A DNA stretch of 64,000 nt from Candidatus Woesearchaeota archaeon (lineage in GTDB: Archaea; Nanobdellota; Nanobdellia; Woesearchaeales; UBA11576), in NCBI GenBank assembly GCA_043819495.1, contig JBDRET010000030.1, positions 5,463 through 69,462 of the forward strand. Reading direction: 5' to 3'. The stretch's first letter is position 1; each line of letters opens with the position of its first letter. A program made the position numbers and the translations under genes. Positions 1 through 64,000 of this stretch are shown piece after piece. Below the pieces are notes generated by a model. It searched no databases. It saw only the letters and a list, made by a program, of their open reading frames with translations, and had not been told where the DNA came from.

Positions 1-782
1 AACTTCTCTTTGTTCTTCACCTTCTGCAGTATCCCTGTGTGTATCAGCTCCAGGAGCCTGGGGACCACTGCTGCGTTTGTTATCTGCTCGTCCTGGAATG
101 CCTCGAATAGGTCTCTTGTCTTCAGGGTTTTCAGGTAGACTATGGTGGTCCGGTTAGACAGGAGCACAAGGAAACCTGCCACCTGCTCGAACACGTGGCT
201 TAGAGGGAGGACTGACAGGAACGTCTGTTTAGGGAATAGTCTGGCTGTAGCATTCACTGATATTACATTTGATATTATGTTCCTGTGCGTGAGCATCACT
301 CCTTTCGGATTGCCTGTAGTGCCTGACGTGTAAAGTATCTCTGCAAGGTCATTCCCATTCACTGTTGTGGTATCTTCTTCAGCCCCGATGCCTTCCAGGG
401 TGTCTAGGAGTTCCTCCATAAAGAATGATCTGTTTGCCTTTGGCTTGTATCTTGTCTGGAACACTATCTTAGGTCTGACCTGTTTGGCTATATCTTTGAC
501 AAAGTCTATGTTTGACCTCAGGTCGATCGGGACCAGGACCGCGCCTCTTAAGAAAGCGCCGAGCATCACCACAGCATACTCTATCCCGTTAGGGCTCCAC
601 ACTATTATGCAGTCTCCTTTCTTCACGTCCTTGTTCTTGAGGAATGCGGCGAACTTCTGTGAGAGTAGATACAGTTCCCTGTAGGTGTAGCTGAACCTGC
701 GGTATTCTTTCCTGTCTGTTATGGCGGTCTTATCAGAATCTTTCAGGCTCTTTACGAGTTCTTTCAGTGTCTTGAGATCCAT
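1..782 (-). CDS. AMP-dependent acyl-CoA/acyl-AMP synthetase (FadD-like), N-terminal part; 3' end runs off the window
   Basis: Absent from the ORF track because it is open to the window edge. My minus-strand translation from the ATG at 782 reads MDLKTLKELVKSL...GNDLAEILYTSGTTGNPKGVMLTHRN, the canonical AMP-binding signature. Plus-strand ORFs 142..333 and 367..684 are its shadows. Confidence 0.85.
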   Translation of the reverse strand, partial: MDLKTLKELVKSLKDSDKTAITDRKEYRRFSYTYRELYLLSQKFAAFLKNKDVKKGDCIIVWSPNGIEYAVVMLGAFLRGAVLVPIDLRSNIDFVKDIAKQVRPKIVFQTRYKPKANRSFFMEELLDTLEGIGAEEDTTTVNGNDLAEILYTSGTTGNPKGVMLTHRNIISNVISVNATARLFPKQTFLSVLPLSHVFEQVAGFLVLLSNRTTIVYLKTLKTRDLFEAFQDEQITNAAVVPRLLELIHTGILQKVKNKEK

Positions 783-783
783 T

Positions 784-1998
784 TTATTGGGTTTGTGGCT
801 TTTTTTCTTTGACAAAATACAATACTGCGGCGCCTGAAAAGAACAGCACTATCACGATAAGGAGGGCTTGCCTGAACCCGAACGCTACTGCCACAAGGCC
901 GTATAGGAATGGCCCGATGACACCTGAGAATTTCTCTGTCAATCCCTGGTAGCCTAACAGCTCTGCGGTCTTGTGCGGTGGGGCAAGGCTGATAAGGAGA
1001 GGCCTGCTTATGGTCCATATCGCTCCAAGCAGTGCTCCGCCGAGCAGGCCTACGGCGAGGAATGTCGCATAATTTGTATGTATGAACATGGTCAGGATCG
1101 CAATGCCCCACAGCGCGAGGACGATTGTAAGGGTCTTCTTATGTCCGATCTTATCGGTTATCTTTCCGAACAGCAGCGAGCCTATGCCTGCAGTGAAGGC
1201 CATCGCTATGTATAATGGCAGGAACTGGGCAAGAGCCATGCCCAGCTGGTCTTTGGCATACAGGAAAAGGAATATTATGGCTGTATTCGCGCCATCGACA
1301 TAGAGGAATGATGCAAGCAGGAAGAGCCAGACCTGTTTGTATTGCTTGATGCCTTTGATTGTGCTTATGACCTGTAGGGCTGCCTGTTTCAGGTGCTGCT
1401 TCTTTATCTTGGTCTCAGGGTCTTTCCTGACCAGGAAGAAGGTGAACATGGAGAATCCGAAGTAGAGCGCGCCAGTGAGCATGAAGACTATGCTTATTCC
1501 TTTTATGGTCTCGTAGCCGTAGAACTTTCCTATGATGAATGCGAGGACGACGCTGAGTATGGCTCCCATGTAACCGACAGCAGTGCCTAGCCCGGATATC
1601 CATCCCATGTTCTTCTTGTGGGTTATATCTACCAGCAGGGAGTCGTAGACGTCAAGGCTGGCGTGGTAGAAGAACATGGCAAGGAGAGCGAGCACAAGCA
1701 CCACAGTAAGCCCGAAGAATCCTGAGAGGAATGTCGCTGTGCAGCATGCTGTTGTGAATATGAACAGTAACAGTTTCTTCCTTTTTGTTATGTCTGCGAC
1801 AGCCCCGAGGAAAGGGACAAGCAGGCCTGCCATGAGCATGGATATGGATGTGATGAGGCCCACGTGGAATGCGTTCCCTCCTTTGAGCACTACGAATATC
1901 GGGAAATATACTGTCACGAAAAGTGCAGAGAAGATGGTGTCTGCAAAGTCATACATGCTCCAGCCGAATATCTGTCTCTTGTCGGTTCCAGGGGTCAT
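784..1998 (-). CDS. MFS transporter, UMF1/Atg22-like
   Basis: 404 aa with about 12 hydrophobic segments. The N-terminus FGWSMYDFADTIFSALFVTVYFPIF is typical of UMF1-type MFS. The stop lies 1 nt from the next gene's start. Confidence 0.75.
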   Translation of the reverse strand: MTPGTDKRQIFGWSMYDFADTIFSALFVTVYFPIFVVLKGGNAFHVGLITSISMLMAGLLVPFLGAVADITKRKKLLLFIFTTACCTATFLSGFFGLTVVLVLALLAMFFYHASLDVYDSLLVDITHKKNMGWISGLGTAVGYMGAILSVVLAFIIGKFYGYETIKGISIVFMLTGALYFGFSMFTFFLVRKDPETKIKKQHLKQAALQVISTIKGIKQYKQVWLFLLASFLYVDGANTAIIFLFLYAKDQLGMALAQFLPLYIAMAFTAGIGSLLFGKITDKIGHKKTLTIVLALWGIAILTMFIHTNYATFLAVGLLGGALLGAIWTISRPLLISLAPPHKTAELLGYQGLTEKFSGVIGPFLYGLVAVAFGFRQALLIVIVLFFSGAAVLYFVKEKKPQTQ

Positions 1999-2324
1999 CT
2001 TCCTCTGCTCTCCTTCACGAGTACTGTTGCCAGTGCATAGTCCTTATCATGGCTTATGCTGACGTCAAGCGGTTCGATACCCTCTATGCTTGTGATGATC
2101 ATCGGCCTTCCGGTCTTCTGCTTCCTTATCTCTACCTTGAGCCAGTCAGGCTTCCTGTCTATTGCCTTGAAGAATGCTTCTTTTGCCGCAAAGATGCCTG
2201 CGAGATGTTCAGGATTGTATTCGCGGCATTCTGTGGCGTGGAACACGTTCTCGATGAACTGCCTGTTCTCCATGAGCTTCTCGAACCTTGGGATGTATGT
2301 GATGTCGTTCCCGATTCTCATCAA
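1995..2324 (-). CDS. acpS: holo-[acyl-carrier-protein] synthase (4'-phosphopantetheinyl transferase)
   Basis: 109 aa. The blocks RIGNDI, HLAGIFAAKEAFFKA, VEIRKQKTGRPMI and VSISHDKDYALATV align with Bacillus/E. coli AcpS blocks. There is a 4-nt overlap with the MFS gene. Confidence 0.85.
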   Translation of the reverse strand: MMRIGNDITYIPRFEKLMENRQFIENVFHATECREYNPEHLAGIFAAKEAFFKAIDRKPDWLKVEIRKQKTGRPMIITSIEGIEPLDVSISHDKDYALATVLVKESRGR

Positions 2325-2408
2325 GGTATCACCAGATGTTGTTTCATTTTTCTGTTACATTGGTTCAGAATATATTTAACTTTTGGTATGTGTGAAAGAA
2401 ATAAGAGT

Positions 2409-3140
2409 CTACTCTTTGAGCTTGTATATGAATGCGTAATCATCCTCATACACGAGGTCAAAGCCCTTTATCGACCATCCATCTGACATGAGGAATATCA
2501 TCTTATTCATCACTGACGGCTTCGGGTCGCCGAGTTCGTCTATGTAGTTCTCAAGATTCTCGCCAAGTATCGTTGCCATGCCAAATATTTTCTTTCGGTC
2601 TATCTTAGATACAAAAGTCCATTTTGCATTGTATCTCTTCATGATGCTTATCGCGATTGCAGGACTGTCTGCGAGAAGTGCATAAGCGACATTTGTCATA
2701 TCTTCTTCACTTGCGAATTGACCAAGAGCAGCTTCATCCCACTCGTTTCCTCTGACTGTGCTGAGGAGCGAGTATGTGGGCGTGTATACTATCGGCTCTC
2801 TTCTTGCGTACCCTCTGAGTATGTGGCCATTGTCCCACCAGCTGAGTACCTTGTCGCTTGGTTTTGCATTTGCGCGCAGGTAGTCCAGTGCAGGTCTGAG
2901 TTTTGTCGGGAATTCTATCTTGTATAGTTTTTCATCCATGATGTACTGCAGTTCTGCTTGGGTGTAGTTGTTCTCTATATCTTCGATGATCAATGTTGTG
3001 ACTATCCTGGTTGATGGATCGACATCTTCGATGGTCTTATCGACCTCGATACCCCCCATGCAGCCTGTTGATGTCAGGAATAATGCTGCTACTATGGATA
3101 CTAATATAGATACTACAAGAAAGTTCAACCTCTTTTCCAT
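2409..3140 (-). CDS. single-pass membrane/lipobox-like protein homologous to the C-terminal (WWDYG) domain of STT3/AglB oligosaccharyltransferase
   Basis: 243 aa with the N-terminal anchor LVVSILVSIVAALFLTSTGC. ALDYLRANAKPSDKVLSWWDNGHILRGYARRE matches the STT3/AglB/PglB signature region (..WLrxNt..d.kVxSWWDYGyxI.g.a.R). There is no 13-TM N-terminal domain. Confidence 0.6.
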   Translation of the reverse strand: MEKRLNFLVVSILVSIVAALFLTSTGCMGGIEVDKTIEDVDPSTRIVTTLIIEDIENNYTQAELQYIMDEKLYKIEFPTKLRPALDYLRANAKPSDKVLSWWDNGHILRGYARREPIVYTPTYSLLSTVRGNEWDEAALGQFASEEDMTNVAYALLADSPAIAISIMKRYNAKWTFVSKIDRKKIFGMATILGENLENYIDELGDPKPSVMNKMIFLMSDGWSIKGFDLVYEDDYAFIYKLKE

Positions 3141-3162
3141 ACAGTACTCTCAGCTATTTTTG

Positions 3163-3170
3163 TTTATAAA
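3163..3170 (-). promoter_or_regulatory. TATA-box candidate (TTTATAAA) for the 2409..3140 gene
   Basis: A/T octamer about 23-30 nt upstream of the ATG at 3140, which suggests a leaderless or short-leader transcript. Confidence 0.4.
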
Positions 3171-3204
3171 TGTTGTGTTGGGTGTGAGAGAATCTATAGT
3201 AACA

Positions 3205-3360
3205 CGCCCTGCTCTGCTGCCGCATGCTTGAGGTTGAAATGTTGAAATGCTCAAATCATTCATGATTTGGCACGCCAAAACGTATGCGTTTTGAGCGTTT
3301 CCCCGAAGGGGTCCGTATTTATTGATTCATTTTGGTAAATCTGCAGCATGCTACCTTAGC
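3205..3360. other. GC-rich hairpin cluster in an intergenic spacer (candidate small RNA, unclassified)
   Basis: Tandem GTTGAAAT x2 (3233-3249); palindrome CAAATCAT-TC-ATGATTTG (3252-3269); hairpin CAAAACG-TATG-CGTTTTG (3276-3293); CCCC-GAA-GGGG (3301-3311). No ORF. Confidence 0.25.
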
Positions 3361-3409
3361 GTCACCGGTTTTGTCACTTATATTGCTACAAAAAGAAATT
3401 GTGTTAATA

Positions 3410-4207
3410 CTATATCCTGTTCTTATTAATTTGATAATACTTTATTGCGCTGATGAGATCCTTTTCCTTGAACTCTAGCCATAGTATCCCTGAGAAATAG
3501 ATGAGTGCGTGCGTGGAGTCCCATAATAGGAAACCATGCAGTCTCTTCCCTGTACCTGTCTTGATGATGAGGTCTGGAGGCAGGAAGTATGAGGAGTAGA
3601 TGTTGTCCTTCATTATCTCCTGGTCTATGGAATCGACGTCAGTCTTCTCTATCAGCGCTTTCCTGACTATTATCCTGCATGCGTCGACAATCTCCTCTTT
3701 CCCGTCATAATTGATGCATAGGTTGAGGAAGAAGTTATCATAATCTTTGGTCTCATCGATGACTCTTTTCATCGGCTCTACCACTCTGCTGGGAAGGTCA
3801 TACCACTTGCCGAGTATAGATACTTTGATCTTGCTCCTGAATATGTCTTTGTTCTGCAGGAGTTCCTTGAAGAATTCTGCAAGGGCGTCCATGGTCTCTG
3901 TGAAATCTTTTGCCTTGCTGATATTGGAATTTATCAGGTACAGTGTTATTATAGGGATGTCAAAGCAGAGTTGGTATCTTATGATCTCCTCTACTTTCTT
4001 GAATGCTCTCTTGTGGGCCTCTTTTCTTTCTTCTCCTGCATTCTTTGCCCACCTGCCCAGTCCTCCGACTGTCATGGCTATGTGCTTTGGCATATTTGCC
4101 TTCTCAGGATTGACTCCTTTCTTCCTTAATTGGTTCGCTATGAATTCTAGCAAGAATGTGACCTCCTTGTATGCTGATGTTCTGCATATCTGACCCTGCA
4201 CGCCCAA
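3410..4207 (-). CDS. uppS: cis-prenyltransferase (undecaprenyl/dolichyl diphosphate synthase family), divergent
   Basis: 265 aa. KHIAMTVGGLGRWA, NLCINYDGKEEIV and DLIIKTGTGKRLHGFLLW align with the UppS blocks RHVAIIMDGNGRWA, NIAANYGGRWDIV and DLVIRTGGEHRISNFLLW. Several catalytic positions are substituted. Confidence 0.7.
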   Translation of the reverse strand: MGVQGQICRTSAYKEVTFLLEFIANQLRKKGVNPEKANMPKHIAMTVGGLGRWAKNAGEERKEAHKRAFKKVEEIIRYQLCFDIPIITLYLINSNISKAKDFTETMDALAEFFKELLQNKDIFRSKIKVSILGKWYDLPSRVVEPMKRVIDETKDYDNFFLNLCINYDGKEEIVDACRIIVRKALIEKTDVDSIDQEIMKDNIYSSYFLPPDLIIKTGTGKRLHGFLLWDSTHALIYFSGILWLEFKEKDLISAIKYYQINKNRI

Positions 4208-4240
4208 CTCTTTTTCTATTCAATAATAACAACACAAATT

Positions 4241-4250
4241 ATTTATAAAT
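4241..4250. promoter_or_regulatory. shared/bidirectional TATA candidate (ATTTATAAAT)
   Basis: Palindromic A/T box 25 nt upstream of the ATG at 4270 (+) and about 38 nt upstream of the ATG at 4207 (-), in a 62-bp divergent spacer. Confidence 0.4.
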
Positions 4251-4269
4251 TTTGTCTTAGTGGGGTGTC

Positions 4270-5130
4270 ATGATAGCTGAATCTATACTTTTCACTATAG
4301 TCCTTATAGCTCTTCTGATAGGCACGTATACTGACTTTAAGGTCCGGGAAGTGCCTGATTGGCTCAATTACGGGCTCATATTCGTAGGTATAGGTCTGCG
4401 GCTCATATTCAGCATCGCTTACCATGATGCAGGCTACTTGCTTGAGGGAATTTTTGGGCTGGGCGCCTTCTTTGTCATCGCAATTGTCATGTTCTATGGG
4501 GGCCAGTGGGGTGGTGGTGATGCCAAGATGGTGATGGGTCTTGGAGCCTTGATTGGCCTTAAACTGAGTCTTGATGCCTTCCTGATAGGTTTTATGATCA
4601 ATATAGTGATATGTGGGGCCATATTTGGGATATTATTCAGCATTTATCTTGTGGCTTTGGACTTCCGATGTTTTGCAAAAGAGTTCAATAAGCGATTTAA
4701 GGAGAAGAAGCATGAGAAATGGGTTGTCTGGATAACAACTGTCGCCCTTCTTGTCCTGTCCACAGTCCTGCCTGTCCAGCTTAAGGTATCTGTGGTTGTC
4801 CTTGCAGGTATGCTCTTGCTGACTTTCTATATGTTTGTCTATCTTAAGGCAGTAGAGGCCGCATCAATGATAAAATGGGTATCTCCTGATAAGCTGACAG
4901 AAGGGGATTGGATAGTTGAGGATGTCATTGTTGGTGGTAAAAAGATCTGCGGACCAAAGGATCTTGGCATTGATATGTCGCAGATAAAGAAGCTCATCAG
5001 GTTGAGCAAGCAAGGCAAGGTGAAAAAGGTCCTGGTCAAGTACGGGATACCTTTTGTCCCAAGTTTCCTTCTTGCATTCCTTCTCACTTATTTCTTGGGG
5101 AATGTCATATTCAACATATTGGGTCTGTGA
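4270..5130 (+). CDS. type IV prepilin/preflagellin peptidase (A24 family, PibD/FlaK/EppA-like)
   Basis: 286 aa, polytopic. The two catalytic-Asp motifs are FKVREVPDW and QWGGGDAKMV (GxGDxK). Confidence 0.85.
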   Translation: MIAESILFTIVLIALLIGTYTDFKVREVPDWLNYGLIFVGIGLRLIFSIAYHDAGYLLEGIFGLGAFFVIAIVMFYGGQWGGGDAKMVMGLGALIGLKLSLDAFLIGFMINIVICGAIFGILFSIYLVALDFRCFAKEFNKRFKEKKHEKWVVWITTVALLVLSTVLPVQLKVSVVVLAGMLLLTFYMFVYLKAVEAASMIKWVSPDKLTEGDWIVEDVIVGGKKICGPKDLGIDMSQIKKLIRLSKQGKVKKVLVKYGIPFVPSFLLAFLLTYFLGNVIFNILGL

Positions 5131-5186
5131 ATTCTGTGGCAGGACATTCACGTCTTTTCTCAGGTCTTATTATTTAAATGAAAATG

Positions 5187-5194
5187 TTTAAATA
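5187..5194 (+). promoter_or_regulatory. TATA-box candidate (TTTAAATA) for pilin 1
   Basis: About 30 nt upstream of the ATG at 5222. Confidence 0.4.
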
Positions 5195-5221
5195 GGAGTC
5201 TAGGCTGGATTACTGATTAAG

Positions 5222-5722
5222 ATGGTATTCAAATCAAAAAAAGGACTCTCTCCGCTGATTGCAGCGGTACTTCTCATCGTCGTTGTTGTCGGGATCGGTG
5301 CTGTAGTGACTAGCATGGTCCGTGAAAAAGTGACTGATGACAAGAAGACAATAACAAAGACTTCATCTACTGTAGATTGTGCTACTCAAGTGAACATAAA
5401 GATATCCAAGCTTGAATCTGATGACCTGATATGCAAGGGTCCGAATTATATCAACGTCACCATAGAGAATATTGGAACTGACGTAGATGGATTCCAGCTG
5501 AAAGTATTTGGAGCGGATGGGTTCGTACAGAACGATAGCATGATGGATGCAGGTCTTGCGCGTGGTAAGCTGGCATTCAATTATCTGGCATATTTTGATT
5601 CAGCGATCACTGGAGAAGTCACTGAGATCTCGATAATACCTAAGATAAAGGTTGCAGGTTTCAGTGAATTGACATTATGTTCTGACTCTGCAATCAAGTA
5701 TGCAGGGATGTCTGACTGCTGA
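5222..5722 (+). CDS. archaeal type IV pilin (class III signal peptide), paralogue 1
   Basis: MVFKSKKG|LSPLIAAVLLIVVVVGIGAVV is a short basic leader, K-G, then a hydrophobic helix. Four conserved Cys, with the C-terminus ending ...SDC. Confidence 0.85.
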   Translation: MVFKSKKGLSPLIAAVLLIVVVVGIGAVVTSMVREKVTDDKKTITKTSSTVDCATQVNIKISKLESDDLICKGPNYINVTIENIGTDVDGFQLKVFGADGFVQNDSMMDAGLARGKLAFNYLAYFDSAITGEVTEISIIPKIKVAGFSELTLCSDSAIKYAGMSDC

Positions 5723-5770
5723 TTTTTCTTGTTATTTTTTTCTGTTTCATTTCTTTTTTCTTTTTTCGTA
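5723..5770 (+). terminator. oligo-T terminator region after pilin 1
   Basis: Several T5-T7 runs (gatttttcttgttatttttttctg...cttttttcttttttcg) directly after the stop codon. Archaeal termination uses oligo-T. Confidence 0.5.
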
Positions 5771-5951
5771 TTTGTTTAGCTAGTTTTAGCAGTGCCGCCG
5801 CTCTTGCGTCAGTAGAGTTAAGATGTGAAGACCGGGGCTAGCCATATTGACAACTGATTGGCTTTAGCCACTGCAAGACTGATTGCGCATGATTCCCGGT
5901 ACGCACACATAGCAGCGCGGCACTGCCAAAGCGTATGAGCTAAACAAATAC
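5768..5951. ncRNA. candidate structured RNA or hairpin DNA element A (three nested helices, unclassified)
   Basis: Perfect 14-bp outer helix 5768-5781/5938-5951, perfect 10-bp helix 5789-5798/5917-5926, and a 6-7-bp helix 5831-5836/5895-5900. It is a GC-rich island in a 393-bp spacer with no ORF. Confidence 0.4.
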
Positions 5952-6051
5952 CTTTTTTCTGTTTTAGTTTCTTTTTCATTCATGTGACTTGGTTTGACTT
6001 ATGTTCTGTTGTCACGCCAAGTATAATTCTGCGTATCCGTAAAAACAATAC

Positions 6052-6060
6052 TTTTAAATA
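6052..6060 (+). promoter_or_regulatory. TATA-box candidate (TTTTAAATA) for the pilin 2-4 transcript
   Basis: About 60 nt upstream of the ATG at 6119. AGAGGG, an SD-like element, lies 7 nt before the start. Confidence 0.35.
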
Positions 6061-6118
6061 CTAAAAGTTCAATAACCTCCTTAAAACCGGTTTGATTACC
6101 ATATAAAAGAGGGATTTG

Positions 6119-6655
6119 ATGTTATTGAAAGGTAAGAGCGCAATTTCTCCACTTATAGCCGCAGTTCTACTTGTAGTTGTAGTTGTGACTCTTGGTGCTG
6201 CAGTCATGACCATCGCCCGTAATTATCTCACCGAAGGTGAGAAACAGGTGACTATAGGAAAAGAATCCATAAAGTGTGGCAGGGATGTTGGATTGGGGTT
6301 TGTGCTGGTGAATGACAACTATCAGATATGCAATGGCACGAACGCTGATGATTCTGATCTTGCCTCTCTGAATTTCATGATTGAGAATACTGGAACTGTG
6401 CCGATCCTGGATTTGCAGGTACGTGTAGTGGGGTCTAGTGGTATAATCCAGAATGATTCTGTGCTGAATGGTACGCTCGCCACAGGAGGGGTCCAGCTGA
6501 TAAACATGAGTTATGATCCTGAACTATTGGGTAGTTTCAGGCAGGTAAAGGTAGTGCCAAGGATAAATCTTCCAGGGATCACTGAACATGCATTTTGCTC
6601 AGACGCAGGTGTGACCATCTCGTCTGTTCCTAATAATTGTACGACATACCAATAA
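6119..6655 (+). CDS. archaeal type IV pilin, paralogue 2
   Basis: MLLKGKSA|ISPLIAAVLLVVVVVTLGAAV, with the same 4-Cys pattern. The track starts at the TTG at 6116; the ATG at 6119 is preferred. Confidence 0.85.
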   Translation: MLLKGKSAISPLIAAVLLVVVVVTLGAAVMTIARNYLTEGEKQVTIGKESIKCGRDVGLGFVLVNDNYQICNGTNADDSDLASLNFMIENTGTVPILDLQVRVVGSSGIIQNDSVLNGTLATGGVQLINMSYDPELLGSFRQVKVVPRINLPGITEHAFCSDAGVTISSVPNNCTTYQ

Positions 6656-6670
6656 GGAGGTGTATTAGAC

Positions 6671-7207
6671 ATGAAAATATTGATGTCAAAAAAAGGTCTT
6701 TCACCATTGATCGCAGCAGTATTGCTGATTGTGGTCGTGGTAGGAATCGGAGCAGTCGTCACGGGAATCGTGAGGAATTATGTTACCGAGAATAAACAGA
6801 TTATAACAGAGAAAGCTTCTGATATGAAGTGTGGAGTTGAAGTGGGAATAAATATCCCTACTGTACTTGATGAAGTGAGGCTCTGTAAGGCAAGCGATTC
6901 AATCAAGTTTACAATGGAGAACACAGGGTCTACTACAATAGACGATCTTCAGGTGAAGTTCTTCGGTACTGGAGGTTTCGGATCTAATGATACTGTAGGT
7001 ACGATGACAACACTTTTTGGTGCTGATGGGATGAATGCTGGTGAGACTATAGAATTCAATGTGTCTTTCTCTTCTGCAGCCTTAGGACAGGATATAGTAA
7101 ATATCCAACAGATAAAGATAGTGCCTAGAGTCAAGGTTGTCGGAAGATCTGAGAAAGCATATTGTACTGATGCAGGACTCAGCTACAGTGATATGATTGA
7201 CTGTTAA
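6671..7207 (+). CDS. archaeal type IV pilin, paralogue 3
   Basis: MKILMSKKG|LSPLIAAVLLIVVVVGIGAVV, with a strong SD (GGAGGTG) 9 nt upstream. The C-terminus ends ...IDC. Confidence 0.9.
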   Translation: MKILMSKKGLSPLIAAVLLIVVVVGIGAVVTGIVRNYVTENKQIITEKASDMKCGVEVGINIPTVLDEVRLCKASDSIKFTMENTGSTTIDDLQVKFFGTGGFGSNDTVGTMTTLFGADGMNAGETIEFNVSFSSAALGQDIVNIQQIKIVPRVKVVGRSEKAYCTDAGLSYSDMIDC

Positions 7208-7256
7208 TCCATTATTTTTTCTTTTATTTTTAATTGACCGGTAAGAGTGTTTAACT

Positions 7257-7760
7257 ATGTTTAAGTCTAAACGTGCATTGTCACCACTGATTGCATCAGT
7301 CCTCCTTATTGTCGTAGTCGTAGGCATAGGCGCTGTGGTGACCAGCATGTTGAGAGGGATGGTCCAGGAGAATAAGCAGACCATCGAGAGCAAGAGTGAC
7401 CAGATATCCTGTTCCAGCGATGTCATGGTCGAAGTCATAAGGATTGATGGTATCTCTCAGATATGTAAAGGGGCAGGTTATATCGATGTTGTGCTTGAGA
7501 ATGCTGGCGGGGAGATAGATGATTTCCAGCTGGTGGTGGTCGGCACTACAGGGATATACACCAATGATTCTATCATGGGTGGCAAGGTTTTTGCCCGTGG
7601 TCAGGCGATGGAGCTGAATGGGACATTTGATACTTCTGTAGTTGCTTCTGGCAATGTCATACAGGCCAAGTTTGTCCCTAAACTCAAGAAGAAAAGCGGC
7701 GGGGGATTCAATTATTGTTTTGATGTAGCGATCGTAGCGACCACTATGGATGATTGTTAG
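7257..7760 (+). CDS. archaeal type IV pilin, paralogue 4
   Basis: MFKSKRA|LSPLIASVLLIVVVVGIGAVV, with the same 4-Cys pattern. The C-terminus ends ...DDC. Confidence 0.9.
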   Translation: MFKSKRALSPLIASVLLIVVVVGIGAVVTSMLRGMVQENKQTIESKSDQISCSSDVMVEVIRIDGISQICKGAGYIDVVLENAGGEIDDFQLVVVGTTGIYTNDSIMGGKVFARGQAMELNGTFDTSVVASGNVIQAKFVPKLKKKSGGGFNYCFDVAIVATTMDDC

Positions 7761-7763
7761 GTA

Positions 7764-7777
7764 TTTTTTTATCTTTT
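7764..7777 (+). terminator. oligo-T terminator after pilin 4
   Basis: A T7 run followed by a T4 run, 4 nt after the stop. Confidence 0.5.
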
Positions 7778-7837
7778 AGTGTTCTGCAAAATATAAATTT
7801 GAAGCAAGTGATACTGCTATTTTATTTCTCTATTGAA

Positions 7838-7993
7838 GCAGCAGCATGGCCGTAGCCGCCTGTTAGCACGCAATAAAATTACCAGAATAATCAATAAATA
7901 GGTACGCCTGCGGCGAAAAAAACAATTCAACAACTCTGGCGTGCGTGGCGGTACGGAGGCGAGCAGAGCGAGCCGAGTAGGACATGATGCTGC
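7838..7993. other. long-range inverted-repeat / hairpin element B (unclassified)
   Basis: Outer helix 7838-7848/7983-7993 (10 bp plus 1 mismatch). Inner helix 7850-7860/7947-7956 (10 bp, one bulged G). AT-rich ~85-nt interior. It lies between the convergent pilin-4 and HIT-like genes. Confidence 0.3.
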
Positions 7994-8058
7994 GTCAGAA
8001 AATCGCATATTGATGATGCTAAGACTGATTTTGTCATGTGTGCTGACCAGAATAAGAC

Positions 8059-8634
8059 CTACGGCATCCTTCTCAATTGCTTTACAAGGTAATTCTCTTC
8101 TTTCTCTTCTTCTGGTACTTTTTCAGGATCAGCATCTTTCTCAGCTGTAGAAGCATCTGTATTCCCTGGTGTTGCAGGACTTCCACTATTTTCGGCGTTA
8201 CGCACACCTTCTGACTCTTCTTCTCTTGCAAGGTCTTCTTTAAGCTGTATCTCGACAGCGGCCATCTCTTCCTCTCCTAGCTGTCTGGGTGGCCATTCGA
8301 ACATGAGTCCATCATCTCCGCGGCGGGGTATTATGTTGACTGAGAGGTGCGGCTCTTCCTGTCCTGCTTCCATCCCATTGTGGATTATTATGTTGGTGCC
8401 GTCAGATTTTATCGATTCAAACACTGAGACTGAGAGCCTGTTGACGATATTGAAGAGGTGTTCGGAATCATCTGCGCTCAGCGCCTCGAATATGGGCTTG
8501 TGTTCTTTTGGCACTACGACTATGTGGCCTATCGTTGCTGGCTGCTCTGCTAGGAACGCCACGAACTTATCATCTTCATACAGTCTCGCGGATTTCTTCT
8601 TCCCGTTTATGATATCGCAGTATGTGCAGCTCAT
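8059..8634 (-). CDS. HIT (histidine triad)-like protein with degenerate triad and acidic tail
   Basis: 191 aa with the N-terminal CTYCDII zinc-type motif. HIVVVPKEH and GTNIIIHNGMEAGQEEPHLSVNIIPR show a HIT fold, but the triad reads H-L-S-V-N. Confidence 0.75.
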   Translation of the reverse strand: MSCTYCDIINGKKKSARLYEDDKFVAFLAEQPATIGHIVVVPKEHKPIFEALSADDSEHLFNIVNRLSVSVFESIKSDGTNIIIHNGMEAGQEEPHLSVNIIPRRGDDGLMFEWPPRQLGEEEMAAVEIQLKEDLAREEESEGVRNAENSGSPATPGNTDASTAEKDADPEKVPEEEKEENYLVKQLRRMP

Positions 8635-8677
8635 ATTATGTGTGCTTCCTCATATTCATCAGTAGTCAAGTCAGTGC

Positions 8678-9478
8678 TCACTTGAACATATTCGCTATCG
8701 TGTCAAGATCTGCACCTTTGCCCTCTCTATCATCATCTGGTGGAGCTATCTCACTTGCAGTATTGTTTTCACTATCTTTTTGGTCATTATGTCCTGCAGA
8801 GTCAGGACTGGGATCCTGATGTTCTTGTTGCTGTTCCTCTTCTGTGTTTTTCTCTACAGAATCTTCTTGTCCTTCAGGCGGTTCTGGAGATTCTTTTCCA
8901 TCTTCATCATCAACAGTTGTATCGATCTGTTCAGGTTCAGGCTTGACGATCTCCACAGGTTCGACTGGTTCATGTTCGATGCCGAAGTGGTCATCGACTT
9001 TCTTTTTTATTGCTACCCTGAGCTTCTCCTGGTCCTCATCTGTGATCTTGTTCTTGGGCAGGTTAAATGCAGTTATCCCATCATTTTCCTTTCTTGGTAT
9101 CAGATGTATCATGAAGTGTGGCGCTTTCTGTCCTGCTGCCGCCCCATTTGCTATGAACATATTTGTGCCGTCGGCTTTCAGTGCTCTGAGCTGTGACTTT
9201 GATACTTTCCGGGCTATCCTGAACAGGTGGTTTATCTCATCCTCAGGCATGAGAGGCATTATGGAATAGTGCTCTTTAGGGAGTATCAGTACATGGCCAG
9301 GATTAGCAGGGTTGATATCAAGTATCGCCAGGCATCTTTCATCTTCATACATCCTCTTGGATGATACTTTGCCTGATATTATCTGGCAGAATATGCATTG
9401 CTTCTTCTGCATCTCTCTCAACTGTTCAGGATTCATCTCCTTCAGCTGTTCTTCTGTAAGTTCTGCCATATTGTTCAT
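8678..9478 (-). CDS. HIT-like protein with degenerate triad and long acidic low-complexity tail
   Basis: 266 aa with CIFCQII, GHVLILPKEH and NGAAAGQKAPHFMIHLIPR (triad H-F-M-I-H). About 100 aa of E/D/P-rich tail. The start overlaps the stop of the upstream gene (ATGA). Confidence 0.75.
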   Translation of the reverse strand: MNNMAELTEEQLKEMNPEQLREMQKKQCIFCQIISGKVSSKRMYEDERCLAILDINPANPGHVLILPKEHYSIMPLMPEDEINHLFRIARKVSKSQLRALKADGTNMFIANGAAAGQKAPHFMIHLIPRKENDGITAFNLPKNKITDEDQEKLRVAIKKKVDDHFGIEHEPVEPVEIVKPEPEQIDTTVDDEDGKESPEPPEGQEDSVEKNTEEEQQQEHQDPSPDSAGHNDQKDSENNTASEIAPPDDDREGKGADLDTIANMFK

Positions 9479-12400
9479 CTTTTCTTACGTCTTTTTATTA
9501 GTTTCGGAGATGTCTTCAAATGTGCTTTCTGATATGGTGTGTTGCGTTGTTTATGTCTTCTTGCGCTGCTTATGCGCACATCTGACTCGGCTTTCTTCTG
9601 AGGTAAGGGTGTTTTCGGTTGCAGATGATTGAATAGGTCTCGTATGAGTATGACTGCAAGGGTCATGAGTGATATGAGCAACGGGATGTAGAGCACCATC
9701 AGTGGCAGTCCTGTACTTGCTCCCAGTTCTTCTACAGGATATATGAATTTCGTGAAGAATGTGTTGAATATGAGGGATATGGTAGTGATCGCTATCAGTA
9801 CTGTGAGCACGAATAATATTATGTACAACCTTTTCGAGTGCGGCTTGCTGCGCTCTACTTCTCCTTTCTCAGCATATATCTTCTTGAGTATCAGGTATGC
9901 AATGCCTTCCACGAGCACTATCGAGAATGTGCCGGAGAGGAAAACTATTATCTCATCTATAAGGAGCATGTTGTCTGCTATCGCCATGCATATCCCCTGT
10001 GAGAATCCGAACCAGGGGATCATGAATATGACTAGCAGGGTAGCCATAGTTCCGTTAGCTATTGCAAAGACGGTCTTCTCATTCTTTGGTGTGGTGTGCC
10101 CTCTTGTCAATATTATCATCAGCAGGAGTATCAGCACCAGTAATGGGTGCAATGTGCATAGTATGTTTGATTCTGCTGTCTCTGCAATCTCTATTATCCT
10201 CGCTTTTTCGCATGCTGGACAGCTTCCGCCACAATCTACACCTGTCTCATCATAGTTTGTGATGCGATCATTGCAGTGCGAGTATCCGCATCCTCTGCTC
10301 GTCTCAGGCATCCCTCTGAATATCCTGCAGTCCTGAAGATCAGTGCATCCTCTTTCCTGTGTACCTGATGCGCTACATTCACTCCATTCTGTGCATTTCC
10401 ATTCGGTATCGCATGGTATGTAGCAGTTCCTCTTTGTGATCGGTCGGTATTCCCAGGTGCCACAGGAATTCACATCTTCACAGGTCCTGCTCTCCTGTCC
10501 ATTGAAGCATTCTGTCCATTCATCACAGGACCAGTCTTCTTTGCATGTTGGCTTATCTGGTGGGGTGCATCCGCTGCATCCTGGATTTATCGGAGGATGG
10601 ACATCGTATTGTGATATGGTGAGTGACCGGTTCAGGTCTCCCCAGTCAGTCTTTCCTTCACTGTCCAGCACAATGCAGTTCCAGACGTAGCTTCCGATGG
10701 ATACATCGTATGTCCAAGAGGATGAATTTTCTGTCCCTGTGATTGCTGTGGTGCTGTTCAGAGCGAATGCTTCACCTGTGCTGTTTGTAATGTACAATGC
10801 TATGCTTGTCAATGTAGCATTGGTCTTTGCAGAGCAGTTGAACGTGATTGATGAGGCGTCTGCTTCTGTCTCTATGTTCGTATCTGCTGCAGGGGTATTC
10901 AGCGTCACTTTTGGCCCGATAGTTATCGTCAGTTTAGGTCTGAGAGATGGGTCTGCAAGATAGTCTGAGCTCCAGAATCTCTTGACCTTGTTGGTTATTC
11001 CTGCATCTTCCGTGCTTGCTTTGAGATACAATCCCTGATTCTGCTCTATAGAATCATACCATTCGCTTACGAGTCCTGTTATGTTCCACAGGTACCATCC
11101 ATCAGTATCATTCACGATCACATTGTCATATATGTATGAAGAGTATCCTGACCTGTTATTCCATGCTATCCCGTCTTCAGGCCAGTCACCAGTCACTCTC
11201 ACAGCGTCGATGGACAGGTCATTTGGCTCACCTGATGTCTTATAGAGTTCCATCCGCGCATCTGTGATAGAAAGTCCTGGCTGCAGGTCTGATATGTTCC
11301 ACAGGAGCATCGCCCTGCTGTTGTTTCCGCTCTCGCCATTGATCCTCATCTGTGTGTTTGTGCCGTAGGTGGTCGAAGGTGTCCCTTCATAGATGAAAGT
11401 ATCAGTGCCATTGATGTCATCCGGCTGCTCTATGAATACGGGGTCAAGAGGAGTTATGTCAAGTCTGTATATCGTTCCGGGTGTGAGTGTCCTGTCATAC
11501 ACTAGATCCTCATGGCATATCTCCTGGCTATCGCTGTAGTTATAGCACTTCCAGAGTGATGTACCATTTGCCACCTTGTATACTGTGAAGTTCCCGAAGT
11601 CAAGAGCAGTAGGATCTACGAGGGTGTTGTGCGGCCATCCTGTTATGTTGCTTGTCAGGCCGAGCTTGAGGTCATTGCTTATGTTTATCTTATTGTGTGT
11701 GCGTACTGTTATGTTCTTGATGATGGTGGAATCGAAAGGCACTATCTCTACATCGACACGTGTCCCGTTCTCCTTTACCTGTACCTGGTTGTTGAATACG
11801 AATCCATCTGTTGCATCTATCCAGTTGATGGTGTAATTGCTCTCCATGAACCCGACAGTCCCTGAACCGAACTGCACTGTATAATTCTGTCCTGGTGGGA
11901 AGTCTGCAACCTTGATCCATCTGTTGCTTGTGCAGTTTTGGTTTGCAAAGTCCCATTCATAACAGAGGAACGCGTCACCTGTAACTGCTGTGACAGTTAT
12001 GTTGACATATTCGTATCCAGATATCTTAGGTTGTATGGCGTAGGTATTGACGAAATCATACAAGGTTACTGTAAAGTTGTCAAGGTCCATGATTTCTGTT
12101 ATGTTCCGGGTGACTGTATAGTTGTGTATCAGTATCTCATGTATCGTGAGGTCAAGAGGGCGTATCTTTATATCGTAGACTCCTGCAGATATGTTCTTGA
12201 GCTCTCCGGATGATGTCTGGACATCAATCTCGCCAGAACCGAGGTCTATCAGTTCTATGGTAGCGCTTATGAACTGGCCGTGCGCGTTCTGGACAGTCTC
12301 GTTGATTATCAGCGTCTCATTATCTGTACCTGACGGGTAATCTATGTATAGTGTCCAGTTCTCTGATGTCCCGGTATTGCCGAAATTGTCGATGCACAGC

Positions 12401-13059
12401 ACATTCCATAAGAGTGTTCCTCCAGGGAGATTATCTTCATTGAATATTGATACCTCATGCAGGTTTATGTGTGTATCAGTTGCGCGAGCGGTGCCATTGA
12501 TGAGCAAGGTACAATTATCGATTGTTGTTGTGTGATTGACCCTGTATCTGAATACTGCTTTTCCATTCGTGTCATATGACGCGTTCAGTGGCAGGATATT
12601 GATGACATCTGGCGCTGTATCTGTATCTATTGCCGTGAATTGTGTCGTCTCTGTGTCATTCTTGTTGCTATAGCTGTCGTTTGCAAAGTACGTGATGTTA
12701 TACGGTCCTGTGATGTTCGGAAGCGTGAATGACGTATTATACCTGTCCCCGACACTATGTGTCAAATTGAGCACGATAGTGGTTGTATTGGGGAAGGTGA
12801 TATACGCAAGCACTGTGTCTATAGTATAAGGACCTGTCACGTTTGCTCCGATCTCTATTGTATCTGTACTTTCAAGACTAGAATTAAACGGAGGAGAGGT
12901 GTCAAATACCGATATGTCCGCAACTGCGCCTATATTGAAAAAGATAGTGGTCCCTGTGGTTGTAGCACCTGCGAAAGATGCAAGGATTGTTGAGAGGAGA
13001 GTTGTCACTATAAGGATCATAAGTATTCTCCATCCTCCATTATCCTTTTTCATCAGCAT
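9475..13059 (-). CDS. large N-glycosylation-sequon-rich surface protein with DNRLRE-type domain, Cys-rich TSP1-like units and polytopic C-terminal membrane anchor
   Basis: 1194 aa with an N-terminal signal/anchor. DNRLRE-like block RAMLLWNISD...TGDWPEDGIAWNNRSGY...SLRPKLTI (nt ~10919-11350). WSCDEWTECFNGQESRTC, WKCTEWSECSASGTQERGC and ETGVDCGGSCPAC (nt ~10240-10620). About five TM helices and a basic tail (nt ~9480-10210). Confidence 0.85.
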   Translation of the reverse strand: MLMKKDNGGWRILMILIVTTLLSTILASFAGATTTGTTIFFNIGAVADISVFDTSPPFNSSLESTDTIEIGANVTGPYTIDTVLAYITFPNTTTIVLNLTHSVGDRYNTSFTLPNITGPYNITYFANDSYSNKNDTETTQFTAIDTDTAPDVINILPLNASYDTNGKAVFRYRVNHTTTIDNCTLLINGTARATDTHINLHEVSIFNEDNLPGGTLLWNVLCIDNFGNTGTSENWTLYIDYPSGTDNETLIINETVQNAHGQFISATIELIDLGSGEIDVQTSSGELKNISAGVYDIKIRPLDLTIHEILIHNYTVTRNITEIMDLDNFTVTLYDFVNTYAIQPKISGYEYVNITVTAVTGDAFLCYEWDFANQNCTSNRWIKVADFPPGQNYTVQFGSGTVGFMESNYTINWIDATDGFVFNNQVQVKENGTRVDVEIVPFDSTIIKNITVRTHNKINISNDLKLGLTSNITGWPHNTLVDPTALDFGNFTVYKVANGTSLWKCYNYSDSQEICHEDLVYDRTLTPGTIYRLDITPLDPVFIEQPDDINGTDTFIYEGTPSTTYGTNTQMRINGESGNNSRAMLLWNISDLQPGLSITDARMELYKTSGEPNDLSIDAVRVTGDWPEDGIAWNNRSGYSSYIYDNVIVNDTDGWYLWNITGLVSEWYDSIEQNQGLYLKASTEDAGITNKVKRFWSSDYLADPSLRPKLTITIGPKVTLNTPAADTNIETEADASSITFNCSAKTNATLTSIALYITNSTGEAFALNSTTAITGTENSSSWTYDVSIGSYVWNCIVLDSEGKTDWGDLNRSLTISQYDVHPPINPGCSGCTPPDKPTCKEDWSCDEWTECFNGQESRTCEDVNSCGTWEYRPITKRNCYIPCDTEWKCTEWSECSASGTQERGCTDLQDCRIFRGMPETSRGCGYSHCNDRITNYDETGVDCGGSCPACEKARIIEIAETAESNILCTLHPLLVLILLLMIILTRGHTTPKNEKTVFAIANGTMATLLVIFMIPWFGFSQGICMAIADNMLLIDEIIVFLSGTFSIVLVEGIAYLILKKIYAEKGEVERSKPHSKRLYIILFVLTVLIAITTISLIFNTFFTKFIYPVEELGASTGLPLMVLYIPLLISLMTLAVILIRDLFNHLQPKTPLPQKKAESDVRISSARRHKQRNTPYQKAHLKTSPKLIKRRKKR

Positions 13060-13126
13060 GTTTTACTCCTTTTCATTTCGCTTTTTTTTCATCTCGGTAT
13101 CTTCTATCTATTCCTCCTTTTTTGTC

Positions 13127-13153
13127 AAAAAAATAAAAAAAAAGACAAAAAAA
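13127..13153 (-). terminator. oligo-T terminator/attenuator (T7-T9-T7 on the minus strand)
   Basis: The plus strand reads aaaaaaataaaaaaaaagacaaaaaaa, 18-45 nt downstream of the 13171 stop. It is flanked by the 8-bp stem AAAGACAA/TTGTCTTT. Confidence 0.5.
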
Positions 13154-13170
13154 GAGTGCAAAGCTTGTCT

Positions 13171-13722
13171 TTAGCTCTGCACTCCGTTGCTTGTCAGGGT
13201 CCTCTGTGACGTGTCCGCTGCATTACATCCGGCAAAGTCTGCCTTCATGTACCAGTCCTGAGGTGCTGCTGCAGGTCCATAGTTGTTGACTACGGTCACT
13301 GCTGAAGTGCCGATCTCCGTACCAGTGCTTGCTCCAGTGAAATCTGTAGCTCCGGTCAGGTTGATGCAGCTCTGTGTGCCGCTGTTAAGCACCACGCTCA
13401 GGTTCAGGTTGACGGTCCCTGTGTTGTCAAACTGGAATATTGGCACTCCATTCGACTGCACTGTTCCGCCGACTACTTTTGCATCCACGTTTGCGTCGGT
13501 CCCTGTGCTGCTGTTGAACTCTATTGCTGTTGTCGGTGCGCCTGTAGAGTTCGCATTCACAAGGGTCTCGTCTGGCAAAGTCAATGTGTACGCGACTACC
13601 GTACCTACATTGAAATTCACCTGTGTTGTCGTGCTAAGAGCCCATACCAGAGGGACTGCCAGCAATACTAACAACACGGCTATTGTTGTCTTTGTGTTTC
13701 TCATTTCTTTTCCTCCTTTCAT
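13171..13722 (-). CDS. small secreted protein: stand-alone copy of the C-terminal domain of the 2003-aa giant
   Basis: 183 aa with the signal peptide TIAVLLVLLAVPLVWALS. It aligns along its length with the last ~150 aa of the 15250..21261 product (AYTLTLP/AFSVTLP; FDNTGTVNLNLSVVLNS/YLNTGNVNLTLNIKLDS; RTLTSNGVQS/RNLYTNGTQS). Confidence 0.8.
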   Translation of the reverse strand: MKGGKEMRNTKTTIAVLLVLLAVPLVWALSTTTQVNFNVGTVVAYTLTLPDETLVNANSTGAPTTAIEFNSSTGTDANVDAKVVGGTVQSNGVPIFQFDNTGTVNLNLSVVLNSGTQSCINLTGATDFTGASTGTEIGTSAVTVVNNYGPAAAPQDWYMKADFAGCNAADTSQRTLTSNGVQS

Positions 13723-14273
13723 ATCTCACTCATCTTAGTGATCCGGATGATACCTTCTGTGGGTTTCGGATCTGCCATCTTCAGGTCAGAGGCATCAAAT
13801 ACCAGATAGTACGTGCCTCCTTCTCCGATGTTGATGTCTATGCTTGTAGACATTGATGTGTCACAGCATTTTGGCCCACTTTTTGTTGTCACTTTGCTCA
13901 TGGTGTGGTATCCTGTCTCTAACCATTCGCTGTACCTTTTTTCAGAGTAGACTACAAATTTGATTGGGTGATTAGTCTCAAAGTAGATATCATATCTTGT
14001 CCTCTCGGCGAGATCGATCTTTTTTGCAAGAGGGAACTCTGTGAAAGGTATCTTTTCTTCGAGGATTACTTCCCCTGATACTGGTCTGCTGAGTGTTGGT
14101 GTTGTCCACCCTCCATCAGCTGTTCCAGTATCCATATCTGCAGTATCCTCTGTGGTCTGCATGACCTGTGCATCTGCGCTTGCAGAGCGATCAGGTGTCT
14201 GCGGTGTACATCCGCTGAGCAGCACGATTATAGATAGTGCTGCAACCATGCAGGCCGCAATCAGTTTTCTCAT
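13719..14273 (-). CDS. hypothetical lipobox protein
   Basis: 184 aa. MRKLIAACMVAALSIIVLLSGC has a lipobox-like LSGC. There are 4-nt overlaps with both neighbours. Confidence 0.7.
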   Translation of the reverse strand: MRKLIAACMVAALSIIVLLSGCTPQTPDRSASADAQVMQTTEDTADMDTGTADGGWTTPTLSRPVSGEVILEEKIPFTEFPLAKKIDLAERTRYDIYFETNHPIKFVVYSEKRYSEWLETGYHTMSKVTTKSGPKCCDTSMSTSIDINIGEGGTYYLVFDASDLKMADPKPTEGIIRITKMSEI

Positions 14274-15196
14274 TCGTTATCACCTCCTACAACTTCAATG
14301 AAAGCTTGATAGTATGGCCTGTCGATCTTTGTCATCCCTCCGCTCGTGTAGAGGTTGAGGTAATCCTTCAGCCACATCTGTTCATATTCCTCAGGTACTG
14401 TTCCTGTGTCGAGCCCTACGACATAGTTCCCTGGTGGTGTATCTGCATGTGCAGTTATCGTCACAGCGACCTTAAGCGTCCCTCCTGGATTGTATATCGG
14501 GAAATTCGGCTCGAGTATGAATGGGTTAGGTGATGCAGTGATGTCAAAATATCCTGCCGCTTTCTCAGGATCCTGTGTGACTGACCTTGAGCCATCAGGC
14601 ATCTCAAATCCTGATTCTATATCAACAGATGGGGGGAATGCAGGCACAAGATTTATTCCCTGATATGTCTCGACGATGTAGTTGCTCTTGATGAAGAAAT
14701 GCATCTCAAGAGATTCTCCTTGCCTTATCGTTGCGACAGAGTCTGCAGGGTATGTCGCTATCCCGTATGCTCCCCACCTATTCTCAGGGGGATTCTGCAG
14801 CAGAGGCACTCCTATATCTTCGAAGTGCGGGAAGAACTCCGGCTGCATCCAGTATCTCTCTTCAAGGTTCTTGAGGTCAGTTATCCTTCCCAGACGCACG
14901 AGGTTCCTTACGCTGTAGAAGTCAGCAGGGAATTCCGGCAGCCGGACGAACATCTCTTTTGGGAGATAGTCAGGCCTTACCTGCTGCAGGGTATCGTTTC
15001 CGAGTTCCTGCGCGAGTCTCTTCTCGAGGGATTCACTGTATGGTTTTTCCTTTATTTCTGCCTGGGTATTGACTGCTCCAGGTTCAAGCTCTGGATCAGC
15101 AGGTCCGCAACCCATGAGCACTATAGTGATCAGCATCAATGCCGCAATGGTTGCGACAATCATTGTTTTTTTGTATCTCATCTTCTTGTCCTCCAT
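14270..15196 (-). CDS. hypothetical lipobox protein
   Basis: 308 aa with IAALMLITIVLMGCGP. I recognise no family. Confidence 0.7.
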   Translation of the reverse strand: MEDKKMRYKKTMIVATIAALMLITIVLMGCGPADPELEPGAVNTQAEIKEKPYSESLEKRLAQELGNDTLQQVRPDYLPKEMFVRLPEFPADFYSVRNLVRLGRITDLKNLEERYWMQPEFFPHFEDIGVPLLQNPPENRWGAYGIATYPADSVATIRQGESLEMHFFIKSNYIVETYQGINLVPAFPPSVDIESGFEMPDGSRSVTQDPEKAAGYFDITASPNPFILEPNFPIYNPGGTLKVAVTITAHADTPPGNYVVGLDTGTVPEEYEQMWLKDYLNLYTSGGMTKIDRPYYQAFIEVVGGDNE

Positions 15197-15249
15197 ATAT
15201 CATGTTCTTATCGTTGTGTCATTATTGGTATCATGTCTTTTTCTTATCA

Positions 15250-18200
15250 TCAGCTCTGTGTGCCATTGGTGTATAGATTCCTCGTCGTGCTATTGTCAGG
15301 GTATGCATTGATGAAATCCCCAAAGAACCATGTGTCAAGGGTGCCCCCTGGTGCTATGTCAGTCGCGAGCAGAAGTGGTGTCGTGGTTACATTGCTCGCA
15401 GTCGCATTATTGTATAGTATGTTTGCCCTGAGATTGAACACTGGTGGTAAAGCACTGTCCAGCTTTATGTTGAGTGTCAGGTTTACATTGCCTGTGTTGA
15501 GGTAATTGAAGAATGGCGTGCTTGAATTCTGGCAGTCATTGGTGCCTTGGACGCATGCTTCCATACCATAGTAGGTGTTTAAACTTACATTGAAGTCCAT
15601 AGCAGCTGTCGCATTCCCTCCTTCAGATGCATTGACAGGTCCTTTTCCTGGGAGTGTCACACTGAATGCGAGAAGTGTGGGTGTTACGATATTCACTGTG
15701 AAATTCCGTGTCGCACTCGTGGTAGTGTAGCCAGTCTGTCCCCAACACGTCACGTTCCAGTTGTGTGTTGTCTCTGAGAAGTTTGATATCGTTCTTGTTG
15801 TAGGTGTATTGTTCAGTGTCAGTACGTTAGATGCATTCACCACTCCATCCACAGTCAGGTTGCAGAGCATGCTTCCGTACTGGTTGCTTGTAGCTGTCCA
15901 GTTGAATGTGACTGTACTGTTGGGTGTTGAGTACGCATTTGTAGGTCCATTCAGATTTACAGTAGGATATGTTGGCGCAGGAGCATTGACGGTGAAACTT
16001 GTCGTCACTGTGCTGTTCCAGTTTCCGCTGGTGTCATTTGCAAATATCCTGACCTGGTACGCTCCGGGGATGCTTGGCGTGACAAATGATGTGTTGTACT
16101 TGGCTCCAATAGTAGGTGTCAGGGTGAAATTTGCTAGCGTCCCGTTAGGATATTGTATCTGTGCTATTACAGTACTTACCTGGATATTATCAGTCACATT
16201 TGCAGCAATCTCTACTGTTGCACCATACCCGTATTGGCTGCCGCCTATTGGCTTCAGGCCAAAGACCGACGGCGGTGTCGCGTCATACACTGTGAAGTAT
16301 GATGTTTCAGTGTCGTTAACGTGGCCGAATAGATCATATGCATAGTAGGTTATATTGTATCGTCCTAATAGGTTGGGTGCTGTGAAATTATTGCTGTAGT
16401 TGATCCCTCCTGCAGGTTCGAGATAAAGTGTGTAGTTAGTGCCATTAGGATATGCTATATTGGCTTCGACATAATTGATGTATACATTATCTGTTGCGTT
16501 GGCCTTTACCTCTATCTTTCCTCCTGTGCCGACAGTCGAACCAGGAACAGGCAATATTGCTGTAAGGTTTGGTTTCACAGGATCGGTCACTAGGAACTGG
16601 TTCCTTGTTATCTCAGAATCATCGTCAGCATTGTACACTGTTACGGTCCAGTAATATACTCCAAGGGTTTTATTTGTCTGTACCCAGTCATCTGCAGTTC
16701 CTTGTCCTGTGACTGTTATGTCTGGGCTTGTCCTTGTGAAATTGAAACCATCATACCATGTCATGTAGACTGTTGTGTACCCATCAAGGTAGAACGCCCG
16801 TCCATACACTGGTGCATCTACTTCGTATATGTACTGCAGATTGGTCCTTCCTGAATCATTGTATAGTGCTACCCCTCTTGGTGTCTCGTTTATCTTTGCT
16901 GTGAAGAACAGGCTGGTATTGGTAGATGAGTTGACATAGAATGTGGTTATCTCGCTCACTCCCATCTGGGTGTCTTGAGGTACCAGCACCTTGACATAGA
17001 ATGTTGCAGTCCCTCCGTATGGTGGCAGCACTATGTCTGCATTTCCATCACCATCATGATCAGTGAAGGGCGTCCTTAGGAAGTCTACATAAGATGTGTT
17101 CCATCCCTGTGTGCTTGTGCTATTGACCTCTATATACTCTGTCGTATTCCAGTTGTTTGTTATGTTGAACTCAAAATACTGCCTCGTGTCAGAATTGACT
17201 GTCCGGTTGTAGCTGAGTGGGGTGAATATTAGGCGTCCTTTGACCTGTGTCACTGCTTGTGAGACTACGTTATTGGTCGGCGTGACTGATGAGTTTATGC
17301 GTATAGTGGTATTGTCAAGCATCCCTGCTGTCGCTGAGCCGGGTATCGTGACCCTGATGATGATATCTTTTGACTGGCCTGAAAGGAAATATCCTGTGTC
17401 AGCCCTTCCATCACTGTCAGTGTCTGTGAGTTGTGTGCCGTTCGCGTAATATGCTGCAGTTGGCCAGCTGTTGTTTGAGCTGAGCGTCATTTCAAGGGTG
17501 TCTGCTATGTTCTGGTAATTGTAGACTGTGAAGTTGTAGGACATCAGCATGCCTTGTGCTCCTGAAGACTGCCTGAGTGATGGTGTTATCGCGATGTCGC
17601 TGACTATCGTAGTTGCGATGACAAAGCTTGACTGCTCGCTGTTGTTGAGTGATATATTAGCTATATCACGGAGGCCAAGAGCAGCTCCACTAGGCACATC
17701 CACTTTTATTATTAGAGTGGTGTATTGATTTCCTGCCAGTGTGATGTCAGGATATCCGCTACCGCTCGTGTCTGTGAGAGGAGTCTGACTCGAGTAGGGG
17801 TAATAGAATGTGATATTCCATCCTTGTGTCGATGTCTTGAGCAGGTCAAGAGTTGTTGGTGCATTTCCGCAGTTCCTGACATCATATGTGTAATATGTGG
17901 TTGTCCCGTTCTTTGTCGCTTTCTCCTGATCTCCTGGTGTGAATGTGAAGTATGAGCTTTCTGTTATGAGTACATCTCCTACATTGTCTTCGAGCTGTGA
18001 TGGGAGGTTTGTTGCAGAGCCTCTTCCTGCTGCAGCCTTAAAGTTTATTGCTCCAGGTGATGAGAAGCTCATGTCACTCCATTTGACCCTAGTCTCGAGT
18101 TCAGTACCTAGCACAGAGCCTCCAAGCACATTTGACTCTAGAGATCTGGGATTGGCTATTGCGCCAGGCATATCATATCCATCACCTTGCATGAGATCTC

Positions 18201-21200
18201 CTGTGACTCCATTTACAGGGACATAATCATAGAGGTCTGCGTCGTACTGCCGGTTTGTCCCTGACCAGACGAACTTGACTACCTTGTCTGTGGATTTCAT
18301 GTATCCATCAAGATTGTAATCAAGATAGACTATCATAGATACCTGCCTGCTGCCGCTGTATGTCCTGTGATAGTAGAAGTACAGGTATGTAGGATCATAT
18401 GTGTATGTGAATACAGTCATATCCCGGTCACTCGTCTGGATGTCGTCAGGGTCGCCTGTCTGTTCTGTAAGGTCTGTCACGTAATTGTTCGGGTTTGCGA
18501 GTATCGCGTCCCAGTCGCTCATGTCTCCATCTATAGATATGCTCTTGAGGGTTGGCGCGAGGATATCTCCTGAACCTGTGGTTGATGCAGAGCAGGACGG
18601 GAACTGGGTATCCACTACAGATAATAGTGTCGAGCTGTTGCTCTTTCCTCCTCCTGTCTCGCTGAAGTATAATGTGTAGTTCCAGTCTCCTAGGAAGTAT
18701 ACGTTAGGACTCACTATCACTCGTGTGGATGGTCCTGACCATGGCTTGTTTATCTCGACAAGTGTCCCGTTCCTTGTCACGTTGTAGAATCCGCCGTTAC
18801 CTGTGAGGTTCCAGTAGAGCTGTGTTGCATTGCCAAGCTCAGTGATTGTATTTCCTGGTGGTGTTGAGTTGATTGGTGCTGCTGTTGAGTTTATTGTCAC
18901 ATTTTCAGTCATCAGATCTATTGTGGCGCCTGCACCTGCTGCAGTGTCAAGGCTCACTATGTAATCTCCGATCCTTGCAGGAGAATATATTGCTGACCCA
19001 CTGCAGGCCTGCACTGTCCAGTTGACAGGCATGTCAGTGTTCTGCGGATGTGCTGCAGGAACTGTCATCGTGCCTGATGTGCTGTTGTAGGTGCAGGGTG
19101 TTGCTGCAGCGCATGCTTGGGAGATATTTATCACGCGCATCACTGCTCCTGCATAGCATGTCGCGTTTATCTTCTTGCCATTGTTGGTTGCATTCAGCCC
19201 GACTACCCATGGGAGGGTCGGAGCACCACCATTCCCTATCCTGTACGTCGCGAGTATCTTTATGTTGCTTCCTTCTTTGACTGTTGTCATGTTTGCAGTG
19301 AATGCAGTGTCATCCAGGCTCCTCACTGCGTCATGTATGTAGTCGAACTCAAGATATGTGGGACTGGCCTCAGAATCTACAATCTTGAAGTCGAATTTGT
19401 TGGTATCTTGTGTTATGTTCCTGATCCTTATGTAATCCCATCCGCCAGTCTTGTCCAGAATTCCTGATACGCCAAGGATTGGAGCAGTGGTGCCTGCTTT
19501 GTATACTTCGATCCAGGTATTCTTACCTTTTGGATTCCTGTAATAGATATCTATTATGTTGCCATCAGTGAGATTCTGTTCAAAGGTCACCCTTACGTAC
19601 TCATCTTCGTTTATGCTCTCAGACCATATACTATCCAATGATCTTACATCAGCATACATATTGGATATCAGGGCATAGTTAGCATCAAGATGTTCTGCAT
19701 CGCTTATGTTGATCTCAGCAAACCCAGGATCATCAGGTGTGAGTGTAAACGTGTATTCTTCTCCGGGAATAATGTTTGTCTTGAACAGCTCCCATGTCCC
19801 ATCGCAGCTCTGTGCATCGAAGTCCCATTCTTTACATTTGTACAACTGGGTCCCAGTAGCAAGCACTGTTACTGTTGCAGTCGTGAAGTTCACTGAGGTA
19901 GGATCGATAGCATATACTTCTGCATAACCTGAAAGGTCCCCTGTCTCTTCGACATCATCTACCCTGACAAACTCAGTGGTATTGCCAAACACAGTCATAT
20001 CATCGAATTCTATCTTCTTGACCTTGAGTCCGGGTTCTGTGAAGTTTATCTTGACTTTATACTTGCCTTTGGCAAGATTTTCTTTCTTGACTTTATTCCC
20101 TGTACCTTTCTCCTCAAACTCAATAGATGATGCAAGCACCCTTCCTTTTGCATCCTTGACTTTCGTATCTACTGTGGTAGGAGTCTCTGCAATCCCTTGT
20201 GTCAGATCTTCAACAGCATACTTTATCTTGTTGACCTTGAGCAGTGTTCCTGTCTCTACCTCGAAACGTATTGTGTACTCTGTGCTGTTAATGCCTTTTG
20301 GCAGTGTGCAGGTCTGCACGCAGATATCTGAGAATTCTGCCTGAGGTGCTTCCTCAAAGTTGGCATCCAATGTCACAGTCTCGCTCTGCACTGAGTCGAA
20401 GTGCACGTCTCCTTCTTCAAGGCTCTGGTTCAGGTATATGACTTGCGCTGTGACCTCATTCTCTAGTGTGGTGCCGTACTGCTCATAGTATATGTAGAGT
20501 GAAGAGTCCCACGATGTCTCTGTGGGTGCAACGCCGGACAGGGCGCAACAGTCTGCTGCTCCATTGCATACTGTTGTCGCAATTCCTGTTGTTAAAGATG
20601 TTATCACCCATCTGGTGCAGAGTTTATCCTGATCCGCTTCCCAGTTGAATGATGTTTCATGGACAGTGAAGTCGACTGCATCTGCTCTTGTGTATGCAGT
20701 GCCGTCGTCATTCGCATCCCATCTTGTGCCTGATTGGTATGCGAGATCGATGTTGATCTGCTTTTCGCTGGCAGGTTCTTCTGGAATCTTTATTACTGGT
20801 TCTTGCTCTGTCTGATTTTCTTGTGTGATTTCTTCTACGGGGATTGCAGGCAGTCCCTCAGTGTCATTTCCGACACCAACAACCATTCCTGTTATTGTAT
20901 TGCTTGATGCCGTATCGATCCTTGAACTGTCAATTATGAGATATTCTTTTTCTTCTGTCACAAGGTATGCTCTTACCAGTCCATCACCCAAAAGCTCGCC
21001 GTCCAGTTTCATGCTTCTCAGGTTGAACTCTGCAGGGTATTCTTCCATCTCCCACTGCATCTCTGAATCTGATGCGATTATCCAGGACACTGATTGCTCG
21101 TGTGATGTCAGGTTCTCTTCGCCTAATATCTGCAGTCCTATGATTGAAAGTTTACCGGTGAGCGCAAGCGTCGCGAATATGATCATGACTACTATCACTG

Positions 21201-21261
21201 CCAGTACAGATACCAAACGTACCTTCCTGTTCTTTTCAATATCTTCTTTGGTTATCATCAT
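15250..21261 (-). CDS. giant surface protein (2003 aa) with N-terminal anchor, NEW3/CARDB-like and Ig-like repeats
   Basis: N-terminal TM LVSVLAVIVVMIIFATLALTG. Three repeats of the type ..STQGWN.....TD.DG..D..L......I.V.VP (nt ~16950-17900). Tandem Ig-like domains also occur in the 1194-aa protein. Sequon-dense. Confidence 0.9.
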   Translation of the reverse strand: MMITKEDIEKNRKVRLVSVLAVIVVMIIFATLALTGKLSIIGLQILGEENLTSHEQSVSWIIASDSEMQWEMEEYPAEFNLRSMKLDGELLGDGLVRAYLVTEEKEYLIIDSSRIDTASSNTITGMVVGVGNDTEGLPAIPVEEITQENQTEQEPVIKIPEEPASEKQINIDLAYQSGTRWDANDDGTAYTRADAVDFTVHETSFNWEADQDKLCTRWVITSLTTGIATTVCNGAADCCALSGVAPTETSWDSSLYIYYEQYGTTLENEVTAQVIYLNQSLEEGDVHFDSVQSETVTLDANFEEAPQAEFSDICVQTCTLPKGINSTEYTIRFEVETGTLLKVNKIKYAVEDLTQGIAETPTTVDTKVKDAKGRVLASSIEFEEKGTGNKVKKENLAKGKYKVKINFTEPGLKVKKIEFDDMTVFGNTTEFVRVDDVEETGDLSGYAEVYAIDPTSVNFTTATVTVLATGTQLYKCKEWDFDAQSCDGTWELFKTNIIPGEEYTFTLTPDDPGFAEINISDAEHLDANYALISNMYADVRSLDSIWSESINEDEYVRVTFEQNLTDGNIIDIYYRNPKGKNTWIEVYKAGTTAPILGVSGILDKTGGWDYIRIRNITQDTNKFDFKIVDSEASPTYLEFDYIHDAVRSLDDTAFTANMTTVKEGSNIKILATYRIGNGGAPTLPWVVGLNATNNGKKINATCYAGAVMRVINISQACAAATPCTYNSTSGTMTVPAAHPQNTDMPVNWTVQACSGSAIYSPARIGDYIVSLDTAAGAGATIDLMTENVTINSTAAPINSTPPGNTITELGNATQLYWNLTGNGGFYNVTRNGTLVEINKPWSGPSTRVIVSPNVYFLGDWNYTLYFSETGGGKSNSSTLLSVVDTQFPSCSASTTGSGDILAPTLKSISIDGDMSDWDAILANPNNYVTDLTEQTGDPDDIQTSDRDMTVFTYTYDPTYLYFYYHRTYSGSRQVSMIVYLDYNLDGYMKSTDKVVKFVWSGTNRQYDADLYDYVPVNGVTGDLMQGDGYDMPGAIANPRSLESNVLGGSVLGTELETRVKWSDMSFSSPGAINFKAAAGRGSATNLPSQLEDNVGDVLITESSYFTFTPGDQEKATKNGTTTYYTYDVRNCGNAPTTLDLLKTSTQGWNITFYYPYSSQTPLTDTSGSGYPDITLAGNQYTTLIIKVDVPSGAALGLRDIANISLNNSEQSSFVIATTIVSDIAITPSLRQSSGAQGMLMSYNFTVYNYQNIADTLEMTLSSNNSWPTAAYYANGTQLTDTDSDGRADTGYFLSGQSKDIIIRVTIPGSATAGMLDNTTIRINSSVTPTNNVVSQAVTQVKGRLIFTPLSYNRTVNSDTRQYFEFNITNNWNTTEYIEVNSTSTQGWNTSYVDFLRTPFTDHDGDGNADIVLPPYGGTATFYVKVLVPQDTQMGVSEITTFYVNSSTNTSLFFTAKINETPRGVALYNDSGRTNLQYIYEVDAPVYGRAFYLDGYTTVYMTWYDGFNFTRTSPDITVTGQGTADDWVQTNKTLGVYYWTVTVYNADDDSEITRNQFLVTDPVKPNLTAILPVPGSTVGTGGKIEVKANATDNVYINYVEANIAYPNGTNYTLYLEPAGGINYSNNFTAPNLLGRYNITYYAYDLFGHVNDTETSYFTVYDATPPSVFGLKPIGGSQYGYGATVEIAANVTDNIQVSTVIAQIQYPNGTLANFTLTPTIGAKYNTSFVTPSIPGAYQVRIFANDTSGNWNSTVTTSFTVNAPAPTYPTVNLNGPTNAYSTPNSTVTFNWTATSNQYGSMLCNLTVDGVVNASNVLTLNNTPTTRTISNFSETTHNWNVTCWGQTGYTTTSATRNFTVNIVTPTLLAFSVTLPGKGPVNASEGGNATAAMDFNVSLNTYYGMEACVQGTNDCQNSSTPFFNYLNTGNVNLTLNIKLDSALPPVFNLRANILYNNATASNVTTTPLLLATDIAPGGTLDTWFFGDFINAYPDNSTTRNLYTNGTQS

Positions 21262-21518
21262 CTCATCTCGCTTGTCATCTCACCTGTCATCTCTGATACT
21301 GCCTGCTCTGGGCTCTTGAGTGTGTACACTCTCTTTCTGCTGTCGTCGGGGTTGAGCTGTATATTCATCCACCCGTTCTTTTTCAGGAATGATATCACGA
21401 CGCTGGTGTTCTGCTCAAGAAGGAGGTCTGCTTGTGCGTGATCAAACTCATTCTGATTGAATCTAGTCCATAGAATCGCATACTTCTGCATTATCCACTT
21501 TGGTAGTGGTCTGGCCAT
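21258..21518 (-). CDS. small putative winged-helix DNA-binding protein
   Basis: 86 aa. Its stop overlaps the giant gene's start (ATGA). ...VVISFLKKNGWMNIQLNPDDSRKRVYTLKSPEQAV resembles a wHTH recognition helix plus wing. The assignment is tentative. Confidence 0.5.
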   Translation of the reverse strand: MARPLPKWIMQKYAILWTRFNQNEFDHAQADLLLEQNTSVVISFLKKNGWMNIQLNPDDSRKRVYTLKSPEQAVSEMTGEMTSEMR

Positions 21519-21540
21519 TAGCGGGTTGTGAAGTACCTTT

Positions 21541-21550
21541 CATATAAAAG
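21541..21550 (-). promoter_or_regulatory. TATA-box candidate (minus-strand CTTTTATATG) for the wHTH/giant operon
   Basis: 23-32 nt upstream of the ATG at 21518, which suggests a leaderless mRNA. Confidence 0.45.
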
Positions 21551-21555
21551 ATTAT

Positions 21556-21608
21556 CTATTTGCTAATTATTTTATTAATTTGCTAATTAGTTTAGCCATT
21601 TGATAATG
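21556..21608. promoter_or_regulatory. three phased operator-like repeats ATTTGCTAATTA (exactly 20-bp period)
   Basis: Identical 12-mers at 21558-21569 and 21578-21589, with a 9/12 copy at 21598-21608, immediately upstream of the TATA candidate. Confidence 0.45.
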
Positions 21609-21938
21609 TATTTGGGTGTGGGAAGAGTTTTCTGCGCGCGCGGATGCTTGCAAAGCACGTTCAAAGCGCATTTCGCATGACCTTTCAGATCATTTAAATA
21701 CAATTAAGAACTTTTTTTATTATAATTAAGAATATTAATAATTAGTTTTATTAATAAAACAAATTCTTATCAAGAAGTTTATTCAGTTCTCCTTGCAAAT
21801 CCTATCAAGTATTTTTAAAAGAACATAACATTTATATACCTTTAAATATTTAAGAAAAATAATTATTATAATTGTGGTTTGAATTGTGCTGGGTCTGTAT
21901 TCATTGTCCAGCAATAAAAAGGGACGTACGTGTAACAA

Positions 21939-23027
21939 GTGGAATTTACACTAAAAGCGGTGACACGGGAAACTTGCTATTCACAGCACGAGCTAGATTC
22001 TGCTATCAAGTCAGTAAAGGCAAAGAAGAACATCCTGATCCTTGCTCCTGACAAGTTCGGCAAGTCATCATTCCTTCTGAAACTATCTGAGAAGATTGAA
22101 GAGACTAAGCAATATCTCCCTATATTATTATCTGCGCAAGGGTGCATAACTCTCCAGGCATATATCAGGAAGAATCTGACAAAGATGCTCAAGGTCGTAC
22201 CTGAGCTGTTTGGTGCGGATCCTGAAGAGCTTTTTTCATTATCTCTCATCGATATCGATAAGAGGGTATCTGCACTCAATGCAGGTGATGCGGTCAAGCA
22301 GTCACTCAAGCTTCTCCTCATGTTTGAGCATGACTCTAAGATCGAGATTGAAGAGGTCGTGCGTACATTCTTCTCATTCCCTTCGCTGCTTGCAAAAGAT
22401 GCAAAGAAGACTGCGGTCATCATGATAGATGATGCAGAACGGCTGTCAGATATCAAGTCAGATAAGACATCGCTTGCCATGATCTTTGATATGTTTGACA
22501 CTATGGAAGATTCCGTATGGGTATTCACATCTTCACGCGCATTGCCGATCAAAGATATTGAAGAGCTCCGATTGAGCCCTTTATCTATAGATTCTGCCCG
22601 CCAGTTCTTCAAGGAGGGCAAGCTTGAGCTGGACGAAGCGACACTGAGCACCATACATAATATGACTGAAGGTGTCCCGTTCTATCTTAACTTCATGGCA
22701 AGATTGATTTCAGGTTCAGGCTCCGTTGATTCAGATGCAGTCAAGGCGATGCTTGATGATGTCCTTGGAAATGAACTGCACCTGTATTTTTCAGAGCGGA
22801 TAAAGCTGCTCAGCCCAAAAGAGCTCCCTATCCTTTTCTGCATGGCAGAGCATGATGTCAATACCCCTTCACGGATATCAAAGATACTCAACTATTCACA
22901 GACCAACGTACGCCGCTTCCTCTCAATAATGGAAGAGAAAGGTTTTGTCACATTGAAGGACCGCGGAGTGTTCGAGATAAACGATCCTATATTCAGGAGA
23001 TGGCTTGAGACGCAGGCTAAAAGGTAA
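21939..23027 (+). CDS. archaeal ATPase family protein (Arch_ATPase/DUF234-type AAA with C-terminal wHTH)
   Basis: 362 aa with a GTG start directly after an in-frame stop. Walker A-like APDKFGKSS, Walker B-like VIMIDDAE, and the C-terminus TNVRRFLSIMEEKGFVTLKDRGVFEINDPIFRRWL. Confidence 0.75.
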   Translation: MEFTLKAVTRETCYSQHELDSAIKSVKAKKNILILAPDKFGKSSFLLKLSEKIEETKQYLPILLSAQGCITLQAYIRKNLTKMLKVVPELFGADPEELFSLSLIDIDKRVSALNAGDAVKQSLKLLLMFEHDSKIEIEEVVRTFFSFPSLLAKDAKKTAVIMIDDAERLSDIKSDKTSLAMIFDMFDTMEDSVWVFTSSRALPIKDIEELRLSPLSIDSARQFFKEGKLELDEATLSTIHNMTEGVPFYLNFMARLISGSGSVDSDAVKAMLDDVLGNELHLYFSERIKLLSPKELPILFCMAEHDVNTPSRISKILNYSQTNVRRFLSIMEEKGFVTLKDRGVFEINDPIFRRWLETQAKR

Positions 23028-23036
23028 TCAAAAAAG

Positions 23037-26000
23037 ATGGTGAAACTGGAAAAGAGGTTGAATATTGTATTGTTCTGCTTAGCTATGCTGCTTTTCTCAT
23101 CTTCCGTCCACGCTGCAGGTCTTATCTTCGGCGGAGCGACAATACCATTGATTGATGGTGGATATACTATTCCTGAGAAGGCAGTACCGGGGGAAACACT
23201 ACAGCTGTTTATGCATATTGCTGATCCTGGCGGAGTTGATTCGGTGGTGGCGAACTTCACTCATGAGAAAGGTGGAGACATTGTCGCCCTTGAATTATAT
23301 AATGGCACATCCGATGATGGTTACTGGAAAGCAGAGTGGGTTGTGCATGACACTCTGGTGAAGGATTATTCTGTAGAAGTAATTGCAGACAATGGAGTGT
23401 TCCAATCATTTGAGACAGTCTGGTGGAGCGATCCCATATATCCTTTTAGGGCGCGTTATCCATCAGGATATACTTGTTCTTCCGGAACTTGGCGTCTTGG
23501 CATAAAGTTCTCAGTCACTGAGGCGGTGCAGGTAGAAAGTCTGTGCGGTTATTGGTCGAGCGGGGCGCATACAGTGTTCCTTCAGCAGGAAGGTAGCTAT
23601 GGTTCTAATCTTAGGAGTGCAAGCGTGACGAGCAGCGGAAGCTGGAGTTGTACTGCAATAACTCCAATAACTCTTAATCCTGGAATTAATTATTTTGTGG
23701 CCCAGAATGCCGCAGGGGGTTCATACTGTTACACCAACCATCCTGCGGGAAGCAAGTATGGTGTGAATTTTGCTCAAGGAGGGGTATACCAGTCAGGGGC
23801 AGGCACTTACTTCACTTCAGCGCCAACTCCTGATTCTGCTATGGCCTATGGTATGGTAGATATAGGTCTCACCTGCACCACTCCTTCTGCAGGAATGACT
23901 ATCAGCGCTGCAGGGATAACCCGTCTCTGCGGAGGAAATTACAATCTTAATGATGCTACTGGTGTGATCCGGATTGGCAATAATAATGTCAATATAATGT
24001 GTGGTGAGACGATCCTTACTGGTTCGGGCATAGTGAGTGGAAGGGCATTCTACAATCCAGGTTATGATGGGGTCACCATTGAGGGATGCACTACTTATGA
24101 ATATCTGACAGCATTCTATATGGGGCCCACAGTGACTGATGCAGTATTCAGGGACAATACGATATATAGGCCCAGTAATGGTTTCTACTCTACCAATGAC
24201 AATCACGCAAGGATAACTATTGAAAATAATGAGATATACACTGCCAATTACGGCTTCAGGGTGTACGTGGGTGGTGGTGACCTTGTGATACAGGACAATA
24301 GATTTTCCGCTACAGAATGCAATTACATCTACTACGGAGATAACCACAGGGTACTTAATAATAATTTCACGGATCTCAATGGCTCGTGCGGCGTACTATA
24401 CATGATTGGGTACAGTGGTACTAATTATAATACAGGTTCTGTGATAGAAAATAACAGGTTTTCAGGAGCCCCGGGCAATGTATTGTTTTACCTCTATTAT
24501 TACCTGGAGGATCTGGTGATATCTAATAATACGATTGATGTCTCGACCTCTTCTACTCTGTACATGTCGGGAAACTCTTATGCATATCCTAATAGGAATA
24601 TACTGGTAACCTATAACAATTTCATCGATGCAGGATATAGAGGGATAAATTTTGAAAACTATGTCAACTCGTCAACAATATCGTATAATAATATAAGCGG
24701 ACCTTTGTACTATGATGTCCGGATAGGTAGTACATCAGGAGGTAATGTGATATACGGTAACCGTTTCCTCAGCGCAGGCACCAACCTCGCAGAAGCGAGC
24801 AATTATAACAATCATTTCAATAGGACTGTCGGAGGGGTTGCGCAGGGCAATTACTGGGCTGATGTGATCCCGAGCAAGCTCAACATACAGGATGCCAACC
24901 TGGACCTATTCGGGGATTCAGGCAGTCAGTATCCATATAGGTACTCTAAAGGAGGGGATGTCAACAGTTACGTGATAGATTACGGTCCTATACTTGTTGA
25001 TTCAGATGGCGATGGCACGCCTGACAATGTTGATTGTGGGCCTAATGACCCTAACATTCGTGCACCAAGGGCTAACCTTACGATAACCAGCAACACGATA
25101 TTCTGTCCAGGGACGTATAGCCTGAATGATAGTAGTGGCGGGTCTGGGTTGATCAGATTCGGCGCGTCAGGGATAACTCTTACCTGCAATGGTACTGTGA
25201 TTATAGGGAATGGGTCTGGTTTGGGTATAAATGATTATGGCTATGATAACGTCATCATCCAGGGTTGTGATGTGCGGAACTATCAGTACGATCTGTTCTT
25301 TGGGAATGTGGTGACTGGTTCGACCGTCTTTAATAACACGTTAAGGGATGCCGTCTATGGCATTTATTTTGGGGCATTAGGAACTACCGGCAATATTGTA
25401 CGTAATAATACATTTACTGGTAACGATTATGGTGTGTACTTCGCATCCGGAGTCATAGGCAATGAGGTATATCATAATGAGTTCTTGAGCTCTAACACTG
25501 ATCATGCATACGCGGTCAGTTCAGGTAATGCATTCTATGAGGTCATCGGATTCAACCAGGGGAATTATTGGATAGACATCCCTCTCAGTAATCTCAACAT
25601 AACTGATTCTGACAGCAATGGTTGGGGCGACGGAGGTTCTGCTTATCCATACAGCGCAGCTAAGGGTGGTAATGTCGGTCCGAATGTTGCGGATTACGGT
25701 CCCATGATGCGTGATTATGATTCTGATGGCTCTCCGGATAGCGTGGACTGTGTCGATACTGATTCCAGCATATTGGCTCCTGCGGATGATGTAGTGATCA
25801 GCTATGATACTACTCTCTGCCCTGGCACATACTATGTGACTGATGTTGGTGCTGACGGAGTGTTGAAAGTTGTCAATGCAGATGTGCAGATACTCTGCAA
25901 TAACACGATATTGATAGGGGATTATTCAGGTATAGGTATTGCTTCTTCATCCCTTTCAGCAAGCATTGTAGGATGTGATATACGGAATTATTCAAAAGCG

Positions 26001-29000
26001 ATCAGTCAACAACAGGCGTATTGGAACATCACTTTTGACAATGGGATATCAGCTATTGACATAAGTCAGGAGGGGGCATTGTTATTGATTGACTCGTACT
26101 ACGGAGATGATATGAAGCTGAATGAGTTCGGGGAGACTATCTGGATACATGATAGTTACTTCTATACAGATATTGCAGCAGACTCTGCAGAAGATGTTTT
26201 TGTGCTGCAGGAAGGTGGAGAAGGTGATGCTGAGTTAAGGAAATTGGATGGCAGTACTGGTGATGAGATCTGGACTGTAGGACTATATTCATCCGGGACT
26301 GTTGTGGCACATGCCCTTGACGTCAACAGTGTGGGTGATGTATTTGTTGTAGGTATGGTCGGTTGGGATAATTGGACAATCTTCAAGATTGATGGGTCTA
26401 CTGGTGATGAGATATGGCAATCCGTGACTACTCTTAGTAATAGTGAATTGAACGCGGTTGCGGTCACTCTTGATGATGATGTTTTTGTAGGCGGGTTCCG
26501 CGTCGAAAACGATTGCTGGATTGCAAAATATGATGGAGACACAGGGGATGAGCTGTGGAACACGAGTGATATCGGTTGCGGAGGAGGATATGATCAGGTC
26601 ACTGATGTGGCAGTGGATACATCAAATGATCTGATTGCTGTGATTGTTGATTATAGTTCATATGGTTCATATTCTAACTGGCAGATCTGGAAAGGAGATT
26701 CTGATGGGAATGAGCAGTGGGTCGATCAGATCCCTTTTGACAATAGTATTGGTGATAATTATATCTGGGCTGTCGCGACAGACTCAGCAGATAACGTGAT
26801 TGTCGCAGGAGATAATAATGGCAATTGGACAGTAATTAAACTCAATCCTGCAGGGACTCCTCTGTGGAACAGGACTGGCGAGGGATATGGATCTGATGTG
26901 GCGGTCGATGCTGACGATAATATATTTGTGGTAGGAGAAGATTATGATTATTATGGTTTCGTTCTAGGATTCACTCCTGACGGAGACCTGCTCGGCGGCG
27001 GAAGCATTGATATCACCAGCTCTTCAATCAGCTCAGATATCGGGATGGAGCTTATAGGTGTTTCATCAGGCACGATATTCAACATGACGTTTAATGGAAA
27101 TTCAGTCTATGGATTGTACTTCAATGATACTGATGATTTCACTGTGATGAACTCTACATTTGCAAACTATGATTATGGCGTGTATCTTGATAGTGCTTCT
27201 ACGGGCAATACATTCTATCATAATAATTTCACAAATTCAGCGATAGCTCATGCATATGCTGAAGCGGCAGGCAACTATTTTAATTTCACGATAGGAGGAG
27301 TTCCAGTAGGTAATTTCTGGGATGATGTCGCCCCAAGTATGTTGGAGATATATGATACAAACATTGATGGTTTCGGAGATCTGGGGCCGGACTATCCCTA
27401 CAGCGCGGCAAATGGTGGGCAGGTAAGCAGCAATGTCGCGGATTATGGTCCTATGCTTACAGACTCTGACAGCGATACTGTTCCTGATTATCTTGACTGC
27501 GCGCCTTATGACTCGAGCATATTCCCTCCTTACGATGGACTTAAATTAACAAGCCCGGGAACGTACACTCTGTGTAATGGTACGTATTACTTGAGTGATG
27601 CAGGGAATGATGGTATCATTAGGGTAGTGTCTGATGCTGTGACCATAAAAGGTAATAACACGTTTATAGTCGGCACCAATTCAGGATACGCAATCAGGTC
27701 ATACGAAAAATATGCTGGCCTCACCATACAGGGATGCACGTTATCCAACTTCTCATATGGTATCTATCTGTATAATACATCTGCAGGAGCGTATTCAGTA
27801 TTCTGGGATGGCCTGACTATAAAGGATAACAACATATCTAACATGACTAGTGCTGGTATCTATGTGTCATATGGCATGAAAGATGCGCTGGTGTACAATA
27901 ATATTGTGGAGGAGACAGGGACATTTGGCATTAGACTAGTGAACATGGCAAATTACTTCTCTGATAATAATAATGTGACGGATAACGACGTGCGTACGGG
28001 ATCTGACTCAGGGATATATACTGATTGGGCAGGTGTATTGATAAAGGATAATGATGTGACTGGTGGAGGTTATGGCATTCAATGCAGGCATTGCATAAGG
28101 AGCAACATAAGCTACAATCGCGTAATCAATTCAGCACAGAAGGGCATCTTGATGTACTATGGGAATACGAGCGATCTGGATGTGACTCAGAGCGTAATCT
28201 CGTACAATAATGTATCTCATGGTGCGCATGGAGGTATAGGTATAAGGAACATACGTAACCTGACTGTTGCTTATAACTGGATATTGCACACAGATGGTAC
28301 GGGACAGCATGATGCAGGTATCTGGGACTATTCCGAATCAACTGATAGGAACAGGTACATAACCATACGGAATAATTACATCTTCAATTGTTCTAATCAT
28401 GCAATCCTTCATACCAACTTTGGGCATGGGTATATCACTGTCGCAAATAATACGATCGATGGGGGCTGGTCAGGATCCGCTCCACGTACTGCCAATGGGA
28501 TAATGTTCCAGGCGTCAGGCCTGAATTACAGCACATTTGAATGGAATAACATAACAAACATGAATGGTGTGGGGATATATCTTAACTATGATGCGAGTGG
28601 TAACATATTCAGGTACAATTATATCTATGTGAACAGGAGCTCTGCCACCTCAGTATATGTTTATAGTGATATAGACATAAAGAATAACACATTCTATAAT
28701 AATACGTTTAAGGGGGGTAGTGGTGGGGTGCAGTTCGGGACCAATTCCAACAATAATCTGGTATACTGGAATAATTTCTTGAACAATACCTGGCATGCGA
28801 GTTCTCCTGCCCTGACCAACCAGTTCAACACGACGGTTGGAGGAGTGCCGCAGGGAAATTTCTGGGATGACATAAACTCCAGCAGCCTGAAGATATTTGA
28901 CAGCAATCTTGACGGTTTCGGTGATTCTGGTGCAGAGTATCCGTACAACAGCACGAACAGAGGTGACGTGCAGAATAAAGTCAATGACTGGGGCCCGATC

Positions 29001-32000
29001 ATGATAGACTCTGATGTCGATGGAGATCCTGACTGGAGGGATTGTGCACCGTTTGATTCGAGCATTCTATCTCCTTATGATGATTTGAATATAACTCAAG
29101 ATACGACATTGTGTTCTGGAACATATTATGTCAACGACACTTCAGGAGATGGGCTGATAGTTTTTGCGAATGACGATTTGTCTTTGACTTGTAATGGTAC
29201 AGTCATGGTCGGATACGGAAACACTGCGATAAAGATTGCAGATCATGACGGGATAACTGTTTCAGATTGTACCATGGATTATTATGGGTCTTCTCTGGGC
29301 AAGGCAGCATTATATGTCCTGAACAGCAATGATGCAGTCATAGAGAATGTATCTTTCTCACATTCGAGAGGGTATAGTATGGCCTTTAATCACGTTTCTA
29401 ACTATGATAATAACATCAGTGTTGATGGTATGACCGTAATCAATGGGACGACTGCTGCACTTGCAGTATTTGAAGTAAGCAATTCATCATTCAAGAACAT
29501 GTATCTTAATGTTGACCGTGGAAGTGGTAGTGATGCGATTTATGATGACGTCACATATAATGTGAGCTTCGAGAACATCACTATTGATGGTAATATCGCG
29601 ACAGGATTATTTATCTTCTCCGAATCAAATCTGAGTACATATGATGACATAGATGTTGACATGAGTCAGGCAAGCCCTAGTAATGCTGGAACGTACATAG
29701 AAGGAAAAAACACAACAATAAGAAATTCAGTATTCAGGAACACTGCAGGTGGTTGGGGAATCTATTTTTCTGGCGGTGGCAGTTATGGTTTGATAGAGAA
29801 CGTAAATCTATTAAATAATGAATGGGGTATGCAGATAGATTCTGGAGATTATCATACAATTCGGAACAGTACATTTTTCAATAACACCCAGGGTGTACTG
29901 ATAGATTCTGGCGAGATAGGAAACATATTCTACTACAATAATTTCAGCAATTCAACAACATATCATGCTAGAGCAGATGGTTCAGGCAACCACTTCAACA
30001 CGACCAACGGCAGTGCCTGCGGTAATGAGTGTGCAAGAGGGAACTACTGGGATGATATCCTCAGTCTTGATATTATAGATTTTAATCGTGATGGTTATGG
30101 GGAGGCAGGTGCACACTATCCTTATAACTCTACAAATGGGGGGAAAGTCACAGGATCCGTCAATGATTTTGGACCTTTGACCACTAAAACTTGTTATGAT
30201 ACAGATGGTGATGGCGCGTATAATTCCAGCAGTGCTGCAGGGTGTCCTGGTTATAGGGATTGTGATGATACTGATGAGTACCTTGTTCCTCCGTATGATG
30301 GTCTGAATTTCACAAGCTCAGGAAGTTATACGTTGTGCAGCGGCACATATTATCTGAATGATACGGGGAATGATGGTCTGATGAAGATCGATTCTGATGA
30401 TGTCGAGATAACCTGTAATGGTACTGTGATCAGGAATGACATCGGTGCTACCGAGATAGGGACAGCATTCAACAATGCTGGCGGGGATGACGCCATTGTC
30501 AGAGGGTGTACTGTTGTGGATTATGATTTCGGGTATTATGCAGAAGCATCATCTAATCATTCGACCATCTTCAACAACTCTTTCCTGAGCTGTCAGAATG
30601 CAGGGGTTGAATCAATTTATTCTGGAAATGATGGCTGGAATGTATCTGATAACAGGTTCATGTCAGAGGATGAGAGTCCGGTAAATCAGTATGGTGTGGT
30701 GGTTAACTATGGTGATGGATGGGCAATCCAAAGGAATGTGTTTGATAATATGTATAATTCGATATCATTCAGGTACGGGGATGATGTGTTGATTGAGAAT
30801 AATCTGTTGAATGAGAGCAGACTAGGCGCGATCGTCATTACCGGAACCACTGGTGATTTTGTGTATGGTGCGATTATTGCAAACAATACCTTCAATAAGT
30901 CTATTCTGAGCGGAGGGACTGCCGAACTGTATATTGGTTCGTATTCTGAGGCAGGTCTTATAGCTGATAATACATTCTATGTTCTAGGAGGGTTTAGTAC
31001 TGCAGTGATACGTCTCGACGGGACAAGTGGAGGTGAAGTGACTGATTGGGTAATAGAGAACAATGATCTGCTTGACATAAGGAATTATGGGATATATCTG
31101 CAGGATTATACTATCGGGACTATCGTACGTGGTAATAACATTACTGGTGCTGACATGTATGGTGTGTATCTTGGAGCTACAGTGATTGATGATAATTTAT
31201 TCTATAACAATTCATTCTATAATTCAGGGACTGATCATGCTTATGACGCAAGCGGCGCCAACCATTTCAATACTACAATAGGAGGAGTCGCAGTCGGCAA
31301 CTTCTGGGATGATATAAACAATAATATAGAGATATTTGACAATAATCTTGATGGGTACGGTGATTCAGGTCCTGAGTATCCTTATAATTCCACGAACGGC
31401 GGCAATGTATACAAGGTTAATGATTACGGTCCTATACTCATAGATTCAGACATTGACGGCGATCCTGACTGGAGGGATTGCAATGATGCAGATGCAGGCG
31501 TCCTTGCCCCTAGAGACGGATTGAACATAACTTCAGACAAGATGCTCTGCAGCGGTACGTATTACATCAATGATTCTGGAGTACAGGGTGTGATCATATT
31601 CGGCTCAGCAGGCAGGGAGCTTACCTGCGATGCTACTGTGATGATAGGTAATGGAAGCGGTTATGCTGTCGCGGACAGTTATTCGACGACATCAGTCGAT
31701 GGATGTGACTTCCGCAATTACGGTTCTGCGGTCTTAATATCTGGTTCTGCTTCAGGTGTGGTCATAGCAAACAATACATTGAGAGACTCAGCAAGAGGTG
31801 TTGAACTGTCAGGAAGCCCCACAGGCAATATTATTCAGAACAACACAATCACAGCGGATTCATATGGTGTATATCTTGGTTCAGGTGTGTCTGGCAATTA
31901 TGTATACTATAATACATTCTCAAGCATGTCGCTGGCAAATGCATACGCAGCATCATCAGGCAATCATTTCAACACAACCAACGGCAGTGATTGCGGTCCT

Positions 32001-35000
32001 CAATGTGCAAGAGGTAACTTCTGGGATGACGTACTTAATCTACAGATATCTGACCTTGATGAGGATGGATATGGAGATGCAGGCACTGAATATCCATATA
32101 ATGCCACGAATGGTGCCAATGTCTCAGGATTTGTGACTGATTGGGGTCCTGCGACGACAAAAGCAGGAGGATATTGGGATAGCATAATATACCCTGAAGG
32201 TGTCTTTGAGCCTTACAATGCAGGATTGGTCAGCAAGAATCATCAGTTCACTCTGAATTTCACATTTGTGGATCTATCGGCTGCTGCAGGCAATACTCTT
32301 GAATGCGCAATCAACATGATGAATGGTTCTGTAAAGACAATCAATAAGATTACTTCAGGAGGAGTCAATTTCGACGATTCATTGACTTACACATTGACTG
32401 CTGCTGACGCAAATGCGATACAGAAAAAGACAGTTGGTGCAAATAAGCCTATCATCCCCTGGGAAGTCATAAACTGCAGCTTGAAATCAAGCGGCAATGT
32501 GTTGTACTGGAACGATTCATCTTACGGCAGCCCTCTTGAGAAGAAGATATACGTACACAATAACACCTGGACAGGGTTTGTAGCAGGCGGCGATGTATCT
32601 GCAGCATATCTCTGCTGGCTCTTCAGCAAGAACATATGGTTCAACAACACCAAGGCATGTGACTTTGATGGTGATTATCAGTATGCAATCTATCTATCTA
32701 CTGGAAATGCCATTGAAGGTAACTGTCATGATGGAATAAACAATGACAATTTCGGACCTACGGATTGTGACACAGGGATATGCAGAGGCATATTCTATTC
32801 ATGCGGTAACCCATCGAAAGGAAAGTCTTATGATGATTTACACCCGAATATTCCTGCAGTACTACCTTATCTGAATCCGTTCAATCCGGAAGTGCCGCCT
32901 TTCATGCCGTTCATATGGCTTGCAGCGGCGATCATGTTTGCGCTCCTTGCAGTGTTCGTCTCTAGATTCGCAGAACTCTCAGACTTGCGGTACGTATCGA
33001 CAGTCGTTCCGATCATACTGTTCATATGTTTCATCATAAATGCAGTCACTATCTTGACAGTCTCAGTTGCAGTATCTGCACCAAGCATTGAGGCAGCATA
33101 TAATGGAGCTCCGCCAGGAAGCTGCGTTGGGAACATATGTAGCGGGACAGTGAGCACGATAGGCGGAAACCCGATAACATATTATTATACTTTGCATAAT
33201 CGTCCAGGAAGCAAGTTCAAGATAAGATGGAATGATGATAATGTAAATGATCCACTATTGCGGTCTCTGATATACACTGCCAAGAACTTATCAAATACTA
33301 TCTCGAGCAACGGAACATACGATGACAGCGGAGGCAGGCCAGGGATATCAAGAGGGTCTGTCATGCCGCCGTTCTTTGATACTCCTGAGCATCCTAATGG
33401 GCTCTTCAGGAATTACATTGTCCAGGATTCTGATGGTCATGCAGGTGTCGTTGACGGAGTGATGTGGGCGATATTTAATTCTAGTGTGGACACTACAGAT
33501 TCTGTCTACTTCCAGCTTGCTGTCTCACATTATGGTGCGGCTGATGATATCAACCCGCAGACAGAACTCTATTTCGATTTAAGTGCACCGACCAATGATG
33601 ATGAGAGCTATGTGAATAGCACTATTGGCCTTGCGAACCCATGCGCAGACAGGGTTGACAATGATCTTGATTTCAACATGGACTGTCTTGATGACCAGTG
33701 TAATGGTGAGATAGGTAATGTGGGCTTAGGTGCGATATGCCAATATTCTGGTGAGACTGTCTGCAATGATCGGTTCGATAATGATTTTGACAGGGACTCT
33801 GGTGTTTTATATGATACGGATGTCAATACAGGAATGGACTGTAGGGATTCAGGATGTGATGGTCTGCAAGGACACCCATCTGACGGGTCATTGGTCTGTA
33901 GGTATCTGGATGAGCACGCAGGATATCCATATAGCTGTCGTGATGGTTTCAATAATGATGCTGATTACGGCAATAATTCAGGGACTGCCAGCCTGGTCAA
34001 TGGTGTTGCAGCATATGATACTGCGAGCTACACTTATTTCGACTGCTATGATACCCAGTGTTGGGGTCAGGGAGGGACCAGCACGGACCTGATCAACAAC
34101 CCTTGTCCTGCATTCGAGAATAATGATGGTGCCTGGTGTCTTGATGGGTTAGATAATGATCTTGATGATGGGAATAATACGAGAGATCTCAGCAATTCTA
34201 CAGGAGTTGACTGTAGAGATTATGATTGTGGTTTCATGCCTTACGCAGGAGGTCCTTACCAGAATGATACGATGAACTTCACTTGTGCTATAAATGAGTA
34301 CAGCGGAACAGAGGAAGGGACTGCAAGTTATGATCCGAACGCATCTCTCTGCTTTGATAATCTTGATAATGATCTTGATAATCCTGATGGGTTCTACAAT
34401 AACCCTGGAGAGCTTATCGATTGCGGGGATCCTGATTGTACAGGGATAACCGATCCTGATGATGCTTCCAGGACCTGTTATGTGCAGGAGTTCAACATAA
34501 CACTCGGTATCCAGGCATGCAATGATGCTTTTGATAATGATGGTGATGATTGGATGGGCTGGCCTGGTGGGACGGACTGTAGAGATTCCAACTGCCATCA
34601 GCAGTTCGGTAATTGCGGCCCTTGCGCATCAGTTGAGAATATCACTTATGACTCTTGCGCAGATGGTATGGATAATGATATTGATACTCCTACAGGAGCA
34701 GATGTGGCTGATTGTAAAGATTATTCTGATTGTGTGGGTGAGATAGGCAATCTGACTGGTGGGCAAGTATGCTCTGCAGCAAGTGGTGAAACTGGAGCAT
34801 TATGTGGTGATGGTTTTGATAATGATGCTGACAATCTTGTAGATTGTAAGGATACGAACTGCTATGGTAGCATAGGACCTGATGGTCAGGTCTGTGCAGC
34901 ATCTGAGGCGGGAAGATGCAATGACAATCTTGATAATGATGCTGATGGACAGATAGATTGCTTCGATACGGACTGTTATGGTGATTCAGCATGTGCGTTA

Positions 35001-38000
35001 TCTATAATTAAAGCACCAGTTTACAATCAAGTTCCTGATTATGATAGTCTGCCTCCTGCAGGTTCATCTATAGGTGCCACATCGACAATAAAAGGATTCC
35101 ATCTCGAACACTTCTATATTGGAAATAATCATACAATGTCATTCATCGGGACTGATTCATATCAGACAGTATCGATCTTCATAGGGTCTGACACAGACTA
35201 TTATGCGTATGACTTCGATCAATGCACTATAATAGGTCCGAATACCACAACGTTCGGCAATCTATCATCTGGTGATTATGGAGTCATAGCTAAGAACACC
35301 ACTTATGATATAGGAAGATTCAATGTCACTATGACTTGCAATCCTGGAGCGATACCTCTTGCAGCTGACACATTCAATGTTCTGGTCTCGGCGAGGAAAT
35401 CGAGCGGCGCAGAAGATAAAGGTAATGAGGATTGGACAACACAGCTTCATGAGAATACAGAACCTGATGTAAGTTACATTGCTATAGAGCCTCTGAACGC
35501 AACGGGTTACGTGAATGTTGAACGAGGAAGACCTATAGGTTTCGTCGCTAACGCATCAGACCCTGGAGCAGGAGTTTATACTTCAGGAATATACAGATGT
35601 ATGTTCAATATAGGTGGTGCGGGCTACATATCTGACGATTGGGATAATAATTACCGGTGCAGGTATTCATATTCTACAACAAGTGACACGACCTCAAGCA
35701 TAACCGTCTCAGCATACGCGATAGATGGCTCTGATAATGATGACTCTTCAAGTCCATACACGTCACCATCTTTCAACATAAATGTCCAGCCGATACTTGA
35801 CAGAGAAATGGTCATAAACAAGACCAAGCCGTTCTTCAATTCAGGAGAGCAGGTAAGGATGAATGTCAGTTTCGTGACTGCTGACAATGGCAATTTCCCT
35901 GCGGCGACATGCTCAGTCACAGTACTCAACTCTGCAGGAGGAGTTGCAGCGGCAAGCACTATTGCAGCGACAAAACCTACTTCAAATACTGTAGAATGTG
36001 ATGGTGCAATCACTGTACCTACAGGAGATGATATGTACAGGGTATACGTGACAGTCACCGACGAAGATGGAGATTCTGTTTCATCAAATCAGAAAGTCTT
36101 ATACGTCTGCGACAGCTTATCAAGCTCTGGCTCTGGCTGGACCTGCGCAAAAGCAGACTTTGATCAGGATGGTGCTACAGAAGGCATATTCTCTGACCTT
36201 TACGTGATACCTGTCGCGTGTGATAACTGCCTCAATCTCTACAACCCTGAACAGGTCGACAGGGATGGTGATGGTTGGGGAGATATCTGCGAGCAGAGTC
36301 CTGAGGGAAGCATGATCATATATGGTCCTAATGGCACTACGTTTACAGGGACAAGGAATGTATTCATCAACCTGACATTCAGGGATACATTATATCTTGA
36401 CAATTGCAGATATGCTAATGATGATCCTGCTAACCTGAACGATTCTATGTGGGAGAACTGCACAATGGTCCATGCATGGATCCTGAGCGAAGGCGAAGGG
36501 AACAAGACAGTCTATGCTGAGATACGCAACCTGTTCGGCGGGACTATTGTGGTCAATGATTCCATAGTGTATCGTTTCATCCAGGACTATGTCCCTCCGA
36601 GCGCACCAGTGGTATATGATGGAGATACTGGCTATGATATCGACTGGTGGAATGATAACACCACCCTGAGTGCTTACTGGTGGAACGCGACAAGTGCGAT
36701 ATCTGCGCTTTATTACAAGTACAGGATATTTGAGGATGGTCTGTGCTATCTGGGAGATTGCGATTGGACTTATGTAGATAGAGATGTATCCGTAACTGTG
36801 GAAGGTCTCTCGCTCAGCGAAGGTGCAAACTATTCATTCGAGGTGATGTCTTACACAAGCTCAGGATTCAATGCATCCACGACATCCAATGGTACAATAA
36901 TAGATGTGACTGACCCATCAGAGGTCATCATCAACAGCACGACGCATCCAAATCAGAATTTCACTTATGGTAATGACACTGTATTCTTCAACTTCACTGC
37001 GACAGATCCTATGAGTAATGGTGTAGCATCAGGTATTGCAGGTTATTCATTCCTCTTGGACAGATATCCAGGGACTGCTCCTGATGATGTCATTGAACCA
37101 AGACCATGGGTGAATCTGAAAGCTGCAGTGAATGATGGCACAGCACAGCTATTGAGAGCAGATAATGAGACATCTTCCCCTAATACTTATGCAGTATTCA
37201 GTCAGATAAAGGAGAATTTTACAGAGAATGAATCGCTTCTGGTCAAGGTAGCTCTTGCAGAGATAGGGTCTGATTATGATGACCTGATGGGCATCAAGGT
37301 ATATCTCGTGAAGACAGGTAATGGTGCTGCCATAAGCACCTTTGACAGTGAGATTGGTGCAATAAGCAACATAATCAATGTGAGCAGGGACGTAACATAT
37401 TCAGATTTCATGCGCTCTGCAGTCAGATACGAATTTGAGCTTACAGTCAACGAGACGGTCTCTGACAGCTCGAGTGACGTATACATAGTGGTCGCAGGTG
37501 TCGCTTCTGACGATGACAACAGGAATAATCTCTCTATCGCAGCATCAGTATCACAGATAGATGATTCGACAAGGAATTTCATCTGTGTATCTGGAGGTTC
37601 CTGCAGTGAGAACACTACAGGTATCGATTACGCAATAGAGGTCAGCAGGCAGGATGCGGTGGATATCTGGGAGATGAGATATTTCAACATAGGTGAAGGG
37701 ACGTTCTATTTCCATGCTAAGGCAAAGGATGTCGCAGGAAATTGGGGTGACCCGGCACATTATAAGATAATCATAGATACCGAGGGAGTATATGTATCGA
37801 TAGTATCGCCATTCACAGGTCAGATATTCACTGTCGATGAGATAGAGGTCAAGGTTGAAGTGAGCGATCAGGCATATGTGAATGTGACTGCAATCTATCC
37901 TGACGGCAGCAATGATACTGTTGCTACTGTGTTAGTGAATGATACAAATACGTTCAATGTTACGCTGGAACCAGGCATGAATGAGATATACGCGACAGCA

Positions 38001-38498
38001 AGGCAGTATGGATCAGACATACTCACGCGATCATCAAGCGTCTTTGTCAGGAGAGGGACAGAGATGCCCGTAGGTAATGGCACATTGAGGATAAGATATG
38101 CAGGACTGGACTGTTCACAATATGCCCATATGTGTACTCTTGGTGAAGCAGGGCATATCATAGGCATAGCGTCAGAGAATGATACTCTTTTGATGGGAAG
38201 TGATGAGATGACTACAAGCACAGGGCATTACGCCCTCAAGATATTTGCTGCAGACCCTAGGATGGATTTTGGATCGATCGAGGATGATCTTGCTGATGAT
38301 GACTTCCTTGACAGGGAGAATCCTCTGTTCAGTTATAAGCAGGGCATACCATATTACATAGTGCGGACTGAGATGCGTCCTCCTTATGTCTATCTTAGCG
38401 GCGACCGTAAGGTCGGGGAGGGATATTACATTCTTGTATTCAGGAATGTAGGTTATACTGCTGATGGCAGGGCTAACATAAGCGTGAGTATAAGTTAA
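23037..38498 (+). CDS. giant (5153 aa) secreted/membrane-tethered protein: 7 NosD-type right-handed beta-helix modules, beta-propeller-like insert, internal TM hairpin, Cys/Asp-rich repeats, conserved ~730-aa C-terminal module
   Basis: Single uninterrupted ORF with the signal peptide IVLFCLAMLLFSSSVHAAG. PbH1-type repeats (N.I..N.....GI.L). Seven GN[YF]W.D..D.N.DG.GD.G..YPY caps. See the findings for sub-features. Confidence 0.9.
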   Translation: MVKLEKRLNIVLFCLAMLLFSSSVHAAGLIFGGATIPLIDGGYTIPEKAVPGETLQLFMHIADPGGVDSVVANFTHEKGGDIVALELYNGTSDDGYWKAEWVVHDTLVKDYSVEVIADNGVFQSFETVWWSDPIYPFRARYPSGYTCSSGTWRLGIKFSVTEAVQVESLCGYWSSGAHTVFLQQEGSYGSNLRSASVTSSGSWSCTAITPITLNPGINYFVAQNAAGGSYCYTNHPAGSKYGVNFAQGGVYQSGAGTYFTSAPTPDSAMAYGMVDIGLTCTTPSAGMTISAAGITRLCGGNYNLNDATGVIRIGNNNVNIMCGETILTGSGIVSGRAFYNPGYDGVTIEGCTTYEYLTAFYMGPTVTDAVFRDNTIYRPSNGFYSTNDNHARITIENNEIYTANYGFRVYVGGGDLVIQDNRFSATECNYIYYGDNHRVLNNNFTDLNGSCGVLYMIGYSGTNYNTGSVIENNRFSGAPGNVLFYLYYYLEDLVISNNTIDVSTSSTLYMSGNSYAYPNRNILVTYNNFIDAGYRGINFENYVNSSTISYNNISGPLYYDVRIGSTSGGNVIYGNRFLSAGTNLAEASNYNNHFNRTVGGVAQGNYWADVIPSKLNIQDANLDLFGDSGSQYPYRYSKGGDVNSYVIDYGPILVDSDGDGTPDNVDCGPNDPNIRAPRANLTITSNTIFCPGTYSLNDSSGGSGLIRFGASGITLTCNGTVIIGNGSGLGINDYGYDNVIIQGCDVRNYQYDLFFGNVVTGSTVFNNTLRDAVYGIYFGALGTTGNIVRNNTFTGNDYGVYFASGVIGNEVYHNEFLSSNTDHAYAVSSGNAFYEVIGFNQGNYWIDIPLSNLNITDSDSNGWGDGGSAYPYSAAKGGNVGPNVADYGPMMRDYDSDGSPDSVDCVDTDSSILAPADDVVISYDTTLCPGTYYVTDVGADGVLKVVNADVQILCNNTILIGDYSGIGIASSSLSASIVGCDIRNYSKAISQQQAYWNITFDNGISAIDISQEGALLLIDSYYGDDMKLNEFGETIWIHDSYFYTDIAADSAEDVFVLQEGGEGDAELRKLDGSTGDEIWTVGLYSSGTVVAHALDVNSVGDVFVVGMVGWDNWTIFKIDGSTGDEIWQSVTTLSNSELNAVAVTLDDDVFVGGFRVENDCWIAKYDGDTGDELWNTSDIGCGGGYDQVTDVAVDTSNDLIAVIVDYSSYGSYSNWQIWKGDSDGNEQWVDQIPFDNSIGDNYIWAVATDSADNVIVAGDNNGNWTVIKLNPAGTPLWNRTGEGYGSDVAVDADDNIFVVGEDYDYYGFVLGFTPDGDLLGGGSIDITSSSISSDIGMELIGVSSGTIFNMTFNGNSVYGLYFNDTDDFTVMNSTFANYDYGVYLDSASTGNTFYHNNFTNSAIAHAYAEAAGNYFNFTIGGVPVGNFWDDVAPSMLEIYDTNIDGFGDLGPDYPYSAANGGQVSSNVADYGPMLTDSDSDTVPDYLDCAPYDSSIFPPYDGLKLTSPGTYTLCNGTYYLSDAGNDGIIRVVSDAVTIKGNNTFIVGTNSGYAIRSYEKYAGLTIQGCTLSNFSYGIYLYNTSAGAYSVFWDGLTIKDNNISNMTSAGIYVSYGMKDALVYNNIVEETGTFGIRLVNMANYFSDNNNVTDNDVRTGSDSGIYTDWAGVLIKDNDVTGGGYGIQCRHCIRSNISYNRVINSAQKGILMYYGNTSDLDVTQSVISYNNVSHGAHGGIGIRNIRNLTVAYNWILHTDGTGQHDAGIWDYSESTDRNRYITIRNNYIFNCSNHAILHTNFGHGYITVANNTIDGGWSGSAPRTANGIMFQASGLNYSTFEWNNITNMNGVGIYLNYDASGNIFRYNYIYVNRSSATSVYVYSDIDIKNNTFYNNTFKGGSGGVQFGTNSNNNLVYWNNFLNNTWHASSPALTNQFNTTVGGVPQGNFWDDINSSSLKIFDSNLDGFGDSGAEYPYNSTNRGDVQNKVNDWGPIMIDSDVDGDPDWRDCAPFDSSILSPYDDLNITQDTTLCSGTYYVNDTSGDGLIVFANDDLSLTCNGTVMVGYGNTAIKIADHDGITVSDCTMDYYGSSLGKAALYVLNSNDAVIENVSFSHSRGYSMAFNHVSNYDNNISVDGMTVINGTTAALAVFEVSNSSFKNMYLNVDRGSGSDAIYDDVTYNVSFENITIDGNIATGLFIFSESNLSTYDDIDVDMSQASPSNAGTYIEGKNTTIRNSVFRNTAGGWGIYFSGGGSYGLIENVNLLNNEWGMQIDSGDYHTIRNSTFFNNTQGVLIDSGEIGNIFYYNNFSNSTTYHARADGSGNHFNTTNGSACGNECARGNYWDDILSLDIIDFNRDGYGEAGAHYPYNSTNGGKVTGSVNDFGPLTTKTCYDTDGDGAYNSSSAAGCPGYRDCDDTDEYLVPPYDGLNFTSSGSYTLCSGTYYLNDTGNDGLMKIDSDDVEITCNGTVIRNDIGATEIGTAFNNAGGDDAIVRGCTVVDYDFGYYAEASSNHSTIFNNSFLSCQNAGVESIYSGNDGWNVSDNRFMSEDESPVNQYGVVVNYGDGWAIQRNVFDNMYNSISFRYGDDVLIENNLLNESRLGAIVITGTTGDFVYGAIIANNTFNKSILSGGTAELYIGSYSEAGLIADNTFYVLGGFSTAVIRLDGTSGGEVTDWVIENNDLLDIRNYGIYLQDYTIGTIVRGNNITGADMYGVYLGATVIDDNLFYNNSFYNSGTDHAYDASGANHFNTTIGGVAVGNFWDDINNNIEIFDNNLDGYGDSGPEYPYNSTNGGNVYKVNDYGPILIDSDIDGDPDWRDCNDADAGVLAPRDGLNITSDKMLCSGTYYINDSGVQGVIIFGSAGRELTCDATVMIGNGSGYAVADSYSTTSVDGCDFRNYGSAVLISGSASGVVIANNTLRDSARGVELSGSPTGNIIQNNTITADSYGVYLGSGVSGNYVYYNTFSSMSLANAYAASSGNHFNTTNGSDCGPQCARGNFWDDVLNLQISDLDEDGYGDAGTEYPYNATNGANVSGFVTDWGPATTKAGGYWDSIIYPEGVFEPYNAGLVSKNHQFTLNFTFVDLSAAAGNTLECAINMMNGSVKTINKITSGGVNFDDSLTYTLTAADANAIQKKTVGANKPIIPWEVINCSLKSSGNVLYWNDSSYGSPLEKKIYVHNNTWTGFVAGGDVSAAYLCWLFSKNIWFNNTKACDFDGDYQYAIYLSTGNAIEGNCHDGINNDNFGPTDCDTGICRGIFYSCGNPSKGKSYDDLHPNIPAVLPYLNPFNPEVPPFMPFIWLAAAIMFALLAVFVSRFAELSDLRYVSTVVPIILFICFIINAVTILTVSVAVSAPSIEAAYNGAPPGSCVGNICSGTVSTIGGNPITYYYTLHNRPGSKFKIRWNDDNVNDPLLRSLIYTAKNLSNTISSNGTYDDSGGRPGISRGSVMPPFFDTPEHPNGLFRNYIVQDSDGHAGVVDGVMWAIFNSSVDTTDSVYFQLAVSHYGAADDINPQTELYFDLSAPTNDDESYVNSTIGLANPCADRVDNDLDFNMDCLDDQCNGEIGNVGLGAICQYSGETVCNDRFDNDFDRDSGVLYDTDVNTGMDCRDSGCDGLQGHPSDGSLVCRYLDEHAGYPYSCRDGFNNDADYGNNSGTASLVNGVAAYDTASYTYFDCYDTQCWGQGGTSTDLINNPCPAFENNDGAWCLDGLDNDLDDGNNTRDLSNSTGVDCRDYDCGFMPYAGGPYQNDTMNFTCAINEYSGTEEGTASYDPNASLCFDNLDNDLDNPDGFYNNPGELIDCGDPDCTGITDPDDASRTCYVQEFNITLGIQACNDAFDNDGDDWMGWPGGTDCRDSNCHQQFGNCGPCASVENITYDSCADGMDNDIDTPTGADVADCKDYSDCVGEIGNLTGGQVCSAASGETGALCGDGFDNDADNLVDCKDTNCYGSIGPDGQVCAASEAGRCNDNLDNDADGQIDCFDTDCYGDSACALSIIKAPVYNQVPDYDSLPPAGSSIGATSTIKGFHLEHFYIGNNHTMSFIGTDSYQTVSIFIGSDTDYYAYDFDQCTIIGPNTTTFGNLSSGDYGVIAKNTTYDIGRFNVTMTCNPGAIPLAADTFNVLVSARKSSGAEDKGNEDWTTQLHENTEPDVSYIAIEPLNATGYVNVERGRPIGFVANASDPGAGVYTSGIYRCMFNIGGAGYISDDWDNNYRCRYSYSTTSDTTSSITVSAYAIDGSDNDDSSSPYTSPSFNINVQPILDREMVINKTKPFFNSGEQVRMNVSFVTADNGNFPAATCSVTVLNSAGGVAAASTIAATKPTSNTVECDGAITVPTGDDMYRVYVTVTDEDGDSVSSNQKVLYVCDSLSSSGSGWTCAKADFDQDGATEGIFSDLYVIPVACDNCLNLYNPEQVDRDGDGWGDICEQSPEGSMIIYGPNGTTFTGTRNVFINLTFRDTLYLDNCRYANDDPANLNDSMWENCTMVHAWILSEGEGNKTVYAEIRNLFGGTIVVNDSIVYRFIQDYVPPSAPVVYDGDTGYDIDWWNDNTTLSAYWWNATSAISALYYKYRIFEDGLCYLGDCDWTYVDRDVSVTVEGLSLSEGANYSFEVMSYTSSGFNASTTSNGTIIDVTDPSEVIINSTTHPNQNFTYGNDTVFFNFTATDPMSNGVASGIAGYSFLLDRYPGTAPDDVIEPRPWVNLKAAVNDGTAQLLRADNETSSPNTYAVFSQIKENFTENESLLVKVALAEIGSDYDDLMGIKVYLVKTGNGAAISTFDSEIGAISNIINVSRDVTYSDFMRSAVRYEFELTVNETVSDSSSDVYIVVAGVASDDDNRNNLSIAASVSQIDDSTRNFICVSGGSCSENTTGIDYAIEVSRQDAVDIWEMRYFNIGEGTFYFHAKAKDVAGNWGDPAHYKIIIDTEGVYVSIVSPFTGQIFTVDEIEVKVEVSDQAYVNVTAIYPDGSNDTVATVLVNDTNTFNVTLEPGMNEIYATARQYGSDILTRSSSVFVRRGTEMPVGNGTLRIRYAGLDCSQYAHMCTLGEAGHIIGIASENDTLLMGSDEMTTSTGHYALKIFAADPRMDFGSIEDDLADDDFLDRENPLFSYKQGIPYYIVRTEMRPPYVYLSGDRKVGEGYYILVFRNVGYTADGRANISVSIS
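32910..33080 (+). other. two predicted TM helices in the middle of the 5153-aa ORF
   Basis: FIWLAAAIMFALLAVFVSRF (nt 32910-32969) and YVSTVVPIILFICFIINAVTILTVSVAVSA (nt 32991-33080), separated by a 7-aa charged loop. Confidence 0.6.
33642..34994 (+). repeat. nine Cys/Asp-rich repeats C-x-D-x-[FL]-D-N-D-x-D...D-C-x-D-x-x-C (protein-level)
   Basis: Examples are CNDNLDNDADGQIDCFDTDCYG, CGDGFDNDADNLVDCKDTNCYG and CADRVDNDLDFNMDCLDDQCNG. They resemble MopE-type putative metal/Ca-binding motifs. Confidence 0.7.
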
Positions 38499-38534
38499 AG
38501 AAGGTGTTATGAAGTGGAAAAAGAAACGAGCGGC

Positions 38535-40826
38535 ATGATTTTGATGAAGGTGAGCGAAGTATTCGTGCTCTTATCTGTGATTATCCTGCTTGCAGGAGCA
38601 GTATCTGCAGATATCCCTTCAGGGTCTATTGAGATAAGAGGTCTCAATGGCACTGTGCTTACAGGGTCGCGTAATGTGTTCCTTAACATATCATATAGCT
38701 CATCTGATGGTATTGATATATGTCGCTTCGCAAATGATGACTATTTAGATCTTGCATCTATGTCATGGGAGGAATGTACTACTGTAAAGGCTTGGCTATT
38801 GAGTGGAGATGAAGGCAACAAGACGGTCTACTTCGAGGTACGCGACATCAATGGGCACGCAGCGATATTCAATGATTCCATAATGTTCAGGTTCATCCAG
38901 GATTTCACACCTCCTACTGCTCCGATAGTCTATGATGGAAGTTCAGGGGAAGATATCGATTGGTGGAACAGCAATACTTCGCTCGGAGCGTTCTGGTTTG
39001 GATCGACAGAAGACATATCGACGATATTCTATAGGTACAGGATACTTGAAGGCGCAGCTTGTTATGCTGGGGACTGTAATTTTACGAGCACAGGGACAAG
39101 CACATCAGTGGATGTTGATTTGCTCTCGCTGATAGAAGGAGGAAATTATTCTTTTGAGGTCATCGCGTATAATCATGATGGGCTGAATTCATCGTCAGGT
39201 CTTTCTGATGATGTTACGATTGATATGACGAGGCCAGGCCTGCCAGAGGTGGATAGTTCTACACATCCTGATCAGATCACTCCTTACGATAGTGCGATAG
39301 CTATATTCAATTGGACTTCATCGGATCCATTGGGCAATGGTGTTGCATCCGGAGTGTATTCATATTCGTACCTTCTTGACAAGCACCTTGGTACTGCTCC
39401 TGATAATGTCGCAGAAGGGAGATATTGGGATACTCTTGCATACATGCGTCGTGGCAGCTATAACCAGACTCTCAAGGTGAATGGTACCGGGATGGCGTAT
39501 GCAGTATTCAGCCAGGTCAATTCTAATTTCAGCGTGAATGATTCTTTACATGTGAGTGTAGCATTGGCAGAGCAGATATCTGACTATTCGGATCTCATGG
39601 GCGTCAAGGTCTATCTGACCAAGGTCGCTCAGGATTTGGATATAGGTTCATTTGATATGGAATCAGGAGCAGTTACAGAGGTATATAATGAGAGCTGGGA
39701 TGTCAGATACGCAGACTCTTTGACATCTGCAAAAGCGTATCAGTTCAGTCTCACATTGAATGATACTGTCGATGATAATACTGAAGATGTCTATGTGGTC
39801 GTATCAGGCATACTATCTGATGATGATAATCGTAATCCATTGGCGATAGCAGGGACGGCTACAGGAGAGCTTATCGACAATTCGACAAAGAACTTCATCT
39901 GTCCTGAGACTGGTATCTGCATACAGAACACCAGCACTCTTGATTATGCTATTGAGGTCAAGCGCCAGGATTCTGGTTCCGATTGGTCTGTCAGGTATGA
40001 TTATCTTGGCGATGACACTTATTATTTCCATGTCAAGGCACAGGATCTTGCAGGGAATTGGGGCGACACAGCGCATTATAGGATACTTGTTGCTGCAGGA
40101 GGCGTAGGGTCTCTTATCTATTCTCCTGTGAATGGAGAGGTCATAACTGGTGAAGGTCCTGACGTGAACACTACGGTGAGAGTGGTGGTGAGCGGCAACA
40201 CGACTGCTTATGTTGTGGTCATACACCCGCTGGGTGATAATTACACATCTCCTTCACATGTCATGAACCTGAGCCATGATTTTGAGGATGTCCAGCTTAA
40301 GCTAGGTCTCAATGAGATATATGCCGTGACGAACACCACATCAGGTGCTGTCGCACATTCGTCCAGCGTATTTGTGATAGCATCTTCTGAGCCTGAGGCG
40401 GCCACGAACAAGACTCTCCGGGTACGCTACAACGGATGTGCTGCGACCCCTCTGCCTTATGTCTGCTACCTGACTGAAGGGGATGCATATGTTGGTATCG
40501 CGACAGAGACAGAAGGTGCGCTCAGCGGGTCGGATGTCCAGCAGGACACATCTGTCCGGACGATCAAGATATTCATGTCACGGCAGTTTGACCTTGCGGA
40601 TGTATCTGCACGGCTTGCTACAGATGATTTCCTTGACAGGGTGAACCCTGCTTTCGGTTACAAATATGGTGCAGATGTCTACAGCATAAGCAATGAGCTG
40701 AGGTACAAAGATATTTTCCTTGGAGGAAATTTTATTGTCTCGCCAGGGACTTACCAGCTATACATCATGAAGAGCGGGACCACAAGTTCAGGCATGTCTA
40801 ACATAACGATTGCGATATCGGATTGA
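38535..40826 (+). CDS. secreted paralogue of the giant protein's C-terminal module (copy 2)
   Basis: Signal peptide MKVSEVFVLLSVIILLAGAVSA. It is colinear with nt 36297-38495 (RNVF[IL]N, C[RK][FY]ANDD, GEGNKTVY, FIQD[FY].PP.AP[IV]VYDG, YYFHVKA.D.AGNWGD.AHY). The track starts at the GTG at 38514; the ATG at 38535 or 38544 is more plausible. Confidence 0.85.
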   Translation: MILMKVSEVFVLLSVIILLAGAVSADIPSGSIEIRGLNGTVLTGSRNVFLNISYSSSDGIDICRFANDDYLDLASMSWEECTTVKAWLLSGDEGNKTVYFEVRDINGHAAIFNDSIMFRFIQDFTPPTAPIVYDGSSGEDIDWWNSNTSLGAFWFGSTEDISTIFYRYRILEGAACYAGDCNFTSTGTSTSVDVDLLSLIEGGNYSFEVIAYNHDGLNSSSGLSDDVTIDMTRPGLPEVDSSTHPDQITPYDSAIAIFNWTSSDPLGNGVASGVYSYSYLLDKHLGTAPDNVAEGRYWDTLAYMRRGSYNQTLKVNGTGMAYAVFSQVNSNFSVNDSLHVSVALAEQISDYSDLMGVKVYLTKVAQDLDIGSFDMESGAVTEVYNESWDVRYADSLTSAKAYQFSLTLNDTVDDNTEDVYVVVSGILSDDDNRNPLAIAGTATGELIDNSTKNFICPETGICIQNTSTLDYAIEVKRQDSGSDWSVRYDYLGDDTYYFHVKAQDLAGNWGDTAHYRILVAAGGVGSLIYSPVNGEVITGEGPDVNTTVRVVVSGNTTAYVVVIHPLGDNYTSPSHVMNLSHDFEDVQLKLGLNEIYAVTNTTSGAVAHSSSVFVIASSEPEAATNKTLRVRYNGCAATPLPYVCYLTEGDAYVGIATETEGALSGSDVQQDTSVRTIKIFMSRQFDLADVSARLATDDFLDRVNPAFGYKYGADVYSISNELRYKDIFLGGNFIVSPGTYQLYIMKSGTTSSGMSNITIAISD

Positions 40827-40868
40827 GTATGAAATATGGATTGACTATTATAATATAAGATAAAAACG

Positions 40869-41561
40869 GTGAATATGATGGAAACAAAAAATATGGAACG
40901 AAAAGAGGAGAGCCAGAGTATGCCTGGCCTGCGAAAGTTCATTTCGCCCAAAGCGGCGCACAGATTCGCTAATCTGACGTCATTCCTGGCACGTTTCATC
41001 ATAATATTCATGTTCCTCATAGCGACAGCTCTCGCCCAGGTGCAGTCCCACAGGTTGTCAGAGATAAGGATAATAGATCAGGATCTTAATCTGAATGTCT
41101 ATAGCCTGAACGCAACAATGATCAACGCAACTGATGATATATGCATCACTGGAGGTGTCTGTCTGAGCAATGCATTTGGGACGTTCTATGATAAGACTAC
41201 CTCGCCAATAACTGCAAATTTCGGACTTTACGCTCCAAGTGGAGAGACTGGTTACGATGCAGGGACTGCGATATGTAATAGTAATTTTACTGGGACCCAT
41301 ATGTGTAGCTTCACTGAGATCGTTTATACCATATCTACAAGAAATTTTGCAGCGATATCTGGCTGGAATGGAGAGGCATGGATAGCCTCAGGTCCTGCGA
41401 AGTATTCGCCCGCAGCATTACCTGTGGCGGACTGTAATGGATTCACTCATGGTACTGCAGGAAGTCACCTGGGTAACTGGTGGACATTCAGCACAACGAC
41501 AGGAGGAGTAGGCAGGACAGGCCACTGTGGGAATACGTTTCCCATAGCCTGCTGTAAGTGA
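40869..41561 (+). CDS. membrane-anchored protein carrying the Cys-rich C-terminal domain of the 653-aa fibre-like protein
   Basis: 230 aa with the TM FLARFIIIFMFLIATALA. Its last ~150 aa align with the end of the 41571..43532 product (DDICITGGVCL/NDICIDGGNCL; C.[AS].FTG.H.C...EIVYTI; GNWW.F..TTGGVG.TG.C......IACC). Confidence 0.8.
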   Translation: MNMMETKNMERKEESQSMPGLRKFISPKAAHRFANLTSFLARFIIIFMFLIATALAQVQSHRLSEIRIIDQDLNLNVYSLNATMINATDDICITGGVCLSNAFGTFYDKTTSPITANFGLYAPSGETGYDAGTAICNSNFTGTHMCSFTEIVYTISTRNFAAISGWNGEAWIASGPAKYSPAALPVADCNGFTHGTAGSHLGNWWTFSTTTGGVGRTGHCGNTFPIACCK

Positions 41562-41570
41562 GGTGCGAAA

Positions 41571-43532
41571 ATGAAGATGAATAAAACAATAACAATCCTG
41601 GCATTCATGCTTGTACTTTTAAGCACCTTGGCGATGGCAGAGTGGGTCAAGGACCATAACAGCTGCACTGACAATTATCAGTCACAGAACTGTGCTGCAA
41701 GTCAGAAAGCTTGCGCGTGGGTCTCAAGCACATTGTACTGTGCCTTACCTGCAACAGTCAATGCGGCAATACCGGGAAGCCCGAGTACAATAAACTATAA
41801 TGCGCCCTCACAAGCTCTTGGTGGTGGTTATGTGTTTAATTGTCTTAGGACAAACACTGTGGCGTGTAATGTTTGGGAATGTCAGAGTGATCTTTCATGT
41901 TCTAATGTGGGTCGAAAGACTACCTGTGCTGGTGGTGCTACGACCTTCTCTTGTGATGTGTGTCGTGATGGTTATCATTATTGTGATGGTAGTTATGTTG
42001 ATGGTAATGGTTGTGAGATAGTGGAAGGGTCTACACCATTCCCTTCAGAGCCTAATTCCCATTATGGTGTGGATGACTGCGTCAATCCTATATGCAATAC
42101 CAACTATCTTGATTGTGATGGTGATCTGGGAACTACAGGCACTGGTTGCGAAGTCCTTGATGGCTCTGTATGTTATGTTGGGCCAGTACCTGGGACTGTG
42201 ACTGGTTGCAGCGGAGGGGCTGCTAATTGTGTCGTGGATCCTGTGCATCATATGACTGGTACAGAAGCGGCATATAGCAGCGGAAATGCAAACTTGTGGT
42301 CCACACAATATGGCAGCGGATGGCTTGCTAATTTCACTAGAGCGTATGCAGCACCTACGAGCAACTCTAATATAACATTCGGCATCAACAACAATGGCTG
42401 TATAGTATTCAATGATTCATCTTCACAATGCACTGCAGGTGTTGCTGCAGGTACTGCTGGCTGGGTAGATGATGGTTCTGTCGTCAGGTTGGATAATTCA
42501 GCTGATAAGGTGGGGATTGGCACATCTAATCCTGTAGCGGCGCTTCACGTCAATATTACTGCAGGTGGTGCTGCAGCATTCGGTGGAGGGTCTACAACAG
42601 CATCAGAGAATTATGCGTTTGCCTCAGGATATAACAGTAGGGCAACCGCTGAAGGATCAGTTGCTATGGGCATGTTCCCTTATGCGAATGGATATGGTTC
42701 TGTAGCTATAAGCAGGGCAACATCTGGTGGGGCTTACTCTGTTGCGATCGGTGAATATGCTGTCGCTAGTAACAATAGGGCGTACTCTTTTGGTATAGGG
42801 ACGACTGCGAGCGGGGTTTATTCTTTTGCCATTGGTAACTCGACTACAGCAAGTGCAACAAGTTCAATGGCGATCGGTAATGGTGTCACTGCAAGTGGAA
42901 TTAAATCAATAGCATTCGGTCACGGGATAGAAGTCAGCGGCTCCGAATCTATAGGTGTAGGGTTGGATTCTATACACAGGACAGTCTCTAGGAATAATGT
43001 CATGTCCATAATGGGTGGCAATGTAGGCATCGGTACGACTTCTCCAAACGCAACACTCCACGTCGCAGGAGACATAAACGTCACTGCAGGCAATGATATA
43101 TGTATTGATGGAGGAAATTGTCTTGGAACACTCAGTGCAGGAGCAACATTTGTGGGTAAAACTTCAGGGTATTACGATGCAGATTTTACATCCGCAACGC
43201 CTGCAGGTTTTGAAGGTTACAAGGCTGCGAATTATCTGTGCAATGCTAGCTTTACAGGGGCTCACATCTGCACGACGCATGAGATAGTGTATACGATAGC
43301 TAACAGAGATCTGACTGTCATATCGGATTGGAGCATGAAAGCATGGATTGCAGTAGGTCCTTCAAAATATTCAGGTATCGGTGTGAAGTTCGTGAATGAC
43401 TGCCATGGTTTCACTGATGATGGTTCTGCAGGAAACGCATTCGGCAACTGGTGGTATTTCAACCAGACGACCGGAGGGGTCGGTGAGACAGGTACTTGTG
43501 ACAGCGCGCTGCAGATAGCGTGTTGCATGTGA
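41571..43532 (+). CDS. secreted fibre-like protein with Cys-rich N-domain, VGIGT..P...LHV motifs, YadA-head-like repeats and Cys-rich C-terminal domain
   Basis: 653 aa with the signal peptide MKMNKTITILAFMLVLLSTLAMA. Repeats of the form S.A.G..[ST].A (SVAMG, SVAIS, SVAIGEYAVAS, SFGIGTTASG, SFAIGNSTTAS, SMAIGNGVTAS, SIAFG) span nt ~42603-42965. Confidence 0.8.
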   Translation: MKMNKTITILAFMLVLLSTLAMAEWVKDHNSCTDNYQSQNCAASQKACAWVSSTLYCALPATVNAAIPGSPSTINYNAPSQALGGGYVFNCLRTNTVACNVWECQSDLSCSNVGRKTTCAGGATTFSCDVCRDGYHYCDGSYVDGNGCEIVEGSTPFPSEPNSHYGVDDCVNPICNTNYLDCDGDLGTTGTGCEVLDGSVCYVGPVPGTVTGCSGGAANCVVDPVHHMTGTEAAYSSGNANLWSTQYGSGWLANFTRAYAAPTSNSNITFGINNNGCIVFNDSSSQCTAGVAAGTAGWVDDGSVVRLDNSADKVGIGTSNPVAALHVNITAGGAAAFGGGSTTASENYAFASGYNSRATAEGSVAMGMFPYANGYGSVAISRATSGGAYSVAIGEYAVASNNRAYSFGIGTTASGVYSFAIGNSTTASATSSMAIGNGVTASGIKSIAFGHGIEVSGSESIGVGLDSIHRTVSRNNVMSIMGGNVGIGTTSPNATLHVAGDINVTAGNDICIDGGNCLGTLSAGATFVGKTSGYYDADFTSATPAGFEGYKAANYLCNASFTGAHICTTHEIVYTIANRDLTVISDWSMKAWIAVGPSKYSGIGVKFVNDCHGFTDDGSAGNAFGNWWYFNQTTGGVGETGTCDSALQIACCM

Positions 43533-43542
43533 GGTGGCGAAG

Positions 43543-46500
43543 ATGAAGATGAATAAGACAATAATAATTATGACTTTTATTGCAGTACTGCTCAGTGTTT
43601 TCGTCGCTGCTGATGTAAGCTGGACAAATCATCCGTCCAATTGTGAGGCCAGTTATGCTGCATTATCCTGTGCAGTCATAGGTGAAGAGGTCTGTGGTTA
43701 TAATAGTGGAACTGGCGCTATCCTCTGTAATGATACTGATGTGATGCCGAATCCTCCAGGCAATGTCTACAATTCGATAGCTGATAATTATGGTACTACA
43801 GGAGGATTTGTAATCAACTGTGCTGCATCTCCTGATGGTGGTACGTATAATTGTGATAATGGTGGCGCTTACTGGTGCGAGAAGGATGATACCTGTTGGA
43901 ACTCAAATAACCGTAAGACTAATTGTTTTGCAGGGAAGTGGCAAGATGATGCCGGTGCGTACGCCTGTGGTGTATGCAGAGATAATTATTACAACTGTAC
44001 GGGCGGTGCTTCTTGTACTAACTATACTGGTCAGAGTTGTACTGCACCAGGTGGTCTTCCGGGAACTTTAAGCTGTTCTGCTGGTGGCGGAAGCCCTAAT
44101 TGTAATAATGGTGGCGGTAGTCCGTATACTTGTACTTGTATAGGTTCCCCTTCGCACCATATCACAGGAACAGAATCATTATTCAGTACTGTTAATGCTA
44201 ACCTATGGTCTACTCAGGTAGGTACTGGCTGGATAGCCAATTTCACGAGCACAAACTCTGACAACACATTAGGTATAGACAATGATGCCTGTGTCAGGTT
44301 CGATGATGGTACGACCCAGTGCACTGCAGCATCAGGTGGCGGCTGGAACACAAGTGATGGTAAGGTATATCTGAGCAACACAAGCGCTAAGGTAGGGATA
44401 GGCACGACGAGTCCTGGTGCTGATCTGGATGTTACAGGGACTGTGTCATCTATTTTGGTGAACTCGACTGGTTCGGGTGCTTCAGATTTTGGTACGATAA
44501 GTTTCAGCCATAATGGTGGAAACTTGTGGAGTGTTGGCACGGGAGGTACGGGTACTTCTGCTAATGGTCATTTATTTTTCTATAATAGCCAAGGAGGTGG
44601 AAGCATACCTATGGTTATTAAGAATGGTACAGGCAACATCGGCATCGGTACGTCAAGTCCAAACACGAAGCTCTATGTGTATGATGACATTGACAGTAAT
44701 CTCATACTGACTATAGATAATCCAAATTCTGGAAGTAGTGCCGTATCGACCTTAGCTTTGGTCCAGAATGGTGCAAACGCTCGCATATGGAATATAAATG
44801 GAGGGATTGGTTTTTCAGCAGATGCAGATGACACTGGCAGTTTCATGTTCGAGACCCAGACAGGGAGCAGTTATCATAATCGACTGACCATTGAAAATGG
44901 CGGCAATGTCGGCATCGGTTCTTCAAATCCTGGTTCCATATTGGATGTTGAAGATTATGATGCTGGTTATGGTAATAACATCACACAGTTGACTGTAGGT
45001 GTGCCTGATGGTGTCGGAAGTAATTGGACTTCTCAGATCATGATGGAAGCGACATTCGAGAACTTCACAGTAGATACTGGCAGCAGGAATACTGGATTGA
45101 TCCAGGCAGGGTATGATGGTGGTCCATGGGATACTGCATATCTTAGCCTTGGTGTATCTGGAAATGATTGTCTTACTGATGGAGGTACTACACCTTGCGA
45201 ACGGATGCGCATAGTATCAGGTGGCAACATTGGCATCGGCACGTCAATTCCCGACCAGGACCTTACGATAGAGGATCCGGGTGATGATGTTGCAATTCAT
45301 TTGAAGAAGGTTATACAGATATCGAGTGTGAATTATGGAATTACTGGAGCTAATGATGCTTCAGTAGGTACGCGCAGTTGGGATGGTGTTTCAGGGTCAG
45401 GTGCAGGCTCTATATTTTTTGCAGAACCGGTCCAGACGACTTATTACTTCAAGTCAACTAACTATGGGTTCTCTATACCTTCTGATGCAGTCATAGATGG
45501 CATAGAATTCAGATTATCGAGATTAGGACAGCCTTATTGGGCAGGTGATAGTTATTGTTATGGTGCAGATAATAGTATTAAGATAGTCAAGGGAGGGATA
45601 ATAGGATCTACAGAGAAGAGTACGGGAACTGTATGGAGTTCTCTTGGTGGGGGTAGTGCGACAACCACATATGGTGGCCCTTCTGATCTTCTGGGTGAGA
45701 CCTGGACTCCAGCAGACATAAATTCTGCTAACTTCGGTTTAGTTTACTCAGCGAACATGGGTGGTTCGAATGAAGTATGTGAGTTTTCAGTGACTGTTGA
45801 TTCGATGACAGTCTATTACACAGGTACTGGATGGACTGCAGGTATGGATCATAGTGACTCTAATTCCTTCAAGATATCTTTGTCTGGAGATGTAAGCGAA
45901 AATCCTGCTTTGGTGATAGACACGTCCAAAGATGTGTTCCTGAATCATGATCTTGATGTTGGTAACAATCTTGATGTGGAAAATAATGTGCATATATCTG
46001 GTGACTTGGATGTTGCAGGAGGAGATATAACTACAGCAATACTGCGTTTTGGTACTGGAACCAGTAGTGGCCAGTATGAGTTTGAGGATGGTGGGGTGTG
46101 TGTTGGTAGTGGCGGTTGTACTGCTCCGACTACTGATGGTGATCTTCTTGTAGAAGGAGATGTGACTATAAGTGGTGGTGACTTGTTTGCAACCAGTTTA
46201 AGGTTCGGCAGTGCATCTAGCAGCGGCCTGTATGAGTTTGAGGATGGTGGTGTGTGCATAGGTGATGGAGGATGTACTGCTCCGACCACTGATGGTAACC
46301 TTCTTGTTGCAGGAGATGTGCTGACAACTGATATACTTAAGACAGGAGGTACTAATTTTTTCACAGGAGGGTGCACTGATAAGCAGTATATCACAGGAAT
46401 AAGTTCTGCAGGAGCCATAAGCTGTTCAGATGACAGTGCATCGTCTTCAGTCAATTGCGGAACCACTAATGCAGTAATAAAGCGGACAGGCACTGATACG

Positions 46501-47595
46501 TATGGTTGTTCAGGAGTGATTGACGCATCGGATGCAACAGCAATCACTATAAGTTCTGCTGAATATGTTGGGATAGGTACTACAACACCTGGCGAACCCC
46601 TTGATATAGAATACACTTGCTCAAGCTGTAATGTTGGTGTGGCATCATTAGGTAACTCTGGGACATATGCTGATGGGGATTATTCTCTGGCGGTAGGCTA
46701 TGATTCATATACGTCTATAGCAGGAGATTATGGATTCGCATTAGGATATGGTTCACGTTCTACTTATTGGGGTGCAATAGCGATGGGTGAATACGCAATC
46801 TCGCAAGGCTCTGTTTCCGTAGCCATAGGTGAAAGAGTATTTGCAGGAGGGATGCAGGCAGTTGCAATAGGTAATTATGCTAAAGCATCAGGTCGTGCTT
46901 CGACAGCATTAGGCAACCACGCTAAAGCTGACGTTGATTACAGCGGTGCATGGGGAGGGGACGCATGCGACGCTACTGCAACAAACTGTGACGTTGATTA
47001 CTCGGGTGTCTTCGGAATTTTCGGTGCTCTGTGCGTCTCTACTGCGGCAGGGATTTGCCCTGATGTACCAGATGGAAATATCCGGTATGATACAGGCATA
47101 GCAGCATTCGATCTTGCAGAAGGTTTCCCGACTGATAAGCAGTTGGATAAGGGAGATGTTGTTGTCATTGTAGATAATGTGACTATAGGTCATACAAATA
47201 TTCCTTATGACACAAGAGCTGCAGGAGTGATAAGCACATCACCCAATATAGCATTCAATTTCGACGAAGCAGATGGTGACTTCAGTTCCTTGGGCGGCAT
47301 TGAGAATTACACGATGCCACTAGACCGAGCACCTCTATCCCTTGCAGGCAGAGTCCCTGTCAAAGTTACTGACGAGAACGGTCCGATAATGTTAGGTGAC
47401 TCTTTGACGACATCATCAAAGCCAGGATATGCTATGAAGTGGTCACTTGTTGATCTTGACGCTGCATCAGACATAAATGAACTTAAGCAGATGATGAAGG
47501 AGAATGACCGCAGGAGGAATGCAATCATCGGCAAGGCTCTTGAAGAGCACAGTTCAGGAGATGGGCTGATAATGATGCTTACAGCATCACGTTAA
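43543..47595 (+). CDS. large secreted fibre-like protein (about 1350 aa), paralogous N-domain, multiple VGIGT..P motifs, YadA-head-like repeats, distinct C-terminal domain
   Basis: Same MKMNKT start and the same upstream TGAGGTG SD as the previous gene, so the ATG at 43543 is preferred over the track's GTG at 43534. N[IV]GIG[TS]S.P...L.V occurs five times. Repeats LAVGYDSYTS, FALGYGSRST, AIAMGEYAISQGSVSVAIGERVFA, AVAIGNYAKASG and STALGNHAKA span nt ~46678-46932. Confidence 0.85.
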   Translation: MKMNKTIIIMTFIAVLLSVFVAADVSWTNHPSNCEASYAALSCAVIGEEVCGYNSGTGAILCNDTDVMPNPPGNVYNSIADNYGTTGGFVINCAASPDGGTYNCDNGGAYWCEKDDTCWNSNNRKTNCFAGKWQDDAGAYACGVCRDNYYNCTGGASCTNYTGQSCTAPGGLPGTLSCSAGGGSPNCNNGGGSPYTCTCIGSPSHHITGTESLFSTVNANLWSTQVGTGWIANFTSTNSDNTLGIDNDACVRFDDGTTQCTAASGGGWNTSDGKVYLSNTSAKVGIGTTSPGADLDVTGTVSSILVNSTGSGASDFGTISFSHNGGNLWSVGTGGTGTSANGHLFFYNSQGGGSIPMVIKNGTGNIGIGTSSPNTKLYVYDDIDSNLILTIDNPNSGSSAVSTLALVQNGANARIWNINGGIGFSADADDTGSFMFETQTGSSYHNRLTIENGGNVGIGSSNPGSILDVEDYDAGYGNNITQLTVGVPDGVGSNWTSQIMMEATFENFTVDTGSRNTGLIQAGYDGGPWDTAYLSLGVSGNDCLTDGGTTPCERMRIVSGGNIGIGTSIPDQDLTIEDPGDDVAIHLKKVIQISSVNYGITGANDASVGTRSWDGVSGSGAGSIFFAEPVQTTYYFKSTNYGFSIPSDAVIDGIEFRLSRLGQPYWAGDSYCYGADNSIKIVKGGIIGSTEKSTGTVWSSLGGGSATTTYGGPSDLLGETWTPADINSANFGLVYSANMGGSNEVCEFSVTVDSMTVYYTGTGWTAGMDHSDSNSFKISLSGDVSENPALVIDTSKDVFLNHDLDVGNNLDVENNVHISGDLDVAGGDITTAILRFGTGTSSGQYEFEDGGVCVGSGGCTAPTTDGDLLVEGDVTISGGDLFATSLRFGSASSSGLYEFEDGGVCIGDGGCTAPTTDGNLLVAGDVLTTDILKTGGTNFFTGGCTDKQYITGISSAGAISCSDDSASSSVNCGTTNAVIKRTGTDTYGCSGVIDASDATAITISSAEYVGIGTTTPGEPLDIEYTCSSCNVGVASLGNSGTYADGDYSLAVGYDSYTSIAGDYGFALGYGSRSTYWGAIAMGEYAISQGSVSVAIGERVFAGGMQAVAIGNYAKASGRASTALGNHAKADVDYSGAWGGDACDATATNCDVDYSGVFGIFGALCVSTAAGICPDVPDGNIRYDTGIAAFDLAEGFPTDKQLDKGDVVVIVDNVTIGHTNIPYDTRAAGVISTSPNIAFNFDEADGDFSSLGGIENYTMPLDRAPLSLAGRVPVKVTDENGPIMLGDSLTTSSKPGYAMKWSLVDLDAASDINELKQMMKENDRRRNAIIGKALEEHSSGDGLIMMLTASR

Positions 47596-47656
47596 GTAGG
47601 ACTGACAAATTAGGATAAAAAAGAGGTGAACATTCATAACACATAGACGGAGCATC

Positions 47657-50350
47657 TTGATATCTGTACTTGTGTTCATCCTAGCGTCAGCAGCTCTCGC
47701 AAGCCCGCAGACAACAAGCAACTTCAACTGCTCTATCTATGAGCGCATAGGAATACCTGCAGATTTCACCCCTCTTGTCAACTTCTTTTATGGGAATGAT
47801 TCCCACGCAGAATATGGAAATGAATCTAATTATGATTGGACTGTTGCATGCAAGTCTAACATCACAGAGATAGGTTACGGTTGTACTGAAACAGCAGTGA
47901 GTGTCCTCCAACTCTACAACTACACTGATGCGCACGTATCTGTGGATGATTACTATAACAGGAATGTCTGTTTCAATATGACTAACGACTCGGTCGTCTG
48001 GCATTATAATATCTCAGATACAGGCATGACTCCCGCTGGTTACGAATGCGCATTCTCAATATTCCAGATGGAAGATGCCCACGTGTATGATTGTGATAAC
48101 ATAAACTCAAGCTATAATGTCAACCTGCGTATAACTGAAAAGCCGCTGGGTACCATGACTATTGTCGGGCCTAACGGTACGATACTCACAGCTACGCAGA
48201 ATGTATTCCTGAATCTGACTCAGGATGCGAAATATGGCCTGGACAAGTGCCGTTGGGCGAATGATGACGCGGCGGACCTGGTTCTGGCGCCATGGGAGAA
48301 CTGCACAAATTACAAGCCATGGATACTCAGTGATGGAGAAGGTAACAAGACAGTGTATTATCAGATCATCGACGTGCTCGGAGTTCTATCAAATCCTATA
48401 AACGCATCGATAGACTTCTCTTATACCCAGGACTACACCGCTCCGACATCACCGATAGTATATGATGGTCTTGAAGGTGATGACATCGACTGGTGGAACA
48501 GTAACACCACCCTGCACGCACATTGGTTCAATGCGACAGATGATATCTCTGTGATATACTACAGATACCGCGTGCTTGAGAACGGTTCGTGCTACGGCGA
48601 TTGCAATTGGACAGAAGCAGGACTCAACACTTCAGTGACAGTCACAGGACTTTCTCTTAACGAGAGCTGGTGGTACTCTTTTGAGGTCCAGCCATCCAAT
48701 GCTTTCGGTATAGATGGAGCCCCTTCACAATCTAATGGGACTATGATAGATATTACAGCACCAGCAATACCTTCAGTAAACAGCACAAGCCATCCTCAAG
48801 AGAATCTATCTTACCCTGTACGGGATGCAGAGCTCAACTGGACAGCAGAAGACATCATGATGAATGGCAACATGAGCGGTATTGCAGGATACTCGTTCAT
48901 GCTTGACACAAGTCCAGGTACTGCACCAGATGATATATTGGATGAGAGGTATCTTGAAACCATACTATCAGGAAGTCAAGGCACATCCAGCCAATTGTTG
49001 CGGGCAGACAATGAGACCTCATCACCTCATACTTATGCAGTTTTCAAACAGATACATACCAACCTTACAGAGAATGATTCTCTGACGATCACAGCATATC
49101 TTGCTGAACTCACATCAGATTATGATGATCCTATGGGTGTCAAGGTATATCTGATAAAGACCGCTCCAGGAGCAGGTATCTTGACATTCTCACAGGAAGA
49201 TAAAGCGATATCTGACATATCAAACACAAGCCAGGATATCATATACGCAGATACTATGGATCTTGCAAGAGCATACACTTTCAGTGTGACAGTCAATGAG
49301 ACTGTCGATATCAATTCCAATGATATATATGTCGTCGTGAGCGGTGACACCTCTGATGATGATAACAGGAACAACCTCTCGATTGCAGGTACTGCTGCTT
49401 CTGCAGGTGCTACTTCAGTATACTTGTGTGATGACACCAACTCATGTTCTAATGTCACAAGCACTGCAGATTATACAATTAAAGTAGAGCGCTCAGATGC
49501 AGGTGACGGATGGTCTACCATGTACAAAGGCCTCTCTGATGGTGTGTACTATTTCCATGTCAAGGCAAAGGACATCGCAGGCAACTGGGGAGAGCCGACG
49601 CATTACAGGATTGCTGTCGCTGCAGGTGGTGTTAGCGTATCGATAGTGCATCCTGAGAATGGAGAACATCTCAAGATGGGACAAGGATCGTTGAACACGA
49701 GTGTGGAAGTCGTGGTCTCAGGGAATGCTACAGTCCGTGTGACTGTCATCCATCCGGATAATAGTGTCTACACGACTGACGATCAGGTCTTCAGCACAAG
49801 ATATGAATTCAGTGATGTTCTCCTAGAGCTGGGCAGGAATGAGATCTACGCTACAGCGAACACATCGTCAGGTGTAGTGACTGTCTCTTCAAGCGTCTAC
49901 GTCACGGTATCGCGCGGAATCATACCTGAGAAGAACGCGACATTGATGATCGCTTATGGTGCATGTGCCCCTTCATCCAACCCATACCTGTGCACTGCAG
50001 CAGAAGGTGATTCATTGGTCGGCTTTGCAGCAGAATACCCTGATGATGTAGGTACAGGATACCTTTCAGCAAACACCTCAGGAAGGACAATCAAGATATT
50101 CATGTCCAAGGTGTTCAATGTTGATGCTGTTGCTGATAAGTTTGATGATGATGAGTTCCTTGATGAGGAGAACCCCTCTTTCGGTTATCCTGAGGAATCA
50201 ACAAGGTTTGTCATGCAGAACCAGTTGAGGTATGATGACATATTCATATCTGGTGATAAGATATTTGCTCCAGGCAAGTATGAGCTTTACATAATACATA
50301 ATGGTGTGACTCCTGATGGGAGGGTTAACCTTTCAATAGAGATACGATGA
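47657..50350 (+). CDS. secreted paralogue of the giant protein's C-terminal module (copy 3) with extra ~160-aa N-domain
   Basis: Colinear with copies 1 and 2 from nt ~48150. The start codon is uncertain: the track uses the TTG at 47657, but the reading frame is open from 47630 and a GAGGTG SD sits at 47623-47628. Confidence 0.8.
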   Translation: MISVLVFILASAALASPQTTSNFNCSIYERIGIPADFTPLVNFFYGNDSHAEYGNESNYDWTVACKSNITEIGYGCTETAVSVLQLYNYTDAHVSVDDYYNRNVCFNMTNDSVVWHYNISDTGMTPAGYECAFSIFQMEDAHVYDCDNINSSYNVNLRITEKPLGTMTIVGPNGTILTATQNVFLNLTQDAKYGLDKCRWANDDAADLVLAPWENCTNYKPWILSDGEGNKTVYYQIIDVLGVLSNPINASIDFSYTQDYTAPTSPIVYDGLEGDDIDWWNSNTTLHAHWFNATDDISVIYYRYRVLENGSCYGDCNWTEAGLNTSVTVTGLSLNESWWYSFEVQPSNAFGIDGAPSQSNGTMIDITAPAIPSVNSTSHPQENLSYPVRDAELNWTAEDIMMNGNMSGIAGYSFMLDTSPGTAPDDILDERYLETILSGSQGTSSQLLRADNETSSPHTYAVFKQIHTNLTENDSLTITAYLAELTSDYDDPMGVKVYLIKTAPGAGILTFSQEDKAISDISNTSQDIIYADTMDLARAYTFSVTVNETVDINSNDIYVVVSGDTSDDDNRNNLSIAGTAASAGATSVYLCDDTNSCSNVTSTADYTIKVERSDAGDGWSTMYKGLSDGVYYFHVKAKDIAGNWGEPTHYRIAVAAGGVSVSIVHPENGEHLKMGQGSLNTSVEVVVSGNATVRVTVIHPDNSVYTTDDQVFSTRYEFSDVLLELGRNEIYATANTSSGVVTVSSSVYVTVSRGIIPEKNATLMIAYGACAPSSNPYLCTAAEGDSLVGFAAEYPDDVGTGYLSANTSGRTIKIFMSKVFNVDAVADKFDDDEFLDEENPSFGYPEESTRFVMQNQLRYDDIFISGDKIFAPGKYELYIIHNGVTPDGRVNLSIEIR

Positions 50351-50360
50351 GGTCAAGTGC

Positions 50361-50918
50361 ATGATAAGAACAAAGGGCATCTTCAATATGCTGCTCAATA
50401 ACCGGAAGGCGCAGTTCTATATATTTACAGCAGTCCTGCTTATAGCATACTCGACCCTTCTGCTGCAGTCTTTTGATGTGACCCCTCAGCCATCCAAGAA
50501 TTTCAAGAGGGTATATGATAATTTCATATTTGAGAGTGGTGCTGCAGTCAATAATGCCTTGTTTGAACAGGTAGATGTGGTTGATGAGTATGACCGTTTC
50601 CTTGACAGTTTTGTCTCCTACTCAAAGATGAAGAAGCTGAATATAGAGATATTTTCCATATTGGAGCTTGATGACAGGGTGTATCTGTCAAATAAGATGA
50701 GAAACGCAGTGACCATCCTTAATATTGGTCAGACAATCGGTCCTGGGACTGATGCCTATTTCCTGCGCTCAAACCTCTCAGAACTGGTCTTAGAGGTCAG
50801 AGATGACGTTTTTCATGAGAACATTTATAAATTAGATATCTCTAATGAAGGGACTGACACAAAAGCGGTGCTTAGGGTCAGTCAAGGCACTAAACGCGAG
50901 ATATTTGTGAAAGAATAG
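50361..50918 (+). CDS. pilin-like protein (class III-type signal)
   Basis: ...MLLNNRKA|QFYIFTAVLLIAYSTLLL. The real start may be the ATG at 50388. Confidence 0.6.
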   Translation: MIRTKGIFNMLLNNRKAQFYIFTAVLLIAYSTLLLQSFDVTPQPSKNFKRVYDNFIFESGAAVNNALFEQVDVVDEYDRFLDSFVSYSKMKKLNIEIFSILELDDRVYLSNKMRNAVTILNIGQTIGPGTDAYFLRSNLSELVLEVRDDVFHENIYKLDISNEGTDTKAVLRVSQGTKREIFVKE

Positions 50919-50997
50919 CAGTGAAATGATGATTGTTTTATTCAGTGGTTTTAAGCAGTAATCATTGATGATTTGCAGTATATGATCAAAAAAAAAG

Positions 50998-51492
50998 GTG
51001 AACAAGATATCCGAAAAGAGTTTTACAAGATTGCTGGTGCGTGATCGAAGAGCAGTATCTGCCTGGATATCTTGGGTACTTCTGGTTTCATTTGCACTAG
51101 TCCTAAGTGCATTCATGTACAATTTTATGGTCTCTTATACAGAGGACTCGACAGAGGATATGAAACAAGTCGTGTATAACACGGATGAGTGTCGTATGGT
51201 GTCTATAAACCTTGATTCGGCCTGTATGGCATCACAAGTTTTAAATATCACGCTGCAAAATAGGAACTATATAAGGATAACAGGAATGGACTTCAGGTTT
51301 TATAACGGCCGGATTCCATTACATACGAATCAGACCAATATAACCATGAATCCTAACAGGATAAAATATATTGAGTTGGATACTGGTCTGACTACAGTGA
51401 CAAGGGTAGAGATCATACCTCATGTCTATAAGGACAATGTAGATGTGATATGTGGTGACAAGAAGATAGAATCAGAGGTGAGCATCTGCTGA
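50998..51492 (+). CDS. pilin-like protein (class III-type signal)
   Basis: ...LLVRDRRA|VSAWISWVLLVSFALVLSAF. GTG/TTG start with uncertain position. Confidence 0.6.
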   Translation: MNKISEKSFTRLLVRDRRAVSAWISWVLLVSFALVLSAFMYNFMVSYTEDSTEDMKQVVYNTDECRMVSINLDSACMASQVLNITLQNRNYIRITGMDFRFYNGRIPLHTNQTNITMNPNRIKYIELDTGLTTVTRVEIIPHVYKDNVDVICGDKKIESEVSIC

Positions 51493-51600
51493 AGCTGGAT
51501 GCCTGCTATATCGGATCCATATTCAGCATATTCATGATCATTTTTGTAATAAATAATCATTTTCATGATTTAAAAATTATTTAAAAAAGGAGGTAATAAA

Positions 51601-51888
51601 ATGGCCGCAAAAGGTTTGACTAAAGAGGTCATTGACTTAGAGGTGGAGAAATCCCGCCTCAACAGGGAAAAGTCGATGCTTGTCATGAACAAGAGCCTTA
51701 TTCTCTACTTCGCTTTCATGTTCGTGGCGGTTCTTGGTTTCATCAATGGATATATCAGCAGGAATCTGCTGAATGTGCTGATAGTCATGGGTTTATGCGT
51801 TCTCATAATAGGTACCGTGCCGTATGTAAGGACGATGCAATCTGAAGAGAAACGGCTGAATGATCTGCTTCAGCAGTTGAGGAAGTGA
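51601..51888 (+). CDS. small two-TM membrane protein
   Basis: 95 aa with a strong SD (AGGAGGT) 6 nt upstream. Two hydrophobic helices are flanked by charged coiled segments. Confidence 0.6.
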   Translation: MAAKGLTKEVIDLEVEKSRLNREKSMLVMNKSLILYFAFMFVAVLGFINGYISRNLLNVLIVMGLCVLIIGTVPYVRTMQSEEKRLNDLLQQLRK

Positions 51889-51895
51889 GGTGGCA

Positions 51896-52471
51896 ATGAT
51901 GATCACAAAAAACAAACAAGGGAACAGAATGAGACTTTTCAACTCAAGGAAAGCAGTATCTCCTCTCATCGCTACAGTCCTTCTCATAGCTTTTGCGGTC
52001 GCTTTGGGTGCTGTTGTGATGAATTGGGGCAGGGGATATGTTGAAGACACGGCAAATATCGCCCGTGAGCGTTCAGACACTGAAGTGAGATGCGCATCAG
52101 AAGTTGATGTCAATATAGTTGAGATCGACAGTGTACCTCAGATATGCTATAATTCGACAGGTGGTCCTGGCAGTAATTACACCATAGAGTTCATTGTAGA
52201 GAATAAGAAGTCAAGGACTGTCGAGAAACTTCAGGCAAGGCTTATAGGTGATAAGACTCGAGTCCCTTTGACTATCGATATGGGAGACAACTCTAACATG
52301 TCTACAAACGAGGCCAGATTCCTGAACTTCAGTTATCTTGAGTCAGTATATGGCAATCCACAGCAGGTTCAGCTCACGCCGTACATAAAAGTGGGTGCTG
52401 TTGAGGTCGGCTGTCCTTCAAGTTCAGAGATAGTGACCACGGTAAAGCCTTGCTCAGAAGTGTGGGTATAA
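51896..52471 (+). CDS. archaeal type IV pilin, paralogue 5 (same 4-Cys family as 5222-7760)
   Basis: ...RLFNSRKA|VSPLIATVLLIAFAVALGAVV, with the Cys pattern VRC...QIC...GC...PC. SD GAGGTG precedes the ATG at 51896 or 51899. Confidence 0.8.
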   Translation: MMITKNKQGNRMRLFNSRKAVSPLIATVLLIAFAVALGAVVMNWGRGYVEDTANIARERSDTEVRCASEVDVNIVEIDSVPQICYNSTGGPGSNYTIEFIVENKKSRTVEKLQARLIGDKTRVPLTIDMGDNSNMSTNEARFLNFSYLESVYGNPQQVQLTPYIKVGAVEVGCPSSSEIVTTVKPCSEVWV

Positions 52472-52522
52472 ACTAATCTTTTTGTTTCAATATTTTTATT
52501 TTTCATATTTTGGTAGGTCAAT

Positions 52523-52942
52523 ATGGTGGATAGGAGATCAAAAAAGATAAGTGTACTTATTTTCATGTTCGCGATATTCATACTTCTAGTCGTAGTGACT
52601 GCTTCCTGGCTGTATCGCATATATACAGAACAGACAGCGTTCTCTGAGAAGAAGACGATGGCGACAGTGACCTGCAGCCAGTATTATTTTTATATAAATA
52701 ATGAAAGTGTCCTTTATGAGGATGGGAAGATATATTTCGAGATAGAGAACATCATGGGGAAAGATATAGATAAGATTGTGGTACGTACCTCGACAGAAGA
52801 AGCTGTCGTTGATATGGACGGGCTTGGTCAGGGGATAATCCAGCCGGTTACGTTACCTATTGAGGTGATAGAATGGGCCCTGGTCTACCCTGAAGGGTGT
52901 GATGGTGCGAACTTCAAGAACCTTAGCTTTGAGACAGGCTGA
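52523..52942 (+). CDS. small N-terminally anchored protein (possible minor pilin)
   Basis: 139 aa. MVDRRSKKISVLIFMFAIFILLVVV has a basic leader and a hydrophobic helix but no G/A at position -1. Confidence 0.5.
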   Translation: MVDRRSKKISVLIFMFAIFILLVVVTASWLYRIYTEQTAFSEKKTMATVTCSQYYFYINNESVLYEDGKIYFEIENIMGKDIDKIVVRTSTEEAVVDMDGLGQGIIQPVTLPIEVIEWALVYPEGCDGANFKNLSFETG

Positions 52943-52996
52943 TTTGATACTGTCTGACTTTGTGACGGGCTGATTGACTGATGATGGATATTTGCT
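52938..52996. repeat. stop-rich TGATTGA-type spacer repeat (locus 1 of 3)
   Basis: GCTGATTTGATAC...GCTGATTGACTGATGATGGATATTT directly after the stop codon. Confidence 0.5.
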
Positions 52997-53042
52997 GTTG
53001 CCGCATAGTTTGGCGGGACAGAATCAAAAAAGAGGAGATTGA

Positions 53043-53750
53043 ATGGGTATTAAGGCTCAAATATGGGTTTCAGCAATACTGTACATACTTATCATAAGTG
53101 TAGTTATGGTATTGGTACTGAATGCAGGAGTTCCGATAATCAAGGATCTGCAGGACAAGACAGTCTTCACGAGATCCAAGAATACATTTCTGACCCTTAA
53201 TCAGCACATCAATGAGATAAGTGAGGAAGGTGTGGGGTCGCAGAGAGTTATACCTGTAGAGATAGAGAAAGGTTATCTTGAGCTGAAGGATGGTTCTCTT
53301 AAGTGGGATATGCGCACCAATGCAAAGATACTTGAGTCAGGCCAGCAGATAGAGTTAGGCAATCTGTACATATCTTCCAATGCTGATGTATCCTCCCGCA
53401 ATTATGCTGAGAACTATACTCTTGAGAACAATTACCTTAGGGCGACATTCCATAAATGTGAAGACCGCAGTACCTGCGTATTCAATCAGACAGGTATGCT
53501 CTGGCAGTTGGTATTCAAGAATCCTGAATCAGGTGTTGAGACTGCAGCGCTGAATCCTTTTGAGTTCTATTTCGATTCTTCAGGAGGAGCGTGGGAAGCT
53601 TCAGGATATTCCGTGCTTGAGGATGAAGGGTCAAGTCTTGGAGCAGCACGCGTGCTCTTTTACATCAATAATACTGATGCTAGCTACTACAGCGTGATGG
53701 AGTTCACATTGGAGAGCAATAGGGATTTCATGCAGGTGAAGATAAGGTAA
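53043..53750 (+). CDS. pilin-like protein (class III-type signal)
   Basis: MGIKA|QIWVSAILYILIISVVMVLVL, 235 aa. Confidence 0.6.
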   Translation: MGIKAQIWVSAILYILIISVVMVLVLNAGVPIIKDLQDKTVFTRSKNTFLTLNQHINEISEEGVGSQRVIPVEIEKGYLELKDGSLKWDMRTNAKILESGQQIELGNLYISSNADVSSRNYAENYTLENNYLRATFHKCEDRSTCVFNQTGMLWQLVFKNPESGVETAALNPFEFYFDSSGGAWEASGYSVLEDEGSSLGAARVLFYINNTDASYYSVMEFTLESNRDFMQVKIR

Positions 53751-53830
53751 TAGAGAGAATATTCATATATGATAAATTTATGATCACGTAAAATAAAGAT
53801 TTTAAAATAAATGTATAAAAGAGGGATATT

Positions 53831-55972
53831 GTGGCATTTTCATTTTTTGGCAAGAAGAAAACTGAAGAGCAACCAGCTGTGCAGGCTGCGGGTGCTGGTA
53901 AGCAGGTACCTCCTAACGCTGTTCCTAGTGCTCCTGGTTTTGCTTCTGCTGCACCTGGTGCTGTCTCTAAACCTGAGGGATTAGTCATAGAGAAACAGCC
54001 TGCAGCAAAGCCTAACATAATTTTTAGTGCAGGTAATGCTGGTTCTTTGAAGGCTAACCTGGGCAAGATAGCGCATAAGGCAGCACATGATGTTGATATG
54101 GATACTTCATCTGCAATGCTTGATGAGTCTGATCGACCAGGTGAAAAAAAGAGTTTCATTGAGCTGAGTGCAAAGGAATCTAAGACACTCAAAAAAAATG
54201 CTGAGGATGAAGCTGCTGCTAAAAAGGCAAGTGAGAAGGCTGGCGAGAAACCTGCTGTTGAGAAAAAAGGAGTAGCACCTCTGAAGGTCGAAACCAAGGG
54301 AGAAGAGGAATCAAGGGTGTCACATGAAGCAGCAGCTACGGTCGCAGATGATGCTGCATTGGCAGCACCTGGCGGAGAGAATGCGGAAGAAGCTGGTGAC
54401 GAAGAAGGGACTGGAAAGATAGAGACTAAAGAAGGTTTTTACATAGATACTCATCCTAAAATAATAAAGCTTCCGCCTTACGATCAGCGAAGGACATTAA
54501 ATGTGCGCTATCCGCTCATACCACCGTATGCTTACGCCCATATCTATTGGGATGATGAACAGAATGAGCTGATATATTCTATTGAAGAACCTGTTCTTGA
54601 TGAGACTGAGAGAGAACTTTTGGAGCTCGTAAATCTAGGTCTTGAAGAGATGATCAACATAAGTTTTGTGCGTGCCGCAAAATCTCATATTCTGTTGCAA
54701 TACCTTGAGAAGAACGTGCAAAGCATTCTTGTGGAGTTAGGCACTAAAGTTAATCGTAAGACATACCATAAGATAATGTATTATGTATACAGGAATTCTG
54801 TAGGGCTCAATGAGATAGAACCATTGCTGAATGATTATTATGTAGAAGATATAGAATGCAATGGTTGTAACTTTCCTCTCTACATAGTGCATCGTGTCTA
54901 TCAGAACATAAAGAGTACAGTAGAGTTTAAAGACCTTGCATACATGACTGATTTTGTTGAGAAATTAGCCCAGAAGACTGGTAGGTATATCTCTTATGCA
55001 AAGCCGCTTTTGGATGGGACTCTTCCGGACGGATCAAGGGTTAATGCTACATACACTGAGGACGTAACAACTAGAGGACCTACTTTCACGATAAGGAAAT
55101 TTACAAAGGAGCCTTGGACTCCAGTTCATCTTATTAAATCTAAGACGGTGACTGCAGAAGCTTTTGCTTATCTTTGGTTAGTCATAGAGCATAAATTTAA
55201 CATGATGGTTGTGGGAGAGACTGCATCTGGAAAGACCACTTTCCTGAATTGCATTGTTGATTTTATTCCTCCTGAAGCAAGGATATGTTCGATCGAAGAT
55301 ACTCGTGAGCTTAACCTGGCGCACATAAACTGGTTGCCTGCAGTGACAAGAGCAGGTTTTGGCGCAACAGATGCTGCAGGTATACAGTTCGGAGAAATTA
55401 CTCTGTTTGATCTTCTGAGAGAGAGCTTCAGGCAGAATCCTGATTATGTCATTGTGGGAGAGATAAGGGGTAAGGAAGCATATGTATTGTTCCAAGGTAT
55501 GGCATCAGGCCATCCATCATTCTCTACATTCCACGCAGCTTCAGTCGATACTGTAGTGAAGAGGTTGGAGACTCCTCCGATTAACTTGTCACCTTCACTT
55601 GTGGAGGCGCTTGATGTCGTTTGCATATGTATTCACGTCAAGGATCAGGAGCGTAACGTAAGAAGGTTAAAGGAAGTAGATGAGATAATTGGGATTGAGC
55701 AAGCTCTTGGTAAGGCAAATTATAATGCAGTATTTGAGTTTGACCCTGCAAGTGATAAGATAATATTCAATGGTAAGCCCACTATCTTTGAGAGGATAAT
55801 AAAGAAGACAGGTATGACTTATGCACAGCTAAAAGCAGAGATGGACACGCGTACAGCGCTCTTGAATAAGATGGTTGAGCAGAACATATCTAACTTTGAA
55901 AAGTTCAATGAAGTAGTTAATAATTATTACAAGGATCCTAATATGGTAAGGAAGCAGTTTGGTATAAAGTGA
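53831..55972 (+). CDS. type II/IV secretion-system ATPase (FlaI/PilB/GspE family) with ~200-aa low-complexity N-extension
   Basis: 713 aa. Walker A VVGETASGKTTFLN, Asp box ICSIEDTRELNL, Walker B PDYVIVGEIRGKEA, His box GHPSFSTFHA. GTG start with an AGAGGG SD. Confidence 0.9.
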   Translation: MAFSFFGKKKTEEQPAVQAAGAGKQVPPNAVPSAPGFASAAPGAVSKPEGLVIEKQPAAKPNIIFSAGNAGSLKANLGKIAHKAAHDVDMDTSSAMLDESDRPGEKKSFIELSAKESKTLKKNAEDEAAAKKASEKAGEKPAVEKKGVAPLKVETKGEEESRVSHEAAATVADDAALAAPGGENAEEAGDEEGTGKIETKEGFYIDTHPKIIKLPPYDQRRTLNVRYPLIPPYAYAHIYWDDEQNELIYSIEEPVLDETERELLELVNLGLEEMINISFVRAAKSHILLQYLEKNVQSILVELGTKVNRKTYHKIMYYVYRNSVGLNEIEPLLNDYYVEDIECNGCNFPLYIVHRVYQNIKSTVEFKDLAYMTDFVEKLAQKTGRYISYAKPLLDGTLPDGSRVNATYTEDVTTRGPTFTIRKFTKEPWTPVHLIKSKTVTAEAFAYLWLVIEHKFNMMVVGETASGKTTFLNCIVDFIPPEARICSIEDTRELNLAHINWLPAVTRAGFGATDAAGIQFGEITLFDLLRESFRQNPDYVIVGEIRGKEAYVLFQGMASGHPSFSTFHAASVDTVVKRLETPPINLSPSLVEALDVVCICIHVKDQERNVRRLKEVDEIIGIEQALGKANYNAVFEFDPASDKIIFNGKPTIFERIIKKTGMTYAQLKAEMDTRTALLNKMVEQNISNFEKFNEVVNNYYKDPNMVRKQFGIK

Positions 55973-56037
55973 AAGTAGTTTGGTATGTTTGATATGAAAT
56001 GAATTTTGATACACAATATCCTGTTTAGGTGTGGTTT

Positions 56038-56268
56038 ATGAAAAACGATAACACTACAGATTACATAATTGAGATTGATGAGAGCATGCGTGAGATTGCT
56101 GCTCTTGATGAGTTATACACAGAGCTTGTAGGATCTAGTCCGGAGAGCGATAGGGAGATGAAGATCAAGCAGGACGAGGCGAAGTTTGCAAGGGACAGGA
56201 TACTGAGATTGTCGATGCATATCAAGAACCGCCTGGCCAAGATAGAATCACATGAGAAGCTTAAGTGA
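56038..56268 (+). CDS. small coiled-coil protein
   Basis: 76 aa with SD GGTG 6 nt upstream of the ATG at 56038. Charged heptad-like sequence of unknown family. Confidence 0.5.
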   Translation: MKNDNTTDYIIEIDESMREIAALDELYTELVGSSPESDREMKIKQDEAKFARDRILRLSMHIKNRLAKIESHEKLK

Positions 56269-56326
56269 TTGAGTGATATTAAGTGAGTGATATTGATTGA
56301 GTGATAAATATTGATTGATGGATATT
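56263..56326. repeat. stop-rich degenerate tandem repeat (locus 2 of 3)
   Basis: AAGTGATTGAGTGATATT / AAGTGAGTGATATT / GATTGAGTGATAAATATT / GATTGATGGATATT. Confidence 0.6.
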
Positions 56327-56367
56327 GTTCGTGTCAGGGTGTCAGGTTTTTGATTTCAGTTTGATTC

Positions 56368-58725
56368 GTGAGTGGGGGGCAACACGCGGCTGTGATGATG
56401 GTTTACAGTCTTGTGGTGTTATTGGTTGCCTCATATGGACAAGATAAGATGAAGAATATACAAGTGCTTGTCAATAAGGTGCTGGAACTTGTGTCCGAGG
56501 TAGAGACATATATATTCTATAAAGAAAACTTCCTGAAGTCTTTTGAGAGAGCATTTGATGATTATCAGAGAGGAAAGCTCACTTATTTCCAGTATGAGAA
56601 AGCGCAGAAGAAGATCCTGAAAGGCAAGACCAAGGAAGAATGGACTAATTATTACGATGCGTATGTTCTCTCTTTACTGAAGCGGATTGAAACATACAAT
56701 TCTCAGATATTCTATGATGCATATACTGATACCAGTTATACGCGGATAACGACCGTTGCACCTGCACCAGTCGTTGAGAAGAGAACTGAACCAGAGCGTA
56801 TCAAGAAGGCTCATGCAGTGGAGGCAAGACCTGCTCCGGAAGAGAAGCCAAAGCCAAGAGTGCAAAAGAAGAAGGTTGAACTGGAAGAACCTGTTGCACC
56901 TGTTGCAGTAGAAGAGACTGAACAGATACCTCTTGAGGCAGAAGAATTTGCTCCGGAGATGCCTGAAGTGAAACTGGTAGAGGTCAGATTATCTATCATC
57001 GATAAGGTTGTCCTGTTCTTCAAGCACATTTTCGTCAAGAAAGAAGTCGATAAGATGATCGACAGGATAAAGGCAGATTCTACAGCGGTCAAGAAAGGCG
57101 AGGTCACTGAGGCAGTCAGAGAAAGTGTTTCAGGAGCTGCTGAAGAGGAGTTCAAGGCAGTGCCTATCGAGCTTCCTGAAGCAAGACCGATACCGGCACC
57201 TATTGATGAGCCTGAAAAAAGACCATTCCATGAGCGCATAGGTGATTATGAAGATGATATGGAGCGCGCAGAGATAAAGATGGTGATCAAGGCTCCTGAA
57301 AAGGTAACGATTGAAGAGAAGTTTGATTTGGTGTCTTGGTTTAAGAAAATTTTTGCATTCAAGAAAGTTGCGGATGAGACTGAAGGAATACAGATTGGTG
57401 CAAGAGCAGGTGAGACTGTAATTCCTGAAACAGAGCGGCAGAAGAAAGGCGAGTTTGATATTCTAGAAAATATCAAAGAACCAAGTATGTTAGACAAGCT
57501 TACGCGGATGTGGAAGAAACCAAAAGAAGAATCTGCTCTATTGGTTCCTGAAGAGGAGTTCCATGCTATCAAGGCTATCAAGACAGATGAAGCCAGTGTC
57601 AGCATGGGTGGTGGCCTGATAGAGTCTATAAGGAATATGTTTGACAGGAACAGGAAGGTACACCTGACTGAAGATAAATCACACATCCCATTCTCTACCA
57701 TGCATCTGGAGACATTGAGACGTAAATCAAAGCCCGAGATAACAGCTCAGATAGAAAAGATTACGGCAACCTCTCTGCAAAAGGAGGCAAAGAGGATACG
57801 CCATATAATGGGTAAGAGGAAGGCATTGAAGATTTATCAGCCTTCATACTTTGGTGCTGTTGCGAATATAGCGATCAAGAGGATGAGTCTTTTCCTACTT
57901 GACCAGTTCCCTGAGTTCTTCAAGGACCTCTACCATGCATTGAGGCTGGCCAATATCAAGATACTTTCCAATACTTATGTCAATATGATGGTGCTCGGAA
58001 CTATCGCAAGCTGGTTCGGCGGCCTCATATTTTTCGGCATGTTCTTTTTTGCATCAGCATTACCGATCGAACAGATATTCTTCAGGACAGTCATGATGTC
58101 AGTACTATCAGGGCTTGCGGGCTTTGCAGGATTCTATGCTTATCCTTATTCAAAACTAAAACAAAGAAGAAGGTCAATCAATACCAATCTTCCTTTCGCG
58201 ATAAATCATATGGCTGCAGTATCATCTTCAGGTGTGGCTCCTGCAAAGATGTTTAAGATGATTTCAGAATCTAAAGAGTATGGGGAATTCTCTGCAGAGA
58301 TTGAGAAGATAGTGAATTATGTGGACATATTCGGTTATGACTTATTGACTGCATTGAAATCAGTCGCTGCTACAAGCCCGTCTTTTGCTTTTAAGGATTT
58401 TCTTGAAGGCATGGTATCTACTACCCAGACAGGAGGGGATCTTAAATCCTACTTTAGTCAGAAGGCAGAAGAGGCAATGCTTAATTACAAGATGGAGCGT
58501 CAGGAGTATACTGAGACGATCGCCACTTACTCTGATATTTACACAGGGATACTTATCGCTGCTCCGTTATTTTTCGTTGCAGCATTGTCATTAGTGAGCC
58601 TGCTTGGAGGTAAAGTGGGTGGTATGAGTGTCAATACAATAATTGTTATAGGGACGTATATGGTGATCCCATTCATGAATGTGGCATTCCTGACGTTCCT
58701 TGAGCTGACACAGCCAGAGGTATGA
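56368..58725 (+). CDS. pilus platform protein, T2SS-F (FlaJ/TadC/PilC) domain 1, with ~450-aa charged N-terminal extension
   Basis: 785 aa. The C-terminal third has TM pairs flanking LPFAINHMAAVSSSGVAPAKMFKMI...DFLEGMVSTTQTGGDLKSYF. Start uncertain (GTG at 56368 or ATG at 56395). Confidence 0.8.
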   Translation: MSGGQHAAVMMVYSLVVLLVASYGQDKMKNIQVLVNKVLELVSEVETYIFYKENFLKSFERAFDDYQRGKLTYFQYEKAQKKILKGKTKEEWTNYYDAYVLSLLKRIETYNSQIFYDAYTDTSYTRITTVAPAPVVEKRTEPERIKKAHAVEARPAPEEKPKPRVQKKKVELEEPVAPVAVEETEQIPLEAEEFAPEMPEVKLVEVRLSIIDKVVLFFKHIFVKKEVDKMIDRIKADSTAVKKGEVTEAVRESVSGAAEEEFKAVPIELPEARPIPAPIDEPEKRPFHERIGDYEDDMERAEIKMVIKAPEKVTIEEKFDLVSWFKKIFAFKKVADETEGIQIGARAGETVIPETERQKKGEFDILENIKEPSMLDKLTRMWKKPKEESALLVPEEEFHAIKAIKTDEASVSMGGGLIESIRNMFDRNRKVHLTEDKSHIPFSTMHLETLRRKSKPEITAQIEKITATSLQKEAKRIRHIMGKRKALKIYQPSYFGAVANIAIKRMSLFLLDQFPEFFKDLYHALRLANIKILSNTYVNMMVLGTIASWFGGLIFFGMFFFASALPIEQIFFRTVMMSVLSGLAGFAGFYAYPYSKLKQRRRSINTNLPFAINHMAAVSSSGVAPAKMFKMISESKEYGEFSAEIEKIVNYVDIFGYDLLTALKSVAATSPSFAFKDFLEGMVSTTQTGGDLKSYFSQKAEEAMLNYKMERQEYTETIATYSDIYTGILIAAPLFFVAALSLVSLLGGKVGGMSVNTIIVIGTYMVIPFMNVAFLTFLELTQPEV

Positions 58726-58737
58726 GGTTATGATACT

Positions 58738-59661
58738 ATGCATCTAGTGGTTGAAAAGAGACACATCATCTCGATGGTGTTCGGTATAGTCTTCCTAGGT
58801 GTAGATTTCTTCTTTTTCATGAATACTACTTGGTTCATACCGCTGATAGTCATCGCTCTGAGCATAGGCTGGAGCCAGTTCTGGATAGATTACTTTGTCA
58901 ATACCAAGAGGCAGAAAGAGATAGAGTCGATGTTCCCTGAGTTCGTCAGGAATCTTGTAGGCGCGATAAAGTCAGGCATGCCGGTGAGCAAGGCGATCAT
59001 ATACGTAGCACATACTGATTACGGGGCACTGACACCTTACGTGATAAAGCTTGCAAACCAGGTCGAATGGGCAATACCAGTGCACAAGGCATTGTTGAAC
59101 TTCGCAAATGAGACGGATAATGGTGTGATCAAGAGGAGCATCGCGACAGTGATCGAGGCAGAGATCTCCGGAGGTAACATGGAGGACGTGCTTGAGACTG
59201 TGACATCTTCAGTGATCGAGATCAAGAAGATAAAGCTTGCCCGAAAGACCAGCATCCATTCACAGCTCGTGCAGAGCTATATCATATTCATAGTTTTCTT
59301 AGGTGTCATGGTAGTCATCCAGAACCTTCTCATTCCGTACATAGCAGACATAGAGACAAAGAACGTGGATGGTATGAGCGAGGGTGCAGGGATGTCACTG
59401 AGCTCAGCATCATTAGGGGGCGTATTGAGTCCTATCCAGATAGATTACTCTTCTCTTGGCGCATTCTTAGGCACTTTTGGAGCATGGTTGGTATCAATAA
59501 GAGGGGTGTTCCTCATGCTCTCGCAGATCCAGGCATTGTTCGCAGGGCTGGTCCTAGGAAAGCTCTCTGAAGGTGACATAAAGACGGGAGTCAAGCATTC
59601 CCTGATATTGATGACAATAGCATTCTTCGTGATATCATTGGCTCAGGGCGCAATGGGTTAA
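58738..59661 (+). CDS. pilus platform protein, T2SS-F domain 2 (separate gene)
   Basis: 307 aa with FPEFVRNLVGAIKSGMPVSKAI...VIEAEISGGNMEDVLETV and flanking TM helices. Confidence 0.8.
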   Translation: MHLVVEKRHIISMVFGIVFLGVDFFFFMNTTWFIPLIVIALSIGWSQFWIDYFVNTKRQKEIESMFPEFVRNLVGAIKSGMPVSKAIIYVAHTDYGALTPYVIKLANQVEWAIPVHKALLNFANETDNGVIKRSIATVIEAEISGGNMEDVLETVTSSVIEIKKIKLARKTSIHSQLVQSYIIFIVFLGVMVVIQNLLIPYIADIETKNVDGMSEGAGMSLSSASLGGVLSPIQIDYSSLGAFLGTFGAWLVSIRGVFLMLSQIQALFAGLVLGKLSEGDIKTGVKHSLILMTIAFFVISLAQGAMG

Positions 59662-59684
59662 GCATTTACAGTACTATTAGCTCT

Positions 59685-59788
59685 AGTACCAACGCCGCCT
59701 AGCGAGCTGACGAGATTGACTTCTAAAAAAGATGCAGTAGGGCAGACAGTAGCAGGAACTGAAGCATAGCGAGCGCTGCGTTGGTACT
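59685..59788. other. hairpin element C (11-bp perfect stem enclosing 82 nt, unclassified)
   Basis: AGTACCAACGC (59685-59695) pairs with GCGTTGGTACT (59778-59788). The interior is GC-rich and contains TAGCGAGC twice. Confidence 0.3.
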
Positions 59789-59811
59789 TTATTGTGGAGT
59801 GTTTGCAATAC

Positions 59812-59821
59812 TTTTTTATAT
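59812..59821 (+). promoter_or_regulatory. TATA-box candidate (TTTTTTATAT)
   Basis: About 27 nt upstream of the ATG at 59844, which suggests a leaderless transcript. Confidence 0.4.
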
Positions 59822-59843
59822 CCCTGCTCTTTAATAGACTCAC

Positions 59844-60638
59844 ATGAAAATAACCCTTAATTCCAAGAAGTCTGTAGAGCAGAATGCGCAGGAATACTTT
59901 GAGAAGGCAAAGCAGGCGCGCAAGAAGCTTGAGGGTGCGAAGAAAGCATTGTTGATATTTGGGAAGACGCTGGAAGAGGAACAGCTGGATAAGGAAGATA
60001 AGATGGATAAGCTCAAGGCAGAGCATAAGAGGCAGGCAGAGAAAGTCATAAGGAAGCAGGAGTGGTATGAGAAGTTCAGATGGTTCATATCTTCTGAGGG
60101 ATTCCTTGTCATCGGAGGCAGGGATGCGACTACAAATGAGATAATAATCAAGAAGCACACTGAAAAGAATGATATTGTTTTTCATACAGACATGGCAGGT
60201 TCTCCTTTCTTTGTCATAAAGACCGAAGGGAAGACTCCTGGAGAAGATACTCTGCAGGAAGTCGCGGATGCTACGCTCTGTTTCTCTCGTGCATGGAAGA
60301 TGGGACTAGGTACGACCCCGACATTCTGGGTCATGCCTGATCAGGTCACAAAGGAAGCTAACCAGGGGGAGTATGTACCTAAGGGTGCATTCATGATAAG
60401 AGGTAAGACTAATTACATCACACCTACAGCGGCTTGTGCAATCGGTGCTATTGAGGATGGAAGGATCATGTGCGCACCGTCGAGTGCTGTGAAGAAGCAT
60501 TGCAGGCAGTACCTGAATATAATCCAAGGTTCTAAGAAATCATCTGACATAGCAAAGATGGTCAGGAAGAAGTTTGGCGGAGAGCTTGACGAGATAATCA
60601 AGTCGCTCCCTAGCGGTGGAATCGATGTCAAGGAATGA
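59844..60638 (+). CDS. short NFACT-family protein (coiled coil plus NFACT-R/DUF814 RNA-binding domain; Rqc2/FbpA-related)
   Basis: 264 aa. WYEKFRWFISSEGFLVIGGRDATTNEIIIKKHTEKNDIVFHTDMAGSPFFVIK is the DUF814 core. No NFACT-N domain is present. Confidence 0.75.
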   Translation: MKITLNSKKSVEQNAQEYFEKAKQARKKLEGAKKALLIFGKTLEEEQLDKEDKMDKLKAEHKRQAEKVIRKQEWYEKFRWFISSEGFLVIGGRDATTNEIIIKKHTEKNDIVFHTDMAGSPFFVIKTEGKTPGEDTLQEVADATLCFSRAWKMGLGTTPTFWVMPDQVTKEANQGEYVPKGAFMIRGKTNYITPTAACAIGAIEDGRIMCAPSSAVKKHCRQYLNIIQGSKKSSDIAKMVRKKFGGELDEIIKSLPSGGIDVKE

Positions 60639-61089
60639 TCATAATGATTGTCTCAGGCATCTGGGAATTATTGTCCGTCAATGCCGGAAGGAGGATCATG
60701 ATTTTGTATACCGTCTTGCCCTTCAGATAAAGCCATATGTAGAGAAGCTCACCAGATGGGACAGGAAGTATTTTGATGATGATTTCAAGAGGACATATAA
60801 GTCAGGAGCGATCCTGCTGAGAGGCAAGAGGAGGATAGGGATGTTCCAGCTTAAGCATAATTTCACGAATATTTATATCGCAAGGATATATCTTTCACCA
60901 GCATATCACGGTCAAGGCATAGGGAAGGCATTGATGCAGTATTTTGAGACTGTTGCAGCTGAAAGGCATAAGAGAAAGATCCATCTGCACGTCTGGAAGG
61001 GCAATCCTGCAATCAGGTTCTACCGTAAGTTGGGATACAGGACGATAGAGGATAAGAACAATAAGATACTTATGGAGAAGCGCATCTGA
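60616..61089 (+). CDS. GNAT family N-acetyltransferase
   Basis: 157 aa with the acetyl-CoA motif YHGQGIGKALMQYFE. It overlaps the preceding gene by 23 nt, so the start may be further downstream. Confidence 0.75.
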   Translation: MESMSRNDHNDCLRHLGIIVRQCRKEDHDFVYRLALQIKPYVEKLTRWDRKYFDDDFKRTYKSGAILLRGKRRIGMFQLKHNFTNIYIARIYLSPAYHGQGIGKALMQYFETVAAERHKRKIHLHVWKGNPAIRFYRKLGYRTIEDKNNKILMEKRI

Positions 61090-61125
61090 GTCAACTGCTG
61101 TTGATGAAACTGTTGTGGTGATAAA

Positions 61126-61293
61126 ATGTTAAAGACCATCCAATACACTCTCGGAATTTCACTGATATTATTAGGCATAGCTGGCCTTTTCCTGCCTATT
61201 TTGCAAGGCATCCTACTCATAGGTTTGGGCATCCTAGTCCTAAGAGGCCATAAGGTCAAGGATGTCTGGCATAATATTAGGCGTAAGAAATAA
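61126..61293 (+). CDS. small hydrophobic protein (55 aa, below the track cutoff)
   Basis: My translation is MLKTIQYTLGISLILLGIAGLFLPILQGILLIGLGILVLRGHKVKDVWHNIRRKK, with two TM-like segments and a basic tail, followed by a T6 run. Confidence 0.45.
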   Translation: MLKTIQYTLGISLILLGIAGLFLPILQGILLIGLGILVLRGHKVKDVWHNIRRKK

Positions 61294-61300
61294 ATTCTGA

Positions 61301-61310
61301 TTTTTTATTT
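61301..61310 (+). terminator. oligo-T terminator
   Basis: TTTTTTATTT, 8 nt after the stop at 61293. Confidence 0.4.
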
Positions 61311-61482
61311 ACTTATTTAGTGATTTCTCGAACAAATTAGCATTTTTGGGTATTTATGCCTAGATTTTTCTATTTTTTAAAGAATCAAAACATTTATATA
61401 CTAAGTATGTATAATTATAACTATAAAACAAGGTATTAAAATAACTATTAAAATATGCCTTGAATTATACATATCATGTTTA

Positions 61483-61761
61483 GGCAACCTTGCCGTGGTT
61501 AGATAATGTCGATGACTTCGGAGTCGGCATTATCTTTGGATGCAGATTTGTGCCATGATCTGTATCATTGACCTAGTTTAGTAGAGGGAAAAAGAGGGTA
61601 GACATGTCAGAAGCTTTCCATCAAGGAAAGTTTCTGATCATGTTCCAAAACCCGTAAAGGGTTTTAGACAGAAGAAGCAGCGCTTATGTTCCTGACAACA
61701 GCAGAGACATTTGCCGAACACCTCCGTGCGGTGATGCCGTTCACATTCACGCGCTGCTTCT
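61483..61761 (+). ncRNA. candidate structured RNA or long structured leader (five consecutive stable hairpins, unclassified)
   Basis: Hairpins at 61501-61535 (12-13 bp, C-UUCG-G cap), 61539-61565 (9 bp), 61606-61638 (13-14 bp), 61647-61665 (7 bp) and 61673-61683/61751-61761 (11 bp perfect). TATA-like boxes at 61393-61400 and 61422-61428. T5 at 61789-61793. The strand is assumed from these signals. Confidence 0.35.
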
Positions 61762-61811
61762 CTTGTCTTTCATATTGACAGAGATCCGTTTTTAAGAGAC
61801 AAAGGATATGA

Positions 61812-61961
61812 ATGGTAAAGCTACAGTTTGACAACAACAAGCAGTACAAGATAACCCTGCCAAAAGCATTGATTGATGCAAAGGGTTGGAGCAAGGGTTC
61901 AGAGATCAAGATAGAGCTCGATGGACAGGGCAATATAGTTCTGAAGAGGAATATGCAATGA
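61812..61961 (+). CDS. AbrB/SpoVT/MazE-type DNA-binding protein (49 aa, below the track cutoff)
   Basis: My translation is MVKLQFDNNKQYKITLPKALIDAKGWSKGSEIKIELDGQGNIVLKRNMQ, which is the swapped-hairpin signature (..I.[LI]PK.....G...G..[VI].[IV]....G.I.L). Confidence 0.6.
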   Translation: MVKLQFDNNKQYKITLPKALIDAKGWSKGSEIKIELDGQGNIVLKRNMQ

Positions 61962-62098
61962 ATCAGGCACTAGCTTACGCAATATCGAGCATAACATCAT
62001 GTTCACGGACAATCTGTCCTGGTTACAGTAGGAAGAAATCTTTTTTGACGCAGGAAGATGCACTCCGCAGTTCGGGTCTGCAGGAGAGGGTGTGAGCG

Positions 62099-63787
62099 AT
62101 GGAGATATTTTTTGAGATCGGGTTGTTGGTCATATTTGCAGGTATAGGTACTTACCTTGCTAGTCTGATCAAGCAGCCGCTCATACCTGCATACATATTA
62201 TCCGGCGTCTTGGTAGGGAATGCTTTCGGTCTTGTGACGAACGGGGAGCTCATATCAAACCTGAGCGAGATAGGGATAGCATTCCTTCTTTTCATGGTCG
62301 GTCTTGAGATGGAATTCAAGAAGCTCAAGGACATAGGTACAGTATCTTCTGTCGCAGGGACATTGCAGATAGCTGCAGTCTTTGGCCTTGGCTATCTCGT
62401 GACAAGACTGATCGGCTTCTCAAAGATGGAGGCGATATACCTGAGTGTCGTGATTGCGCTCAGCAGCACGATGCTGGTAATAAAGATATTGTCTGATAAT
62501 ATGGAGACCAATACGATCCATGGGCGGCTTGCTATAGGCATACTGATCGTGCAGGATATATTCGCGATTGTAGCGTTGTCTTATCTTGCTTCAGTATCTG
62601 ACGTTGCGCTGGGCTTTGTATTCTTTGCAAAGCTTGCGGCAGTCCTTATTGCAGGAGCGGTGCTCAGCAAGTTTGTATTCCCGCATGTATTCTCCTTTGC
62701 TGCAAAGTCAAGGGAAGTGCTGTTAGGTGTGTCTTTGAGTGTTTGCTTCATGTTCGCTTTGGTGTTCCATTCATTAGGCCTGTCGATAACGATAGGTGCA
62801 TTTGTAGCAGGAGTATTGCTCGCGAATCTCCCTTACAATCTTGAGATAGTGAGCAAAGTGAAGACATTGAGGGACTTCTTTGCCATACTGTTCTTTACGT
62901 CATTAGGGATGCAGCTGAATCTTGGGAGCGTGTCATCGATGCTGTTGCCGCTGACAGCTCTTCTGTTGCTGGTCGTGGTCGCAAAGCCGATACTCATCTA
63001 CTTCACGCTGGTCGTATTAGGTCATAAATCAAGGACTGCATTCATAACTGCGACATCACTTGCACAGATATCTGAGTTCTCTCTGATAATCGTGCTGCAG
63101 GGTGTCGCAGCAGGTGCGATATCACAGAATATGCTGACATTGACCATACTGCTTGCAGTGGTGACTATGGCATACACATCATACTTCATGAAGTTTGAGG
63201 TGAAGTTCTATCATAATTTCATCGCTCTCATGAGGAAGTTAGGGATACACGTCATGCACCATAATAAGGTGCTTCCTCTGAAGGAAGCGTATGATGTTGT
63301 GCTGTGCGGATATGATCGTATAGGGTATAGTGTGCTCAATGCATTGCATGCGCAGAGGAAGAGTGTCGTTGTAGTGGATTTCAATCCTGATATCATCAAG
63401 AGGCTCACGGCTTTGGGCGTGCCTTGCATATATGGTGATGCTGCAGATCCTGAGGTGCTGGATCATCTTGATGTCAAGCAGGCCAAGATGGTGATATCTA
63501 CTGCAGATTCTTATGAGGATAACCTCTTGCTGCTAAGGAGAGTCAAGGGAGAGAATAAGTATGTCCATGCTATAGTTACAGCGCATAAGATAGATCAGGC
63601 TCTTGAACTGTATCAGCAGGGTGCGGATTATGTCATACTTCCGCATTTCCTTGGTGGTGATATGGTGTCTCAGATGTTGGAGGGGTTCGGGTCTGGTGGT
63701 GTGCAGACGATGATGTACAAACATAAGCATGTGCAGGACCTGCTGGCGAGAAAGGATTTCGGCCAGGATCATCCTACACATTATTGA
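62099..63787 (+). CDS. Kef-type cation:proton antiporter (CPA2) with C-terminal TrkA-N/RCK domain
   Basis: 562 aa with about 12 TM helices, then VVLCGYDRIGYSVLNAL...VVVVDFNPD (Rossmann/RCK). Confidence 0.85.
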   Translation: MEIFFEIGLLVIFAGIGTYLASLIKQPLIPAYILSGVLVGNAFGLVTNGELISNLSEIGIAFLLFMVGLEMEFKKLKDIGTVSSVAGTLQIAAVFGLGYLVTRLIGFSKMEAIYLSVVIALSSTMLVIKILSDNMETNTIHGRLAIGILIVQDIFAIVALSYLASVSDVALGFVFFAKLAAVLIAGAVLSKFVFPHVFSFAAKSREVLLGVSLSVCFMFALVFHSLGLSITIGAFVAGVLLANLPYNLEIVSKVKTLRDFFAILFFTSLGMQLNLGSVSSMLLPLTALLLLVVVAKPILIYFTLVVLGHKSRTAFITATSLAQISEFSLIIVLQGVAAGAISQNMLTLTILLAVVTMAYTSYFMKFEVKFYHNFIALMRKLGIHVMHHNKVLPLKEAYDVVLCGYDRIGYSVLNALHAQRKSVVVVDFNPDIIKRLTALGVPCIYGDAADPEVLDHLDVKQAKMVISTADSYEDNLLLLRRVKGENKYVHAIVTAHKIDQALELYQQGADYVILPHFLGGDMVSQMLEGFGSGGVQTMMYKHKHVQDLLARKDFGQDHPTHY

Positions 63788-63793
63788 GGGAAT

Positions 63794-63876
63794 ATGAGTG
63801 ATTGATGGAGTGAGTATTGTTTATTATTGATGGATAATGATGGATGATGAGTGATTGATGAGTGATTGATGATATC
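63794..63876. repeat. stop-rich TGATTGA-type spacer repeat (locus 3 of 3)
   Basis: GAGTGATTGATG occurs three times (63796-63807, 63849-63860, 63860-63871) together with GATGGATAATGATGGATGATGA. Confidence 0.6.
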
Positions 63877-63915
63877 ATATAGAGAATGATTATGTGGAAA
63901 AGGGATGATGAAAAT

Positions 63916-64000
63916 ATGGCATTAGACAATATAGAGATAAAGAAAATGAAGGCCAAGGCACATGCACTGGAGCCTGTGGTCCGCATAGGAAAGAATGGGC
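63916..64000 (+). CDS. YhbY/CRS1-type (CRM domain) RNA-binding protein, N-terminal part
   Basis: MALDNIEIKKMKAKAHALEPVVRIGKNG matches the YhbY N-terminus (L....[KR]..L+..AH.L.PVV.IGKNG). It runs off the window; an alternative ATG lies at 63892. Confidence 0.6.
   Translation, partial: MALDNIEIKKMKAKAHALEPVVRIGKNG

Follow-up and report, generated by a model that had tools for sequence, protein, structure and literature searches.

A three-copy module of predicted Ig-like, FN3-like and jelly-roll domains encoded beside type-IV-pilus-like genes in Woesearchaeota

A protein module of about 730 amino acids occurs three times in the window, the 64,000-nucleotide stretch of a Candidatus Woesearchaeota contig (JBDRET010000030.1) analysed here, and it defines an unannotated protein family without a match in Pfam, NCBIfam or the PDB. 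We put at about even the chance that the module is the stalk or docking part of extracellular N-glycosylated proteins in a type-IV-pilus-like adhesion system of Woesearchaeota. In related genomes these three paralogs again stand beside the pilin genes and in unchanged order, a pattern indicative of a conserved apparatus for cell attachment, and it is from this synteny that a tie of the module proteins to the pilus is drawn.

Three module copies and their genes

Searching the window with each copy by tblastn recovered three places on the forward strand, 36297-38495, 38616-40823 and 48143-50347, in agreement with the coordinates of the first-pass annotation, which had described a ~730-aa module fused once to a giant protein and present twice in separate secreted proteins. 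Pairwise identity between the copies is about 45.5-48% over 733-741 aa (E = 0). A three-way MAFFT alignment (63% mean column identity) bears out the end-to-end colinearity that had been claimed, running from 'P.GS..I.G.NGT' to the last residues, and all of the motifs listed in that annotation were found. Whatever its context, the unit begins at a common residue and ends at the stop codon. Neither tblastn nor the module HMM found a fourth copy within the window; a 2003-aa minus-strand protein with weak Y_Y_Y/Big_7 matches was considered as one and rejected, as both searches give three copies only.

Copy 1 (36297..38495, + strand; paralog clade C) makes up the last 733 aa of a 5153-aa beta-helix giant (ORF 23037-38498), in which HMM positions 1-734 match residues 4425-5155 of the ORF and the remainder consists of NosD/Beta_helix repeats. 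Read by eye, the signal peptide of the giant is MVKLEKRLNIVLFCLAMLLFSSSVHA, followed by AG. The gene for copy 2 (38514..40826, + strand; clade B; module at 38616-40823) has no passenger domain and probably starts at the ATG at 38535; its Sec-type signal peptide, MILMKVSEVFVLLSVIILLAGAVSA by eye, ends at about 38609 and is followed by DIPSG. The gene for copy 3 (47657..50350, + strand; clade A) encodes a signal peptide, MISVLVFILASAALA by eye and followed by SPQ, then a Cys-rich N-terminal extension of 146 aa (47702-48142) without a Pfam match above threshold in a search at E ≤ 10, and then the module (48143-50347). Orthologs have canonical K/R-rich n-regions and AxA-type cleavage sites, again by eye, in keeping with the earlier claim that copies 2 and 3 carry signal peptides of their own. 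Their description as separate secreted proteins stands, with the correction that copy 3 is more than the module alone, the ~146-aa Cys-rich domain preceding it.

A class III (prepilin) signal on the module proteins was rejected; their N-termini are of Sec type I, with AxA-like cleavage and the beta-rich module directly after. The short charged leader, G/A at -1 and retained hydrophobic helix of type IV pilins are not seen in them. As Sec substrates rather than prepilins, the module proteins would therefore be unable to enter the filament as subunits. An archaeal prepilin peptidase encoded elsewhere in the window (4270..5130, + strand; Peptidase_A24 1e-12 plus Arc_PepC_II) would process pilins, not module proteins.

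Each module contains 24-29 N-x-S/T sequons, compared with 8-9 +/- 2.5 in composition shuffles, a threefold excess; in the same comparison, cytoplasmic control proteins were not enriched. Twelve sequon positions and seven Cys positions are common to all three copies. The module proteins thus combine secretion with richness in N-glycosylation sequons, as surface glycoproteins do, and the Sec-type signal peptides and the sequon excess together argue for extracellular glycoproteins. Reading the sequences revealed neither a C-terminal transmembrane helix nor a PGF-CTERM sorting signal in these proteins, and there was no NCBIfam match; their C-termini ('...SGMSNITIAISD', '...GRANISVSIS' and '...GRVNLSIEIR') are not hydrophobic.

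Domain anatomy, predicted structure and relatives

Structure prediction had been proposed as a check on the module, and the AlphaFold model of copy 2 is an all-beta, multi-domain Ig/FN3/jelly-roll chain (pLDDT 84.4). The model starts with an Ig-like domain, which is followed by a putative FN3 domain and by a second Ig-like domain that a jelly-roll insert of ~190 aa interrupts; a further Ig-like domain and a C-terminal domain complete the chain. The putative FN3 domain (module residues ~93-205) matches titin FN3 weakly at profile level (E = 0.86) and has no Pfam fn3 match; an ortholog, P0022, carries the NCBI name 'fibronectin type III domain-containing protein'. With the whole module as query, Foldseek returned generic Ig/FN3 chains alone, at TM ≤ 0.22 (titin, LAR, cytokine receptors, C3 MG domains, SbsB). 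Because the model is confident and the matches are to FN3/Ig chains only, we read this part of the protein as a putative stalk.

The insert of copy 2 (39420..40001, + strand; module residues ~269-462, with the 'DDDNRN' motif) separates residues 206-268 from 463-497 of the Ig-like domain. Modelled alone (residues 268-464), it folds into 11 strands with pLDDT 93.2 and pTM 0.88. Versions of this Ig-like domain without the insert occur in L026, L024 and L025, where HMM positions 201-272 run straight into 455/463-495. Foldseek matched the insert to generic jelly rolls only (TMq ≤ 0.51 against the PDB and ≤ 0.58 against BFVD; overall TMq 0.3-0.58, E 6e-5 to 1e-2, with PDB E ≥ 1e-3, at 8-15% sequence identity). 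It shares its beta-sandwich jelly roll with CBM4/16/27, the Cwp84 lectin-like domain, the heads of phage collagen-repeat fibres and the PBCV-1 capsid minor protein/DUF5901 (TMq 0.46-0.58), in each case at the level of fold only. Weak as they are, these matches would indicate a fold and not a ligand.

The C-terminal domain of copy 2 (40392..40823, + strand; module residues ~593-736) was seen solely within the module, always at the protein C-terminus, and its last 143 aa have no Pfam match at E ≤ 10. The model is least certain here (pLDDT 39-86, and only 39-55 in the final ~50 aa). The differences that set the paralogs apart cluster in the last ~240 aa of the module, with a ratio of within-clade to between-clade identity of 1.27-1.42 for the C-terminal domain compared with 1.08-1.14 for the better conserved N-terminal domains. 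Such conservation of the N-terminal domains is unusual if that part is merely a passive stalk. Gene conversion was rejected as its cause: paralogs from the same locus are only ~3 points more alike than those from different loci, and since this excess is small and uniform along the module, strong gene conversion is not indicated. When the C-terminal 240 aa were used as a profile in a word-indexed search, one fragment was returned and known members were missed, which makes that search uninformative on the distribution of the domain.

Searches with whole proteins gave no match above threshold in Pfam, NCBIfam or PHROG and none in the PDB, and the family profile run against PDB sequences returned noise alone (E = 0.4-0.9). 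The first-pass annotation could not name a family, and no well-characterised one emerged. Pfam Big_13 and Y_Y_Y score below their gathering thresholds (17.4 bits for a cut-off of 27 and 17 bits for a cut-off of 26.6), and these scores are confined to the 'YYFHVKAxDxAGNWG' strand pair. Among 1.84 billion representative proteins, the module profile matches 12,627 at E ≤ 1e-3, mostly because D1, FN3 and split-Ig sub-domains recur in them in tandem. Residues 1 to ~270 of the module and its 'YYFHVKAxDxAGNWG' stretch are of generic Ig/FN3 type, found in thousands of other proteins; distinctive are the full arrangement, the insert and the C-terminal domain. Neither the ~735-aa module nor its split-Ig/jelly-roll anatomy nor the trio of paralogs came up in the literature searched, including a term search of PMC4858521 and PMC11291902.

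A conserved paralog trio beside pilus genes

The complete module, with its five-unit order, insert and C-terminal domain, was found in Woesearchaeota/Nanoarchaeota MAGs only, as sampled via a single peptide pattern. Among the best 150 matches, proteins with a full-length module are 330-6626 aa long, some being contig-truncated fragments, and in the full-length matches (n = 41) the module ends ≤ 12 aa from the protein C-terminus. The N-terminal passenger varies even inside one clade, being a 170-200-aa extension, a beta-helix of 340-4400+ aa or nothing, and passenger lengths range from 0 to >5800 aa across module proteins. Clade B proteins usually lack a catalytic partner and clade A proteins usually have a small Cys-rich domain only. 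A constant C-terminal module behind a varying N-terminal passenger argues for a docking or base role.

The three clades are supported by bootstrap values of 86.5% (A), 100% (B) and 99.5% (C), and one member of each is present in 6/6 complete loci, in the order C-B-fibre-A; on these grounds the trio appears non-redundant. Because three old lineages have been co-retained across genomes, we take the copies to be ancient paralogs and not a recent local triplication.

Three fibre-like genes, mutually related, lie between copies 2 and 3 on the + strand (40869-41561, 41571-43532 and 43534-47595; span 40869..47595), as had been described. YadA_head repeats are present in two of them (1e-10 and 3e-7), and the 1353-aa fibre-like protein matches a PHROG tail-fibre family (6.6e-8). 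A homologous fibre-like gene sits between B and A in L001, L002, L003, L004 and L007; the one in L002 carries Peptidase_S74. These YadA-head and tail-fibre-like neighbours, together with an insert whose jelly roll is like those of CBMs, lectin-like domains and phage fibre heads, suggest an adhesion context.

The pilus genes follow on the same strand. Five pilin-like genes with class-III-like N-termini (50361-50918, 50998-51492, 51890-52471, 52523-52942 and 53043-53750) start 10 nt past copy 3, and a 95-aa membrane protein (51601-51888) is encoded inside this block (50361..53750). The product of 51890-52471 scores 27.1 bits with TIGR02537, above the cut-off of 20. Next come a pilus assembly ATPase (53831-55972; T2SSE 2.7e-30) and two TadC/T2SSF-like membrane proteins (56368-58725 and 58738-59661; T2SSF 2.4e-16 and 5.9e-15). 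At the head of the locus, an ATPase_2 plus winged-helix regulator (21939..23027, + strand; weak Pfam matches) has orthologs in the same place in L001, L004 and L016. A gene nearby (9475-13059) codes for a CBM96/disaggregatase-like protein.

In ~20 distinct loci, comprising every archaeal locus with downstream flank and extending down to 26% module identity, the same pilus series begins about 100 nt or less after a module gene: two pilin-like genes, the 95-aa membrane protein, three pilin-like genes, the T2SSE ATPase and two TadC genes. The module gene adjoining the pilin cluster is always of clade A. Such strict adjacency to the first pilin-like gene across deep divergence suggests a tighter functional link than co-regulation.

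A possible role in attachment

Taken together, these data are compatible with the following model. Each module protein would be exported via Sec and its signal peptide removed. The predicted chain of Ig-like, FN3, split Ig-like with jelly roll, and Ig-like domains would form a rigid glycosylated stalk, with the N-terminus serving as an interchangeable 'head': a huge beta-helix array in copy 1, a small Cys-rich domain in copy 3 and nothing in copy 2. Docking may be the task of the C-terminal end, which lacks a membrane anchor and differs most among the paralogs: it would hold on to the pilus apparatus without a covalent bond, with the pilin-like proteins encoded directly downstream as the likeliest partners and the other paralogs as an alternative. 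The trimeric fibres and paralogs A, B and C could together make up the part of the system that binds a host or substrate. As a long shot, A, B and C might join one-to-one through the C-terminal domains in which they diverge, giving a heterotrimeric base on a minor-pilin tip complex, presenting the beta-helix head, the Cys-rich head and the fibres.

The closest parallel is functional. PilY1/PilC of Pseudomonas and Neisseria are large Sec-exported non-pilin adhesins encoded in or beside minor-pilin clusters, with an adhesive N-terminal part that varies and a C-terminal part that is conserved and thought to dock minor pilins (PMC4858521 and general knowledge). The module proteins are likewise large Sec-exported non-pilins with a variable N-terminal and a conserved C-terminal part, and their gene adjoins a minor-pilin cluster (the copy 3 stop lies 10 nt from a pilin-like gene, with the same adjacency in ~20 loci). 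They differ in being archaeal Ig/FN3/jelly-roll chains that come as three fixed paralogs with trimeric fibre genes. No PF05567 beta-propeller or DUF2341 match was found in the module (Pfam at E ≤ 1 for whole proteins and E ≤ 10 for the last 143 aa); known docking domains such as the PilY1 beta-propeller are absent from it. The module system would thus be analogous to PilY1/PilC in function, and not homologous.

Large secreted predicted adhesins are also a feature of archaeal T4P loci (PMC4858521), and cluster-2 DPANN, Woesearchaeota among them, have conserved T4P loci that contain attachment-protein-like genes (PMC11291902). The module proteins resemble the adhesins of these studies (Makarova et al. 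2016, PMC4858521; Hamm et al. 2024, PMC11291902) as large secreted T4P-locus proteins, and the fibre-like genes of the window recall the fibre-like, viral-attachment-like proteins of cluster-2 DPANN loci; those adhesins, however, are DUF2341 proteins and coiled-coil sigma-1-like proteins. With FN3/Ig-like surface adhesins (Big_13, Y_Y_Y) the module shares the widespread repeat types of its D1, D2 (FN3) and split Ig-like domains, but it scores below threshold, keeps a fixed five-unit order and adds the 190-aa insertion and the C-terminal domain.

Other readings of these proteins were weighed against the pilus-associated stalk. Three glycosylated Ig-chain paralogs could build or decorate an S-layer or cell-envelope lattice, their proximity to the pilus reflecting co-regulation, and the Sec signals, the heavy sequon enrichment and the acidic all-beta Ig-like chains would suit such a wall, as would the S-layer-like proteins noted in archaeal T4P loci (PMC4858521). 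SbsB is indeed among the Foldseek matches, but at rank 45 and as a generic match (TM 0.11). We consider a lattice improbable: the sequences contain no transmembrane or PGF-CTERM-type C-terminal anchor and have no NCBIfam match, a tail on a 5153-aa beta-helix giant and passengers of 0 to >5800 aa fit a regular lattice subunit poorly, and the strict first-pilin adjacency suggests a closer functional tie.

Similarly unlikely in our judgement is a CBM-type appendage of secreted polysaccharide-degrading enzymes, in which a pectate-lyase/NosD-like beta-helix would catalyse, the module would target the polymer or host wall, and the free copies would be soluble or competing glycan binders. The NosD/Beta_helix repeats of the giant and many relatives, the resemblance of the insert to CBM4/16/27 and the Cwp84 domain and the nearby CBM96/disaggregatase-like gene agree with this. 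Yet clade B usually has no catalytic partner and clade A only its small Cys-rich domain, the fold matches are weak (E ≥ 1e-3 in the PDB), and the constant C-terminal position, the fixed trio and the invariant pilin adjacency are left unexplained. This reading overlaps with that of an adhesin, which can itself bind glycans.

That the likeness is a chance or generic Ig-repeat resemblance and no meaningful unit is scarcely credible: the 12,627 profile matches and the sub-threshold Big_13/Y_Y_Y scores lean that way, but the likeness spans the full 730 aa (46-48% identity over 733-741 residues in identical domain order), the unit has a constant start and a stop-codon end, its insert and C-terminal domain are not generic, and orthologous trios exist in other genomes, so that this reading is already refuted.

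Woesearchaeota are widespread, uncultured archaea with small genomes, thought to depend on other cells. For their biology, the locus is a concrete, conserved candidate apparatus for recognising and holding a partner, made up of a type-IV-pilus machine, a fixed trio of secreted stalk proteins upstream of the pilins, swappable heads and phage-like fibres. Heads exchanged on a constant module suggest how host or substrate specificity could evolve, and a heterotrimeric base, if true, would be a multi-headed host-recognition complex of a new type at the pilus tip, used in the attachment of Woesearchaeota to their hosts. The module family would also improve the annotation of many giant DPANN proteins and serve as a genomic marker for the adhesion locus.

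A secreted, three-copy all-beta module

We searched the window by tblastn with each copy of the module as query and found exactly three places, 36297-38495 (copy 1), 38616-40823 (copy 2) and 48143-50347 (copy 3), with no further match below 1e-3; an HMM of the module likewise returned these three and no fourth. ORF listing and translation place all three host genes on the plus strand, encoding proteins of 5153 aa (23037-38498; the giant), 770 aa (38514-40826) and 897 aa (47657-50350), respectively. Pairwise identity is 45.5-47.6% over 733-741 aligned residues (E = 0). The three-way alignment runs colinearly from 'P.GS..I.G.NGT' through to 'N[IL][ST]..I' at its end, and it holds every motif listed in the first-pass annotation, confirming its claim of three colinear copies of a ~730-aa module. 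That annotation could not name the family, and neither could we. Pfam returned only sub-threshold Big_13/Y_Y_Y matches for the module proteins (17 bits against cut-offs of 26.6-27), on the 'YYFHVKAxDxAGNWG' strands, NCBIfam and PHROGs gave no meaningful match, and the family profile found only noise among all PDB sequences.

Structure prediction, which the first-pass annotation had proposed, gave a confident all-beta AlphaFold2 model of mature copy 2 from 48 family sequences (mean pLDDT 84.4). In this model an Ig-like domain, D1 (module residues 1-92), and an FN3-like domain, D2 (93-205), precede an Ig-like D3 that is split in two (206-268 and 463-497) by an inserted domain (269-462); the Ig-like D4 (498-592) and a C-terminal domain of lower confidence (593-736; pLDDT falling to 39-55 in the final ~50 residues) follow. 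Sequence comparison also supports a divided D3, since both halves are matched without the insert in tandem ~100-aa repeats of a Desantisbacteria protein (L026; HMM positions 201-272 then directly 463-495) and in two distant Woesearchaeota relatives (L024 and L025; positions 1-271 then directly 455-494). Folded alone, the insert forms a well-defined 11-strand sandwich (pLDDT 93.2, pTM 0.88). Its Foldseek matches in the PDB are generic jelly rolls only, all at E >= 1e-3, including the PBCV-1 capsid minor protein (TMq 0.51), the Cwp84 lectin-like domain (0.46) and CBM4/16/27, MAM, ephrin-receptor LBD and TNF-like folds. Its BFVD matches, with E from 6e-5, are likewise generic: unnamed viral proteins (TMq 0.58 and 0.55), PBCV-1 DUF5901 and phage collagen-repeat/tail-fibre proteins. 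The whole module retrieves FN3/Ig-domain chains only (TM <= 0.22).

Reading of the sequences identified Sec-type signal peptides with AxA-like cleavage sites on all three window proteins and their orthologs, including the signal peptides already reported for copies 2 and 3, and no hydrophobic C-terminal anchor on the three module proteins. Cleavage of copy 2 is predicted two residues ahead of the module start. Given these N-termini, we rejected the module proteins as prepilins. Each module carries 24-29 N-x-S/T sequons, compared with 8-9 +/- 2.5 in composition-preserving shuffles, an enrichment absent from the cytoplasmic and membrane control proteins of the window; all three copies coincide at 12 sequon and 7 cysteine columns of the alignment. 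The module is a secreted, sequon-rich, all-beta protein of several domains.

A fixed trio with swappable N-termini

The homolog search yielded 55 proteins, which fall into three size classes; a contig often encodes more than one of them. Five other complete loci (L001, L002, L003, L004 and L007) hold exactly three full modules each, and a neighbour-joining tree of 25 modules (200 bootstraps) resolved clades A, B and C, which contain window copies 3, 2 and 1 with bootstrap values of 86.5%, 100% and 99.5%, respectively. All six complete loci, the window included, have one member of each clade, always in the order C, B, fibre-type gene(s), A; in this lineage the three paralogs form a fixed set. 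The N-terminal passenger can vary within a clade. Clade A as a rule bears a ~170-aa Cys-rich extension, whereas its L001 and L007 members have a beta-helix instead. The clade C proteins of the window and L003 are giants, and those of L001 and L007 bear this small extension. Clade B is bare as a rule and fused to a beta-helix in L002. Distant Woesearchaeota (L016-L025) carry a single full module at the C-terminal end of a large protein, and we therefore infer that the triplication is lineage-specific and the fused state probably ancestral. Paralogs share 50.4% identity within a locus and 47.7% between loci, on which basis gene conversion was rejected as a major factor. The paralogs have diverged from one another chiefly in D4 and the C-terminal domain, where the ratio of within-clade to between-clade identity is 1.27-1.42, as against 1.08-1.14 for D1 through the insert.

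Against 1.84 billion representative proteins the module profile gave 12,627 matches at E <= 1e-3. The majority consist of D1, D2 or D3 halves repeated in tandem (10-40 stretches), which marks the initial ~270 residues and the 'YYFH...GNWG' segment as common building blocks. The profile end is reached by 41 among the best 150 matches, and all 41 stop within 12 residues of the protein C-terminus, in proteins of 330-6626 aa, the shortest being contig-truncated fragments. The module is always C-terminal, with swappable N-terminal passengers. When one genome from each GTDB species was scanned, full modules occurred only in records titled Woesearchaeota or Nanoarchaeota and in some automatically titled 'uncultured Methanosarcinales' with the same locus, a range that is a lower bound because the scan relied on a single peptide pattern; bacterial matches covered a ~30-100-aa Ig segment only. 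The TPA_asm MAG records titled 'uncultured Methanosarcinales archaeon' (CAYOQS01, L002/L006; CAZLYC01, L003/L005; CAZNGE01, L007; CAZXTQ01, L012; CAYUOQ01, L018; CAZBFZ01, L021) have this Woesearchaeota-type locus; the best segments of their modules share 36-58% identity with copy 2, and the organism label of these records is probably wrong.

The N-terminal extension of copy 3 (47702-48142) is 146 aa long and Cys-rich, with 9 sequons and three internal '[LF][YF]xxx[DN][SA]H[AVI]' repeats spaced by about 45 aa. The repeats and sequons suggest a small binding domain of three-fold pseudo-symmetry, perhaps trefoil-like; Pfam gave no match at E<=10. This domain is also present at the head of proteins fused to a beta-helix in L001, L002 and L007. 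Outside copy 1 the giant consists of NosD/right-handed beta-helix repeats. Its linker (36180-36296, 'CDNCLNLYNPEQVDRDGDGWGDICEQ'), exactly at the fusion boundary just upstream of copy 1, has to the eye the look of a thrombospondin type-3 calcium-binding repeat; TSP_3 was not matched there in Pfam at E<=1.

Pilus and fibre genes around the module

The window encodes an archaeal type-IV-pilus-like system, with a prepilin peptidase (4270-5130), five small proteins with class-III-like N-termini plus a 95-aa membrane protein (50361-53750), and a T2SSE ATPase with two TadC/T2SSF proteins (53831-59661). One of the five pilin-like proteins passes TIGR02537. Only 10 nt separate the end of copy 3 from the first pilin-like gene. 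With window proteins as queries, every archaeal locus that has a downstream flank (~20 distinct loci, at module identities down to 26%) showed this pilus gene series, in unchanged order, within about 100 nt downstream of the last or only module gene. The module is invariably encoded beside this pilin/ATPase/TadC cluster, and wherever a clade was assigned the pilin-adjacent gene belongs to clade A.

The 95-aa protein (51601-51888), a predicted two-helix membrane protein matching no named family, ranks with the best-conserved products of the locus, all related loci giving matches at E = 1e-19 to 1e-51. The first TadC/T2SSF-like protein (56368-58725) is unusually long at 785 aa, of which T2SSF covers residues 612-737 only and the N-terminal ~600 aa carry no annotation. 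On the minus strand, a divergent block between a HIT-domain gene and the locus regulator (9475-21261) encodes a 2003-aa protein (weak Big_7/Y_Y_Y), ORFs of 308, 184 and 183 aa, and a 1194-aa CBM96/disaggregatase-repeat protein. Since the HIT genes directly adjoin the regulator in L001, the block resembles an insertion or lineage-specific addition.

The three fibre genes noted earlier between copies 2 and 3 (40869-47595) are mutually related; YadA-head repeats and a match to a PHROG tail fibre occur among them. Peptidase_S74 is an intramolecular-chaperone domain typical of trimeric phage fibres, and the L002 fibre homolog bears it. The 230-aa fibre protein (40869-41561) is in essence a free-standing version of the head that ends the 653-aa fibre, a Cys-rich C-terminal stretch of ~180 aa (43137-43532; 45% identity, E = 1e-35), and both proteins terminate in '...IACC[KM]*'; to the eye, the head motif 'C..[SN]FTG.H.C...E' recalls endostatin/C-type-lectin-like heads. 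In L001, ORFs of 915 and 769 aa (4535-7282 and 12354-14663) lie beside the module genes of clades C and B; they gave no match to the module HMM and do match the window's 230-aa and 1353-aa fibre proteins; fibre-type genes therefore vary in position and number among loci.

Interpretation of the module

Synteny and fold allow us to hypothesise, with about even confidence, that the module provides adhesins with their stalk and docking part, and that these adhesins would work with the pilus. Its diverged C-terminal end may contact the pilin-like proteins or the other paralogs; that A, B and C form a heterotrimeric pilus-tip complex is, we think, unlikely. The logic resembles that of bacterial PilY1/PilC, a non-pilin Sec substrate whose gene belongs to a minor-pilin operon and whose N-terminus is variable and C-terminus conserved, but Pfam searches and the AlphaFold2 model reveal no beta-propeller in the module, which sets it apart from PilY1. 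An adhesin role would fit the adhesins predicted in archaeal type IV pilus loci (PMC4858521) and the attachment-protein-bearing loci of cluster-2 DPANN (PMC11291902).

The glycosylation marks and Ig chains also lend some support to S-layer or envelope proteins, a role made less likely by the missing anchor, the fusions to giants and the strict pilin adjacency. The weak fold resemblance to CBMs could point to a targeting unit for beta-helix glycanases, a proposal that leaves the bare copies and the trio unexplained. Generic Ig resemblance, which the first-pass annotation named as a finding that would count against it, is refuted by the identity of the copies over more than 730 residues.

Surface adhesins of several Ig domains are a known kind, as are non-pilin adhesins whose genes accompany pilin genes. 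Undescribed in the libraries and literature searched are the module family, the split-Ig/jelly-roll anatomy of the module, the constant C-B-fibre-A trio and its swappable heads, and the universal placement ahead of the Woesearchaeota pilin cluster. With its function read only from synteny and fold, the module locus gives studies of DPANN attachment a sound and testable starting point.

Follow-up and report, generated by a model that had tools for sequence, protein, structure and literature searches.

Gene organization

The DNA analysed here (the window) is a 64,000-nucleotide contig stretch from a woesearchaeotal archaeon. Three of its genes, A, B and C, lie on the + strand and encode fibre-type proteins with secretory signal peptides of the Sec type. 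As read from their sequences, B and C are secreted mosaic fibre proteins. The genes and their parts are as follows, with nucleotide positions numbered in the window:

40869-41561, + strand: ORF A, 230 aa (227 aa from the probable start, ATG 40878)
A aa 39-56, + strand: N-terminal signal or transmembrane segment of A
Short, directly before the tip of A, + strand: neck of A, DDICITGGVCLS
41184-41558, + strand: predicted C-type-lectin-like tip of A, aa ~106-230, assigned by its resemblance to the end of B, by homologue P0227 and by fold comparison
41571-43532, + strand: ORF B, 653 aa
41640-42338, + strand: disulfide-rich N-domain of B (aa 24-225, about 20 Cys) and conserved block (aa 226-256)
42588-42980, + strand: YadA-head-type left-handed beta-roll of B, aa 340-470, about nine units of 14 residues
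43017-43124, + strand: second shaft motif of B, GNVGIGTTSPNATLHV, and the NDICIDGGNCL neck before the tip
43149-43529, + strand: predicted C-type-lectin-like tip of B, aa 527-653, with six conserved Cys and a C-terminal ACC[KM]
43534-47595, + strand: ORF C, 1353 aa from GTG; probable start ATG 43543
43612-44247, + strand: disulfide-rich N-domain of C (aa 27-207) and conserved block (aa 208-238)
44386-45333, + strand: shaft of C, in units bounded by GN[VI]GIGT..P...L.V, with motifs at aa 285, 367, 457 and 564
45334-45933, + strand: middle domain of C, aa ~601-800
46048-46320, + strand: internal tandem duplication of C, two units 156 nt (52 aa) apart
46642-46938, + strand: YadA-head-type beta-roll of C, aa 1037-1135, about seven units of 14 residues
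47107-47112, + strand: predicted autocleavage site of C, F1192|D1193, at the start of a conserved D-x-A-E motif
47110-47592, + strand: predicted Peptidase_G2-like intramolecular chaperone domain of C, aa 1193-1353

B consists, in order, of a signal peptide, the N-domain, a shaft unit, the YadA-head roll, another shaft unit, the neck and the C-type-lectin-like tip. The N-terminal half of C runs from a signal peptide and an N-domain through four shaft units to the middle domain, and its C-terminal half comprises the tandem Cys-loop repeat, a shaft unit, the YadA-head roll, a Cys-rich cap and the G2-like autochaperone. The two proteins are 29% identical across their first ~500 aa (E = 3e-41), and the 5' ends of their genes are 77% identical (41565-41617 versus 43537-43589). 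If C begins at ATG 43543, which is the counterpart of the B start, then it is ~1350 aa long. A preliminary description of this interval had listed features common to the 653-aa and ~1350-aa proteins, among them a signal peptide, and all of these are present where it placed them. It left out the third ORF in the interval, A.

The N-terminal domain

B and C, whose C-terminal ends differ, have an N-domain in common. Its Cys motif reads CDVCRDGYHYC at B 128-138 and CGVCRDNYYNC at C 145-155, and the block that follows reads HHMTGTE...NANLWSTQYGSGWLANFT at B 226-256 and HHITGTE...NANLWSTQVGTGWIANFT at C 208-238, so that the C.VCRD.Y..C and HH[MI]TGTE...NANLWSTQ signatures described earlier are located in both proteins. 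Alignment recovers homologues of the domain at L003, L004, L005, L007 and L008 and in P0100 and P0239. In L003, L007, P0239 and P0261, an N-domain of the B/C type is joined to three kinds of end. The distribution of the domain, a point raised in the preliminary description, takes in these loci and also a MAG labelled CPR bacterium, in whose giant fibres it occurs together with a lectin-like tip. We conjecture that the N-domain is a conserved base through which the fibre would be anchored to the envelope of the cell that makes it.

Shaft, beta-rolls and middle domain

The [VI]GIG[TS] motif occurs twice in B and five times in C, as compared with 0.013 and 0.047 occurrences expected in shuffled sequences, and the observed count was reached in 0 of 2000 shuffles. 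These repeats had been called phage-fibre-like, and PHROG family 18345 (tail fiber) does match C 211-527 (E = 6.6e-8). A profile of the shaft unit finds similarity among proteins of known structure, where the Bdellovibrio MAT fibre Bd2133 (8ond, E = 1.9e-30) is accompanied by four further MAT sequences (8oml, E = 1.2e-15; 8ojn, 2.8e-14; 8on4, 6.5e-8; 8ol4, 3.3e-7). By this profile comparison, no solved structure is closer to the shaft than the MAT fibres of Bdellovibrio. Of the 120 matches listed for C, about 115 cover the shaft part alone. The neck of the NDICIDGGNCL type that follows the second shaft motif of B recurs in A and in proteins of L003 and L007.

Both YadA-head rolls score above the Pfam YadA_head cutoff of 25 bits (B, 41.9 bits, E = 1.2e-10; C, 31.1 bits, E = 2.9e-7). 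Structures matched by the B roll are BpaC (7o23, E = 5.9e-7), Hep_Hag (3s6l) and YadA (1p9h), and those matched by the C roll are EibD (2xqh, E = 0.011) and again Hep_Hag (3s6l). The periodicity is 14 residues in both rolls (14/28 in C), and left-handed beta-roll repeats of this length are what B and C have in common with the heads of trimeric autotransporter adhesins (TAAs) such as YadA, BpaC, EibD and Hep_Hag. The runs of S.A[IM]G..[ST].A that were initially likened to TAA heads agree in position with these Pfam matches.

The middle domain of C has hardly any homologues in the homologue search and no match in Pfam (E <= 0.1), NCBIfam (E <= 1) or PDB sequences (E <= 10). The tandem duplication has the unit consensus ...RFG.(G/A)(T/S)SSG.YEFEDGGVC.G.GGCTAPTTDG.LLV.GDV and is also apparent in the DNA, where it forms a family (D1) of 117 nt with 81% identity.

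The C-terminal domain of C

The last domain of C opens with DLAEGFP at aa 1193 (nt 47110). It has 105 homologues, and in all but a few of them the domain lies at the C-terminus or within ~30 residues of it. D16, A18 and E19 of the family alignment are invariant or nearly so, and the conserved D aligns with residue 1 of the C-terminal fragment of phi29 gp12 (3gqh), which begins DFAEYF. In phi29, mature gp12* comprises residues 1-691 (PMC6542822). The D-x-A-E start is common to gp12 and C, and the predicted fold of the C domain may be related, but the sequence similarity is marginal (family profile against 6qz9, E = 0.0035). PF11962 is matched by 17 of 47 aligned homologues (best E = 2.6e-6), whereas the domain of C alone has no Pfam match. 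Its AlphaFold2 (AF2) model has a pLDDT of 89.4, and Foldseek pairs this model with 3gqh at E = 1.4e-3 and a TM score of only 0.47/0.51, with 3suc at E = 1.5e-3, and equally well with phage cement and head-fibre base proteins. An extra helical insert at aa ~1313-1328 (residues 137-151 of the 176-residue model) is absent from some relatives. The comparison with intramolecular chaperones proposed in the preliminary description points to a remote relationship between the end of C and the Peptidase_G2 autochaperone of phi29 gp12.

If this relationship extends to activity, then the D-x-A-E start predicts cleavage at F1192|D1193. Folding of the C trimer would be nucleated by the chaperone at the C-terminal end; the chaperone would then release itself by cleavage, which would expose the beta-roll and the Cys-rich cap as the tip of C. 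A C-terminal chaperone that follows trimeric beta-structure, as predicted for C, is found in phi29 gp12 (3gqh/3suc/6qz9) and in viral fibres of the YADLAE... type. A scan of viral contigs found the G2-like domain at the end of at least 167 fibre ORF stretches, and it occupies the extreme C-terminus in 22 of the 22 viral ORFs inspected. Fibres of MAGs named as CPR bacteria also end in this domain, which bears out its initial placement at the ends of bacterial and viral fibre proteins.

The tip of A and B

The last ~130 aa of A align with the end of B at 45% identity (E = 1e-35). This lectin-like end of the 653-aa protein was missed in the preliminary description. An exhaustive HMMER search (E <= 1e-3) finds tip homologues in 677 representative proteins, where the tip is C-terminal among the matches listed, and a word-indexed homologue search with the B tip finds none. 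A mature N-terminus of the QxQxH type was rejected as a general module of tip-bearing proteins, as it occurs in only 3 of 150.

The assignment as C-type-lectin-like comes from structure prediction. The AF2 model of the tip has a pLDDT of 88.6, and all 50 of the 50 PDB matches that Foldseek lists are C-type-lectin-like, although each is weak (best E = 6.7e-3; TM 0.26-0.46). Its neighbours in BFVD are C-type lectins and DUF1566. Solved C-type lectins have no sequence similarity to the tip, which has no Pfam or NCBIfam match and whose profile finds no C-type lectin among PDB sequences. The single PDB match of that profile, the IgA1 protease 3h09 (E = 0.006), involves a low-complexity stretch and was judged spurious. 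C-type-lectin folds are typically ligand-binding. B would present a putative ligand-binding tip of this type at the end of its fibre, and in A the stalk that carries such a tip would be very short.

Small, disulfide-stabilised domains also form the C-terminal fibre ends of Mtd of the Bordetella phage BPP-1, Bd2740 and surface proteins of DPANN and CPR organisms that are diversified by DGRs. In contrast to the DGR-diversified proteins, the A and B tips have no template repeat in the window, where blastn with both tips finds only the tips themselves, and they were rejected as DGR targets. Reverse transcriptase had no match among the window ORFs scanned with Pfam.

Genomic context

The window encodes archaeal pilins, an A24 prepilin peptidase with an archaeal C-domain, a T2SSE ATPase and T2SSF proteins, which bears out its designation as an archaeal pilus locus. 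A, B and C belong to a same-strand run with short gaps that also includes a pilin (51890-52471), the ATPase (53831-55972) and T2SSF genes, and giant surface proteins of 5153, 770 and 897 aa are encoded around the fibre genes. In the related genome L007, a giant adhesin is followed by a 765-aa protein, an A-like gene, a 1019-aa fibre, a 909-aa protein, a pilin and an ATPase. The 1019-aa fibre ends in a G2-like autochaperone of the C type, and the flanking genes have 52-80% protein identity to those of the window. Tandem fibre paralogues occur in L003, L004, L005 and L008. The N-domain fibre of L003 has a coiled-coil end, and the N-domain fibres of L002 and L003 have housekeeping genes, and no pilus genes, as neighbours.

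Proteins of a twin contig, named Candidatus Woesearchaeota archaeon, are 99-100% identical to those of the window, and its copy of C (P0001) is truncated by the contig end. B and C, as delimited here, had no exact counterpart on record. The flanks of the L008 and 'Peribacteria' contigs hold surface-protein genes only, and the taxonomy of these contigs is that of their labels.

Relationship to known fibres

Among the known fibres closest to B and C are the mosaic adhesive trimeric (MAT) fibres of Bdellovibrio bacteriovorus, such as Bd2133, Bd3182 and Bd2740, a group with solved trimeric structures (PMC10769870). Like B and C, MAT fibres are cell-encoded, secreted and about 650-1350 aa or more in length, and their GNVGIGT-type beta-helical shaft is homologous to that of the archaeal proteins. 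Both groups place one conserved N-terminal domain on several paralogues per genome, and both exchange C-terminal ends, which include an autoproteolytic chaperone and a C-type lectin variant in the MAT fibres and the predicted counterparts of these in B and C. The tip of Bd2740 is such a variant and is closest to snake-venom lectins (PMC10769870), which are also nearest to the predicted fold of the A/B tip.

Several differences are evident. The MAT host is a Gram-negative predator, whereas the host of B and C is an archaeon. The MAT chaperone is of the S74 type and that of C is G2-like. The N-domain of B and C is probably a different module, marked by its disulfide-rich character and its HHxTGTE/NANLWSTQ block. 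The solved Bdellovibrio chains comprise shafts and tips only. Finally, the archaeal fibres have YadA-head rolls inserted in the shaft, and their genes lie in a cluster with pilus and giant-adhesin genes.

Interpretation

The fibre genes combine a modular architecture, domain homologies, a cellular context and a conserved gene order. We read them, with a probability of roughly 0.7, as encoding adhesive fibres of the MAT-like kind that belong to the cell, a DPANN archaeon (Woesearchaeota), and are probably trimeric. This agrees with the original proposal of cellular adhesive fibres that mix YadA-head-like and phage-fibre-like modules, which Pfam and PDB sequence matches support. B and C are probably homotrimers. 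They are built on the same plan as the receptor-binding fibres of phages and the MAT fibres of Bdellovibrio. In B and C, a GNVGIGT-bounded beta-helical shaft and a YadA-head-type roll would project a variable distal end. We infer an adhesive or host-recognition role. The fibres may adhere to or recognise other cells, for example those of a host, and the co-encoded type IV pilus and giant adhesins may act alongside them.

The fibres might instead serve the co-encoded type IV pilus as accessory or tip adhesins, in which case the pilus and not the envelope would carry them. The same-strand run with pilin, ATPase and T2SSF genes, a neighbourhood that is kept in L007, is consistent with such an arrangement, and an interplay between fibres and type IV pili has been raised for MAT fibres (PMC10769870). 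However, A, B and C lack the class III pilin signal (K/R-G/A-x-SPLIA...) of the window's own pilins, and the N-domain fibres of L002 and L003 are found away from pilus genes. We consider mounting on the pilus unlikely. Of the preliminary suggestion that the proteins are possibly pilus-associated, the gene neighbourhood stands, but their signal peptides are of the Sec type and not the pilin type.

It is quite improbable that the fibres are structural parts of the envelope, for instance S-layer-associated spacers or matrix proteins, and bind no particular ligand. Their genes are indeed embedded among those of giant surface proteins. Against this, distal ends are swapped on a conserved base and paralogues form tandem arrays, both as in receptor-binding proteins, and the predicted lectin-like fold of the A and B tips generally implies ligand binding.

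A viral origin, in which the fibres would be the receptor-binding proteins either of an archaeal virus, integrated or degraded, or of a tailocin-like particle, would account for the PHROG tail-fibre match and for how often viral fibre ORFs end in the domain that closes C. We regard it as highly improbable, and a prophage or tailocin in the window was rejected, since neither Pfam nor PHROGs has a match in its 64 kb to capsid, portal, terminase, sheath, tube, baseplate or integrase genes. The absence of capsid, terminase and integrase genes had been noted at the outset. C differs from phage fibres in that it lacks a virion attachment domain and has no genes for virion parts nearby, and its cleavage is a prediction. 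A diverged genome preserves the order of the fibre genes between genes for cellular surface proteins and pili, and the pattern scan of 2.9 million viral contigs, within its sensitivity, found neither the N-domain nor the lectin-like tip. The view that these genes are cellular and not part of a prophage is thereby upheld.

Membership in the YadA family of TAAs, which the YadA_head scores and the matches to BpaC, EibD, Hep_Hag and YadA heads could suggest, is refuted because Pfam finds no YadA membrane anchor in B or C, nor a stalk or neck domain; scores to NCBIfam Ata (20 bits against a cutoff of 2500) and YadA (9 against 750) are negligible, the C-termini are instead a lectin-like tip and an autochaperone, the organism is an archaeon and is not known to have an outer membrane to hold a beta-barrel anchor, and only the head repeat is shared.

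Implications

The reading of these proteins as MAT-like adhesive fibres extends the MAT/phage-fibre plan from Bdellovibrio and viruses into Archaea, within a conserved type IV pilus and giant-adhesin cluster. A non-exhaustive literature search found no earlier description of such archaeal fibres, and the MAT paper mentions neither archaea nor CPR (PMC10769870). How DPANN and CPR organisms find and hold their hosts is largely unexplained, and pili have been the main candidates so far. The literature found reports only pili for CPR episymbionts and, in DPANN tomograms, filaments without assignment.

The exchangeable ends identified here are the C-type-lectin-like tip, the G2-type autochaperone, which is also viral, and the coiled-coil end. 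The locus suggests an exchange of fibre modules among viruses, CPR bacteria and DPANN archaea. Much more tentatively, the two radiations of ultrasmall episymbionts, DPANN and CPR, could share one dedicated family of host-recognition fibres with a common base, a MAT shaft and exchangeable ends, although we lean against so broad a conclusion. If it is correct, then the fibre genes would form a 'grappling' toolkit, shared horizontally across domains, that determines host range in the manner of phage receptor-binding proteins. The locus offers candidates in this respect, namely the predicted autocleavage site of C, the small lectin-like tip of A and B and the conserved base domain.

Organization of the fibre gene cluster

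Three ORFs are packed tightly on one strand between positions 40869 and 47595:

40869-41561, + strand, ORF A, short protein of 230 aa
41571-43532, + strand, ORF B, fibre protein of 653 aa
43534-47595, + strand, ORF C, fibre protein of 1353 aa

The best reading of these genes is that they encode the cell's own secreted adhesive proteins, of which B and C are mosaic fibres similar to the mosaic adhesive trimeric (MAT) fibres of Bdellovibrio. Because the 5' ends of B (41565-41617) and C (43537-43589) are a diverged duplicate (77% identical), C probably starts at the ATG at 43543, which would give MKMNKT as in B. About 500 N-terminal residues of the two proteins can be aligned with 29% identity (E = 3e-41), and the motifs picked out in the preliminary description recur in both: CxVCRDxYxxC in their Cys-rich N-terminal domain (N-domain), the block HH[MI]TGTE...NANLWSTQ.G.GW.ANFT (B 226-256, C 208-238), and two (B) or five (C) copies of [VI]GIG[TS], where 0.01-0.05 are expected and none of 2000 shuffles reached the observed count. 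ORF A, which that description did not mention, resembles B at the C-terminus, with 45% identity over its last ~130 residues (E = 1e-35).

Several local features of A and C can also be described. After its signal or transmembrane segment, A carries 'ALA/QVQSH.LSEIR.ID' (40983-41060, aa 39-64), which is kept in an orthologue (10001-10960) at a related locus, L007, and loosely matched in a homologous protein, P0229, but is present in only 3 of 150 proteins bearing the A/B C-terminal domain. The middle domain of C (45334-45933, aa ~601-800) has no match in Pfam, NCBIfam or PDB sequences, and hardly any of the fibre relatives contain a homologue of it; a side domain may have been inserted here. An internal tandem duplication in C (46048-46320, aa ~839-929) has two units at a spacing of 156 nt (52 aa), 81% identical over 117 nt, each encoding 'YEFEDGGVC.G.GGCTAPTTDG.LLV.GDV' with a Cys pair.

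Woesearchaeota are DPANN archaea, and the gene content of the window is archaeal: NFACT, a T2SSE ATPase and a pair of T2SSF proteins are encoded besides type IV pilins and an A24 prepilin peptidase with an archaeal C-domain. Proteins 99-100% identical to those of the window are encoded on a 7.5-kb twin contig (GCA_043805635.1). The fibre genes belong to a same-strand run of a regulator, a 5153-aa NosD/beta-helix giant, a 770-aa protein, A, B, C, an 897-aa protein, small ORFs, a pilin, an ATPase and membrane proteins. With a pilin and an ATPase in this run, a variant of the cell-adhesive-fibre idea is that the fibres are pilus-mounted adhesins. We consider this unlikely; as read from the sequence, B has a Sec-type signal peptide (MKMNKTITILAFMLVLLSTLAMA/EW) that C's resembles, and both are unlike the class III signals of the pilins in the window.

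Pilus genes occur in two sets. The first (4270-7760) contains the A24 prepilin peptidase and four type IV pilin paralogues (5222-7760) whose class III signals are nearly identical (KKGLSPLIAAVLLIVVVV). The second (51890-59661), downstream of the fibres, contains a separate pilin (51890-52471), the T2SSE ATPase and the two T2SSF genes. The C-terminal ~750 aa of the giant protein (5153 aa; 23037-38498) are repeated as the 770-aa (38514-40826) and 897-aa (47657-50350) ORFs, which flank the fibre genes on either side. This common module is visible in DNA repeat families D2, D3 and D7, has no Pfam family, and might be a surface scaffold for fibre attachment; the three proteins are 43-57% identical to three corresponding copies in L007. 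Two more large surface proteins are encoded on the - strand (9475-13059 and 15250-21261), opposite to the fibre genes. CBM96 and a disaggregatase-related repeat occur in one (1194 aa), and Big_7 matches the other (2003 aa) weakly.

Fibre shaft and lectin-like tip

A homologue search with C gives 393 proteins, and about 115 of the 120 matches listed span only residues ~250-600. These shaft homologues are 750-2340 aa long, many with Peptidase_S74 at the end, and the few that are named come from CPR bacteria (Uhrbacteria, Moraniibacteriota, Parcubacteria), Margulisiibacteriota and Elusimicrobia. A profile of the GIGT shaft strongly matches solved Bdellovibrio MAT fibres, with Bd2133 (8ond, E = 1.9e-30) followed by 8oml, 8ojn, 8on4 and 8ol4, and PHROG 18345 ('tail fiber') matches C 211-527 (E = 6.6e-8). 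MAT fibres are surface-displayed trimers used in prey recognition; they keep one invariant N-domain and exchange their tips, among which are an S74 chaperone, a C-type lectin variant, TNF-like domains and new beta-sandwiches (PMC10769870).

The tip common to B and A finds no homologues in a word-indexed search, and exhaustive HMMER finds 677 representative proteins at E <= 1e-3, of which 28 reach E <= 1e-30. It is C-terminal among the matches listed; the proteins that bear it have a median length of 323 aa, with GIGT motifs in only 24 of 150. All 50 PDB matches listed for its AF2 model (pLDDT 88.6) are C-type-lectin-like, including snake-venom lectins, mannose-receptor CRD4 and BDCA2, at modest statistics (best E = 6.7e-3, TM 0.26-0.46), and its BFVD neighbours are viral C-type lectins and phage DUF1566 proteins. 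The model thus suggests, with moderate confidence, a C-type-lectin-like fold, as in the MAT tip Bd2740, a C-type-lectin variant nearest to a snake-venom lectin and phage Mtd (PMC10769870). Involvement of a diversity-generating retroelement was rejected here, because the window holds no second DNA-level copy of either tip that could be a template repeat and the window ORFs scanned give no reverse transcriptase match.

In the proposed fibre, the N-domain would form the base and anchor it, GIGT units and a YadA roll would make up the shaft, and the end would be the lectin-like tip in B, as in A, or a self-removing chaperone in C. B and C are expected to be trimers, since every homologous module is obligately trimeric, and their lengths in residues suggest fibres measuring tens of nm. 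Cultivated DPANN archaea have an episymbiotic lifestyle, and it is from this, the architecture and the MAT precedent that we infer N-domain anchoring and a role in host attachment. It is quite improbable that the same proteins form an inert envelope structure.

C-terminal domain of C

The preliminary description assigned this domain, at low confidence, to the ends of bacterial and viral fibres, and this proves correct. Viral contigs contain 167 stretches that code for it, and in 22 of 22 ORFs inspected (proteins of 313-2134 aa) it is the extreme C-terminus, starting at 'YADLAE'. In nearly all of the 105 homologues that a dedicated search finds, the domain closes the protein or ends no more than about 30 residues before its C-terminus. 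In an alignment of 47 of these sequences, the D, A and E of D-x-A-E are invariant or nearly so, and Pfam matches Peptidase_G2 (IMC autoproteolytic cleavage domain) in 17 and a phage minor-capsid family in 11.

The family profile also matches the phi29 pre-neck appendage gp12 (6qz9, E = 0.0035) and aligns the conserved D with the first residue of 3gqh ('DFAEYF'), the C-terminal fragment that was crystallised. Because mature gp12* consists of residues 1-691 (PMC6542822), this D corresponds to the first residue past the natural gp12 cut. The AF2 model of the domain (pLDDT 89.4) resembles 3gqh/3suc (E ~1.4e-3, TM 0.47-0.51) and also phage cement and head-fibre base proteins. At the sequence level, the link of C's own domain to G2 is marginal. 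At the predicted site, C would be cleaved between F1192 and D1193 once the trimer is assembled. One fibre homologue of 2035 aa (P0016) has a G2-like end plus Hint and intein-splicing Pfam domains, and it would join two different self-processing modules in one protein.

The many viral copies of this domain could point to a viral origin of the fibres, which we regard as very unlikely. The N-domain was not found in a pattern scan of 2.9 million viral contigs, and the earlier remark that capsid, terminase and integrase genes are missing nearby holds across the 64 kb, where neither Pfam nor PHROGs detects a gene for capsid, portal, terminase, sheath, tail tube, baseplate or integrase. In a related genome (L007, GCA_964563755.1), the genes on a 150-kb contig encode, in order, a giant NosD protein, a 765-aa protein, a 319-aa homologue of A whose tip is 63% identical, a 1019-aa fibre, a 909-aa protein, small ORFs, a pilin, a 235-aa protein and T2SSE. 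The fibre there joins an N-domain, shaft and neck to a long YadA head and, as in C, a G2-like end ('GADFAEF...'). This conserved gene order, with flanking proteins 52-80% identical to the window's, argues for a vertically inherited, cellular locus and not a mobile virus.

YadA head repeats

The YadA-head-like repeats proposed for B and C score above the Pfam gathering cutoff of 25 (B, E = 1.2e-10, 41.9 bits; C, E = 2.9e-7, 31.1 bits) and have the 14-residue period of a left-handed beta-roll, with ~9 units in B 340-470 and ~7 in C 1037-1135. Their PDB sequence matches are heads of trimeric autotransporter adhesins (BpaC 7o23, E = 5.9e-7; Hep_Hag 3s6l; YadA 1p9h; EibD 2xqh). However, that B and C are themselves such adhesins is practically ruled out, since Pfam finds no YadA anchor, neck or stalk domain in them and their NCBIfam Ata and YadA scores are negligible relative to cutoffs, so that only a module is in common.

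Relatives of the N-domain

Proteins and loci with the Cys-rich N-domain and NANLWSTQ-type block

P0100: archaeal context with RFC and TYW2 genes
L003: MAG titled Methanosarcinales; 1547-aa protein with N-domain, shaft, long YadA head (E = 6.8e-35) and a different coiled-coil end, adjoining HisG; lectin-tipped ORF at 1580-2050
L004 and L005 (CAZDZO01): MAG titled Candidatus Peribacteria; two giant N-domain fibres of >1553 and >2743 aa; lectin-tipped ORFs at 4935-5522 (L004) and 5265-5783 (L005)
P0239: N-domain and lectin-like tip
L008 (ERZ21878363 ctg6932c, 962-kb contig): P0261, of 1775 aa, joins N-domain and shaft to a lectin-like tip and lies in a tandem group of four fibre genes; lectin-tipped ORFs at 3005-3322, 7657-8001 and 12705-13325

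The N-domain and tip occur on giant fibres of 1775 to >2743 aa in the L008 contig and the Peribacteria-titled MAG, whose assignment to CPR bacteria comes from record titles alone and could be an artefact of binning. In L003, L004, L005 and L008, as in the window, a lectin-tipped ORF lies directly upstream of an N-domain fibre gene. That the tip ORF comes first in every related locus, as with A/B ahead of C, suggests that fibre genes are arrayed in tandem in a set order.

Every module in A, B and C is of a known kind. Limited literature searches suggest that several things are undescribed: how the modules are combined, their presence in a DPANN archaeon, the distinct N-domain, the conserved linkage of the fibres to a pilus/giant-adhesin cluster and the apparent sharing with CPR bacteria. 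The C-terminal ~90 aa of the L003 fibre (2038-6681) are a third kind of end on the same N-domain, 'HADYVFEDNYSLESIEEHSDYMWNNKHLKAVP...' and then a coiled coil, which is presumably the end found on many bacterial 'tail fiber domain-containing' proteins.
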